Of a stretch of 64,000 nt of DNA, positions 1 through 64,000 are shown piece by piece. The notes below the pieces were generated by a model, which had not been told where the DNA came from, searched no databases, and worked only from the letters and a program-made list of their open reading frames with translations. This DNA comes from an uncultured delta proteobacterium (GTDB taxonomy: Bacteria > Myxococcota_A > Polyangia > Polyangiales > Polyangiaceae). Every line of letters begins with the position of its first letter. Position 1 is the first letter of the stretch. The position numbers and the translations under genes are program-made. Location: positions 608,001 to 672,000 of the forward strand of contig CAVOKF010000004.1 in the NCBI GenBank assembly GCA_963696385.1, written 5' to 3'.

Positions 1-618
1 TTCCGATCGAGTCTTCAGACTCGCGCATCGGGTTCGGTCATGCATCGCGATCGCTTCACACGTTGCGCGCGCCGCTGCGTGCTCGACGCCGGCGCAGAGC
101 CGCGCATCGCGCGACGCGACGGCCAGACACGCTGCGTCATGCCCCTGGCCCGGACGACCCGCGACCGCCCAAGGACAGAGCTCTACGCGGCCAGCGACTT
201 CGGCAACGGTCGCCTGGCAATGCTCCCGCAGAGCTGAAGCGTCGATCGCTTCGCACAACATGGAGTCCCTGGCCTTCGCGGCTTCGAGCAACCGGCACGC
301 GTCAAGGAGAAATGCATCGTACCCGATCGCCTCGATGGCCTCGCCCACGAGCGGATCGAGCCGAGCGCGCGTTTCGACGCAGGCGTTGAGCGAAGTGAAC
401 GCGTCGAGTTCGGCCTTCAGGTCTCCTGCGGGAGCGACGGGGTCGACCGTCGAAGCGAATTCACCGGCATCGGCGCCGAGAATCTCGGCCATGCCGGCTG
501 GGCGCTCGGGCGAAATTCGCATCGGGGCCGGTACGTGATTGCCGTTGCAGCCCAGCGCAGCCTGAGCGAGGGCGGTGGCCGTACCGGCGCACAGCAACGA
601 GTATCGCCTGGTGCTCAC
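1..618 (-). CDS. Cys-rich lipoprotein, truncated at window edge (not in ORF track)
   Basis: Manual translation from GTG at 618: VSTRRYSLLCAGTATALAQAALGCNGNHVPAPMRISPERPAGMAEI..., with lipobox ALG-C and AGAAAGGA RBS just upstream; frame appears open to base 1 with several spaced Cys. Confidence 0.7.
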   Translation of the reverse strand, partial: MSTRRYSLLCAGTATALAQAALGCNGNHVPAPMRISPERPAGMAEILGADAGEFASTVDPVAPAGDLKAELDAFTSLNACVETRARLDPLVGEAIEAIGYDAFLLDACRLLEAAKARDSMLCEAIDASALREHCQATVAEVAGRVELCPWAVAGRPGQGHDAACLAVASRDARLCAGVEHAAARATCEAIAMHDRTRCASLKTRSE

Positions 619-661
619 CGGGTCCTTTCTTTCGTTCCTGAAGGGGCAGGCTCTTCCAGCG

Positions 662-690
662 TTGAAAGCTGAACGCAGGGACAGTATAGG
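662..690 (+). promoter_or_regulatory. sigma70-type recA promoter with LexA (SOS) box in the spacer
   Basis: TTGAAA(662-667)-17bp-TATAGG(685-690). The spacer GCTGAACGCAGGGACAG matches the reverse complement of the Myxococcus LexA consensus CTRHAMRYBYGTTCAGS at 15/17 positions. Confidence 0.7.
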
Positions 691-719
691 TTCGTAAGGG
701 AAGCAGAGTGGGAAAAACT

Positions 720-1847
720 ATGGATGACACCAAGAACAAGAGCAAAGCGATCGAGCTTGCCGTCGCGACGATCGAGAAAGAATACGGCAAAGGCTCGATC
801 ATGCGCCTCAAGGAAGGGGCAAGCCTGGCCGAGGGCATTCAGACCGTCTCGACCGGGAGTATCGGGCTCGATATCGCCCTCGGCATCGGTGGCTATCCAC
901 GCGGGCGGATCATCGAGGTGTACGGCCCCGAGTCGAGCGGAAAAACGACATTGACCCTTCATGCCATCGCCCAGGTCCAGAAGGCCGGCGGGGTAGCTGC
1001 GTTCATCGACGCCGAGCATGCCCTGGACCCCACGTATGCCCGCAAACTCGGCGTGAAGACCGACGAGTTGCTCGTCAGCCAGCCCGACTATGGTGAGCAG
1101 GCGCTCGAAATCGCCGACATGTTGGTTCGATCCGGGGCTGTGGACCTGGTCGTCATCGATTCGGTGGCTGCGCTCGTGCCAAAGGCCGAGATCGAAGGCG
1201 ACATGGGGGACAGCCATGTGGGTTTGCAAGCTCGCCTCATGAGCCAGGCCCTTCGGAAGCTCACGGCGACGGTGGCCAGGTCCAATTCTCTCCTATTTTT
1301 CATCAATCAAATCCGGATGAAAATCGGCGTCATGTTCGGGAGTCCAGAGACGACGACGGGAGGCAACGCGCTCAAGTTTTACGCGAGCGTCCGGCTCGAC
1401 ATTCGTCGCATCGGCGCGATCAAGGAGGCGGCTGCCGCGAGCGGAAAGGAGCCGGCGGTGGTCGGGAATCGAACCAGGGTCAAAGTCGTCAAAAATAAAC
1501 TTGCTCCCCCGTTTCGCGAGGTCGAGTTCGACATCCTTTACGGCCAAGGAATTTCCCGATCGGGAGACCTGCTCGATCTCGGAGCGGAGCTCGGAATCGT
1601 CGAGAAGAGCGGCGCATGGTTCTCGTTCGGCACCGACCGGATCGGTCAGGGGCGCGAGAATGCCAAGACGTACATCGAACAACATCCAGATGTGATGGAC
1701 AAGATCGAAGCGCTCATCCTCGCAAAGCACGGCATCCGGCGAGGTGCGGTCGCGAATTCCGGGGCGAACGCGACGTCGCCGCCAAATGGCGTTGAAGAAA
1801 GAGCCATGCCGAAGAAACCAGTACCGGCGGCCAAGCCCGCGAATTAG
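720..1847 (+). CDS. recA: Recombinase RecA
   Basis: GPESSGKTT Walker [37 protein letters not shown] motifs; ATG at 720 (ORF track begins 708). Confidence 0.99.
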
Positions 1848-2350
1848 TGAAGCTTTACCTCATTCGCCACGGTCCGGCGGAGGACCGAGCCGCGAGTCTG
1901 AAAGACGAGGATCGCGCCCTTACGCCAGCTGGACGCGAGCTGGTCCGTTCGGTCGCCAAGCTGCTCGTGGAAGTGGGCGAGGCGCCTCTCGGCATCGTGA
2001 CGAGCCCCCTCGTTCGCGCCGTCCAAACGGCCGAGATCGTCGCTCTGATGACTCGCCTCACCGATCGGGGCGGCTATGTCGAGGTCAGGCGCGAGATGGA
2101 GCCTGGCGGCGACGTCGCCGCGCTTGCGTCGAAGTTTGCATCCGCAGGCAGCAAGCGCGTCATGCTCGTGGGGCACGAGCCTGAACTGTCGATCGCCAGC
2201 CGCACTGTCCTTGGCAAGTTCGATCGAGTCTTCGACAAGGCCATGGTGGTGGCCGTGCATCTGCCGTCCGAAGGTCGCGAGACACGTCTGCGCTTCGTCA
2301 TCGATCCGAAGAACCTTCGGCTCGATCCGGATGCTCGCCGCCACGGTTGA
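1847..2350 (+). CDS. sixA: Phosphohistidine phosphatase SixA (histidine phosphatase family)
   Basis: LYLIRHG, SPLVRAVQTA and LVGHEP motifs; GTG overlaps the recA TAG. Confidence 0.9.
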   Translation: MKLYLIRHGPAEDRAASLKDEDRALTPAGRELVRSVAKLLVEVGEAPLGIVTSPLVRAVQTAEIVALMTRLTDRGGYVEVRREMEPGGDVAALASKFASAGSKRVMLVGHEPELSIASRTVLGKFDRVFDKAMVVAVHLPSEGRETRLRFVIDPKNLRLDPDARRHG

Positions 2351-2461
2351 GCTGCCAGCGACCCGTGCCGCGGATGCCCGATCTCGCGCGCAAAGCAACT
2401 CCTAAGGGGGGTATTGCCCTCACATGCAAGTAATTGTAAATACTATTTAAATTCCCGTTCC

Positions 2462-2490
2462 TTGACACTCTTCCCCCCTTCTTCTAACCC
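2462..2490 (+). promoter_or_regulatory. Putative sigma70 promoter with AT-rich upstream element
   Basis: TTGACA(2462-2467)-17bp-TAACCC, preceded by AT-rich TAATTGTAAATACTATTTAAATT. Confidence 0.45.
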
Positions 2491-2508
2491 GGCGGGTGGA
2501 GGCCACGG

Positions 2509-3360
2509 ATGGGCAGTCGGAGCGTCGTGCCCGTTTTCCACGCGAGTCGCTCGGGGGCGGCTCGCATGGCTGGACGCGCCACCTCTTTGGCCCGCTCTCA
2601 GGTCGCCGCAGCCATCCGAATTCCGGAGCGCGCGGGCGGCCAGCTAAGGCTGGTCTTTCCGCCTGGGTCGCCTCGGCTCTTCGTGCATGAGGGCGCTCGC
2701 CAATCCCTAGAGCGCAAACTTCGTGCCGCCTTCGCGGGCTCGGTGATCCTGTCCATCACGGACAACCGACATTCCATCATCACTCACCGCGTCCAACGCG
2801 GAACGCTCTTCGTTCGAGCACACCACATGTTTCTCGACGCTCCGGCATCGGTCGTCGATGCGCTGGTCCGTTATGTGACCCGCGGCGATCGCGAGGCAAG
2901 CGCGGCTCTCGGCGACTTCATCGACGCCAACGGCTTCAGGCTTGCTCGACGCAAGCGGAACGCGCCGCTCATAGCGCGGGGCAAACATCATGACCTGTTG
3001 GTCGTCTACGGGGACGTAAACGAGCGATACTTTGGTGGAAGTGTCCACGCTTTGATTACCTGGGGCAAGAAGTCCACGACCAAGGCACCGAGACGCAGGA
3101 CCATCAAGCTCGGGAGCTACAGTGCCTTTGATCGATTGATCCGCGTCCACCCTGCACTCGATCGAACGTGGGTTCCACGGTATTTCGTGGCATACATCGT
3201 TTACCACGAGATGCTGCATCACGTGATTCCAGGTAGCCGCGGGCTCGGCCGCGTGAACCTGCACCCCCCCGAATTTAAAGAGCGCGAGAAGCAATTTCGA
3301 TACTACGAGCGCGCTCTCGAATGGGAGAGGCGTCACGTCGGTCGACTGCTCCGAGCGTGA
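2509..3360 (+). CDS. SprT-like / minigluzincin zinc metalloprotease
   Basis: YHEMLHH (HExxH) followed by H-PPEF; KLGSY motif; GGAGG RBS 6 nt upstream of ATG. Confidence 0.8.
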   Translation: MGSRSVVPVFHASRSGAARMAGRATSLARSQVAAAIRIPERAGGQLRLVFPPGSPRLFVHEGARQSLERKLRAAFAGSVILSITDNRHSIITHRVQRGTLFVRAHHMFLDAPASVVDALVRYVTRGDREASAALGDFIDANGFRLARRKRNAPLIARGKHHDLLVVYGDVNERYFGGSVHALITWGKKSTTKAPRRRTIKLGSYSAFDRLIRVHPALDRTWVPRYFVAYIVYHEMLHHVIPGSRGLGRVNLHPPEFKEREKQFRYYERALEWERRHVGRLLRA

Positions 3361-3365
3361 GCGTC

Positions 3366-3535
3366 TTAGTACGGCGCCCATTGAATGGTACCCAGCTTCG
3401 CTGGGCACGCCTGCTTCGCAGGCGGGCGCTGTACTAAGATGATTTCCTTGGGGCTTCGCCCCAAACCCCCAATCGCCTGCCGGCGATTGAAGTACACCGC
3501 ACGGCTGATCCCTTTGTTCTGGAGCGGTGTACTTA
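3366..3535. repeat. Structured ~170-bp intergenic element, copy 1 (MITE/REP-like or ncRNA)
   Basis: Arms TTAGTACGGCGCC...GGCGCTGTACTAA and AAGTACACCGC...GCGGTGTACTT with internal hairpins; inverted homolog at 23691-23862. Confidence 0.85.
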
Positions 3536-3567
3536 CGCCCGAATGCATTCGGGCGGACCCTCGCGGG

Positions 3568-6258
3568 ATGATCGAGTCGTCCCCGGGTGTTTCAGCCCAC
3601 GATAGCGTGGGTATCGCGTCTCGCCGCCCGCTCGAGTCAGCGCGAAGCGCGAGGCTCGCCGCTGTCCTGGCGGCCTCGTTGCTTGGTGGGTGTGCTTTCC
3701 AGAGGTCCCATCCAACGGCGCCGGCCGTCGTGGCAGCGGTCGCGCCGCCGATGAGCGCTTCGTCGGCCGCTCGTTGGGCGGTGTCGAAGACGGAGCCTGC
3801 GCGCTCGCATGCGGTCGCAGTGCTGGAGCACAAAACTCTCGGGCCCTTTGTCGCTCGTGGAAGTTCCACGGGGCTGGCTGCTTGGATCGCGCCTGCCGAA
3901 AAGGGAGGCGGCGAGGAGCTCGTCGTCATTCCGCTGGCGGAAGACGGGGCGCCGATGCACGACGCGCGAGGGATCGCGCGCGTGCCTCAGGAGGCGACGT
4001 CGCTCGTCATTCAGCCCGCAGGCGGGAAGCTCGGCGGATGGTTCGTGGCCTGGAGCGCTCTGCTGGATCGCGGCGAATCGCTTACTGTCGTTGGCTTGAC
4101 GCCCGAGGGCACCGTCCGAGGGGCGGCGGCCGACGTGCAGCGCACCAGCGATCACATCCGGTGGTTTCAAATCGTGCCGACCCAAGACGGCGGCTTATGC
4201 GTTTGGGCCGAGGAGACCACGGCGGGCGACGCCAACGTGCTGGCGGTGGGCATGGACGTCGATGCAAAAGTCCACGGGCAACCGGTGCGGGTGGCCCGCG
4301 GCGTGGACCGGTGGCAGACGGTCCCGGCCGGTCGAGGAGCCGCGCTGGCACTCGTGGCGGTTGGCCCCGTCGACGATCGAATGCGTGCCGGCGGGAATTT
4401 GACATGGCAGCGCCTCGATGCGGACGGTCATCCAGACGGAGCCAGTGTGCTTGTGACCGGGCGGCCCACCGTCAGCGGAGACGTCGATGTCGTTCCCATC
4501 CGTGACGGTTGGCTGATGGCCTGGACCGACCGGACCGGCGAAGATCCACAGGTTATGCTCGCCGCGGTCGACGCTCGAGGGCATGTGCGCGGACCGGCGC
4601 CTGCGATGAACGCGGTAGGCGGATCCACCGTCGTAGACCTTGCCGCGGGACCGAAAGGTGTCGCTCTAGCTTGGGCAGAGCCGCACAGCCGTGTGCGTCC
4701 GACGAGTGTGCTTCATCTTGCGCTGGTCTCTACCGAATTGGAGCTCTCGGCTTTGCCGCTTACGTCGTTCGACATCGCGTCCGGAAGCCCACCCGAGCTG
4801 GTGGCCACCGATGTCGGATTCGCCCTTTTGGCGCTCGCCCGCTGCCGCTCCGCCGACCCGAATGCGACGTGCGCCGGATCGGTGGTGCCCACATTTACTC
4901 GTCTCGATGATCGGCTCCGGGCCGTGCAAGTCGAGCCGATGTTCACGGGCGACGAGCACGCTCCGTCATCGATTGGTTGGGGACTGCGCTGCGGCGTCGG
5001 CGGGCGATGTTTTGCTCTGGCCGCGTCGAGCGTTGCGCCAACGCCGATCTATACGGTGGACTTCCCCGTCCGCGCATCCGCCTTCTCTGCGCCGCTTACG
5101 GAGGAGGGGCCGGTTGGCGCGCCGCGCGTCACCGGGGTGGAAACGATCGCGTCGGGACAGCCGTACGAGGATCTCGCGGCCGCCCATGTGGGCGCGGGGA
5201 CGCTGGTGGCAACGCTCGCGGGCGCGCTCGACTTGCCGCGCGAACGGCGCCGGTCTCGCGGCGCTCAGATCGTACTTCAATCGGTCGATCGCACGGGGCG
5301 GCCGCTCGGCCCGGAGAGGCCCCTGACGTCGCGTGCGCTGTTGACTGGGGGTATAGCCCTCGCCGCCGGCGCGCAACCAGGCGACGGCGCCGCGATCGTG
5401 TGGGTCGGCCGAGACGAGGGGGATCCGCATGTGCACGTCGCTCGGACCGATCCGCTCGGGCATTCGATGCAGCAAGCGCGGCTTACAGACGTCGCTGGCG
5501 AGGCAAGCAGCGTTGCGGTGGCATGGGCCGGCAATGGTTGGATTGTCGCATGGGTCGACGGTCGCAGCGGCAACGGCGAGGTCTACGCCGCCAAGGTCGA
5601 TCGCAACCTCAGGCGCGTGGGTCACGAGCAGCGTCTCACGAAGGCGCCCGGCGATGCGGGGGACGTCGCCCTATCCATACGAGACGGTATCGCGTGGGTC
5701 GCCTGGAGCGATCCGCGTGAGAGTCCGCGGGAAGGAGTAGCCGACATTTTTGTGACGACGCTTCATGCCGAAGACGCCACGCGCGCCGGCGATGAGGTTC
5801 GTGTTCTCGCAACGGCCTCTCACTCCCGATCGCCGAGTCTCGCAGCGGTGCCAGGCGGAGGGGCCATACTCGCGTGGATCGAAGATGCACCCTCCGGTCT
5901 CGACGCGCCCGGAGCTGCGATGGTCGCGCGGCTCGATGCGTCGGCTCACGTCGTCGGCGTGCCTGCTGCGTTGCCATTTTCCAAAGACGAGCGGCCGACC
6001 AATGTCGTGCTGGACTCGCAGTCCGGCGATGTCCGGGCCGTGATTGCCCACGGCGGGCGCGATGGGCTAACCCTCGCGGCACTGCGGTTGGGACAGGACG
6101 CGACGCCGGTGACGACTTCGACGCTGCTCGACTTGGACGCATCCTCGTCATTCGACGTGTCCTTGGCCCTCACGACGGACGGACTGGTGTTCGATGACGT
6201 TGGATCCGCCCCTGGCGATCGTCGGGTGCGCCGGGCCGCCATCGACTGGAAGCCTTAG
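3568..6258 (+). CDS. Large lipoprotein with repeated beta-strand-rich units (probable tandem beta-propellers)
   Basis: Lipobox LLGG-C; recurring (V/I/L)AWxD motifs; start uncertain (3568 or GTG 3607). Confidence 0.8.
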   Translation: MIESSPGVSAHDSVGIASRRPLESARSARLAAVLAASLLGGCAFQRSHPTAPAVVAAVAPPMSASSAARWAVSKTEPARSHAVAVLEHKTLGPFVARGSSTGLAAWIAPAEKGGGEELVVIPLAEDGAPMHDARGIARVPQEATSLVIQPAGGKLGGWFVAWSALLDRGESLTVVGLTPEGTVRGAAADVQRTSDHIRWFQIVPTQDGGLCVWAEETTAGDANVLAVGMDVDAKVHGQPVRVARGVDRWQTVPAGRGAALALVAVGPVDDRMRAGGNLTWQRLDADGHPDGASVLVTGRPTVSGDVDVVPIRDGWLMAWTDRTGEDPQVMLAAVDARGHVRGPAPAMNAVGGSTVVDLAAGPKGVALAWAEPHSRVRPTSVLHLALVSTELELSALPLTSFDIASGSPPELVATDVGFALLALARCRSADPNATCAGSVVPTFTRLDDRLRAVQVEPMFTGDEHAPSSIGWGLRCGVGGRCFALAASSVAPTPIYTVDFPVRASAFSAPLTEEGPVGAPRVTGVETIASGQPYEDLAAAHVGAGTLVATLAGALDLPRERRRSRGAQIVLQSVDRTGRPLGPERPLTSRALLTGGIALAAGAQPGDGAAIVWVGRDEGDPHVHVARTDPLGHSMQQARLTDVAGEASSVAVAWAGNGWIVAWVDGRSGNGEVYAAKVDRNLRRVGHEQRLTKAPGDAGDVALSIRDGIAWVAWSDPRESPREGVADIFVTTLHAEDATRAGDEVRVLATASHSRSPSLAAVPGGGAILAWIEDAPSGLDAPGAAMVARLDASAHVVGVPAALPFSKDERPTNVVLDSQSGDVRAVIAHGGRDGLTLAALRLGQDATPVTTSTLLDLDASSSFDVSLALTTDGLVFDDVGSAPGDRRVRRAAIDWKP

Positions 6259-6350
6259 TTCGCAGGCAGATTTCGACTCGCTGCCGCCGACCCAGGCAGC
6301 GAGATGGCATGCGGGCTCCGATCCTTCTATCCTTGCCTGCGAACGACCCC

Positions 6351-6710
6351 ATGGGAATCGACCCGATCGGAAAAGAGGGAGCATCCATCCCGACGAGCGT
6401 CGGCGGCCCCTCTTCTGCCCTCGAAGCGCAGCGTCCTTTCGAGCTTTCCGAGGCTCCTCGGGTTGAGCCCGCTGGGCCCGCAGAGGCCCCTGCCACCAGC
6501 CTCGATCAGCTCCGCGCCGGCCGCGTCACTCTCGAGGGGTATCTCGCCCTGAAAGTCGATGAGGCGACGGTCCAGCTGGGCTCGTTGCCGAGCACGGAGC
6601 GGGAGATGATTCGGTCGGTTCTCCTCGAGCGAATAGCGAGCGATCCGATGCTCGTCGACCTCGTGCGTGCAGCAACGGGCGCCGTCCCTCGGCCGCCGCA
6701 TGACGACTGA
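6351..6710 (+). CDS. Hypothetical protein (small, helical C-terminus)
   Basis: MGIDPIGKEG... with coding-like composition; stop overlaps the start of the next gene. Confidence 0.65.
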   Translation: MGIDPIGKEGASIPTSVGGPSSALEAQRPFELSEAPRVEPAGPAEAPATSLDQLRAGRVTLEGYLALKVDEATVQLGSLPSTEREMIRSVLLERIASDPMLVDLVRAATGAVPRPPHDD

Positions 6711-7710
6711 CGCCGACGAGCCCCGGCAGAACCTCTCAGGCCTTGGTGCGAATGGGAAGGGCGGATCTCGCGCCCGCTCGAAGGGCCACAGCGCTGCCGC
6801 GAGCTTGGGTCGTCGCGGGTTCGTGCTTGGCGCCACGGCGGCAGTGGCCTGTTCGCGCGGCGAGCGCGACGCTCGGGGAGGTTCCTTGGACGGATCCGTG
6901 TCGTCGAACGTCCGGCTTCTCGAATGGGATCTCGGCTCGCAACCGTGGGGTCAAGCACGGGCAGCGGTTGTCGTGCCGACGTGGGGCGCGCCCAACGAAC
7001 GGTTTCCGCTGCTTATCGCCCTGCACGGTCGCGGCGAAGCGGTCAAGCCGCCCGCCGACGGTGCTCTCGGATGGCCGCGCGACTACGCCATGATTCGTAT
7101 GATCGACCGCCTGCGGAACGCGCCGCTTCGAGACGACGACTACGAGGGATGGGCCGACCCGCTACGTCTTGCGCAAACGAACGCTTCCCTCGCTATGCGA
7201 CCGTTCGGCGGTCTCGTCGTCGCCTGCCCGTGGCTGCCCGACTTCAGCCCAACCTCGACCGGCGAGATTGGCGCGTACGCGCGCTTCTTACTGGACGTGC
7301 TCGTGCCCCGCGTTCGGAGCCAGACGCCCGTCGTCACGTCGCCTGAGTCGACCGGCATCGACGGCGTTTCGTTGGGTGGTGTCGTCGCGCTTCGCATCGG
7401 TCTCACCTATCCGGACGCGTTCGGAGCGGTCGGCGGCATTCAGCCAGCCATCGCCGAAGGACAGACGGCACAGTGGACCGCGCTGGCGGAGGCGGCGCGG
7501 ACTCGGCGCCATGACCTGAAGCTGCGATTGGTGACGAGCTCCGACGACTATTTCCGGCGAGCCGTTCTGGCCGTCTCGCGCGCATGGGGCGCGGCGGGCA
7601 TCGGCCACGATTTGGTCGACGTGCCAGGTCCGCACGACTACGTCTTCAATCGCGGTCATGGGTCGATCGAGCTCTTGTTGTGGCACGACCGCGCGCTATC
7701 GCGCGGGTGA
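6700..7710 (+). CDS. Exported alpha/beta-hydrolase (esterase), Tat-type signal
   Basis: LGRRGFVLG twin-Arg, LHGRG oxyanion segment, GVSLGG nucleophile elbow, GPHDY His. Confidence 0.85.
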   Translation: MTTDADEPRQNLSGLGANGKGGSRARSKGHSAAASLGRRGFVLGATAAVACSRGERDARGGSLDGSVSSNVRLLEWDLGSQPWGQARAAVVVPTWGAPNERFPLLIALHGRGEAVKPPADGALGWPRDYAMIRMIDRLRNAPLRDDDYEGWADPLRLAQTNASLAMRPFGGLVVACPWLPDFSPTSTGEIGAYARFLLDVLVPRVRSQTPVVTSPESTGIDGVSLGGVVALRIGLTYPDAFGAVGGIQPAIAEGQTAQWTALAEAARTRRHDLKLRLVTSSDDYFRRAVLAVSRAWGAAGIGHDLVDVPGPHDYVFNRGHGSIELLLWHDRALSRG

Positions 7711-7799
7711 GGCCGCTTCCTGCCCGGTAGGCTGGACCATGCCGCACCCGCGGATGGAGAATGCGTCGTCGCAATTTCTGGCCACGCTACAATTGTTAA

Positions 7800-8162
7800 A
7801 TGCGGCGGCTCCTTCTGTCTCTTCCTCTTCCGCTCGGCTTGCTGTTTATGCCTGGCTTGCTGAACGCCTGCGTTGCCGAAATTCCCGATCACGTCGATCT
7901 TCAACCGGCTGCCGCAGACGTCGAATTTGCCACGGAACCGCCGAGCGCAGACGCGTACTGGCTCGTCGGGTCCGTGACCGGTGTTGCAGCGGCGCACGAA
8001 GTCGATGCGGCGCAACAAGCCGCGCGCAACGACATGCGGAACAAGGCTGCCGCGCTCGGCGCCTCGCTCGTGACCATCGACCGAGATACCGGGGAGGCGC
8101 TTCCGTTACGAGACAAGACCAAGGTCACGTTGGTGGGCAGGGCCTATAAGTCCGTCGACTGA
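7800..8162 (+). CDS. Small lipoprotein (DUF4156/BsmA-like)
   Basis: Hydrophobic N-terminus with LNA-C lipobox; ARNDMRNKAAALGA...GRAYK pattern. Confidence 0.7.
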   Translation: MRRLLLSLPLPLGLLFMPGLLNACVAEIPDHVDLQPAAADVEFATEPPSADAYWLVGSVTGVAAAHEVDAAQQAARNDMRNKAAALGASLVTIDRDTGEALPLRDKTKVTLVGRAYKSVD

Positions 8163-8190
8163 AGACTGTGGCCGACTACCATTCGCGCGC

Positions 8191-10848
8191 ATGTCGTGGT
8201 TCGTCGCGCTCGAAGCGCTCGCGCAGCGCCGTGGCGGCGACGACGCTCGCACGATTGGCGGCAAGGCGGCGCGCCTCGTGTGGCTCGAGCGTCACGGATT
8301 CGAAGTCCCTACCGCGGTCGTTCTTCCGGCGGAAGCGTTCGCCCAAGCCATTCGCCAGCTACCGGCGGGTAACGAGCCAAAGTCGCTGCTTCGCGCTGCG
8401 ACGGGGCGGACAGGGCAACTGCGCGCGGCCGAGGCTCGGCAACAGATTCTGACCGTACCCTTTCCCAAAGGTCTTGAAGGGGAGCTGTCGGCGCTTTGGA
8501 CCGCGTTAGGCACACGAGCGCCATGGGGATTGGCCGTGCGATCGAGCGCAACCTGCGAGGACGGGGACCTCGTCTCGATGGCGGGGCTGGCCGACAGCGT
8601 TCTCGGCGTGCAATCGGGCGAAGCGCTGGCCACCGCCGTACGACAGGTGTGGTCGTCGATAGCGAGTGGACGCGCGCTCGCGTACCTCGCGGCCCACGGC
8701 GTGCGCGATGTCGGCATGGGCCTCGTGGTTCAAAGAATGGTCGAAGCGCGGGCCGCGGGCGTGATGTTCACGCGCGCGCCCGATGCTCGCGCCCGAGACC
8801 CCGTCGGGGCGGACGAGCGGATCGTCAACGTGGGATTCGGTCTGGGAGCGCCCGTCGTCAATGGCGTTACCACGCCTGACGTCCTTCGGATCGATTCGCA
8901 GGGGCGACTCACTGCTGCGCTCATCGCGCACAAGGCGCGGGCGACCGTCGTGCGCGACGGTCGCGTTCAGGAAATCGACGTGGAAGCCCCGGATGCGCCG
9001 GCCCTTGGGCCAGAGCGCATCGCACAGCTCGCGCGCCTCGCGGATCGACTCGAGAAACTCGAGCCGGTTGCCTGGGACGTGGAGTTCGCATGCGACGAAG
9101 ATCGCACCTGGATCGTTCAGGCCCGTCCGGCGACCGGCAGGGGATACCCCGAAGGCGGCCATGCCGACACGGTCTGGAGCAATGTCAACGTGGGCGAGGC
9201 CCTGCCCGGGGTCGCCACACCGTTTACATGGTCGGTGGCCGGCGCGTTCAGCGAGGCCGGGTTCCGCCGCGCATTTGCCGCACTGGGGTGCCGCGTTCCG
9301 AAGAACGCCCGTCTCGTCGCCAACGTCCATGGACGGTTCTACCTAAACCTCACTCATTTCATGCGCATCGCCGCGCAAGTGCCTTTTCTCGACCCGCGTA
9401 TGTTGGTCGAGCTCGGTGGGGGTGGCGGCGCCGACGAACTTGCGACCCAAGTAAGAGGCGTGAGCCGCCGGAGCTTCTACCTGCGCCTGCCGCTCACGGC
9501 ATCGCGACTGCTGCGCGAACAAATGCGACTCCACGATGACGTCACGTCGTTCGAAGCGTTCGCCGAGCGGCAATGGCGCGCCCAGAGCGCGCTCGATTTG
9601 GCAATTTTGCCGGACGAGGGGGTCGCCCGGCGCCTGCGCGACATCCAGGCGCTCCTCGAGCGGACGGGCACGATCATGCTCACGTGCGCGTCGAATACGC
9701 TGGGGACGCACCTGGTGCTCAAAGTCGTCCTTGACCGTATCGCACCGATCGACGCCGATCGACTGGCACAGTCGCTCACGAGCGGGATCCGCGATCTGGA
9801 GAGCGCTCGCCCGGGCATCGGAATCATGCACGTGGCCGCACTCGCTCTTCGCGAACCGGAGGCCCGCGCGGTCATTGAGCGTGAGTCGACCACCGGGGTC
9901 GACGCCGTTCCGGAGGGAGCCACCCGCCGCGCGCTGCAGAGCTTTCTCGAACTGTATGGCGACCGCGCGGTGCGGGAGGTCGAACTGTCGACACCCCGGT
10001 GGAAAGAAGATCCGCGCCCGGTTCTGAGGCTGCTTCGCGCCGCGCTACGCACGGACGCCGAGCGGGTCGAGAGCACGGTCGCCCGGACCAAGGCCCAAGC
10101 CGGAGCCGAGATGGAGAAGCTCGTTTCGACGCTGAACATCGCCCAACAGACCCTCGTTCGCCATCTGGTCGCTCGCGCACAGCGCGCGGCTCGCCTGCGG
10201 GAGCGGATGCGCACTTGGGTGACCCGCGTTCTCGGAATGCTGCGCGATGCCGCGCTCGACGCGGATCGCCGTCTGCTGCGGCGCGACCCCGAGCTCGACG
10301 CGGACTGGCGCAAGCTCGTCGAGGCCGGCTCGCCCTTCGCCAGTGTGCCGAGTTCCTTTTTGTTGACCATCGACGAAGTCGTCGGGGCGCTGCGCGCTCC
10401 GCGCGCCGACCTCGTCCTCCTCGTTCGCTCGCGCCGGGCCGAGCTCGCGCGCGATCAGGCGCGGCCGGACCCGCCAGCAACGTTCGTGGGCTCGCCTCCC
10501 CCGGTCGTACTGCCACCGTCGGTCGGACCCGTCTTGCGCGGGCTGCCTGCCAGCCCGGGGGTGGTGGAAGGCAAGGCCCGCGTTCTACTCCGAGAGGATG
10601 AGATGGACGAGCTTCAGCCGGGTGAAATCCTGGTTGTGCATACGACCGACGTGGGGTGGACACCGCTTTTTCTCGTGGCTGCCGGGGTGGTCACGGAGCT
10701 CGGTGGCCCGCTGTCGCACGCGGCGGTGGTTGCGCGCGAGTTCGGGGTTCCAAGCGTGGTCAACGTCGTCGGGGCGACGCGCGCGATTCGGGTCGGCGAC
10801 GTCCTTCGGGTCGATGGCGACCGAGGCACGGTCGAGCAACTGCGATGA
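8191..10848 (+). CDS. PEP-synthase-like / rifampin-phosphotransferase-like enzyme
   Basis: N-terminal ATP-grasp (IGGKA, AVRSSA..ED, SMAG, DVEF, QARP), large central domain, C-terminal His swivel (TDVGWTPLF, GGPLSHAAVVAREFG). Confidence 0.85.
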   Translation: MSWFVALEALAQRRGGDDARTIGGKAARLVWLERHGFEVPTAVVLPAEAFAQAIRQLPAGNEPKSLLRAATGRTGQLRAAEARQQILTVPFPKGLEGELSALWTALGTRAPWGLAVRSSATCEDGDLVSMAGLADSVLGVQSGEALATAVRQVWSSIASGRALAYLAAHGVRDVGMGLVVQRMVEARAAGVMFTRAPDARARDPVGADERIVNVGFGLGAPVVNGVTTPDVLRIDSQGRLTAALIAHKARATVVRDGRVQEIDVEAPDAPALGPERIAQLARLADRLEKLEPVAWDVEFACDEDRTWIVQARPATGRGYPEGGHADTVWSNVNVGEALPGVATPFTWSVAGAFSEAGFRRAFAALGCRVPKNARLVANVHGRFYLNLTHFMRIAAQVPFLDPRMLVELGGGGGADELATQVRGVSRRSFYLRLPLTASRLLREQMRLHDDVTSFEAFAERQWRAQSALDLAILPDEGVARRLRDIQALLERTGTIMLTCASNTLGTHLVLKVVLDRIAPIDADRLAQSLTSGIRDLESARPGIGIMHVAALALREPEARAVIERESTTGVDAVPEGATRRALQSFLELYGDRAVREVELSTPRWKEDPRPVLRLLRAALRTDAERVESTVARTKAQAGAEMEKLVSTLNIAQQTLVRHLVARAQRAARLRERMRTWVTRVLGMLRDAALDADRRLLRRDPELDADWRKLVEAGSPFASVPSSFLLTIDEVVGALRAPRADLVLLVRSRRAELARDQARPDPPATFVGSPPPVVLPPSVGPVLRGLPASPGVVEGKARVLLREDEMDELQPGEILVVHTTDVGWTPLFLVAAGVVTELGGPLSHAAVVAREFGVPSVVNVVGATRAIRVGDVLRVDGDRGTVEQLR

Positions 10849-10878
10849 TCGTGAGCGCACGCTGGCGCGAGGCCGGCT

Positions 10879-11838
<960 letters not shown>

Positions 11839-12378
11839 GGGCGCGCGCCGACCAGCCGCGTCGATCGATCGACATGGGCCGTGTCTTCGATGCGGGAAGC
11901 GCGCCGGAAATCGACATTTCGCCCGCGCCGCCGGACCCGCGACCGATGGCCGAACGGTTCCAGTGGGTTTTCGATCTGCGCTGGGATCGCGGGGACGTCT
12001 GGTTGCTCGGGATTCGCACGATGGACCTTCTCAGTCCGCAACCGACGCCCCGGGTGATGGGGCGTTTTGCGCTCGAGCTCTTCGAGGGTCCGACACTCGT
12101 CGAGCGAGTCCGCTTCGACTTCCCGCTGCTTGCGTTGCCCGACGCGAGCGATGCCGGAGCGGCTCAAGGTCCCGCACTCACGCCGAAACTGCGCACACGC
12201 ATCGGAGTTGTCTTTCCCGCGACCTCGCGGGGCACTCGCTTGGACCTTTTGGACCGAGCGACGGGACGTCGTTGGTCGTTGCCGTGGCCCATCGCCGCCA
12301 CTGAACACCCGGCCCCAGCCACGCGGCCCTCGCAGTCTCGAGTGAACGGCACGAGCCCTTGACCTAAGATATCTCCCG

Positions 12379-14079
12379 ATGAAGTGCTCTTCGTGTCAGA
12401 GCCCGATCGACGGATCGCAGCGCTTTTGCCCGTCGTGCGGCGCTACGGTGACCGGATCGTCGCCGGGCGGAACCTCCGGCGCCCCGTTGATTGGGCAGAA
12501 CCTGGGTGGCAAGTATCGCGTCGTCCGGCTTATCGGTGAGGGGGGAATGGGGGCGGTTTACGAGGGAGAGCAACTGCTCGGCAGCGCGAAGCGCAGGGTC
12601 GCCGTCAAGACACTCCACGCTCACATGTCGCGCGACCCGAACCTGGAAGCCCGCTTCGAACGCGAGGTGGCGACAATCGCAGAGCTCGAGCACCCCAATA
12701 CGATTCAGGTTTACGACTTCGGCTCGACGCCGCAGGGCGTTCTGTACATCGTCATGGAATTCCTGCACGGAGCGAACCTCTCGCAACGTCTTGTCGCTGA
12801 GGGCGCCATGGCTCCAGATCGCGCCACACACGTTCTCGAGCAAGTCTGCGGTTCGCTCGAAGAAGCGCATGGGCGCGGCATCGTCCACCGAGACTTGAAG
12901 CCCGACAACGTCGTTCTTGTGGAACGTGCGGGACAGAAGGACTTCGTGAAAGTGCTCGACTTTGGAATCGCAAAGCGCGCTCGCGAACCGGACGGCAAAG
13001 AGCAGAAGCTCACCGGGCAAGGCATGGTCCTCGGGACGCCGCCGTACATGAGCCCGGAACAGTTCACGGCGCGTCCCATCGACGCGCGCAGCGACATTTA
13101 TTCGCTGGGAGTGCTTGCCTACGAGACGCTCACCGGCAAGCTCCCGTTCAAGGCGGACACGGCGTGGGAGTGGGCCGCGCAACACATGACGCAGCCGCCC
13201 ACTCCGATCGAGTCGCTTGCCGAGGGAGGGCGTGTTCCTTCGTTCATGCGCAGCGCCATCGCGCGGGCGTTGGCCAAGTCGCCCGAAGATCGCTTCCAGA
13301 CGGTGCGCGAATTCATCGACGTGTTCGCCGGAAGGACCGGGGTCGCGCCCGAAGCGGCTGCGGAGACGCCACCCCGCCCGAGGACAGAGCTGAGCTCGCC
13401 CCTCGACGTCGCCGCGGCCATCCGCCCATCCGCCGTGATGTACACGCCCACGAGCGGCAATATGTCACTTTCGACGCCCGTGCGAGTTCCCGTGCTGGAA
13501 CCCCCCGCCGAGCCATCCGCGAAGGGGAGTGGGGGCCGCGCGACGCTGTTGGCCGCGGCGGCCGTTGTGGGCGTCGCCAGTTTTGCGGCGATTGCTTACG
13601 CGGTCCACGCAGGCGTCGGTCACGGCAACGCCCCCGTCGTTCTCCGCGACGACCCCTCGTCGACTGTGCCCGCGACATCCATTGCGCCCGCTGCGCTGAC
13701 GCCGGATACGCCCCCAAGTGCGGATAACGGGGCGGACATCCCGCCTCTCAGCCACGGCGGAGGAGCGCCGCAACCACATGCGACCGCCCACTCGACGCCG
13801 ATTCCGTCGTCCGTCCCGCGCGCCGAGCCGGGGGCATCCGTGGTCGCGGGCGCATCGGTCGCCACGCCTATGGCTCCCGCGACGCTCGCTGTCCCGTCGG
13901 CCCCCCAGCCGCCGCCGGCGGCCGCCCCACCGACGCCGGCGTTGCGCACACCGGCTTTGCCGTCGGGTCGATACGACGGCCCCGAGTGCCAGAAAGCTCG
14001 TGTGCTCAAGGGTTTTGGTCGGCACAAGGAGGCACAGAGCTGGACGCTCGCCTGTCTCGCGAAAGGTGGCATTCCCTAA
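12379..14079 (+). CDS. Membrane Ser/Thr protein kinase (Zn-ribbon, kinase, TM helix, Pro-rich tail)
   Basis: CSSC..CPSC; GEGGMG, VAVK, HRDLKPDN, DFG, GTPPYMSPEQ; hydrophobic TM segment. Confidence 0.95.
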   Translation: MKCSSCQSPIDGSQRFCPSCGATVTGSSPGGTSGAPLIGQNLGGKYRVVRLIGEGGMGAVYEGEQLLGSAKRRVAVKTLHAHMSRDPNLEARFEREVATIAELEHPNTIQVYDFGSTPQGVLYIVMEFLHGANLSQRLVAEGAMAPDRATHVLEQVCGSLEEAHGRGIVHRDLKPDNVVLVERAGQKDFVKVLDFGIAKRAREPDGKEQKLTGQGMVLGTPPYMSPEQFTARPIDARSDIYSLGVLAYETLTGKLPFKADTAWEWAAQHMTQPPTPIESLAEGGRVPSFMRSAIARALAKSPEDRFQTVREFIDVFAGRTGVAPEAAAETPPRPRTELSSPLDVAAAIRPSAVMYTPTSGNMSLSTPVRVPVLEPPAEPSAKGSGGRATLLAAAAVVGVASFAAIAYAVHAGVGHGNAPVVLRDDPSSTVPATSIAPAALTPDTPPSADNGADIPPLSHGGGAPQPHATAHSTPIPSSVPRAEPGASVVAGASVATPMAPATLAVPSAPQPPPAAAPPTPALRTPALPSGRYDGPECQKARVLKGFGRHKEAQSWTLACLAKGGIP

Positions 14080-14095
14080 CCAATTCGCGGGAGAG

Positions 14096-14130
14096 CTCGG
14101 CAGCTCGAGAAAACTCGGCCGCTCGAGAAA
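14096..14130. repeat. 17-bp direct repeat, possible operator
   Basis: CTCGGCAGCTCGAGAAA (14096-14112) and CTCGGCCGCTCGAGAAA (14114-14130), 16/17 identical. Confidence 0.6.
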
Positions 14131-14184
14131 GAACGTCGCTGTGACAGCAGTAGACGTCGGGCGAGACGATGCTAGATTGACAGT

Positions 14185-14433
14185 GTGGACGTAGTCCTTC
14201 GAAAGCTCGGAAAGGGCGCGCGGTCCGTGGCGGGGCGCCTGGTTCGAGCACCTCGCAAGGGCTCGGTGGTCGTGATCGAATTTCCCGACGGTATGCACGA
14301 ATACGTGACCACCCCCGTCAAACGCGTGCTGCGGCTCGCCGGCCGCGAGGTCTTCTACATCGAGACCATAAACAGCCGATATCGCCTCGAAGTTCGAGGA
14401 CGAGAGGCTGCGGCGGTCGAAGGTACCGGCTGA
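14185..14433 (+). CDS. Small hypothetical beta-rich protein, probably leaderless
   Basis: 82-aa ORF with protein-like composition; TGcTAGATT extended -10 ends 6 nt before the GTG. Confidence 0.7.
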   Translation: MDVVLRKLGKGARSVAGRLVRAPRKGSVVVIEFPDGMHEYVTTPVKRVLRLAGREVFYIETINSRYRLEVRGREAAAVEGTG

Positions 14434-14530
14434 GCGGCGCGCCCGACGCCCGCGCGACACGAGCCGATTCGGCGCTCTCTTCCTTCGAAGCGCTTGACGC
14501 TCCATGCAGCGCGGGGTCATCTTGCGCGCA

Positions 14531-14725
14531 GTGGGAAAGCACGACCGACGGAATTCCGGAAAAACGCGGCGCCTCAAGGGGCAGGTCAAGAAGAAGGCCC
14601 GGCTCAAGCGTCAGGCGCAAGAGCGCAAAGCGGCCGCTGGGCCCGGCGCGAAGAAAGCTGCGGCTCCGAAGCGCCCTTCCAAGGCTGCTGCGGCGTCGGC
14701 CATCGCAGAGAAACTCGGATCCTGA
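14531..14725 (+). CDS. Small very basic Lys/Arg/Ala-rich protein
   Basis: GKHDRRNSGKTRRLKGQVKKKARLKRQ...KKAAAPKRPSK; TTGACG -35 at 14494. Confidence 0.65.
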   Translation: MGKHDRRNSGKTRRLKGQVKKKARLKRQAQERKAAAGPGAKKAAAPKRPSKAAAASAIAEKLGS

Positions 14726-14866
14726 TCCCAGCGGTTCGCCGAGCGAGAGGCGCGACGGCCGAGTCGCGTCCCTCGGGGGTCCGTTTCCTGCTTCGCGAGC
14801 ACGTTCGGTTTTCGCTCAGTCAGGCATCGCCGGCGAGCCAGCAGGACTCCTCATGGTGGTTTGGGT

Positions 14867-15361
14867 TTAGTTCGACGTTCCAGCCAAATGGACCGTTGGA
14901 AACTGCGCGGGCGGCTTTGGCCCGGGCGGCTCTTCAAAGACGACGGGCTCTCCAAGGAGACCGATATCGCCATCGACTCGTTGCTCGGCGACCAGCTGCC
15001 ACCCGTTCGTGTCGTGCCAACTCTGCTTCAGCGTCGTGGTCCGTAGTTCCTGCTCTTCCGGCCGGTACCACTCCACGTGGACCAGAACCTCGGCGTCATG
15101 GCTACCCTTCGGATGCAGTCCCTGAAGCTCGACCTCGGCAATGCGGACCTTGGAGCCCCATGCTCGGTGGTGGGCGATGAAGTCCTGCCGCGCGGACGCG
15201 GCCACTTTCTCCGCGGCGAGCTCATTTCTCCCATAGCGGGTGTTCACGTTGAACTCCTGTGCGGTTTCTTGAGCGCGAGCCATCGGGCTCGGCAGCGCAG
15301 AACACCCGGCGACGGGAAACAAAAGCAAAGCGACGAGAGCGGCTTCCGCGAAGATGCGCAT
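14867..15361 (-). CDS. Hypothetical lipoprotein
   Basis: MRIFAEAALVALLLFPVAG-C lipobox, start 15361. Confidence 0.75.
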   Translation of the reverse strand: MRIFAEAALVALLLFPVAGCSALPSPMARAQETAQEFNVNTRYGRNELAAEKVAASARQDFIAHHRAWGSKVRIAEVELQGLHPKGSHDAEVLVHVEWYRPEEQELRTTTLKQSWHDTNGWQLVAEQRVDGDIGLLGEPVVFEEPPGPKPPAQFPTVHLAGTSN

Positions 15362-15503
15362 GGACCTTTCCGCAAAACATGGTGCCACGGGATGGGCCAA
15401 GTTGCTCGTTGCCGAATCTGGGTCGTGATTACCGGGCGGATTTCGGCCATCGACGAGCCATCCGAACGAGGATCGAGAGAGGCGCCGGCGAGCCGGACAC
15501 ATC

Positions 15504-18488
15504 CTAGAAGGGGACCGCGGCCACGAAATACGTCTTGTTGATCCCGCCGCTCGCGAGACCCCGCGCGTAGCCGGTCCGGAACGTAAACCCCAAAATGTAT
15601 CCGAGCGTTAAATCGTACCAGAGCTCACCGCCGACTCCGGTCTTGAATTGGGCGCTGGCCGCGTCGTTGAAAGCGCTGCCGTAATCGACGAACGCCGCGC
15701 CGTTGATTCGATTCAGAAATAGGGGCAGGGTCGATGGGCCTCGATCGACGTTCACGATCGGAAAGCGATACTCGGCGTTGAAGAGCGCGTAATCTTGGCC
15801 CGTCTCCGCGACGACGGGGTAGCCGCGCAGCACGATGCCCCCCTGTACGAGCGAGTTTTGGACGATATTGATCACCGGAAAGTCGACGAATCCACCCACA
15901 TAGAACGGCCCTTCGCCTCCCATGTTGCCCCCGCTCACGCCGCCGCCGACGTGGAGTGCCAAGTTGTGGTGCTGGAGCCATGGGATGGGCAAGTAGGTCG
16001 CGAAATTGAACTGCGCTGCGTAGCCTTGAAATTGGCTGCCGATCGCGGGGTCCGACACGTCGAGCGTCGCCCCGACGTCGAACCCTATCTCGTTGGCCAC
16101 GCTCCACAGATACCCTGTCGCATTCGAATAACTCCACCCGAGGTGGAGTGTGGCGAGCAGGCCGCGCCCCGGAAGGCTCGGTGCATTGTACGGGTTGAGC
16201 AGGTCCAAAGGCAGAGGAAGCTCGCCTGCCACGCGTGTCGCCCCATAGGTCAAATTGAACGACTGAGAATCGTACGCGTGCAGGATCGAATACCCGATTC
16301 CCGTGCTGCCGCCTGCCGCCTCCTGGATCCACGGAACCGTTGTGCCGCCGAGCTGGTAGTTGCTCTGCGGCGTGATTTGCCGGAAGACGGTAACGCCCAA
16401 GTCGAACGGCAGCCGAGTGTAGTCGTAACTGAAACTCCCCTCGAACTCGGGGTGGGACCACTCGGTCGTCAAGCTGGCAGCAAAACTGTGCGTTGCCGCG
16501 ATGTCGCTCCCGGAGATTGAGACGATGCTGGACTCGCCGAAATTTCCGGGTGTGATCTGAACCGAGTAGTTGTGCGGTCGGATCGTAGGCCACGGATTGT
16601 ACGCGTGCGACGGAAACGATTGTGGAGGTGGATCGGCCGGGGGCGCGGGTCGCGTCTCTTCGTAAGGCAGCGCGTCGAGCCACTGGGACTCGTCGAGCGC
16701 CATGACGAAGACATCGTAGCCCGAGTGCGTGTAGCCGACGTATGCGAGCCACTTTCCGTCCGGCGACGGCTCCGGCTGGTATGCGCCATTGATGACGTTG
16801 GTCACCTGCTTGAGCCGGCCCGTCGCGATTTCGTACGCATAAACGTTCGTGACTCCGGTTCGATCGGAGTGAAAGTAAAGCCAGTGTCCGTCCGGCGAGA
16901 ACACGGGGTCGCCGTCGATGGCACGGTCGTGAGTCACTTGCACAAAGGAGCCGTCGAACGTGTCCACGATACGCACGTCCCGGTAGCCCCCTCGTTCCCA
17001 CGACGAATAGGCGAGGTGGCGTCCGTCAGGTGCCCAGCGCGGCGTGAACGCCTGGTCGAATCGTGCGCTCGGCACGAGCACGCGGGCCTTGGCGATCGCG
17101 TGCACTCCCGCCACATCGGGCGATGAGACGGCGTCTGCCAGCATGAGGTAGGTCGTTCCGCGATGGTTCGTGGTGAATGCGACGCGACGACCGTCCGGAG
17201 AGACGCTCGGGTCGATCGCGCGCCACCCATCCGTCCAGCGCACACGTCGTCCCTCCAGCCCGCTCGGGCTCCGTTCGTGAGGGGGAAGCTCGAAGAGATC
17301 GTCGAACAAGAATAAGTTCTCGTGCACCTCGCCCGTGCTGAACACTGCGGCGCCATCCGGCATGAACGACAGTCCCCCGACGCCGTCCATCCGTATGAGC
17401 AGTTCCCGATCCTGTTCGCGCGCGCCCACGACCGCGCCTTGCGGATTGCGGACCAACGGCAACGCCCAATACCCGGGCAGAGTGTGGCCGTCGTCGACGT
17501 AAAATACGAGATCGCCGGCATGACCCGTCCAGGCATTCGAGGGTGCCCAGCGGGGATGTTCGACGGTGTTGCCCGTATGGGTGACTCGAACCCCCTCGCG
17601 CAGTCCCCGCTCGCGAATGGCGTCGACTTCGGCGCCGAACGTGCGCGCCAGCGAAGCGATCCAAGCGGGGAACAATTCTTCGAACGTTCGACCCGTGACC
17701 CGCCGGATCGACCGATTGATGCTGTACGGGATCAGCTGATGCCCGTAGTCATCGATCATCGCGCGGATCGCTTGCTCACCGTACGTTTCGGCGAGCCACT
17801 GCATGAAGAAGGAACCGTATAGGTACCAGATGTTGCCTTGCGGCCACCGGCGTGGTTGATTCGAGAATACGTCGAGCGGGGCGACGTTCGATTCGAGGAT
17901 ATCCGCGCGCATCCACATGTTCCACATGGACGACCGCAGTCGCCCTCCGCTGGTTCGCGCGCTTTCCTCGAAAACCGCGAGCCCTTCGAGAAGCCAGCGG
18001 GGCTGTGCCTGATTCGGCGCGAGCGTCTTGCCGAGGACCCGGTTGACCAGCGCTGGCAGTCCCACGATGTGATCCGTGTGTAGAATGTGGGTGTATTCGT
18101 GCGTAATGAGTTCGAGATACCAGTCGTCGACGTCGCCCAGAGGCGACATATCGTCTGGCGCGGTTACGTAGAGCGTGATGGCATCGTAGGGCAGGGCTGT
18201 CGCCGAGCCGTTTGCGCTATCCGTTTGGTCGGTGATCACCACCTCGGTTCGTTCGCTCGGCGCCCAACCAACCGCTGGCAGCAGCCGCACGTATACCGAT
18301 TCCGCGAGAGTCGCGACGCGCTGCGCGATTTCATCCTCAGTCGAGTAATACGTGATTCGGAAGTGGGGCGTTTCGAGCGACTTCCAAAGCAGCTTCGGAT
18401 CGCCCGTCGCGTTCGCCGTCCGCGCGTGGACAAGCAAAGCAATCGCAGCGAGAGCCGCGGCGAGATAGGCGACGAAGCGACGGAGCAA
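15504..18488 (-). CDS. Omp85/BamA-superfamily outer-membrane protein with N-terminal zinc-peptidase-like domain and PD40/TolB-type propeller
   Basis: Signal peptide; HEYTH + WLLEGLA; SPDG-x-x-L/V-A repeats; LRGY, NAEYRFP, FVDYG barrel motifs; C-terminal Phe. Confidence 0.85.
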   Translation of the reverse strand: MLRRFVAYLAAALAAIALLVHARTANATGDPKLLWKSLETPHFRITYYSTEDEIAQRVATLAESVYVRLLPAVGWAPSERTEVVITDQTDSANGSATALPYDAITLYVTAPDDMSPLGDVDDWYLELITHEYTHILHTDHIVGLPALVNRVLGKTLAPNQAQPRWLLEGLAVFEESARTSGGRLRSSMWNMWMRADILESNVAPLDVFSNQPRRWPQGNIWYLYGSFFMQWLAETYGEQAIRAMIDDYGHQLIPYSINRSIRRVTGRTFEELFPAWIASLARTFGAEVDAIRERGLREGVRVTHTGNTVEHPRWAPSNAWTGHAGDLVFYVDDGHTLPGYWALPLVRNPQGAVVGAREQDRELLIRMDGVGGLSFMPDGAAVFSTGEVHENLFLFDDLFELPPHERSPSGLEGRRVRWTDGWRAIDPSVSPDGRRVAFTTNHRGTTYLMLADAVSSPDVAGVHAIAKARVLVPSARFDQAFTPRWAPDGRHLAYSSWERGGYRDVRIVDTFDGSFVQVTHDRAIDGDPVFSPDGHWLYFHSDRTGVTNVYAYEIATGRLKQVTNVINGAYQPEPSPDGKWLAYVGYTHSGYDVFVMALDESQWLDALPYEETRPAPPADPPPQSFPSHAYNPWPTIRPHNYSVQITPGNFGESSIVSISGSDIAATHSFAASLTTEWSHPEFEGSFSYDYTRLPFDLGVTVFRQITPQSNYQLGGTTVPWIQEAAGGSTGIGYSILHAYDSQSFNLTYGATRVAGELPLPLDLLNPYNAPSLPGRGLLATLHLGWSYSNATGYLWSVANEIGFDVGATLDVSDPAIGSQFQGYAAQFNFATYLPIPWLQHHNLALHVGGGVSGGNMGGEGPFYVGGFVDFPVINIVQNSLVQGGIVLRGYPVVAETGQDYALFNAEYRFPIVNVDRGPSTLPLFLNRINGAAFVDYGSAFNDAASAQFKTGVGGELWYDLTLGYILGFTFRTGYARGLASGGINKTYFVAAVPF

Positions 18489-18694
18489 GTCCCGCTAGAC
18501 TAGAGCACCTTTCCCCGCCGTTGATTAGGCCGTCTTGGGGCCGTCGTGGTTGCCGCCCCCCCCGAGCAGGGCTTGGCCCTCGGGCACCGGGTCAAAGCGA
18601 TCCTGCCGTGAGCCTCGCTCGACACGATCCGCCACGCCGCTCGACCCCGCGGCCAAGCCAACTTACGAATCGATGGATCGGTGCGGCATCGGGC

Positions 18695-19627
18695 TCAAAG
18701 ATCGTCGTGAAATAGCGGCTCTCGGTTCCGCACGTACCGGTAAACGAGCTGGCGCGCCTCCGCGGTGATCTCGGTGAACTGAGCCCCGAAGCCTGGCGGG
18801 GCGTCATTTCCAGCATCGCTCGGCTCGCGTCGCCACCTTACGACCGCATTGGCCTCGAACTCGTAGCCGCCCGGAAGCGATACGCGCACCCGTACGGGTT
18901 GCCCAATCTTGGGCAGTCGATACGTCGAGACGAACAAACCGCCGTGGTCGATGATGTCATTGCCCGACAGGCCCTTGTAGAAGTTGCTCGGACTGTGAGC
19001 GCCGAGCTCGGCAGTTACCGTACCCCCGTCGGAAGCCGCGGAAGCGGGGGGGCCGCCTCTCGGCGGAGCAAACGGCGCCTGGGCCGTAGCAGGCTGCGCG
19101 ACTGGCCATTGGGCGGCCTTGGCTTGCGGAGAGGGCGATTGCGCGTACTGCGCCTGAGACGGGGGCATGATGGGCGCGCGCGCGGGCTGCGCCGCGGTCG
19201 GCGGGACAGGTGGCTGCGCTGCCGGCGCAGGGCGTTCCGGTTGAGCGACTATGGTGGGCTGGAACGCCAAGCCTTGCGCGGCCGGTGCGGGCGGGATCAC
19301 CGCTTGCGCTCCCACTCGGGTCAAAGCGTGGACGGTTCCGAGCGCGCCGGCAACGGCCTCGAGAGCGGCTGCGACGGCCTGGTTTTGCGGAGGATGTGCT
19401 TGAAGCTGCGCGAGCGCACTCTGAATATGCGAGAGTGCGGCTTGCGCGCTCGCTCCGACTTGGGCTCCGCCGGAACGCTCGATCTGGTGGAGGGCGCCCA
19501 TGGCCTGGGCGATCGGTGCTGCGAGGTCAAGAATCGGGCGGGGAACGTTTGGGTCACCCTGTAGAGCGTCGAGCCCACGGGCAAGCGACTCTCGTGCAGC
19601 GCGCGCTAGCGAGACGACATCGGACAA
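18695..19627 (-). CDS. Protein with helical N-terminus, P/A/Q-rich linker and C-terminal PilZ-like domain
   Basis: SNFYKGLSGNDIIDHGGLFVST...AVVRWRR...PGFGAQF resembles myxobacterial PilZ-like domains; TTG 19627 preceded by AGGAGA (ORF track start 19723). Confidence 0.75.
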   Translation of the reverse strand: MSDVVSLARAARESLARGLDALQGDPNVPRPILDLAAPIAQAMGALHQIERSGGAQVGASAQAALSHIQSALAQLQAHPPQNQAVAAALEAVAGALGTVHALTRVGAQAVIPPAPAAQGLAFQPTIVAQPERPAPAAQPPVPPTAAQPARAPIMPPSQAQYAQSPSPQAKAAQWPVAQPATAQAPFAPPRGGPPASAASDGGTVTAELGAHSPSNFYKGLSGNDIIDHGGLFVSTYRLPKIGQPVRVRVSLPGGYEFEANAVVRWRREPSDAGNDAPPGFGAQFTEITAEARQLVYRYVRNREPLFHDDL

Positions 19628-19768
19628 GTTCGGTTCTCCTCGCGGAGCGTGGCGGGAAGATCCCCGAACCCACTCCGTCGTGACAGGCCAAGAAGGCGGC
19701 GGTGTTGCCTCAACCCCTACCATGCGATCGAACCGTAGACGCGCTCTCTGTGCAACGGGAAAGCGTGC

Positions 19769-20647
19769 TCAGGTGCGTGCATCCATGACGAGGTCCGCGA
19801 GCTCACCCGGACCGAGCAGGTCGTCGTCCTCGGTGCGGCCTTCGAGAAGCTCGACGGCGTCGTCACTGGCGCGAACAACGGCGACGCCGTCCTGGCGTAT
19901 CGCGGCTTCGGAGACGAGGAGTGCTTTGGGGTATTCTCGGGTAGGCCGAACACGCAGAAGGGTCACGAAGCGCGTCCCAATTTCCGTCCACGCGCCCGGC
20001 CATGGCGCAGCCGCCCGAACGCGTCGTTCGATCCGCTCGGCCGTCCACGACCAGCGGATCGCAAGCTCTTGATCTTCGGGCTCCGCCGCGCTCGATGCAG
20101 CGTTCTCGTCTTGAGGGATGGGAGTCGGCGCCCGCCCGTCGGCGTACCTGCGCACGACATCGCGCAACAGCGCGAGGCTCGGCCGGTCGAGAGCGCGCGC
20201 CAGTTCCCACGCGTTCCAGGTGGGTTCGATCCGAAGCTCGCGACGGGCTAAGATCGGGCCCGTATCGTACTCAACGTCGAGGCGGTGAGCCGTAACGCCC
20301 GTCATTTCGTCCCCGCAGTCGAGTGCCCAGAAATACGGGTCCGGCCCGCGGTGACGCGGCAACAGCGACGGATGCACGCCGATCGACGACGCCAGACTGA
20401 GGATCGCGGGTGGCAACTTCGTCGTCCAGAACCAGCTGACGACGAGCTCGGGTGAGGCGGCGCGCACCCGAGCAAGGGTGTCTTCTGTGTTCGCATCCGG
20501 GCGCAGCCACGTTCGTCCGGGCGCGACACGAGCCGACAGCCGGCGAAGGCCTGGCGCGCACCTGCACGCGGCCGCGTAAACGATGTCATGACCGTCGCGG
20601 TGGAGAAGCACGGCGGCGAGCGGCAGGCCAAAGAACGCAATCCTCAC
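19769..20647 (-). CDS. Methionyl-tRNA formyltransferase-like formyltransferase
   Basis: VHPSLLPRHRG, TGVTAHRL..YDTGPI and C-terminal RAAAPWPGAW motifs; divergent N-terminus. Confidence 0.85.
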   Translation of the reverse strand: MRIAFFGLPLAAVLLHRDGHDIVYAAACRCAPGLRRLSARVAPGRTWLRPDANTEDTLARVRAASPELVVSWFWTTKLPPAILSLASSIGVHPSLLPRHRGPDPYFWALDCGDEMTGVTAHRLDVEYDTGPILARRELRIEPTWNAWELARALDRPSLALLRDVVRRYADGRAPTPIPQDENAASSAAEPEDQELAIRWSWTAERIERRVRAAAPWPGAWTEIGTRFVTLLRVRPTREYPKALLVSEAAIRQDGVAVVRASDDAVELLEGRTEDDDLLGPGELADLVMDART

Positions 20648-20674
20648 CTCGCCGCTCCTCGGCGCGCTCGCGCG

Positions 20675-21796
20675 TCAGGTCGTCGTGGCGGTCGGAACCA
20701 ACACGCTCGCGGGCTCTTCGCCGGACTGACGGAGCAATGCGGTTCGGACCGCGTGCTCGCAAAGCTGCCAGAGCTGTTGGCGATCGGTGACGCGACCCAG
20801 AAAGCCAATCGGGATGCGGAAGGCGCCCTTGTCGCGCCGCCCGCCCCCGTAGGGGCGCCCTTTCTCGTCGGCCCCGAACGCTTGTTCGATCCACGCGGCC
20901 GGATCGACACTTGGAGAGTGCGTCCGGAGCGACCCTTCGATGTACTTTTCGCCGATGACTCCGTAGACCACGCACGTGTCGATGTCTTCGCGGCGCACCA
21001 AAAAATCGGCTGCCTGAGCAATCGTGTCGCGCTCCGCCTCGCTGACGAAACCCACTCCAGCCATTGCGAAGTTGCGCCGCACGACCAGCGCTTGAAGCGC
21101 GCGCGCAATGACATCCATGGCGGTCGGCGCAATGAGTCGCCGCGATAGGTCCTGCAACAAGTCCCGGTCGCACACCTCCGCAATGAGCCCTGCCGCTCGA
21201 AAGTCGGCCGCTCGCGCGAGCATGAAGTCGTCCGTGTCCGTCGACAGGCCGTGCATGAGTGCCGTAGCGATTCGTCGGTCCTCCTCGACGTCCCCATCGA
21301 GGCTCGAGAGCTCCTGCAGATATTCCACGAAGATGGTCGCCGTAGCCCCCACGTCCAGCCGCAAGTCGACGAATCGCGCCTTCGGAGGCAGCGCGGCTCG
21401 ATGGTGGTCGACGATTGTCAGCATCTCGTAGTCTCCGGCGTCGCTGAGATCCGGATCGAGCTCGTGTGCGTCGACCAGAGCCACGAAGTCGACGCGCTCG
21501 ATTTCGTGCACACTTTTGACTTTACGAAGCTCCAAGCCCAGAAGTTTTACGAGCGCGCGGTTCTCTCGGTGGCTCAATTCATGGCAATAAGCCACGGTCG
21601 TTTGGGCAACCCCGAGTCGTTGTGCGATGTGAGCTTGTGTGATGGCACAGGCAATTCCGTCCGGGTCCGGATGCCCTCGGAGCGCAATGAGCACGTGCTT
21701 TCCTCGTGCCGCGGCGAGGGCCTCGGCGAAGGCGCGGGCGCGAGACTCGGTCGTCGGCGGACTGGGCAACGCCAAGCGTCGAACGGATTCGGTCAT
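20675..21796 (-). CDS. DHH/DHHA1 phosphoesterase (NrnA-like)
   Basis: HPDPDG, LVD, IVDHH, TDT motifs, C-terminal SLR and GGG. Confidence 0.9.
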   Translation of the reverse strand: MTESVRRLALPSPPTTESRARAFAEALAAARGKHVLIALRGHPDPDGIACAITQAHIAQRLGVAQTTVAYCHELSHRENRALVKLLGLELRKVKSVHEIERVDFVALVDAHELDPDLSDAGDYEMLTIVDHHRAALPPKARFVDLRLDVGATATIFVEYLQELSSLDGDVEEDRRIATALMHGLSTDTDDFMLARAADFRAAGLIAEVCDRDLLQDLSRRLIAPTAMDVIARALQALVVRRNFAMAGVGFVSEAERDTIAQAADFLVRREDIDTCVVYGVIGEKYIEGSLRTHSPSVDPAAWIEQAFGADEKGRPYGGGRRDKGAFRIPIGFLGRVTDRQQLWQLCEHAVRTALLRQSGEEPASVLVPTATTT

Positions 21797-21928
21797 CTTG
21801 GGTGGAATGGTGGACACGTTTGCATGTATAAATCTAGCCACCCTCCCGCCACACGGATAGTGCTAACGCGCAGCCCTCGTCGAAGACCGGGAAAAAGACC
21901 TACGAATCCACTATAAGCGCGCCGGCGG

Positions 21929-23671
21929 ATGCAGGCACGTCCAGTCCTTCGCGCGCCGTCGCTGCGACTTCGGCGTACGCTTGCCGTTCCGCTTGCGCTG
22001 GCGCTTCCGCCGCTTTTTTGGGTCGTTGACGCCACCCGGCGCGCGTCCGTCACGACGCTCGGTCGCGACCAGGGAATTTTTCAGTACGTGGCGTGGGCCT
22101 TGTCGCGCGGCGCGACGGATTACCGCGACATTCGGGACGTGAACGGTCCGCTCACGCACCTGGTGCATCTCGTTTTCTTGCGGCTCGGCGGTGCGGACGA
22201 GCATCGGTTCAGGCTGCTCGATTTGGCCGTGACGGGCGCGACTTTCGCGTTCGTCGGGTGGTGTGCGCCGGGCGCATGCTCACGTCGTCTGCCGCGCGCC
22301 TTCGAACGAGCGGCCTGGGCCTTGGCCGCCTGGGTCACGCTGAGCGGGCAGTATCTCGCCTACGGGTTCTGGGATACGGCGCAGCGCGAAAGCTTCTTCG
22401 ATTGGTTCTTGCTCCCGAGCGTAGCTCTCCAGCTTATCGCGCAGAAAGCTCGCGCTGCGTCCCGAGGTCACGGTCGGGCTGCACACTGTCCGATGCGACT
22501 TCTCGTCGTGGTGGGCGCGCTCAGCGTCATCCCATGGTTCGGCAAGCCCACCTTCGCCCTGTTTACCTGCGCACAGATCGCGACCGTGTGGATGGATCGA
22601 GGCACGGCGTTGACGCCCGCGAAATCGCTGCTCGCCTTCGCGATTGGCGGAGCCGTCGGCGCGGCAACCCAATTCGCGTTCCTCGTCTCATGGGGTGACC
22701 CCGTGGCGTACGCACGCATCCAGCTCATCGACGTTCCAGCCATGTATCGGTTCATTTGGCCGAGAGCAGCGGCCGACATCTTCTCGGCCCCCTTCTTCGG
22801 GACGTACGCGATCTTCGCCATCGCGGGTGCCGTCATGTTCTTCGCGCTGATTCTGACGGGGGAGATGCCGGTTCGCACGGCTGCCGTCGCCCTCGCTCCG
22901 GTTTGCGCGCTCGTGAGCGTTGTCGTCCAGGCAAAGGGATTTCTCTACCACTTCCACCCGGTGACGGCCTGCGTCCACCTGCAGTGGCTCGTGTTTGTGG
23001 CCTGGATCTCGGAAAGAGCCGGCGTCGCGCGCAAGCGCTGGGCCGGTGCGCGCCTCGTGCCGATCGCGGTTGCGACGCTCATCTCCCTGCATGTCGGTGC
23101 GGAGTTGCTTGACTCGCCCACCATTCGCGACACCTGGCTGCTGTGGGCCGCAGAGACGCCCGAGCGCCGCGCCGCAGCGGAGTACTTCGAACATTTCGTG
23201 CGTTCCGATTTCTTCCCCACCGACATGCGCGAAGCGGCCGCCTATCTGCGCACCCACACGGCGCCGGGCGACGGCGTTCAGACCTACGGGATGGACCCGT
23301 ACGTTCTCTTCTTGTCGGCTCGCATGAGCGCGACTCCGTACATCTACGCGTACGACCTGAACGCGGATGCGGCGCTCGCGGGTGGCACCGGGGGTCGCCC
23401 CGACGCCGTGCAAGCCGATCGGATCCGCGAGATGAGAGACGCCAGAGAATCCGACCTGCTGCAGCGAGTTCGCGAACGTCCTCCCGCGGCGTTCGTGTTC
23501 ATCGACAACTCGCCGCTTCTTTCGGAGGTCGATGCATGGGACGACTTCGAGGCCCATTGCACGCGCACCGCCGCCTGGGTTCGCGCGGGGTATCGAGAGT
23601 CGGCGCGCTTCGGCCACGATCATGTCTGGCTCCGCGTCACATCCGCCCCGGTGCCCCCGCCGGGCGGATGA
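21929..23671 (+). CDS. Polytopic membrane protein, probable GT-C (ArnT/PMT-like) glycosyltransferase
   Basis: RDQGIFQY..A....G..DYRDIRDVNGP first-loop motif, many TM helices, soluble C-terminal domain. Confidence 0.65.
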   Translation: MQARPVLRAPSLRLRRTLAVPLALALPPLFWVVDATRRASVTTLGRDQGIFQYVAWALSRGATDYRDIRDVNGPLTHLVHLVFLRLGGADEHRFRLLDLAVTGATFAFVGWCAPGACSRRLPRAFERAAWALAAWVTLSGQYLAYGFWDTAQRESFFDWFLLPSVALQLIAQKARAASRGHGRAAHCPMRLLVVVGALSVIPWFGKPTFALFTCAQIATVWMDRGTALTPAKSLLAFAIGGAVGAATQFAFLVSWGDPVAYARIQLIDVPAMYRFIWPRAAADIFSAPFFGTYAIFAIAGAVMFFALILTGEMPVRTAAVALAPVCALVSVVVQAKGFLYHFHPVTACVHLQWLVFVAWISERAGVARKRWAGARLVPIAVATLISLHVGAELLDSPTIRDTWLLWAAETPERRAAAEYFEHFVRSDFFPTDMREAAAYLRTHTAPGDGVQTYGMDPYVLFLSARMSATPYIYAYDLNADAALAGGTGGRPDAVQADRIREMRDARESDLLQRVRERPPAAFVFIDNSPLLSEVDAWDDFEAHCTRTAAWVRAGYRESARFGHDHVWLRVTSAPVPPPGG

Positions 23672-23690
23672 TCGCGCCCGACACATGCGC

Positions 23691-23862
23691 TAAGTACACC
23701 GCCTCAGAACAAAGGGCTCAGCTGGGCGGTGTGCTTCAATCGCCGGGAGGCGATTGGGAGTTTGGAGCGAAGCCCCAACGAAATCACCCTAGTACGGCGC
23801 CAGCCTGCAACGCAAGGCGTACCCCGCGCAGCTCGGTACCGCTGAGCGGGGCGCTGTACTAG
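23691..23862. repeat. Structured ~170-bp intergenic element, copy 2 (inverted relative to copy 1)
   Basis: Reverse complement of 23691-23785 matches 3441-3535 at 85/95 nt; 23789-23862 carries the CTAGTACGGCGCC...GGCGCTGTACTAG module. Confidence 0.85.
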
Positions 23863-23883
23863 GATGACGGGTCCTGGGCAGAT

Positions 23884-26208
23884 ATGACGGACGACACCGC
23901 TGCTCCGACTGCCGTGAGCCTTGCAAAACCAGGCGATCCCGCAAACTCTCCATCGCGGCCGGCGCTCCCGCCGGCCTCCTCTCCTCGGCTGCCCGCGACC
24001 GAGGTTCCGGACGTCCGCTCGACGGCGCTTTACCTCAATCGCGAGCTGTCCTGGCTCGAGTTCAACGCTCGCGTTCTCGCGGAGGCCGAGAGCGAAAGTG
24101 TGCCTCTGCTCGAACGGCTGAAGTACCACGCCATCGTCGTAAGCAATCTCGACGAGTTCTTCATGGTGCGCGTGGCCGGCCTAAAGCAGCAGCTCACCGG
24201 TGAAGTCGACGAGATGGCGCCGGATGGGATGACCGTCAGCGAACAACTCACCGCTATCGCGGCCCGCGTCCATTCGCTGGTCACGACGCAGTCGCGGAGC
24301 CTGTCGGCGCTTCTGACCAAATTGGCGGACGCCGGAATCGTCATTCTCAAGAGCGAAGAGCTTTCCGACGATATGCTCGCGGACCTGGAAGCACGCTTTC
24401 ACAACGACGTGTTTCCCATTCTCACGCCGATTGCGATCGACCCGGGGCACCCGTTCCCGCGCGTTCGAAACAAGAGTCTGAACCTTGCCGTCATGTTCAC
24501 GCGCGAAGGGACGCTCGAACACGGGTTCGGTGTGGTTCAGGTGCCGTCGATGTTGCCGCGGCTCTTGCCCATGGCGGGGGTCCGCACCCGAAGCGGCGCG
24601 CCCGCCACGCGTGCCTATGTGTTGCTCGAGGATCTCATCGCGCGGCACGCTTCGACCATCTTTCCGGGCGTGCATATCGACGGACTTTACGTCTTCCGCG
24701 TGACTCGCAACTTCGACATCGAGGTCGACGAAGAGGAAGCCGAGGATCTGCTGCAGTCCATCCAGCAGGAGTTGCGTCGTCGAGAGAGGGGCAACGCCGT
24801 CCGCCTCGAGGTCGCGGGGGATCCGCCTGCCGGTTCACTGGCGAAGCTGGTCAAGGCGCTGAAGCTCGATCCCGAAAGGGACGTGTATCCCGTGGCCGGG
24901 ATTCTGAACGCCGCCGATCTGATGAGCGTGAGCCGTGAGGAAATACGCGGGCTGCGCGACGAGTCGTTCATACCTCACGCCGTGCCCCCCCTTCGCGACG
25001 CCGACGACGTCTTTTCGGTCCTGCGCGAGCAGGACGTGCTGCTTCATCATCCCTATGAATCGTTCGACGCGGTCGTGGACCTCGTGGCGCGCGCTGCAGA
25101 CGACCCGGACGTGCTCGCAATCAAGCAGACTCTGTACCGGGCGGGAGGCGATTCGCCGATCGTCAAGGCGCTGGTGCGGGCGGCCGAGAGCGGAAAGCAG
25201 GTGACCGCGATCGTCGAGCTCAAGGCGCGCTTCGACGAGGAGTCGAACATCGTTTGGGCTCGCATGCTCGAGCAGGCCGGCGCGCACGTCGTGTATGGCC
25301 TGCTCGGGTTGAAGACGCATGCCAAGTGCCTGCTCATCGTTCGTCGAGAGAAGGGCAAGCTTCGGCGTTATGCGCACCTGTCGACCGGGAACTACAATCC
25401 GACGACCGCACGGCTCTACACGGATATTTCGCTTTTCACGGCGCGAACCGATCTGTGCGAGGACGTCTCGAGCCTCTTCAACTTGTTAACGGGCTACAGC
25501 GCTCCGCCCAAATGGAACAAGATGCTCGTCGCGCCGCTTGGGCTCCACGAGGCGGTCCTCGGGCTCATCGCACGCGAGGCCGATCACGCCCGGGCAGGGC
25601 GCCCCGCGCGAATCGTCGCCAAGATGAACGCGCTCGTGGACGCTGACGTGATGGCCGCGCTGTATTGCGCTTCGCAGGCCGGCGTGGCGATCACGTTGCT
25701 CGTTCGTGGGATCTGCTGCCTTCGGCCGGGTGTCCCGGGAGTGAGCGAGACCATTGAGGTTCGAGCACTGGTGGATCGGTTCCTCGAGCACGGGCGTGCC
25801 TTTCACTTTATCAACGGAGGGCGCGACGAGGTGTACCTGGCCAGCGCCGACTGGATGCCGCGCAACTTCCACCGGCGTGTCGAGGCGATGTTTCCTGTCG
25901 AGGATCCGGCCATCCGTGCTCGATTGATCGACATTCTGCAGATCCAGTGCGCCGACAACGTGAAGAGCTGGGCGCTCCGCCCGGACGGCAAGTACGAGCG
26001 CGTCTCCGCCAGAGCCGGCAACGCCATCGTTCGGTCTCAAGCGCGGTTCATCGAGATGACCCGCGATCGCTTGAAGGCAGCGGACGGCGTAGCAACGAGC
26101 CGAAGGGTTCATCTGCATTCGTTGCCCAATGGTCGAGGCAATTTGGACAGCAAAGCGAGCGAAGCGAGGCGGGTGCGGCGCGAGGCCCGCCAAATGAAGA
26201 AAGTTTGA
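23884..26208 (+). CDS. ppk1: Polyphosphate kinase 1
   Basis: NRELSWLEFNARVL, SNLDEFFMVRVAGL, HHPYESF, IKQTLYR, ELKARFDE, KTHAK, SADWMPRN. Confidence 0.98.
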   Translation: MTDDTAAPTAVSLAKPGDPANSPSRPALPPASSPRLPATEVPDVRSTALYLNRELSWLEFNARVLAEAESESVPLLERLKYHAIVVSNLDEFFMVRVAGLKQQLTGEVDEMAPDGMTVSEQLTAIAARVHSLVTTQSRSLSALLTKLADAGIVILKSEELSDDMLADLEARFHNDVFPILTPIAIDPGHPFPRVRNKSLNLAVMFTREGTLEHGFGVVQVPSMLPRLLPMAGVRTRSGAPATRAYVLLEDLIARHASTIFPGVHIDGLYVFRVTRNFDIEVDEEEAEDLLQSIQQELRRRERGNAVRLEVAGDPPAGSLAKLVKALKLDPERDVYPVAGILNAADLMSVSREEIRGLRDESFIPHAVPPLRDADDVFSVLREQDVLLHHPYESFDAVVDLVARAADDPDVLAIKQTLYRAGGDSPIVKALVRAAESGKQVTAIVELKARFDEESNIVWARMLEQAGAHVVYGLLGLKTHAKCLLIVRREKGKLRRYAHLSTGNYNPTTARLYTDISLFTARTDLCEDVSSLFNLLTGYSAPPKWNKMLVAPLGLHEAVLGLIAREADHARAGRPARIVAKMNALVDADVMAALYCASQAGVAITLLVRGICCLRPGVPGVSETIEVRALVDRFLEHGRAFHFINGGRDEVYLASADWMPRNFHRRVEAMFPVEDPAIRARLIDILQIQCADNVKSWALRPDGKYERVSARAGNAIVRSQARFIEMTRDRLKAADGVATSRRVHLHSLPNGRGNLDSKASEARRVRREARQMKKV

Positions 26209-26295
26209 GGCTTTCCAGCAAGAAGGGGACTCGAGCGGGTTCCCCTGAGCAGAAGCCCGCCGGTCGCAGGGGCCGGGTAGAGTAAGCCTTCCCGC

Positions 26296-28206
26296 ATGGA
26301 CGCTCCCCGCGCCGTCGTCGTACCGTTCGGCGTCCCTGAAGAGGGACGCGGGCTCGGGCTGGGCTTGGCGGCTCTGGTGCACGCGTTCGTTCGCGTCGAA
26401 GGGACTGGAGTGGCGATGGCGCAGCTGCATGCGCGGCGGCCCGAAGACCGGTTGGGCGCGGCTTCAGCGCCGGTCGAAGCGTTCATCCCGCCCGCCGCAT
26501 GGCGAGACATGTCCGGGCGAGGAGACGGACCGACGGGCGCGGTGGTTGTCGTGACGGGTTCGTTCGATCCGCCGTTCCATGGACACGGGACGATTCGCCT
26601 AATGGCGTTCGATGCGGGCGACGGTCAGGTGTGCGCGACTCTGGACGCAAACCTCGACGGCGAGCGCGCAGGCGCGACCGTCGTGGATGCGTTCGACCGG
26701 TTCTGCGGTCGGTTACAAGGCGAAGTAGGGGCTCTAGGAGGCATACGGGAACTCGGGTGGGAGTCGCTCGAGAGCGTGTTGCGCGCCGAGCGTTGCGCTC
26801 TGCACGACCCGGCACGTGGTGGTCCCTACGATCGCCTCGCCGCGATGATCCATCTCGGTCGCGCCATTGGCGACGCGCCGCACGCCCGTTACCCGATCGA
26901 TCGGATCGCCTCGCTGGCGCTCGAGGCCGCATCGGATCCTTCCCTGGATGGCAAGCTCGCCTCGGCCGCCGTCCGGGCGCTCGAGCGGGCGGTGGCCGAC
27001 GCGTTTACGAACCCGGAGTTGGTCGAGGCGCTCGCGGCCGTCTTGCTTCGAGTCGGGCGGTTCCACGACGCCGAACGGCGAATGAACTCAGCCATTGCAG
27101 TTGCGCCGAAGAGGGCCCGTTCCTACGCGTTGCTCTCTCAGGCACTCCGTGCTCGAGGCGAACTGGACGGTGCGCTCGCCACCCTGCAGGCGGGCGTGAG
27201 GTCGGTGGGTGCCGACGTCTTGCTCGACATCGAGCGCGGGACGGTCCTTGCCGCCTCGGGCGACTCCGAGGGCGCCGTCGCCGTTTGGCGCGATGTGCTT
27301 GCGTCGGATCCGCTGAACCCCGCGGCCTTCGCGAGGCTCGCCGCCCTCGTTCTCAGGATGCACGACACGGCCACGGCACAATGGCTGATCGACGCGGCAC
27401 TTGCCGCCACCGCCCCCCCGCTCGACGTGATTCGTCACGCCGTTCTGCTCGCACTCGGCACCGAGGCCGAGGGCCTGGCTCGCGCGTCACGGGTTGCGCG
27501 CTTGTGCACGCAGTGGCTGCGCCGGCTCCCGGGCGATCCCACGGGGTTGATTGTCATGGCGCGGGCGCACTTGGTCCTCGGCGACGAGAAGCAGGCGCGC
27601 GCCCACTTGGACCAGGTGGAGCGGGTTGCCCCGAAGTCGGCGGCTGCGGCCGAGGTTCTCGCGATGAGGCTCGCGCTCGACGATCCGTCCGCCGAACGCG
27701 AAATCCAAAGCGCACTTCGAGCGGCACAAGGCGCTCCGGTCGATCGTCTCGCCGAGGTGGCCGTGCGCGCGCGCCGGCTGGCCACCGTCCACGGCGCATG
27801 GACCGGATGGCTGGCGGCAGCTGTTGCCGATCGGCGGCGCGGCCGTCTTACCGCCGCCCGAGGCGCATTGGAGGTGGCACTCGAGATCGCGCCGGGCGCC
27901 GTGATCGCGCACCTAGAGATGGCCGACGTGCTCGCAGAACTCGATGATCCGGGCGGTGCGGTTTCCCATGCGCAAGCCGCCGTGGCGCTCGAGGGCTCGT
28001 CGCCACGGGCGCTCGGACTGCTCGCGCGTGCTCTCGGACAGGTGGGGCGGACGGCCGAGGCGATGGACGCGGCGCGCGCCGCCTTGGCTATCGAGCCCGA
28101 GGACGTGCAAACGCGCGCGTTGCTATCGCGCTTGGGTCGAAAGGAGGATGCCCCGGGCTGGATGGATTGGGCGAAGCGGAAGATCGCCGCATGGACGAGG
28201 CATTGA
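26296..28206 (+). CDS. Tetratricopeptide-repeat protein
   Basis: Ala/Leu-rich helical repeats with TPR-like patterns (G...A......AL...P). Confidence 0.8.
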   Translation: MDAPRAVVVPFGVPEEGRGLGLGLAALVHAFVRVEGTGVAMAQLHARRPEDRLGAASAPVEAFIPPAAWRDMSGRGDGPTGAVVVVTGSFDPPFHGHGTIRLMAFDAGDGQVCATLDANLDGERAGATVVDAFDRFCGRLQGEVGALGGIRELGWESLESVLRAERCALHDPARGGPYDRLAAMIHLGRAIGDAPHARYPIDRIASLALEAASDPSLDGKLASAAVRALERAVADAFTNPELVEALAAVLLRVGRFHDAERRMNSAIAVAPKRARSYALLSQALRARGELDGALATLQAGVRSVGADVLLDIERGTVLAASGDSEGAVAVWRDVLASDPLNPAAFARLAALVLRMHDTATAQWLIDAALAATAPPLDVIRHAVLLALGTEAEGLARASRVARLCTQWLRRLPGDPTGLIVMARAHLVLGDEKQARAHLDQVERVAPKSAAAAEVLAMRLALDDPSAEREIQSALRAAQGAPVDRLAEVAVRARRLATVHGAWTGWLAAAVADRRRGRLTAARGALEVALEIAPGAVIAHLEMADVLAELDDPGGAVSHAQAAVALEGSSPRALGLLARALGQVGRTAEAMDAARAALAIEPEDVQTRALLSRLGRKEDAPGWMDWAKRKIAAWTRH

Positions 28207-28240
28207 CCTACGGACGCTGAGATCTCTCGATTGACCGTCT

Positions 28241-29112
28241 TCAGTGGTACGTGAAGCGGAGGTCATGGTCGCAAATTCTGAATACATCGCCCTCGGCGAT
28301 CGGCCTTCGAGTAATCCGCTGGCCATTGAACGTGACGCCGTTCGTCGAACCCATATCGACCATGAAATACACGCCGTTCTGGAATTCGACGAGCGCGTGC
28401 TGCCGCGAGACGTTCGGGTCCTTGAGCGTCAAGTCGCTCGACTGCTTGCCGCGGCCAATCGCGAACCTGTCCTTGGTGACGGCGAACCGCTCGCCATTGT
28501 AGAGGAGCGTCAAGGTCGCAGTTTGCGCCGCAGGCGCGACTTGGCCGTTGTTGCCTCCATCCATGGCCGCGCGCGATGCTGCGCCAGGCGACGACGGCAA
28601 CGGGGGCATCGATTGGAGCGCTCCTGTTGGCGCGGGCGCCCGCGACGCCCCGGGAACGGGGGGCGGAGTCGCGCTCATCGGGGGTAGGGGCGGCATGCCC
28701 GATGGGGCCCGAGCGACGGCTGGTGGTGGGACGGGTACGGCGCTGGGCCGATGCGGGGGCGGCAGCGGCATCGAGGGCAAAGGGCGTCCGGGGGGCGGCA
28801 AGACACGCCCTCCCGGTGGAGGAGGAAGCGGCGCCGGCGCTGGGGCACGGCCGAGCGCGGGGGGGGCGCACCCGCGGGGGCGGCGGACGCTTGGGGCAGC
28901 GCCGCACCTTGCGATGCGGGGTCGATGCGTTGGGCCGGATAAGGGGTCCGCGCAACTCCGTGGCTACGCTGGCGGGCGTACTGCTTCATCGCCTCATTGA
29001 CGAGGTAGTCGACGCTGCACTCGAGCTCGCGCGCCATTTGCTCGAACGCTTCCCACAGGACCTCACGACACTGAAATGTGCGGGCGTTCTTCTTATTGGG
29101 ATCCGCGCTCAT
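28241..29112 (-). pseudogene. RHH-like + Pro-rich + FHA domain protein, split by a frameshift at a G8 tract
   Basis: N-part RTFQCREVLWEAFEQMARELECSVDYLVNEAMKQY; C-part FHA (IGR, VSRQH, DMGSTNG). One extra base in the run at 28859-28866 joins them into one 290-aa ORF. Confidence 0.75.
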
Positions 29113-29186
29113 CGCCTCGGTACGCGCTCCACGTGGTAAAAGTACCGCTCGTCAAACCGTTTGCACAGTGCGCATCGACCGCTGCA

Positions 29187-30815
29187 TCACTGCAACGACG
29201 GATTGATGCAAAACCGCACGAACTCTCCGACGGTCGTCACCGTCTTGGTTACGGTCTCGGCCGATGCCGGTCCCGCTCGAACGTCACACTGCCATCCGCA
29301 CTGATCGGCCGGATCGCACTTTGGGACGGGGGTCTTGTCTTCAGCAAGACCGGAGACCGGGCCGGCTTCGGACTTCTTTGCGGTGTAATAAGATGCCGCT
29401 GCTGTAAGTTTCGCCCCCAACTCCGGAGATTGCAAAAATGAGTTGAGGACGTCTCGCGGTCGAGGACCCCCTGCCGGATCCATCGCCAGGATGAGCGCCC
29501 CGTAGGTGATGGGCTCGCTCAAAGCCATTTTCACTTTGTCGGTCGCGGGCAGCCGGTGCATGAAATCGGGCACGTCCTTCGTCCCGATGGTCTTGAGGAT
29601 CATGCGCGCGGCGTCGAGCCGAACCTGCCACTTTCGGTCGAAGAGGGGGTAGAGCTTCTGCACGATCATGTCTTTGGGTAGCTCGCCCAGTCGCGCCATG
29701 GCGACGCCACGCAGCCTGTCCGGGTTGGAGTCGTCCCGAACGATGTCGAAGACGACGCTGACTTCGTTGGGAGCGCTTTTGTCGATGCGATTCTCGAGGG
29801 CCGCGAGCGCGTCGGTTCGAATTTTTTCGCTCTTGTCCTTGTCGTGGGCATAAGCCAGGCAGAATTCGACGGCTGGTTTTCCGCCAACGCGCTTGATGTC
29901 GGTGAAAACTCGCTCGAGTTCGCTCTCTTGATACTGCTTCAGCTGTTCGTTGACCTGTTGCGGCGTCGCGTTGATTTTCTGCTTCTGGTTCGCTTCGATC
30001 ACCAGTCCACGTTGCTTGTCCAGCCACTGCGGGGAGTCGATTCGTTTGCCGAGCGCGACGAGCGCTTCGCTTGCCCGCTTCTTGGTGTCGTCGTCACCGA
30101 TGTCGGCGATGAGCGCGCACGCGCGCTCGACCTTGGTCGACGATTCCGTGATGACACTCGGCAGCGTCTTGACGCTCGGTGCGCCGAGAAAACGCATGAT
30201 TTGCTCGACACCGAATTGCTGCGTTCCGTTGTCGATGCGCGACTCGAAATTGGTCTGCACCCACTGCGTCAGCGCCCCTACGAGGGCCGCTTTGGTGGCT
30301 TCGTCACTCACGAGCGGCGGCTCGTGCGAAAGCAAGGCGAAGGCGGCGTCCTTGTAGGGGATGCTTGGGTCGACCGCGATCGCTCCAGTCTCGGCCGAGG
30401 GGACGGGCGGCGGTTGTTGCATGGCCGCGATGAGCTTCGGCGCAATATCGTTTACGATCCGTCGCTGCGCATCCTCGCCGAGCACGGCGAGCGCGCCTTG
30501 AACGCGACCCTGGGGGCTGTCATATCCGACGATCAGGTCCTCGAGGCCGACGCGCTTGCCGTTGCGCGGTCTCATTCGAATGAGGGAGAGCGCCGCTTCA
30601 TCGCGCAGCGGCCAAGCGTATTTGTCGTACGTGACGATCGCGTAGAGCTTTTCGGGCCCGTTCTCGGTCGTCTCCCACCGATGCACGTCCGAATCGCTGA
30701 CGGCGCACCCGGTCGCGTTCCAAGCCAGGGCGCATGAAAAAGCTTGCAAGAGCGTCGCGAACCGGGCTTCCCGGTGCGCCGACCCTGTCGCTACGTCTAC
30801 CCGTCGCTCTCGCAT
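29187..30815 (-). CDS. Large helical-repeat (HEAT-like) lipoprotein
   Basis: ATG 30815; ATG-C lipobox-like site then CAVSDSDVHRW...; helical repeats; C-terminal Cys cluster. Confidence 0.75.
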   Translation of the reverse strand: MRERRVDVATGSAHREARFATLLQAFSCALAWNATGCAVSDSDVHRWETTENGPEKLYAIVTYDKYAWPLRDEAALSLIRMRPRNGKRVGLEDLIVGYDSPQGRVQGALAVLGEDAQRRIVNDIAPKLIAAMQQPPPVPSAETGAIAVDPSIPYKDAAFALLSHEPPLVSDEATKAALVGALTQWVQTNFESRIDNGTQQFGVEQIMRFLGAPSVKTLPSVITESSTKVERACALIADIGDDDTKKRASEALVALGKRIDSPQWLDKQRGLVIEANQKQKINATPQQVNEQLKQYQESELERVFTDIKRVGGKPAVEFCLAYAHDKDKSEKIRTDALAALENRIDKSAPNEVSVVFDIVRDDSNPDRLRGVAMARLGELPKDMIVQKLYPLFDRKWQVRLDAARMILKTIGTKDVPDFMHRLPATDKVKMALSEPITYGALILAMDPAGGPRPRDVLNSFLQSPELGAKLTAAASYYTAKKSEAGPVSGLAEDKTPVPKCDPADQCGWQCDVRAGPASAETVTKTVTTVGEFVRFCINPSLQ

Positions 30816-31000
30816 CGTCGTGCTCGTCTCCTGCCTGCGGGACGTCCGGCCCCTGAATCCGCGCGACATGGCCGGAACGCCGGGACCCGCTCCACTCGGG
30901 TTCGAGATCTTACGCCTGCGTTCGCGCGATCGGAATTGTTTCGGGAAGTTGACGCCCTTTGGCGGCCTGTCGTACCGTCTCGTGTGGGTCCACGTAGGGA

Positions 31001-33709
31001 ATGCCGATGCCGGGCAGTTTCGTGAGCGACCGTGCGTCGCCGCCGGCTCGGCCGGTCGGCCCACCGTCGGTGCTGCCCAGCAACACTCGCATGCCCTCGG
31101 TCCTTGGCCGCGGAGCGGCGGCCTATGGCCGACCGCGTGAAGTCGCGGCGCTCGTCCTCTGGACATGCGCGCTCTTCCTGTCGCTCGCGCTCGCTTCGTA
31201 CCGCGGCGATCCAGCCGGCAGTTCCCTGGCCGGTGCGACGCCCGCGGGGGGAGATTGGGTCGGTCCGGTGGGGGCCGCATGCGCACGGGAGCTCGTGTCG
31301 CTCGTCGGGCTCGTGTGCTGGGGCCTTCCCCTGGAGCTGATGCTGCTCGGAATCCCTCTGGTTCGCGGTCGTGTCAGCCCGGCCACGTCGGGTCGGATCG
31401 CCGGCGACCTCTTGATTGCAGTCGTTGCGTCCGCGCTCATTCAGGTCGGAAGCCCGGGTCGCACAGCGTTCGGCACGCACCCGGCGAGTGGCGCCGTCGG
31501 CGAGATCTTCGGTGAGCTGGCGCGTTCCCTGTTTTCGACGGCTGGTTCGTTCTTGGTTGGGTTCGCATGCCTCGGCTTGATTCTTATCGGTCGAGCGGCG
31601 TTTTCGTTCATCGCGTTCGCCCGGCTGCTCGCGCGCATGGCGTCCCGCACCGCCGTCTGGGGAGCGGGTACGGCCCGCGCCCTGGCGCACGCGTGGCGGC
31701 AGGCGCGCGTCCTGGAGCGCGAGCGCAGGGAACGCGAACGTGCCGAAAGCGAACCGCACATCGATACTTCGGCGAAAGACGATGCTGTGGTCGCGGCGCT
31801 GCCACTCGACGCGGACGAAGGCTTGGTCGAGGCGCTGGTCGAACCCTTGTCCAAGAAGAAATGCCATAGACCCAGGATCGATGAGGTCGTCGAGCAGCCG
31901 GTCGCGGAGTGGTTGGCGCCCAGCACGCTGATGGAATCCGGGACTGGCGAGAATGATTCGTCGCAGGCGGTTTTGGCCGATCGGGTGCCCGCTTTCCCTG
32001 CCGCCCTCGCGCCGCCCTCCGCGTCGGTCGAGTCGCCGCCCGACGGGCCCATCCGCGACGGGGAGTCGGCCGCCCCCGTCGTTCCCGCCGAAGCGAAGCC
32101 GAAGCGCCCCCGCAAGTCTCCGACAATCGTCGATACGTCGTCGGCGCTCGCCAAGGAAGCGGCCCCGGAGGAGGTTCGCCGTACAGGCCCGGCGTCGTTC
32201 GAGCTTCCGAGCGTCGAGATGCTCGTGGCGGAGAAGATCGAACCGAGCCTCGCGATCGATCGCGAGAAGCTGCTCGCGAACGCGCAGAAGCTCATCGAGA
32301 CGCTCGCGCACTACGGCGTGCAGGGCAAAGTCGAGGACATCCTGCCGGGTCCCACTGTGACGACCTACGAGGTCTCGCCGGCTGCCGGCACGAAGGTCTC
32401 GAAGGTCGCAGGCCTTGCGGACGACCTCGCACTCGCTCTCGCGCGCAAAGTGCGCATCGTCGCGCCGATCCCGGGCAAGAATCGCATCGGCTTCGAGTTG
32501 CCCAACGATCGACGCGTGAAGGTGGTGTTGCGCGACCTGATCGAAGACCGTCGTTTCCAGGCCTTGGAGGTTCCGTTGCCCGTCGTGCTCGGGCGCGACA
32601 TCTTGGGCAACCCCGTCTACGCGGATCTGGCGAGCATGCCCCACGTGATCGTCGCAGGTGCGACGGGAGCCGGAAAGAGCGTCGGCCTCAACGTCATGCT
32701 TCTTTCGCTGCTCTACCGGCGGTCGCCGGACGAGCTGCGGTTGTTGATGATCGACCCGAAGGTCGTCGAGCTGGCGCCCTTCGATCGAATCCCTCACATG
32801 CTCTTGCCGGTAGTCACCGATATGAAACAGGCAGCCACGGCCCTGAAATGGGCCGTCGACGAGATGGAGCGCCGGTACCAGCTTTTCGCCGATGCAGGAA
32901 CGAAGAACGTGGCGACCTACAATGCGTGGGTTGGGCGGGTCGTTCGTGGCGAGATCAAGAACCCCAACGGCCGGGTCGTGATGGCCAAGGATCACAATGG
33001 GCTGCCCGACGTGATCCCGGCAGAACGTGGGGCTGAAGAAGGCAGCCGGCCGTTGCCCGAAAAGCTGCCCTGGGTCGTCGTCGTCGTCGACGAGTTCGCC
33101 GACCTGATGATGCAGCAAGGAAAGGAAGTCGAGACGGCGGTCGCGAGGATCGCTCAGAAGGCGCGGGCGGCCGGAATGCACGTCATCCTCGCAACGCAGC
33201 GGCCGAGCACGGACGTCATTACGGGCACCATCAAGGCAAACTTCCCGACGCGCATCGCCTACCGAGTGGCTCAGAAGGTCGACTCTCGAACCATCCTCGA
33301 CGAACAGGGGGCCGAGCACCTCTTGGGAATGGGCGACATGCTCATCAAGCTCAATGGGACGGGAGAGACGAAACGCGTGCAGTGTCCGTGGGTCAGCGAA
33401 GAGGAGGTTCAGCGCGTGGCTGACTTCCTCCGCACCCAGGGCGAGCCCGTCTACGACGATAACATCCTAAAGCCTCGCGAAGACGAGGACGGCGACGCGG
33501 ACGAAGCCGATGCCGAGCAGGATCCTCTGTACGACGACGCGGTTCGCATTGTGGCGGAGACGAGGCGGTGCTCGACCTCGTGGCTTCAGCGCAAGCTGGG
33601 CCTCGGCTACAACCGCGCCGCACGCATCGTGGAAATGATGGAGCGGCGCGGACTGGTCGGCGCGGCCAACGGCGCGAAGGACCGAGAGGTTCTGGTCGAC
33701 CCGATTTGA
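31001..33709 (+). CDS. ftsK: DNA translocase FtsK
   Basis: N-terminal TM domain, GATGAGKS, IDPK, DEFADLM, ATQRPS, gamma domain LQRKLGLGYNRAARI; true start may be 31091. Confidence 0.97.
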   Translation: MPMPGSFVSDRASPPARPVGPPSVLPSNTRMPSVLGRGAAAYGRPREVAALVLWTCALFLSLALASYRGDPAGSSLAGATPAGGDWVGPVGAACARELVSLVGLVCWGLPLELMLLGIPLVRGRVSPATSGRIAGDLLIAVVASALIQVGSPGRTAFGTHPASGAVGEIFGELARSLFSTAGSFLVGFACLGLILIGRAAFSFIAFARLLARMASRTAVWGAGTARALAHAWRQARVLERERRERERAESEPHIDTSAKDDAVVAALPLDADEGLVEALVEPLSKKKCHRPRIDEVVEQPVAEWLAPSTLMESGTGENDSSQAVLADRVPAFPAALAPPSASVESPPDGPIRDGESAAPVVPAEAKPKRPRKSPTIVDTSSALAKEAAPEEVRRTGPASFELPSVEMLVAEKIEPSLAIDREKLLANAQKLIETLAHYGVQGKVEDILPGPTVTTYEVSPAAGTKVSKVAGLADDLALALARKVRIVAPIPGKNRIGFELPNDRRVKVVLRDLIEDRRFQALEVPLPVVLGRDILGNPVYADLASMPHVIVAGATGAGKSVGLNVMLLSLLYRRSPDELRLLMIDPKVVELAPFDRIPHMLLPVVTDMKQAATALKWAVDEMERRYQLFADAGTKNVATYNAWVGRVVRGEIKNPNGRVVMAKDHNGLPDVIPAERGAEEGSRPLPEKLPWVVVVVDEFADLMMQQGKEVETAVARIAQKARAAGMHVILATQRPSTDVITGTIKANFPTRIAYRVAQKVDSRTILDEQGAEHLLGMGDMLIKLNGTGETKRVQCPWVSEEEVQRVADFLRTQGEPVYDDNILKPREDEDGDADEADAEQDPLYDDAVRIVAETRRCSTSWLQRKLGLGYNRAARIVEMMERRGLVGAANGAKDREVLVDPI

Positions 33710-33928
33710 TGGCAGGGCGGTCTGCTCCTAGGCCCCCACCTCGGCCCCCGCCCGACCTCGCGCTTGGGGGACGGCGTCGTTTCGGGCCCCTTCGGGGGGC
33801 CGGCTTGCGGGATCTCGCCAGCATATCGCCCCGGGAAACTCGACGAACGCCCGAGCCGGGCTATGCTTTGCGCGCAATTGGCCCAGACTGAACGAAGAAC
33901 GGCGTGCGCCGAAGACACGGCTGACTCG

Positions 33929-34246
33929 ATGGAGGATGGACACGAATCGGAAGACCGGTCCGGGGTCACGTCGAGTACCGCCTGGGGACTCCATCGGGCG
34001 CAAGCCTCTGCCTCGAACTCTCAGGAATCCCGACTTCCGGACGAAGCCGAGCGCACGCGCTTGATCGCGGACCTCACCCGTCTGATTCGTGTGCCTTGCG
34101 TGCCCGAGTTGACGCGCCTTGCAGGGTTGACGCTCATCGGCTGGCTGGCGCGGCGGCGCTCGGACGAGACGCCGCACGCTTTGGGCATCGAAGAGGCCCG
34201 CGAGTCAGAAAGCCGCACGCGATCGGCGCGCATCAAGTCGCGCTAG
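33929..34246 (+). CDS. Hypothetical protein
   Basis: 3' part of ORF 33764..34246; ERTRLIADLTRLIRVP...GLTLIGWLARR looks coding; TATGCT -10 at 33862. Confidence 0.55.
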   Translation: MEDGHESEDRSGVTSSTAWGLHRAQASASNSQESRLPDEAERTRLIADLTRLIRVPCVPELTRLAGLTLIGWLARRRSDETPHALGIEEARESESRTRSARIKSR

Positions 34247-34256
34247 GAGGCGACTC

Positions 34257-35528
34257 GTGCGGCGCGTGCCGGTCCTCGTGGTCGCGGTGCTTGTGGCGGT
34301 TGTATTCGTGGGCGCCGCGCGCAAATTCGTGCTTCGGTTGTGCCCGGCGTTGCGGACTGCTTCCGCGCCACCTGAGCCGCCCGGATTCGATCGCCCGGTG
34401 CCCGTGCGTCGAACGGGTCTCGGCGCCGGGACTCCTCCGCTCGGTGTGGCCGGTAACCGGGGCGCCCGGACGTTGCATGGAGACGCGCGTCGCGCAGGTC
34501 GCGCAGCGGGTTCGGCTCCACGAAGCCTCCCCTCGACGGCGTGGTCACGCGATGTGGGTGGCCCTGTAGAGGCTCAGATCACGACTTCGCCCGATGAGGC
34601 GACTCTCTACGTCGTGACGTTGGGAGGATCGCTCACCGCGCTTGCGGCGGACGACGGCGCCGTTCGCTTCAGCCTTGGGGTTGGTGATCGCGGGTACGGC
34701 GCACCCTGCGTCGCGAACGACGGGACGCTCTTTGTCGGCAGTGACGCAAAGCGGTTCTTCTCCGTCTCGCCCGACGGTCGAGTGAAGTGGTCTCTTGACA
34801 CCGACGGCGACGCCGATACCGCTGCCGCGATCGCACCCGACGGCAGCATCGTGTTTGCCGCGGGACGAATGCTTTATGACGTAACGCGCGAGGGGCAGGT
34901 GAAATGGCGCTTTGCCGCAAAGCGCAAAATCTTCACCGCTCCGGCGGTTGATTCGAGCGGCAAGGTATTTTTCGGGTCTCAGGACCACCAGGCGTACGCG
35001 CTTTCATCCGATGGGCGTCTGGTCTGGACTACCGATCTGGCATCGGACGTAGATGGGGCCCCAGCCATCGCCGACGACGGGTCTGTCTTCATGGGAACCG
35101 ACGGAGGCGAGGTCGTACGTTTGAACCCGGATGACGGAGCCGTCGCGTGGCGCGCGGCCGTGGGGGGCTACGTGCGAGGTACTCTGTCGATCGCGCGTAA
35201 CAGCGACGTCCTCGCCGGCGTGTACGGGCCGACGCCGCGCACTGTGCGATTGCGCGCGGGCGACGGAGTGCTGCTCGGCGATCTGTCCATTCAGGGGACC
35301 GGCGCGCGCGATTTTGGCGTTCACGGAGGTCCGCTCGAGGACGACAACGGTACCTTGCTCTTCGGCACCCAGGACGACAACGTGTACGCCATCGACGCAA
35401 GCGGTGGCCTGCTGTGGCGCTTCACGACGGGTGGAGACGTCGACGCGCCCATCACGCTTCTGAGCGATGGCACCGTCGTCGTGGGTTCCGATGACGGTTG
35501 GGTTCGTGCGCTACGCGCCTCTCGATGA
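34257..35528 (+). CDS. PQQ-like (BamB-type) beta-propeller protein
   Basis: Repeated P....DG....GS.D...YA....G...W.F blades; N-terminal hydrophobic anchor; GGAGG RBS. Confidence 0.9.
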   Translation: MRRVPVLVVAVLVAVVFVGAARKFVLRLCPALRTASAPPEPPGFDRPVPVRRTGLGAGTPPLGVAGNRGARTLHGDARRAGRAAGSAPRSLPSTAWSRDVGGPVEAQITTSPDEATLYVVTLGGSLTALAADDGAVRFSLGVGDRGYGAPCVANDGTLFVGSDAKRFFSVSPDGRVKWSLDTDGDADTAAAIAPDGSIVFAAGRMLYDVTREGQVKWRFAAKRKIFTAPAVDSSGKVFFGSQDHQAYALSSDGRLVWTTDLASDVDGAPAIADDGSVFMGTDGGEVVRLNPDDGAVAWRAAVGGYVRGTLSIARNSDVLAGVYGPTPRTVRLRAGDGVLLGDLSIQGTGARDFGVHGGPLEDDNGTLLFGTQDDNVYAIDASGGLLWRFTTGGDVDAPITLLSDGTVVVGSDDGWVRALRASR

Positions 35529-37039
35529 TGCCGTGCCCCAAGGATGCTGCACGGGGGCGCCCCGTGATACCTCTAGGGGCGGCAATGGCCGGCATACCGC
35601 TCGCGATCGACACGGACAGCGAAGACGTGGCCTGGGCTCTTCAGACGGCAGACGCGTTGTGGAGGCGTGAGGAGCGGCTCGACGCGGTCGTGTGGCTGCG
35701 TCGGGCGGCGCAAGCGGCCAGCGATGCCGAGGACGACGACCGCGCACTGATGCTGGCACGCAACGCGGCTGAACTGGTCGAGTGGGTGACGAGGGAACCG
35801 GCGCGCAACGCGGTCGTTCCCGACGCGCCGACGCGGTCGCAGACCGACGACGCGCTGGGTCCCAGCGACGTCAATCGCGACGACGAGATCACATCGCCCC
35901 ATGTCGGGGTCGGGTCGGTTCCCCCCGCGGCGGGACCAACGGCCGCGCCACTGCGCCCGCCGCATCCGGCGGTCCCGGGCCTCTCGTCCACGCTCCCTCT
36001 GCAGATGACGTCGCTGGTTCCAACCCTTCGGGCGCCGAGCCGTTCGCCCTCTCTGCCACCTTCGTTGCGCCCGACGCGCGTGCCCGCGGCGCCCACGCCG
36101 AGCCCGGAGAGCGCTCCTGTCCTCACGGCCGCCGAGGCGCACGCGGGGCTGCTGGACCCCTGGGCGGACGGCGAGAGTTTTCGGGCGGCCCGGGGATCCG
36201 CTTCGGCCGAAGTGCGGGATCGCGCCCCCTTGCCGAGGCCTTCGCGTCGGCCGCCGCGCGAAACCGACGAAGTCGTCACGAGCGCTCCGCCTGTCGCTCG
36301 CGGCGAATTGGCCAACGTAGTGGCCTTGCGTCCGTGGCCCGAGGAGGTGCTCCGCTCTCTCGCGCGTGACGCCACCGTCCGGAGGCTCGGGCGCGACGAA
36401 GAGGTGTCGGGGTTCGCGCTTGCCGTCGTGCTCGAAGGCAGCGTCGATGTGGCCGCCACCATCGTCGACGCAGCGGCCGAGCGCCTGCACGCCGGCGCGG
36501 TGCTGCGCGGTCGGGGCACAATCGATGCGATTGCTCCCCTGCGGCTCATCGCCTGCGTCGACGAGGCTCGAGTGGCGACATGGAACGAGCGACACGTCGC
36601 GGATGCATTCCGCTCCAATGCGCCGCTCGAACGCGAGCTGCGCGGGGCAGGCAATCGCGTTCAGGCGCTCGTCGGGGTGACACTCGGACCGCTCGGCGAT
36701 CGCCTGGATTCGGCGTTGCGGACCGAGGTGACGAATCGACTGCGACTCAGGTTTATCGCGGAGAACGAGATACTCGCGAAGGCCGGCGAACCGATTCCCG
36801 GCTTCGTCGTCGTAGGCACGGGAGAACTCGAGCTTTTCGGGCGATCCGGCGCTGCGCAGGGCATCCCGTTGAGGTCGGGCGATTTTCTCTTTCCGACGGA
36901 GGTCTTGAGAGCCGCGCCAGCCCCGACGTCCGTCCGAGGGGCCAAGGGCGGCTCGCTCATTCTTGTCGCGGACCGGGCGGCTGCTCAGGAGCTCCTCGTG
37001 ACCTGTCCGCCGCTGCTCGAGATCTTCGCCGGCTCCTGA
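35525..37039 (+). CDS. Protein with Pro-rich linker and two degenerate cyclic-nucleotide-binding-like domains
   Basis: VVLEGSVDV, VVGTGELEL and LRSGDFL motifs; start 35525 or 35586. Confidence 0.65.
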   Translation: MMPCPKDAARGRPVIPLGAAMAGIPLAIDTDSEDVAWALQTADALWRREERLDAVVWLRRAAQAASDAEDDDRALMLARNAAELVEWVTREPARNAVVPDAPTRSQTDDALGPSDVNRDDEITSPHVGVGSVPPAAGPTAAPLRPPHPAVPGLSSTLPLQMTSLVPTLRAPSRSPSLPPSLRPTRVPAAPTPSPESAPVLTAAEAHAGLLDPWADGESFRAARGSASAEVRDRAPLPRPSRRPPRETDEVVTSAPPVARGELANVVALRPWPEEVLRSLARDATVRRLGRDEEVSGFALAVVLEGSVDVAATIVDAAAERLHAGAVLRGRGTIDAIAPLRLIACVDEARVATWNERHVADAFRSNAPLERELRGAGNRVQALVGVTLGPLGDRLDSALRTEVTNRLRLRFIAENEILAKAGEPIPGFVVVGTGELELFGRSGAAQGIPLRSGDFLFPTEVLRAAPAPTSVRGAKGGSLILVADRAAAQELLVTCPPLLEIFAGS

Positions 37040-37045
37040 GGAGGT

Positions 37046-37732
37046 TCACCCGCCGGGCGCAGAGGTCGCCGGGGAGTCCGTCGCGCCGTCAGAACGAGGT
37101 TCGAGGCGCCATACGAGCTCCTCGTTGCCCTCGGCGCCGGCGAATCGTAGGCCGAACCATTTCGCTGCGCGAGCGATGGTGGGGCGTCCATCGCTCGTCG
37201 TCCGGGGAAAGCGAATGCGAAACGCGCGGCGCCAAACGGTCGTGTAAGGAAAATAGCGTTCCTCGAGCGGTCCCGGCTTGGCGATCAACTCAATCTTCTC
37301 GGGCGCCGTCTCATCGCCCTGATCGTCGATGAGCCGAACGATCCAGGCACTCTCCGGGCGACTCAAATCGACCCAGCGCCACCTCGTTCCGTAAAGCGCG
37401 ACGTAAAACTCGTGAGTGTCAAGCGTTTCCCGCAGCGTCCGATCGAGCAGGGCTCGGCGCTGTTCGACGGTGAGACGGTAGTCGGCCGCATACCGGACGA
37501 CGTACGCCCATCGGAAGTCCCAGGACTCAAACGTCGCGGTAACCGCCAATGTGTGCTCGAGCTCGGTAAAGACGATGAGGTTTTCTTCGCGCGTCCAAAG
37601 CTTGAGCACATGCTGGTAGTCGCTCGGAACGTATTCGCGGGGCCCGGTGGCGAGCGACACGCGCGACTCCGCGCATGCGGACAGGCCGAACCCAAGGACA
37701 GGCGCAAAAAGGGAGGCGCGCAGCCAGCGCAT
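37046..37732 (-). CDS. Hypothetical lipoprotein
   Basis: MRWLRASLFAPVLGFGLSA-C lipobox. Confidence 0.75.
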   Translation of the reverse strand: MRWLRASLFAPVLGFGLSACAESRVSLATGPREYVPSDYQHVLKLWTREENLIVFTELEHTLAVTATFESWDFRWAYVVRYAADYRLTVEQRRALLDRTLRETLDTHEFYVALYGTRWRWVDLSRPESAWIVRLIDDQGDETAPEKIELIAKPGPLEERYFPYTTVWRRAFRIRFPRTTSDGRPTIARAAKWFGLRFAGAEGNEELVWRLEPRSDGATDSPATSAPGG

Positions 37733-37863
37733 GGTGCGCGCGCAGCCTAGCTCAACGGCCGACGGCTTCGATACGTCGCGAGCGCGCCGGTGCGGCCGGG
37801 AGCGCGAGGATTCCGAGTTGCCCTGTACGTCCGGATTTCGCTCTGGCATAGTTTGCGGCCCTC

Positions 37864-39366
37864 ATGACAATCGATATCCAAGTCCGGACGGAATCACCGA
37901 CGGATCTCGTAGCCGATTTGCTCGTCGTCGGCGTGGTGGAGGGCGGAGGCAAAGCGGGAGCGATGCCTGGGCCGGTCAAGGCGATCGACGCCGCGCTCGG
38001 GGGGGCGCTCGCCAGGGCCATCGCCAAGGACGAATTCGCGGGCAAGCGGGATCAAAGCGTGGCACTCGCGACGCTCGGAAAAATCGGAGCGGAAAAGGTC
38101 CTCATTTTGGGGCTCGGTCCCAAGAAATCGATGGGGCCCGCCGAGGTGCGCACATTTGCGGCCAAGGCCGCGCGTGCCGCGAATAACGAAAAAGCCGTGT
38201 CGCTCGCGCTGGTCATGCCGGCGGGATTCGAAGAGGAGCTGCGGTTCGTCGCCGAAGGGATCGAACTCGGCGCGTATCGGTTCACCAAGTACCTCACCGG
38301 GGACCGCAAGCCCAAGGCCGAGCTCTCGAGCGTCCTCGTGGCGGTGCCCGAAAAAGTCAGTGCAAAGGCTAAAGCTGCGGTCTCGCTCGGGCGGAGCGTC
38401 GCGGCTGCAGTCAATCTTGCGCGCGACCTGAGCAACGAGCCGCCCAACGTCATTTACCCGGAAACGCTCGCGCGTGCCGCGCAGCACGTCGCAAAGGAGC
38501 ACGGCCTGAAGGCGGAAGTGTTCGATTTCCCCGAGATCCGACGGCGCGGAATGAAATTGATCGAAGCTGTCGGCCGGGGAAGTTCTCGAGAGCCGCGTCT
38601 CATCCACATCGCATGGACCCCGAAGGGGGCGACCCGGAATCTCGTTTTTGTCGGGAAGGGCATCACCTTCGATAGCGGGGGTCTCAGCATCAAGCCGGCC
38701 GCCGGTATGGGTGAAATGAAGCATGACATGAGCGGCGCAGCCAACGTCATCGCACTGATGGCGGCCGTGGCGGCCGTGAGGCCGAAGGTCGAGGTGCACG
38801 CGATCGCCGCGTGCGCCGAAAACATGCCCGACGGCAACGCTTATCGTCCAGGCGATATCTGGGGATCTCTCGAAGGAAAGACGGTCGAAATCATCAATAC
38901 CGACGCGGAAGGCCGGCTCGTTCTCGCCGACGCGCTGGCGTACGCGCGCACGCTCTCCCCGGACGTGATCGTCGACAACGCGACACTGACCGGTGCATGC
39001 GTCGTTGCGCTCGGCAACACCTGCTCCGGTTGGTACGCGAACGACGAGGAGGTAGCGGCGGAGTTCGCAGCGGCTCAGAGGCAGTCGGGCGAGGTCATGT
39101 GGCGAATGCCGATTCTCGAAGACCTGCGCGAGCAACTCAAGAGCGACGTTGCCGACGTCAAACAGACGGGAGACCGGTACGGGGGGTCGATCACCGCCAC
39201 GCTGTTCTTGCGCGAGTTCGTCGGCGACGTTCGATGGGTCCATTGCGACATCGCGGGCCCATCATCCGTGGATCGACCGATCGCGTGGATGCAGAGCAAG
39301 GGGGCCACGGGCCACGGAGTGCTCACCTTCCTCGCCATGATCGAGAGGTCCGTGCAACACCAATGA
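37864..39366 (+). CDS. pepA: Leucyl aminopeptidase (M17)
   Basis: VGKGITFDSGG, MKHDMSGAA, NTDAEGRL, ATLTGA motifs. Confidence 0.97.
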   Translation: MTIDIQVRTESPTDLVADLLVVGVVEGGGKAGAMPGPVKAIDAALGGALARAIAKDEFAGKRDQSVALATLGKIGAEKVLILGLGPKKSMGPAEVRTFAAKAARAANNEKAVSLALVMPAGFEEELRFVAEGIELGAYRFTKYLTGDRKPKAELSSVLVAVPEKVSAKAKAAVSLGRSVAAAVNLARDLSNEPPNVIYPETLARAAQHVAKEHGLKAEVFDFPEIRRRGMKLIEAVGRGSSREPRLIHIAWTPKGATRNLVFVGKGITFDSGGLSIKPAAGMGEMKHDMSGAANVIALMAAVAAVRPKVEVHAIAACAENMPDGNAYRPGDIWGSLEGKTVEIINTDAEGRLVLADALAYARTLSPDVIVDNATLTGACVVALGNTCSGWYANDEEVAAEFAAAQRQSGEVMWRMPILEDLREQLKSDVADVKQTGDRYGGSITATLFLREFVGDVRWVHCDIAGPSSVDRPIAWMQSKGATGHGVLTFLAMIERSVQHQ

Positions 39367-39471
39367 GGCTGCCCGCGGCCTTGCCATCGAAGCACCCTAT
39401 TGGGCATTGACGCCGGGGATCCCCGGCGTCGGCGGAGCGCGTGGGGCGGGGGCGTGCTAGGCGTCGGCGTG

Positions 39472-53221: not shown

Positions 53222-54628
53222 ATGGGCGATCCCCGGACACTGCTGCGCGTGTTCGACGAGTTTCTCTGGGCTCTTCGGCGGGAAGAGTTCGCGATTTCCC
53301 CGGCGCAAGCGATTACCGTCGCGCAAGCCCTCGAGCAGACCGGGATCGCGAACCCGCGGAGGGTGCGTAGCGCGATCGCGAGCGTCGTCGTGTGGCACGC
53401 AGCCGACCGGCGCCGGTTCGACGCCGCGTTCGATGCATTCTTCACTCCCGCGTTCGAGTCGCGCAATTTCTGGCGGCGGTTGGCTGCACGCGGATTCGAT
53501 TCCGCCGAGCTCGACGTCTTGCGGGGGCTCTTGAATTCCCAGGATTCCGAGGCGCAGGACGTCGCCACGTTGGCGAAAGCGACCGAGGGGGGAGCGGAGC
53601 TGGACCGCCTCCTCGCGGCGTCCGGGATCGCCCAATCCATCGATGCACATAGCGGCTTGCAGGTCGGCTTCGAGACGCACCGGGTGCTCAGACGAGCCGG
53701 CCTTGACCCGTCGCGACGCGTCCTTGCGTGGCTTCGCTCGGGGCTTACCGACGCACTCGGCGCTCGGGGCGGGGAGCTGGCCGACGCGCTCGGTCTCGAA
53801 ATCGACCGTGTCGGCGACGAGGTTCGCTCCTACGTGCGCCGCATTTTCGAGGCGCGAACCGAAGAAGCCGAGCGGCGCCGTCATGGGGCACGGGCGGAAG
53901 CCGTGCCGTTCGCGTCGCTGACGGACGCACAGGCCGACGAAGTGCGGCGCGCGCTCCAGCGACTGGCGGATCGCCTTCGCGGTCGCGCACGCGTCCGCGT
54001 CCGGCGCAACGCACGGGGTCGAGTCGACCCCCACGCGACCCTCCGGGCGAGCCTGCGTACGGCCGGGGTCCCGTTCGACCTCCGAACCATTCGGCGCCGC
54101 CGTGAGCGCCCTAAGTTGGTGCTTTTGTGCGACGTCAGCGATTCGATGCGGCCGGTCGCACGCTTTCTGCTCGAGTTCGCGTTTGCGCTGCAGGATCTCT
54201 TCGAAACGGCTCGGACGTTCGTCTTCGTGAGCGACCTGGGCGAGACGACCGAGCTTTTCAAGCGCGAAGGCGTCGAGGTGGCCGTCACGCAAGCCTGGCG
54301 CGGCGCCGGGGTGGTTCGCACTGGCGACAATTCCAACTACGGACGCGTCCTCCGATCCTTCGAAGAGCACCATCTGCGTGAGCTCGATCGCCGGACGACC
54401 GTCGTGATTGTCGGCGACGGACGCACGAACTACGGCGAAGCTGCCCCCGAAGTCCTCGACCGAATCCGCGAACGCTCCCGCGCGCTGGTTTGGCTTTGTC
54501 CCGAATCGCGCGGTCAGTGGGCTCAGGGTGACAGCGCGATGCGTAGCTATGCGCCCCGCTGCACAGTAGTATTCGAGGTTGGCTGTGCCGCAGATGTCGA
54601 GCGCGTCGCCCGGATGCTCGTGGGCTGA
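53222..54628 (+). CDS. CoxE-like VWA domain protein
   Basis: LCDVSDSM MIDAS-like motif, SNYG, GDGRTNY, W..P..R..W..GDS. Confidence 0.88.
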   Translation: MGDPRTLLRVFDEFLWALRREEFAISPAQAITVAQALEQTGIANPRRVRSAIASVVVWHAADRRRFDAAFDAFFTPAFESRNFWRRLAARGFDSAELDVLRGLLNSQDSEAQDVATLAKATEGGAELDRLLAASGIAQSIDAHSGLQVGFETHRVLRRAGLDPSRRVLAWLRSGLTDALGARGGELADALGLEIDRVGDEVRSYVRRIFEARTEEAERRRHGARAEAVPFASLTDAQADEVRRALQRLADRLRGRARVRVRRNARGRVDPHATLRASLRTAGVPFDLRTIRRRRERPKLVLLCDVSDSMRPVARFLLEFAFALQDLFETARTFVFVSDLGETTELFKREGVEVAVTQAWRGAGVVRTGDNSNYGRVLRSFEEHHLRELDRRTTVVIVGDGRTNYGEAAPEVLDRIRERSRALVWLCPESRGQWAQGDSAMRSYAPRCTVVFEVGCAADVERVARMLVG

Positions 54629-54796
54629 CGGCTGCGTCGCAGCACGACTGCGGACCTGATCCGAGGAGGCGGGGCTTCACGGAGCCGTTCGAAGGTTGGG
54701 CCGCGCCCTTTCGTTTTGCGTCGCGCACTACCTGCCGTCCGAGTGACAGGCCACCCCCGTCGGGCTAGTAGCGCCCACTCGTCGGAGGGCGTCGGG

Positions 54797-56704
54797 ATGC
54801 GGATGCTATCGACTGGACGTCAAATCGTCGCCATCGTGCTCGTCGGCCTCGTCGCGCTCTCGTGCGTCCGTCTGGCCCGCGCCTTGTTCCGCAAGCCCAT
54901 CGGGGCCGTGCTACCGCTCGCATTTTGCCTGATGATCGGCGTCGAAGCCGTCATCCTGAACACGCTCGGCCTCGTTCATGGGGCGACCCCGACCGGGCTC
55001 GCCATCGCCCACGTGCTTTTCGTGGCCGGCGTGCTGCTCGGTGAGATCCCGCGAAAGGACGGGGGAGTGCGCGGGCTCTTAACCGAGTTGCGGCGCGCGT
55101 TGGCCTTCGGATGGCGAAGCCCCGTGACTCCCATGGTGCTGCCGATTTTCGCGACCTTGGATTTCGTCGCGATCGTCTACCCGCCCAACAACGGCGACAG
55201 CATGACGTATCACCTCGCCCGAGTCGTCCATTGGATGCAGAACGGTTCGGTCGCCTTCGTTCCGACCAGCGACTCGCGAGAGAACGTCCCAGGCCCGGGC
55301 GCGGAATATCTCGTTCTGCTTTGGCAATCGCTCACCGGCTCGGACCAATTCGCGAACACGGTGCAGACGACCGCGTTCGTCGTCGTGGTCGTGTGGATCG
55401 CCACGGTCGTGCGTTACCTCCGGGCGCCTCCGGCGCTCCGGCTTCCGCTCGCCATGCTTTTCGCTACGGTGCCGAGCTTTCTCCTCGAGGCGACGACCGA
55501 GCAAAACGATCTCTGCGCGGCGGTCGCTGCGCTCGCGGTCGTGACCGCCCTGAGAAACCCTCTGTTCGGCGCGACCCCGAGGCTCGGGTATCGCGACGGT
55601 ATCGCTCTCGGCCTGGCGATCGGAACGAGCTACCTGGTCAAGGGGACGGGCCTGATCTTCGTTTTGCCGCTCCTCGGCTGCGCCGCGGCGAGGCTTTTGC
55701 GTGCCGTACTTGTCGCTCGGGGACGCCAGCTTCTGCGCTGGGGAAAAGTAGCCGCGACCGCGCTTTCAGTCGTCGTCGTCGTGGCCGGTCCTCATTTGCT
55801 CCGAAAGGCGGTTGCTCACGGGCTCTTGGGGCCCATCGAGATGGAGGTGACCTTTCCCCTCTCGAGCTTCGGCTTACGACGATTCGCGAACCCGCTCTTC
55901 GCTTTCGCGCATCATGTCCCTCTCGATGGATTCAACGCCTGGCTCCGGCGCCTCTTCGATCGCGTGAGCAAGACCGACCCGCCGAATGGAGACCGTTGGG
56001 GGAGCGTCGACGGTTTTTATGCCGGTCAGGCGCTGACACAAGAGGAAGATTTTGCCGGAGCTCCGATTCAATTCGCCGCCACGTGGCTCTTTTCAATCCT
56101 CGGCGCGGTGTGGGCGGCACGTCGCCGCCCGGGCGCGAATGCCGCGCTCGCGACCGCCCTTTTGCCCCTCGCGGGATGGGTGATCTTTCATTGGGTGGTG
56201 AGAAATCAGGCATGGATCGCGCGCTATCATTCTCCGTGGCTCGCCATGGCCCCCTTATCGGCCTGGGGCGTCTGCCGATGGGCGCGCGAGAGCGCATCCT
56301 TTTGCAAAGGGTCCGCGGGGGCGGTGACGGCCGCGGCGGTGCTCAGCGTCGCGTATGGGTGGAGCACCCTCGTGACGAACCCGTTGCGGCCCGTCACGAC
56401 CGCCAACCTCGCCACCCTCGATCGCACTCACTCCCAGTATTTTTACGAGCCTACACTCGAGCGTGAGCACCCCGTAGTGCTCAAGGTGGCCGCCGACCGT
56501 CGCTGCTCGACGCTGATCCTCGGGTTTTTGCACGACAACATTTCCGAATATCAGCTCACCTGGCGAGCGCATGAGCGTGGTATCCGCGTGTACCACTTTC
56601 CCGGCCCAAAGGACGGCTGTCTTCTCTACGCGCCCGACGGCTTCGACGACCCCCATTGGAGACACCTCGAGGGGAATTTGCCCTCGATCTACGTGCCACG
56701 GTAA
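54797..56704 (+). CDS. Polytopic membrane protein, probable GT-C glycosyltransferase
   Basis: PPNNGDSMTYHLARVVHW loop, TTEQNDL, K-G-T-G and RY motifs; more than 10 TM helices. Confidence 0.75.
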   Translation: MRMLSTGRQIVAIVLVGLVALSCVRLARALFRKPIGAVLPLAFCLMIGVEAVILNTLGLVHGATPTGLAIAHVLFVAGVLLGEIPRKDGGVRGLLTELRRALAFGWRSPVTPMVLPIFATLDFVAIVYPPNNGDSMTYHLARVVHWMQNGSVAFVPTSDSRENVPGPGAEYLVLLWQSLTGSDQFANTVQTTAFVVVVVWIATVVRYLRAPPALRLPLAMLFATVPSFLLEATTEQNDLCAAVAALAVVTALRNPLFGATPRLGYRDGIALGLAIGTSYLVKGTGLIFVLPLLGCAAARLLRAVLVARGRQLLRWGKVAATALSVVVVVAGPHLLRKAVAHGLLGPIEMEVTFPLSSFGLRRFANPLFAFAHHVPLDGFNAWLRRLFDRVSKTDPPNGDRWGSVDGFYAGQALTQEEDFAGAPIQFAATWLFSILGAVWAARRRPGANAALATALLPLAGWVIFHWVVRNQAWIARYHSPWLAMAPLSAWGVCRWARESASFCKGSAGAVTAAAVLSVAYGWSTLVTNPLRPVTTANLATLDRTHSQYFYEPTLEREHPVVLKVAADRRCSTLILGFLHDNISEYQLTWRAHERGIRVYHFPGPKDGCLLYAPDGFDDPHWRHLEGNLPSIYVPR

Positions 56705-56876
56705 ACGGAAATCGCGGCGATCGGAGGCGAGTTCGGTCGTCGGGGGCGCGGCCAGCGGTGTGGCAGCGTGCTTGCGCGAAGAGCGTGGCGTTCGGGTGCT
56801 CTCTCCATGCGCGAATCGTGCGCGTCCATCCGTGCAAATCCGGCGCGGGGAGGAACTCGTTGAATCCGGTTTCTTT

Positions 56877-57584
56877 TCAGCCGACGGCGTTAGCGATGCA
56901 GAGAAGGTTCTTGCCGAGTGGCGGTTCAACCAAGCGTTCCAGCTTAGCGCCCACCGGTACGACGAAGCGATCGTATAGCCGAGCAGCGGTCTCGTCGAAG
57001 CGCGACCGTCGAAGAACCCGTCCTGCCACAAACCACGGAATCACACCGAGGACATCGAAGTACCGAAGATGGTGCACCGAGAAACCGGCTTGTTCCACCG
57101 CACGCCAAAGAGACGACTTCGTATAACGTCGGTGGTGATGGACGAGCGCGTCCAGGGTGCCGTACAAGAAAGGGAGCGCCGGAACAAAGAGGAGGAGCGA
57201 TCCGTCTGGTTTGAGCAGAGCTCGCAGCTGCCGAAGCATCTCCTTGTCATCTTCCACGTGCTCTAGGACATTGATCAGTACGCACGAGTCGAACGACCTA
57301 GGCGCGAGATACGGGGTCACTGCCGCCAACGATCCCGCCATCGTCCTAACGTGTCTGCGACCCCCGAACCGATCTCGCAGCCGGGCCGCGAGGTTTTCGG
57401 CAGGCTCCACCAGAACGGCCTCGCTCGCTTCGTCTACATACCGGTCGGAGAGGTTTCCGATACCCGCCCCAACCTCGAGGACGCGCCTTCCCTTCAATCG
57501 TGTACGGAATGACTCGAGCACCCAATTCTGGTACCGCCGCATGTCGGCCAGCGCCTCGAGGTCCTGCCCGTCGTAGGATGGCAT
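56877..57584 (-). CDS. Class I SAM-dependent methyltransferase
   Basis: VLEVGAGIG, NVLEHVEDD, LFVPA...D....HHRRY. Confidence 0.92.
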   Translation of the reverse strand: MPSYDGQDLEALADMRRYQNWVLESFRTRLKGRRVLEVGAGIGNLSDRYVDEASEAVLVEPAENLAARLRDRFGGRRHVRTMAGSLAAVTPYLAPRSFDSCVLINVLEHVEDDKEMLRQLRALLKPDGSLLLFVPALPFLYGTLDALVHHHRRYTKSSLWRAVEQAGFSVHHLRYFDVLGVIPWFVAGRVLRRSRFDETAARLYDRFVVPVGAKLERLVEPPLGKNLLCIANAVG

Positions 57585-57595
57585 CGCGACGGTCC

Positions 57596-58438
57596 TCAGG
57601 GGTCCGACGACTGGCGGGCCCCCGCATCATCGGAGGAACGGCCGAGAGAAGCGCTTGAATGAACTTCTTCGACACCCTCCGAGAGACGGGTCGAGAGCGC
57701 CGCCGCAGCGGTCGGCCGGCGACCGGAGGATGAAGTCTCCCACAATAGGGCGAGCCGGCGCTTCAAGATCATCCGAAGGACCGCCAGTGCGTGGTGAGCG
57801 CGAATCTTCTTCCCTTGTTCGTAAGTGCGCCCGGCATAGCTGACCGCGACTTCGTAACTCGCCTCTGCGCGCGGTACGACCCGACTCAGGATTTCCGCGT
57901 GCTGCTCCCATCCGTTCGATTGCAGCTCATTGTGGTCAAGCAACGAACGACGATAGAGTAGATAACAACTGTATGTGTCCGTGAACGTCGTGTTGAATAG
58001 GAAGTTAAATATCAACGTCAACAGTTGATTGCCCTGCTTGTGCCAAAAATAATGCACGCGTGTCCAAGGAGACGCGAGCATTCGACTTCCGATCACGACG
58101 TCGGCATTGAACCGGATGACCGGCTCCATCAGCTTATGGTAATCTGCCGGGTCGTATTCGAGATCCGCGTCTTGAAAAAGCACGAACTCGCCGGTCGCGT
58201 GGGCCAACCCAGCGCGAACGGCCGCACCCTTTCCGCTGTTTCGCGGCTGCCTGACCAATTTGTCGTACAGCCCGACGTTTGCTTCCAACAGCGCAACCGT
58301 GCGGTCTTTCGACCCATCGTCGATGACGACGATCTCTAGCTCGATGCCGGGAAGCGACTGAGCCCTGACCCTGCGCAAAAGTTCGAGGATCGTTCGCTCT
58401 TCATTGTAGGCGGGAACGATGACGGTCACGCGAAGCAT
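57596..58438 (-). CDS. GT2 glycosyltransferase (DPM1-like polyprenol-phosphate sugar synthase)
   Basis: VPAYNE, IDDGSKD, NSGKGAA, QDADLEYDP, GSR, R.YEQGKKI. Confidence 0.92.
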   Translation of the reverse strand: MLRVTVIVPAYNEERTILELLRRVRAQSLPGIELEIVVIDDGSKDRTVALLEANVGLYDKLVRQPRNSGKGAAVRAGLAHATGEFVLFQDADLEYDPADYHKLMEPVIRFNADVVIGSRMLASPWTRVHYFWHKQGNQLLTLIFNFLFNTTFTDTYSCYLLYRRSLLDHNELQSNGWEQHAEILSRVVPRAEASYEVAVSYAGRTYEQGKKIRAHHALAVLRMILKRRLALLWETSSSGRRPTAAAALSTRLSEGVEEVHSSASLGRSSDDAGARQSSDP

Positions 58439-58617
58439 GTCATCCTCACCTTACTTCGTCTGGCCGGAATACGAACCGGGCATGTCAGCTCGGCAGGACG
58501 CGCGCCGCCGGCTCGGGGATTCGCCGTACCCTCCGATAGGGAGCACGCGTTGCGTCACGGACAACCATAAACTAGAATTCGGAACGACGTAAGTCGTCCC
58601 CTTGAGGAACTCGACCC

Positions 58618-60225
58618 ATGACGTCCATCGTTTCTTCGTCACGGCTCGTGGGTGGCGGCCGGACCCGCGTCAACGGAAATGCCGCGTCGACGCCCGTCCT
58701 GATGATCACGCCTCCTTCCGTTTTCCTGCTCGATGAGCGAGTATTCATCAGCCTCGGAATTCTCAAGGTCGCGGCTGTCCTCGAACAGGCCGGCTGGAGT
58801 GTCGAGCTGCTCGACCTATCGGGGATTGAAAACTTCGTCGACGTGGTCGATCTCCATGTGCGGAATTCGACTACACGCTTCGCTGCACTGACGGCGACGA
58901 CGCCGCAGCTGCCGGCCGCCGTGAAAATCGCCGAACGGATTCGCGCCGTACGGCCCGACATCCGCATCGTCGTGGGCGGGCCACACGTTACCCTGGTGCA
59001 TGCAGCGGTCAAGTTGGAGAAACGGGCTGGCCGTGTCGGGCGTGCCCATCGCGCTCTCGCCGGCCTGGAAGCCGTCTTTGACGTGCTCGTCGCGGGGGAT
59101 GGCGAGATATCCATCTTCGAGGCTCTTTCCGATAACCCGCCTCGCTTGATTGATGCGGACGATCCCAAAACTGGTTTGTTCATGAACGACGCCGTCTACG
59201 ATGCTTCGCCTTTCCCGGCGCGGCACCTCGTCGACGTGTCAACCTACAACTACACGATCGAAGGTCACCGTGCGACGAGCCTCATTGCGCAGCTCGGCTG
59301 CCCCTTTGGCTGCGGCTTCTGCGGCGGCCGCAATTCAAAGTCGCTTCGGATGATTCGGACAAGGACCACGCAGTCGATCGTCGATGAGATCAGGATGTTG
59401 CACCAGCGTTACGGCTTCACAGGTTTCATGTTTTACGACGACGAACTGAACGTGAGCAAAAGTCTCGTTGAACTCATGAATGGTCTGGCGGGTCTCCAGT
59501 CCGAGCTCGGCGTTGCATTCCGCCTTCGTGGCTTCGTGAAGTCCGAGTTGTTCACCGATGAGCAGGCTGCTGCTATGTATCGCGCGGGATTCCGGTGGCT
59601 GTTATGCGGGTTCGAAGCCGCATCGCCGCGCATACTCGAGAATATCAACAAACGAGCGACACTCCAAGACAACAATCGAGTTGTCGAGATAGCACGCAGA
59701 CACGGTCTCAAGGTCAAGGCCCTGATGTCCGTCGGTCACCCGGGCGAGTGCGAGGAATCGATACATGCGATCCAGGCCTGGCTGCTTGATGTCAAACCCG
59801 ACGACTTCGACTGTACAGTAATTACGACGTATCCAGGAACGCCTTATTATGATGAAGCCATCGAGCATCCGACGATCAAGGGTGCATGGACGTACACCTG
59901 CAAACGTACGGGGGACCGGCTTCATGCGTACGACGTCGACTTCACCCGCGTTGCCGAGTACTATAAAGGCGACCCCGACGGCGGCTATCACTCATACGTT
60001 TTCACCGATCATCTCTCGGGTGAAGAAATCGTGAAATGGCGCGACTGGGTGGAGCGCTCGGTGCGCGACAAGCTCAATATTCCATTCAACGCGGGTAACC
60101 CAGCGATCCGCTACGAGCATTCAATGGGACAAGGAATCAATAGCCTTCCGTCCTTCGTTCTCCGGACCAGCGAGAGTTCGACTGCCTCTACGCTCGTCGG
60201 AGTGAACGTTAGGTCGGGCGGGTAG
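58618..60225 (+). CDS. Cobalamin-binding radical SAM enzyme (class B type)
   Basis: N-terminal B12-binding domain (SLGILKVAAVL, VVGGPH), CPFGCGFC cluster motif, YDDELN, GFE, YPGTP; start uncertain. Confidence 0.92.
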   Translation: MTSIVSSSRLVGGGRTRVNGNAASTPVLMITPPSVFLLDERVFISLGILKVAAVLEQAGWSVELLDLSGIENFVDVVDLHVRNSTTRFAALTATTPQLPAAVKIAERIRAVRPDIRIVVGGPHVTLVHAAVKLEKRAGRVGRAHRALAGLEAVFDVLVAGDGEISIFEALSDNPPRLIDADDPKTGLFMNDAVYDASPFPARHLVDVSTYNYTIEGHRATSLIAQLGCPFGCGFCGGRNSKSLRMIRTRTTQSIVDEIRMLHQRYGFTGFMFYDDELNVSKSLVELMNGLAGLQSELGVAFRLRGFVKSELFTDEQAAAMYRAGFRWLLCGFEAASPRILENINKRATLQDNNRVVEIARRHGLKVKALMSVGHPGECEESIHAIQAWLLDVKPDDFDCTVITTYPGTPYYDEAIEHPTIKGAWTYTCKRTGDRLHAYDVDFTRVAEYYKGDPDGGYHSYVFTDHLSGEEIVKWRDWVERSVRDKLNIPFNAGNPAIRYEHSMGQGINSLPSFVLRTSESSTASTLVGVNVRSGG

Positions 60226-60264
60226 CGTTTAGCCGATGCCCGTAAGTGGTGCGCGGCGACGGCT

Positions 60265-62451
60265 CTACGCGCGAATCGGTCGCACGGGAAACTTCGCGCC
60301 CGGCCGTTCCCGTGCGGACAGACTTCGCCGACGCCGACGATCCCAAAGTGCCAAAAGGGCGGGGCCCAACAAGCCGGCGCCCATCGCGGCGTACGCGAAG
60401 ATCGAGATGACGGGGCGGTAGACGAAGCGCACGCGATGACGGCCGGTCGACGCGATCCGGATCGCTTTGAACGTCTGCATGGACCGCTCGATGGCAACCG
60501 CTCTTCCGTCGACAGTCGCCGACCAACCGGGATCGAAATTGTCGACCCAAGTGAGATATCCCGGCTCCGCGTTCGCGATCTTCATCCTCAGCTCGCTGCC
60601 GTCGAAGTACTCGATGGTCGGTCCTTCCAGCTTGGCCGAATGTGCGGCGGAGTCGTCGAGAAAACTCGCTGCGTCCGGATGAAGTGCGCTGTGAAAGAAC
60701 ACCTTCTGTTGGCCCATGAGCCGGTGCCAATCTGCCGGCCGCGTGTTTTCGTGAAACTTCCAGTACGATTCGTAGTCGAAGGCCGCCGTCGGGACCGCCG
60801 TCAGGTTATTGGTCAGTCCCAGGGACCCCCATGGGTCCGGGTGCTCGTCGAGGCGATCCAGGGCGAAATAGTCGCGCACGAGATGGAAGAAATCCGCCTT
60901 TCTCTTGGCGTAATCCCACGCAGGGCCCATCCGATCGGAGCTGGCGCCCTCTGCGATGCCGGCTTGCGCGACAAGGGTGGCGACCGGCCGGGCCCACAGG
61001 AATCGCCCTTGGATGCCCGTGTCCTGGGTGACAATCGCGAGCACGATCCCGAGTGCGATCGTGCTTCCATGGCGCACCTCGGCCCAATTCACGGCGATGA
61101 CGGACAAGACCACCACGAACGTGAAGAGAGTCGACATGAGAAAGTCGAGCTCGGTCGAGCCGTCCGGGAAATTTTGCATATCGTATAATGCGTATTCGTG
61201 GTGAAACTGGTCTTTTACGAAATACGCCAATACTTGAATGACAAAGATCGAGCCAAACGCAATCCACGCCGAGCGCGCCATCAATCTCCGATCCTCGGTG
61301 GCTCTCCCCAACTGCTCGGCAAAGAAGCCGTATCCTTGATGAATGGCGATCGCCAGAACGGGCAAGGCGATGATCGTCATGCGCGAGAAGACGCGCATTT
61401 GGTTGACGATGGGCAGAAAGCTCCAGAGGGGCGCAAACCAATACGATCGGTAGCCGAGAATGAGAGTCAGAAGCCCGATGAAGGCAACCAGCACCCCGAT
61501 TTTCTCCTGGTTGTTCGGATGGCGCCAGAAGAAGAGCGCGATGAGAAAGACCGTGAAAATTCCTGGATAGAAGCAGCCCTCGACGGTGCAGATGGGCGGA
61601 AAGACAAGCCCGCCCACGAGGTCCACCATCGAGAATGGAAATGCGGTTGCATAGGCAAACTCGCCGCCCGCTCGGTCGCGGGTGAGCCTCGAGACGAAGG
61701 AAACGGCCGAGACGTAGGGTGCGGTCAGCAGGACGGGCGTCGCGATCAGCGAGATTTGCAGGATGAGACGCTCACTCCAGTTCGGCCCCGGACTTGCCCA
61801 ATGGAGATAAACGCCGTACGCCGCATAGAGAAAGAAGCTGTAAACGACGAAATATGGATAACCAGCGGTGATCTCGCAACACAGCGCGAACATCCCGAAG
61901 TAGACCGGGCGCAGGCGCGACTCGACGTGCGCGGAATGGATGGCGCCGAGGACCCAGGGGACCCATGCGATGGCATGAATCGCGTTGGGGAAGCGCATGA
62001 ATTCTCCTATCGACCAACACGCCGAGAGGATGACGGACGTGAAGAGCGCCGGGGCTGACTTTCCGTAGACTTGGTGGAGCCAGCGGTACGTGCCGAGAGA
62101 AAAGAGACTCACCCCGAAGACGGTGAATATTTGGTGAAACCAAATATTGTAATTACCGAACACGAGGCGCGCGGCGATCGGCAGGACATTGAGCGGGTAC
62201 AGCGGTGCCGCAAACGGATTGCCGAAAAAGGAATAGCCGCAAGCTTCCGCGGGCGACCACGTGGGAAAATGCCCATGCGCAACTAAATCGGCGAGGTAGG
62301 TCTTGTAGGAGTAATACAGATAATAAAAATCGTTGCCGACAACGAGGAGAGAAGTGTTCGGATAAATGAATCTAAAATAGTACAAGAATGGGAAAATAAA
62401 AACGAGAGTGGGCCCGATGTGGCGTTTCATGCGAATGGACGGGGGCATCAC
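60265..62451 (-). CDS. YfhO-family membrane glycosyltransferase (GT-C)
   Basis: DF...YY, P.W.P...G..F..NP...PLYP, multiple TMs, C-terminal PGWSATVDG...G.H.V.F.Y.P; start 62451 or 62430. Confidence 0.85.
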   Translation of the reverse strand: MMPPSIRMKRHIGPTLVFIFPFLYYFRFIYPNTSLLVVGNDFYYLYYSYKTYLADLVAHGHFPTWSPAEACGYSFFGNPFAAPLYPLNVLPIAARLVFGNYNIWFHQIFTVFGVSLFSLGTYRWLHQVYGKSAPALFTSVILSACWSIGEFMRFPNAIHAIAWVPWVLGAIHSAHVESRLRPVYFGMFALCCEITAGYPYFVVYSFFLYAAYGVYLHWASPGPNWSERLILQISLIATPVLLTAPYVSAVSFVSRLTRDRAGGEFAYATAFPFSMVDLVGGLVFPPICTVEGCFYPGIFTVFLIALFFWRHPNNQEKIGVLVAFIGLLTLILGYRSYWFAPLWSFLPIVNQMRVFSRMTIIALPVLAIAIHQGYGFFAEQLGRATEDRRLMARSAWIAFGSIFVIQVLAYFVKDQFHHEYALYDMQNFPDGSTELDFLMSTLFTFVVVLSVIAVNWAEVRHGSTIALGIVLAIVTQDTGIQGRFLWARPVATLVAQAGIAEGASSDRMGPAWDYAKRKADFFHLVRDYFALDRLDEHPDPWGSLGLTNNLTAVPTAAFDYESYWKFHENTRPADWHRLMGQQKVFFHSALHPDAASFLDDSAAHSAKLEGPTIEYFDGSELRMKIANAEPGYLTWVDNFDPGWSATVDGRAVAIERSMQTFKAIRIASTGRHRVRFVYRPVISIFAYAAMGAGLLGPALLALWDRRRRRSLSARERPGAKFPVRPIRA

Positions 62452-62623
62452 TCGTCACTCGGAAAGACGCGCGCAGGCATGGCGCGAAGGGAGGGCAGAA
62501 CGGACTCCCGCAGAGGCGATCGAGCGCGGCGGGGCACCGTCCATGAACGGGGTGGTACCCCGAGGCGCCCGAAGGCAGGCGCCGAGGCTCTCATGACTGG
62601 GCGCCTCCTTTACCATGTCGCGC

Positions 62624-63706
62624 TCAGCGCGACCGCCCGAGCTCCACGTGGCAGTCGTCTCCCACGAGCAGGTTGAGCGCACCTTGGCGGGTCTCACCGG
62701 GCTGCACGACGACGCGTCGTCCGATGATCGAGTCTTCGAGGCGCCCGATTTCACGGATGCGCCCGCCGTTTAAGATGATCGAGTGATCGACGCTTGCACG
62801 CTCGATGACCACGTCGTCGCCGATGCTGGTAAAAGGGCCAATGTGGGCGTCGACGATGCGGCTGCGGGCGCCGACGATGATGGGGCCGCGCAGCGTCGAT
62901 CGGACGATCTGCGACCCCGCCGCGATTCGCACGCGCCCCGATAGCCGACTCTCCTTGTCGACGGTGCCCTGGTTGTCGTGAACGAGCCAGTCATCGAGCA
63001 CCGTGTCGTTTGCGAGAAGCAAGTCGTCCTTCTTGCCGGTGTCGAGCCACCACGATTGCACGCGATTGAAGCGGACCGTGTGCCCCAATTCGATCAACAT
63101 GCTGAGGGCATCGGTAATTTCCAATTCGCCGCGAGCCGACGGTCGAATGCGTTCGATGGCTTCGAAGATCGCCGCCCGAAAAAGATAAATGCCGACCAAC
63201 GCGAGGTTGCTGCGCGGCTCCTTCGGCTTTTCCACGAGACGCGTGACGTTTCCCGATGCATCCACTTCGGCGACGCCGAATTGCGACGGGTTGGTCACCT
63301 CTTTGAGCATCACGGAGGCTGCTATCGAAGGCGAAGCCGCGAAGGCAGCAACGGCGTCGCGGATCTTCGTCCCAATCAAATTGTCTCCCAAGAACATGCA
63401 GAAATCGCTGTCCCCCAAGTACGCTTGCGCGGTCTTCACCGCATGGGCGAGCCCAGCCGGCCGGCTTTGAACCACGTAGTGCACCCGCGCCCCCCAGCGC
63501 GATCCGTCGCCGACCGCGTCGCGAACCTCGGATCCGGTCTCGGGCGAGATAATCATGGCAATCTCGGTGATGGCGGCATCGACGAGATTGTCGAGAACGT
63601 AAAATAGAATGGGCCGGTTGGCGACGGGGACGAGCTGCTTGGCCCCTGTGTACGTCAGCGGCCGCAGGCGGGTCCCGGATCCACCTGCCAAAACGAGTCC
63701 CTTCAC
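62624..63706 (-). CDS. rmlA: Glucose-1-phosphate thymidylyltransferase (long form)
   Basis: LAGGSGTRLRPLT...KQL, LGDN, EKP, SARGELEITD, WLDTG, C-terminal beta-helix. Confidence 0.95.
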   Translation of the reverse strand: MKGLVLAGGSGTRLRPLTYTGAKQLVPVANRPILFYVLDNLVDAAITEIAMIISPETGSEVRDAVGDGSRWGARVHYVVQSRPAGLAHAVKTAQAYLGDSDFCMFLGDNLIGTKIRDAVAAFAASPSIAASVMLKEVTNPSQFGVAEVDASGNVTRLVEKPKEPRSNLALVGIYLFRAAIFEAIERIRPSARGELEITDALSMLIELGHTVRFNRVQSWWLDTGKKDDLLLANDTVLDDWLVHDNQGTVDKESRLSGRVRIAAGSQIVRSTLRGPIIVGARSRIVDAHIGPFTSIGDDVVIERASVDHSIILNGGRIREIGRLEDSIIGRRVVVQPGETRQGALNLLVGDDCHVELGRSR

Positions 63707-64000
63707 ACAGCACCCCCGAGGCCCAGTCGTTCCCGGCGGTACGCGCCCGACGAAACACTCTCACACCATGCGCGGTTCTCCAGATACCAGCGGATTGTTT
63801 TCCGAATTCCCTGGTCGAACGAGTGGGCTGGTCTCCATCCCAGCGCACGTTCGAGGGCACTCGGATCGACGGCGTAGCGGCGATCATGCCCAGGGCGATC
63901 CGTGACGAACGAGATCAGCTCGGCATAACTGGCGATCGGTTGCGCCCGACGTGAGAGAGTTGAATTGGATGGCGGCGGGACGGCTTCATCGAGGAGCGCG
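63703..64000 (-). CDS. rmlB: dTDP-glucose 4,6-dehydratase, C-terminal part (truncated at window edge)
   Basis: Manual translation: FVTDRPGHDRRYAVD...LGWRPAHSFDQGIRKTIRWYLENRAW; TGA overlaps the rmlA GTG. Confidence 0.92.
   Translation of the reverse strand, partial: ALLDEAVPPPSNSTLSRRAQPIASYAELISFVTDRPGHDRRYAVDPSALERALGWRPAHSFDQGIRKTIRWYLENRAWCESVSSGAYRRERLGLGGAV

What the first reader, a model, noticed from the sequence alone, without database searches (positions are those of the whole stretch)
3366..23862. Unannotated ~170-bp structured element dispersed in two inverted copies (3366-3535 and 23691-23862)
Seen: two intergenic stretches about 20 kb apart are homologous in opposite orientation. 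The right 95 nt match at 85/95. The left module diverges more in sequence but largely keeps its fold. Architecture: module A, a long stem (T/C)TAGTACGGCGCC...GGCGCTGTACTA(A/G) enclosing three small hairpins (four-way junction); then hairpins TTGGGGC-TTC-GCCCCAA and CAATCGCC-N4-GGCGATTG; then module B, AAGTACACCGC...GCGGTGTACTT. Compensatory changes are visible: TTAG/CTAA vs CTAG/CTAG, and CCAT/ATGG vs CCGC/GCGG. Both copies sit between co-directional + strand genes but in opposite orientations, which argues against a riboswitch or terminator. Inference: a non-autonomous mobile element (MITE, REP/REPIN-like) or an independently transcribed structured RNA, with its structure under selection. No transposase is present in the window.
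Basis: partly seen in the sequence, partly recalled or inferred. Interest (0 to 1): 0.85.

Follow-up and report, generated by a model that had tools for sequence, protein, structure and literature searches.

The report
Miniature IS630-type transposon, two copies
The two look-alike stretches are copies of a small gene-less jumping element, present about 30 times in full in this soil bacterium's genome, so they are ordinary selfish DNA and not a new structured RNA.

Summary
Both stretches are there, in opposite orientation. The right 95 nt match 85/95 and each strand folds far better than shuffles.

They are not a pair. A profile finds 79 matches in the 6.9-Mb genome, 30 of them near full length.

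Each copy has:
- terminal inverted repeats, GTACAGCGCCCC at the left and GTACACCGCCCC at the right (reverse complement);
- a 3-bp target duplication (TNA, mostly TTA) inside C|TNA|G.

Five of 5 copies tested, including both window copies, are missing from the orthologous place in the closest relative. Three of those places hold exactly one TNA.

The same ends and the same 3-bp duplication bound a 1270-bp IS630-family insertion sequence (HTH plus DDE_3) in another family of the class. No cognate transposase is in this assembly.

Pairing across copies barely exceeds shuffles, and unpaired changes outnumber compensatory ones about 10 to 1. There is no Rfam match and no RAYT gene.

Verdict: a new MITE family of a known kind. 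The one oddity is 3 duplicated bases instead of the TA that the papers I read give for IS630.

The scan has not seen this sequence before. It has noted IS630-type MITEs with TNA duplications in four other genomes.

The parts
3366..3368 (+). Copy A, left target-site duplication (TTA), preceded by C at 3365
   Evidence: Sequence. The closest relative G003 has a single TTA at the empty orthologous site.
3369..3532 (+). Copy A, element body without duplications (164 bp)
   Evidence: Absent from the orthologous place in G003. nhmmer score 184.7 bits, model positions 4-178.
3369..3380 (+). Copy A, left terminal inverted repeat (GTACGGCGCCCA; family consensus GTACAGCGCCCC)
3521..3532 (+). Copy A, right terminal inverted repeat (GGAGCGGTGTAC)
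3533..3535 (+). Copy A, right target-site duplication (TTA)
3366..3437 (+). Copy A, module A: the left terminal repeat paired with an inverted internal copy of itself (GGGCGCTGTAC at 3424-3434), enclosing small hairpins
   Evidence: MFE fold; alignment of 25 copies.
3448..3464 (+). Copy A, hairpin TTGGGGC-TTC-GCCCCAA
   Evidence: 90.6% of cells paired over 25 copies (helix 6).
3470..3489 (+). Copy A, hairpin CAATCGCC-N4-GGCGATTG
   Evidence: 93.5% of cells paired (helix 7).
3490..3534 (+). Copy A, module B: an internal copy of the terminal repeat (GTACACCGC at 3492-3500) paired with the right terminal repeat
23691..23693 (+). Copy B, target-site duplication on the low-coordinate side (TAA on the + strand)
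   Evidence: G003 has a single TAA at the empty site.
23694..23859 (-). Copy B, element body (166 bp), inverted relative to copy A. Terminal repeats at 23848-23859 (left, in element orientation) and 23694-23705 (right)
   Evidence: (176.0 bits).
23860..23862 (+). Copy B, second copy of the duplication, now TAG (one change from TAA)

Best explanation
The two stretches are copies of a 164-166-bp non-autonomous DNA transposon (a MITE).

Anatomy. Each copy is bounded by imperfect terminal inverted repeats, GTACAGCGCCCC on the left and GTACACCGCCCC on the right (read as reverse complement). Outside these lies a 3-bp direct duplication of the target (TNA, mostly TTA) inside a C|TNA|G site. The element has no gene.

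How it moves. It is moved cut-and-paste by a transposase supplied in trans. That transposase belongs to a branch of the IS630 (Tc1/mariner-related) family with an N-terminal helix-turn-helix and a DDE_3 catalytic domain. Full-length members of this branch in related bacteria carry the same ends and make the same 3-bp duplication. This implies target cuts staggered by 3 nt, not the 2 nt (TA) that the papers I read give for the family.

Why it folds. Each terminal repeat faces an inverted internal copy of itself, in the order right-left-right-left, and two short GC palindromes sit between the two modules. On this reading the fold is a by-product of that layout and not an RNA under selection.

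Current state. No cognate transposase gene is in this assembly, so the copies here are probably stranded relics of past bursts.

Shown: copy number, ends, duplications, empty sites, and a full-length element with the same ends elsewhere.
Inferred: mobilisation in trans by that transposase branch, the 3-nt stagger, and present immobility.
For: 1. Dispersed family. 79 nhmmer matches at E<=0.01, 30 near full length, on 6 of 8 contigs at E<=1e-8, on both strands. Median pairwise identity of 25 full copies is 0.80, range 0.67-0.95.

2. Ends and duplications. Of 28 copies with both ends recognisable:
- 8 have identical 3-nt flanks, and 24 differ by at most one base;
- C precedes the left flank in 24 of 28, and G follows the right flank in 15 of 28;
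- the variable middle base agrees in 21 of 28, and 7 pairs agree on a middle base other than T (permutation p 0.0002).

3. Empty sites in the closest relative G003, whose flanks are 87-95% identical. 5 of 5 copies tested are missing there.
- Copy A: one TTA.
- Copy B: one TAA.
- Copy at C7:454416: one TAA, with a perfect TAA/TAA in G000.
- Copy at C3:254829: C-TA-G in G003 against TTA...TTTA.
- Copy at C8:373665: no element, but the place is rearranged.

4. Patchy range. Found in 6 of 24 other species of the genus and in 0 of 16 genomes of 16 other families. Full-length copies are in G003 and G024.

5. Link to IS630.
- The 15-mer end motif is enriched in some other genomes of the order: G085 has 94 hits against 4 for the control, mostly 100-350 bp from contig ends.
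- Behind that end in G085 starts an ORF whose 105-aa homolog P0001 carries HTH_29 and HTH_28 above Pfam cut-offs, with HTH_32 and HTH_23 below cut-off. Its full-length relatives P0121 and P0145 carry HTH plus DDE_3.
- In G336 the same end abuts a DDE_3 remnant.
- G719 holds a 1270-bp element with 29-bp perfect repeats starting GTACAGCTCCCC, an orfA with HTH_29 (48.2 bits) and an orfB with DDE_3 (66.7 bits). Its flanks are TTA/TTA in 2 of 3 complete copies and TCA/TTA in the third.
- MITE ends against IS ends: 24 of 34 to G085 (0 of 5000 shuffles), 21 of 34 to the G336 right end (p 0.0008), 18 and 19 of 29 to G719 (p 0.003 and 0.0012).

6. The G024 and G003 variant of module B has both arms changed to the IS-type repeat GTACAGCTCCCC. 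This fits arms that are transposase sites.

7. Weak support for a selected fold: figures as in the observation check.
Against: - No transposase with these ends is in G000 (96% complete). No pair of repeats 250-5000 bp apart encloses a gene. P0001 finds nothing at E<=1e-8.
- G000's own IS630-type elements have other ends and C-TA-G flanks: 10-16 of 34 identities, not significant.
- The full-length element with matching ends lies in another family of the class, and identity of the ends is only 18-19 of 29.
- Exact duplications occur in only 8 of 28 copies. The permutation test on exact matches alone gives p 0.075.
- One empty site reads C-TA-G, not C-TNA-G.
- C|TNA|G with a 3-bp duplication is a hallmark of IS5/PIF-Harbinger relatives in the paper I read (PMC4482050, passages). 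The IS630 papers I read give TA only (PMC2170065 and PMC8533490, passages).
- 12 pairs carry changes on both sides against 4.8 +/- 1.8 in shuffles (0 of 500 reach it). Some constraint on pairing, or subfamily structure, is not excluded.
- No empty allele was seen in two metagenome DNA runs.
Confidence: 0.8

Rival explanations
1. It is a MITE, but it is moved by an IS5/PIF-Harbinger-type (PHIS) transposase, the group classically tied to 3-bp TNA duplications at C|TNA|G, and not by an IS630-type enzyme.
For: - The target and the duplication fit that group (PMC4482050, passages).
- G000 holds DDE_Tnp_1 elements, among them an IS5-like 251-aa gene with DUF4096 plus DDE_Tnp_1.
Against: - None of the DDE_Tnp_1 elements examined has these ends: IS-A (1478 bp), IS-B (1927 bp) and the 251-aa gene.
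- Gene-bearing elements that do have these ends carry an IS630-type HTH and DDE_3 in three genomes, G085, G336 and G719.
Confidence: 0.07
2. It is a REP/REPIN-like palindromic repeat spread by a RAYT (Y1 HUH) transposase through single-stranded hairpins.
For: - Palindrome-rich and nearly always intergenic.
- Flanking-gene arrangement over 57 matches: 24 between convergent genes, 5 between divergent genes.
Against: - No PF01797 match in the genome, while the control genomes ring.
- Copies carry target duplications, and the orthologous empty sites hold one TNA. RAYT or IS200/IS605-type insertion does not produce this (established knowledge, recalled).
Confidence: 0.02
3. It is, or some copies have become, a functional structured RNA. 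Examples would be a 3'-UTR stabiliser, a terminator-like element or a small RNA, with the fold under selection.
For: - Very stable fold, z about -7.
- 12 pairs with changes on both sides against 4.8 in shuffles.
- Copies cluster at gene 3' ends: 23 of 79 element ends touch a predicted stop codon.
- Element-like pieces occur in metatranscriptome contigs.
Against: - No Rfam match. The best hit is E 0.14, below gathering score.
- No promoter-like or terminator-like site in 3200-3900.
- Both strands fold equally well, and copies sit in both orientations relative to neighbouring genes.
- Percent paired is 88.9 against 87.9 in shuffles, and unpaired changes are about ten times the compensatory ones.
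- The RNA contigs come from other copies and cannot show ends or strand.
Confidence: 0.06

Closest known systems
IS630-family insertion sequences (IS630, ISY100) and the Tc1/mariner group
   Same: Full-length elements with the MITE's ends encode an N-terminal HTH (HTH_29/HTH_32) and a DDE_3 domain, as two frames in the G719 element. They have short terminal inverted repeats. The target is a palindrome centred on T..A: C-TNA-G here, CTAG for G000's own IS630-Y.
   Different: The papers I read give a TA target and a 2-bp duplication for the family (PMC2170065 and PMC8533490, passages). Here 3 bp (TNA) are duplicated.
RUP (repeat unit of pneumococcus), the MITE attributed to IS630-Spn1
   Same: A roughly 100-bp gene-less element with ends like an IS630-family element, in many intergenic copies. 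This is recalled, and it is also named in earlier notes of this scan. I did not test it.
   Different: RUP duplicates TA (recalled). I made no sequence comparison. This element is longer and built of two fold-back modules.
PIF/Harbinger-IS5 (PHIS) elements and their MITEs, for example the NuwaII group
   Same: Target C|TNA|G with a 3-bp duplication (PMC4482050, passages).
   Different: The transposase family differs. Elements with these ends carry DDE_3, not DDE_Tnp_1/DDE_Tnp_4.
Zator transposons and the bacterial TP36 transposases
   Same: They are placed within or next to IS630 in published trees (PMC7386202 and PMC8533490, passages). I recall 3-bp duplications for Zator, but I did not see that in the passages read.
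   Different: I made no tree or alignment, so membership is untested.
REP/BIME/REPIN repeats
   Same: Palindromic, intergenic, and frequent behind gene 3' ends.
   Different: No RAYT gene. Target duplications and terminal inverted repeats are present.

Membership tests
MITE (non-autonomous class II transposon) | Small size, no transposase gene | tested here: met
   164-166 bp between the duplications. The consensus is 172 nt including both flanks.
MITE (non-autonomous class II transposon) | Terminal inverted repeats | tested here: met
   GTACAGCGCCCC against GTACACCGCCCC, 11 of 12. 20 of 34 over a longer stretch, p 0.004.
MITE (non-autonomous class II transposon) | Target-site duplication | tested here: met
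   3-bp TNA. 8 of 28 copies exact and 24 of 28 within one mismatch. The middle base covaries, p 0.0002. One TNA sits at three empty sites.
MITE (non-autonomous class II transposon) | Many dispersed copies | tested here: met
   79 matches, 30 near full length.
MITE (non-autonomous class II transposon) | Presence/absence at orthologous sites | tested here: met
   5 of 5 G000 copies tested are absent in G003. One G003 copy is shared and one is reduced to a remnant in G000.
MITE (non-autonomous class II transposon) | An autonomous element with the same ends | tested here: inconclusive
   Not found in G000. Found in G719, in another family of the class, with 18-19 of 29 end identity. Remnants are in G085 and G336.
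IS630-family derivative | Ends shared with elements that encode HTH plus DDE_3 | tested here: met
IS630-family derivative | TA target with a 2-bp duplication | tested here: not met
   3 bp are duplicated in the MITE and in the G719, G336 and G394 elements.
IS5/PIF-Harbinger-derived MITE | 3-bp TNA duplication at C|TNA|G | tested here: met
IS5/PIF-Harbinger-derived MITE | Ends shared with a DDE_Tnp_1-type element | tested here: not met
   The three DDE_Tnp_1 elements of G000 that I examined have unrelated ends.
REP/REPIN | A RAYT (Y1_Tnp) gene in the genome | tested here: not met
   0 matches to PF01797. The genome is 96% complete.
REP/REPIN | Insertion without target duplication | tested here: not met
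   Duplications are present.
Any Rfam RNA family | A match at or above the family's gathering score | tested here: not met
   None at the element with gathering thresholds. In E-value mode the best is 19.1 bits against a gathering score of 35, E 0.26, and the lowest E is 0.14.

The most novel reading that the evidence does not exclude
These ends mark a branch of the IS630 family, spread over several families of this bacterial class, that integrates at C|TNA|G with a 3-nt stagger and not at TA. The branch may not yet be described in print. If so, it would sit between the textbook IS630/Tc1-mariner chemistry and the 3-bp duplications that I recall for eukaryotic Zator elements. The MITE would also be unusual in carrying four copies of the transposase site, arranged as two fold-back modules.
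Probability: 0.35. Interest if true: 0.45.

Novelty: new member of a known kind. Interest (0 to 1): 0.27.

Why it matters
- It removes a candidate 'new structured RNA'. The fold follows from the layout of the transposon ends.
- It gives annotators of these soil and peat genomes a repeat family to mask. The family breaks metagenome assemblies: contigs end inside it, and word depth there is 176-485 against 11 in the flanks.
- It adds one more case in which IS630-type ends go with a 3-bp TNA duplication. A specialist could settle that point with one transposition assay.
- Copies often sit exactly on stop codons and behind convergent genes. They may therefore shape 3' untranslated regions, but nothing here shows that they do.

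Tried and rejected
- Public genome contigs. An exact 20-mer scan gave 4 loci (Planctomycetota, Dehalococcoidia and Hydrogenedentota MAGs). Only the 20-23 nt matched the profile, so these are chance hits. The window's own records are withheld there, so I did not learn the taxon.
- Plasmid collection, distant mode: no match.
- Protein atlas look-up of the polyphosphate kinase, to get a taxon: uninformative.
- Paralogous empty sites within G000: none clean.
- RNAalifold on the MAFFT alignment gave an odd long-range structure at -15.9 kcal/mol.
- My first gene finder, based on GC3, was too strict (30% coding). I replaced it with a codon log-odds finder.
- Sequencing runs. Two DNA and two RNA metagenome runs were laid on 2600-4400. 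No joint (no empty allele) appeared, and there was no cover bridging the element. RNA contigs carrying element pieces belong to other copies. A discrete transcript is neither shown nor excluded.
- PF13358 found nothing in G085, G394, G134 or G156. These are fragmented MAGs in which high-copy repeats are often lost, so this says little.
- The 55-aa N-terminal ORF alone matched no Pfam family. The 113-aa G336 ORF matched HTH_32 and NF033545 only below their cut-offs.
- Literature. Searches for IS630 with TNA, 3-bp or CTNAG terms turned up no paper describing an IS630-family element with a 3-bp duplication. ISfinder and TnCentral could not be consulted, so 'not in print' is not established.
Full report
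**What is there.** I read both stretches and aligned them in opposite orientation.
- Over 3366-3535, 143 of 172 columns agree.
- The flanks are unrelated: 6 of 23 and 12 of 25.
Its complement folds as well, at -89.4 kcal/mol (z -6.85).
- By my own codon-based gene calls (5819 genes, 85% coding), both copies lie between + strand genes. The gene after copy B is polyphosphate kinase.

**Not two copies but a family.**
- The window is C4:608001-672000 of a 6.94-Mb, 66% G+C assembly in 8 contigs.
- BLAST finds 44 matches.
- A profile of 26 full copies finds 79 at E<=0.01, 57 at E<=1e-8, and 30 that span at least 150 of 182 model positions, 16 on + and 14 on -.
- Twenty-five full copies have a median pairwise identity of 0.80, range 0.67-0.95.
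- The rest are truncated. Some hold the left module only, others the right part only. One place holds a tandem array of about 60-bp units.

**Ends and target duplication.** The alignment shows the layout C-TNA-[GTACAGCGCCCC ... GGGGCGGTGTAC]-TNA-G. Among the 28 copies with both ends recognisable:
- the two 3-nt flanks are identical in 8 and differ by at most one base in 24;
- C precedes the left flank in 24, and G follows the right flank in 15;
- the middle base agrees in 21;
- seven pairs agree on a middle base that is not T (TCA/TCA, TGA/TGA and the like). Only 0.02% of permutations reach this.

The permutation test on exact 3-nt matches alone is weaker, p 0.075.

**Empty sites.** The closest relative held, G003, has flanks 87-95% identical. 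All 5 G000 copies that I tested are missing at the orthologous place.
- Copy A: G003 reads C-TTA-C once, and G000 reads C-TTA-[element]-TTA-C.
- Copy B: one TAA in G003, against TAA-[element]-TAG in G000.
- Copy at C7:454416: one TAA, against TAA/TAA, with a 13-nt difference just beyond it.
- Copy at C3:254829: G003 reads C-TA-G, against TTA...TTTA, so this one is not clean.
- Copy at C8:373665: G003 has 140 nt of other sequence there.

In the other direction, one G003 copy is shared with G000 as a truncated copy. Another is represented in G000 by only the first 12 nt of the element plus TCAG.

**Range.**
- BLAST with the element finds it in 6 of 24 other species of the genus: G003, G024, G013, G015, and weakly G006 and G009.
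- It finds it in 0 of 16 genomes from 16 other families of the order.
- G003 and G024 hold full-length copies.
- These tallies include one genome flagged unpublished (G010). Nothing rests on it.

**What moves it.** G000 has no RAYT gene. It has many DDE_Tnp_1 elements, but the three kinds I examined have unrelated ends. No pair of MITE-type repeats 250-5000 bp apart encloses a gene.

The 15-nt end motif, one mismatch allowed, was scanned over 401 genomes of the order. It is frequent in G000 (37 hits, control 2) and raised in a few genomes of other genera and families. With a relaxed pattern, G085 has 94 hits (control 4), most of them 100-350 bp from contig ends. That is the mark of a repeat that breaks the assembly.

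The evidence that the partner is an IS630-type element:
- G085. Behind the end in G085 starts an ORF. Its only close homolog in the large protein set, P0001 (105 aa, 89% identity), carries HTH_29 and HTH_28 above Pfam cut-offs, with HTH_32 and HTH_23 below cut-off.
- Wider relatives. An exhaustive HMMER search with P0001 gives 4503 proteins at E<=0.001. Two full-length ones, P0121 and P0145, carry HTH plus DDE_3.
- G336. The same end abuts a DDE_3 remnant at 28.1 bits, just under the cut-off of 28.6. Two derivatives of about 650 bp keep both ends, with flanks CAA/TAA and TTG/TTA.
- G394. It holds a 49-bp mini-element with TTA/TTA flanks.
- G719. A class-wide search with P0001 led to this genome. 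Its element is 1270 bp long with 29-bp perfect repeats that start GTACAGCTCCCC. An orfA carries HTH_29 (48.2 bits) and an overlapping orfB in another frame carries DDE_3 (66.7 bits). Flanks are C-TTA...TTA-G in 2 of 3 complete copies and TCA/TTA in the third. A fourth copy is interrupted.
- End identities. The MITE's right end matches the G085 ends at 24 of 34 (0 of 5000 shuffles). Its left end matches the G336 right end at 21 of 34 (p 0.0008). Both ends match G719 at 18 and 19 of 29 (p 0.003 and 0.0012).
- G000's own elements. G000 has 12 DDE_3 matches, in two kinds. Both kinds have different ends, one of them with C-TA-G flanks, and they match the MITE ends at only 10-16 of 34, not significant.

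So the partner family is IS630, but the partner itself is not in this assembly.

**The fold.** Module A is the left terminal repeat facing an inverted copy of itself. Module B is an internal copy of the repeat facing the right terminal repeat. In G024 and G003, both arms of module B read like the IS-type repeat. That is what transposase sites would do.

Over 25 copies and 59 pairs:
- 88.9% of cells pair, against 87.9% in column shuffles and 32-40% when the partners are slid;
- 14 of 1448 cells have changes on both sides;
- about 11% of cells are unpaired;
- 12 pairs show a double change, against 4.8 +/- 1.8 in shuffles. Subfamilies could produce this.

Rfam has nothing at gathering score, and nothing better than E 0.14 in the permissive mode. 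The consensus scans find no promoter-like or terminator-like site in 3200-3900.

**Where copies sit.** All counts here rest on my rough gene calls.
- Of 57 matches at E<=1e-8, 5 overlap a predicted gene by more than 30 nt.
- 24 lie between convergent genes, 28 between co-directional genes and 5 between divergent genes.
- Of 79 element ends, 23 have a predicted stop codon within one base of the repeat edge.
- Among CTNAG sites that are intergenic or on a stop codon, 466 of 2186 (21%) are on a stop codon.
- The two window copies are not on stop codons.

**Reads.** The stretch occurs in soil, peat and wetland metagenomes. I laid two DNA and two RNA runs on it.
- Contigs stop inside the element.
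- Summed word depth there is 176-485, against about 11 in the flanks of run X2.
- No joint across the element was seen.
- RNA contigs hold the upstream gene and pieces of other copies.

**Compared with what is known.**
- The papers I read give TA and a 2-bp duplication for IS630, ISY100 and the whole Tc1/mariner group. One branch with TATA is noted (PMC2170065 and PMC8533490, passages only).
- C|TNA|G with 3 bp is described for IS5/PIF-Harbinger relatives (PMC4482050, passages).
- A review of prokaryotic MITEs holds no occurrence of the term IS630 (PMC10969869, term search and the passages it returned).
- Zator and the bacterial TP36 transposases are placed beside IS630 (PMC7386202, passages). 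That Zator duplicates 3 bp is my recollection only.
- My four literature searches found no IS630-family element with a 3-bp duplication. ISfinder could not be consulted.
- Earlier notes of this scan describe IS630-type MITEs with TNA duplications in four other genomes. I reached the same reading from my own calls before I looked them up. They are not independent proof. This sequence itself was not seen before.

**Verdict.** This is a new family of an ordinary kind of element, a MITE. It belongs to an IS630 branch that duplicates three bases. It is not a new structured RNA.

Noticed in passing
window 43324-48666, 51727-51800: A complete rRNA operon: 16S at 43324-44879, two tRNAs at 45064-45137 and 45165-45237, 23S at 45461-48418, 5S at 48550-48666. 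A further tRNA lies on the - strand at 51727-51800.
   Followed up: no
G000:C7:49921-50142 (L043:422-643): A tandem array of four units of about 60 bp. Each unit is made of the second GC hairpin plus the left arm of module B of the MITE.
   Followed up: partly
L046:1782-1936; G000 C8:45910-46070, C5:1470851-1471008, C3:539759-539918, C8:121420-121572: A second, unrelated dispersed repeat of about 155 bp (79-82% identity). Two of its copies lie within a few kb of MITE copies.
   Followed up: no
G000, 79 element ends genome-wide: 23 of 79 element ends touch a predicted stop codon (within -1 to +1 nt). The background is 21% for permissible CTNAG sites. The TNA target in a 66% G+C genome is often a stop codon, and the duplication would keep it. 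This rests on my own rough gene calls.
   Followed up: partly
G000:C8:386340-386430: At the place where G003 has a full copy, G000 keeps only 12 nt of the left end followed by TCAG. This is either an internal deletion or an excision footprint.
   Followed up: partly
L079 (G394:C387:286-340): A 49-bp mini-element made of little more than the two terminal repeats, with perfect TTA/TTA flanks.
   Followed up: no
L138-L140 (G085 contig ends): The second end type of the G085 element (GTACAGGTCCCC) is followed by an inward-reading ORF. I recall its like as a four-helix-bundle, '23S rRNA intervening sequence' type protein. No family search was run.
   Followed up: no
G000 genome-wide: Insertion-sequence inventory: a 1478-bp element with a 462-aa DDE_Tnp_1 gene (about 13 copies); a 1927-bp element with a 571-aa gene (4 copies); and two IS630-type elements of 1185 bp (2 full copies plus 1 partial) and about 1201 bp (7 copies, one of them split), the latter with C-TA-G flanks.
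   Followed up: partly
L002:1676-1700 (G000:C8:373838 onward): The copy most like copy A (96% identity) is followed at once by another left-end repeat (GTACAGCGCC) that shares the TTA. It looks like the stump of a second, abutting insertion.
   Followed up: no
P0017 (549 aa): A relative of the transposase HTH domain is fused behind a DruA (Druantia) domain.
   Followed up: no
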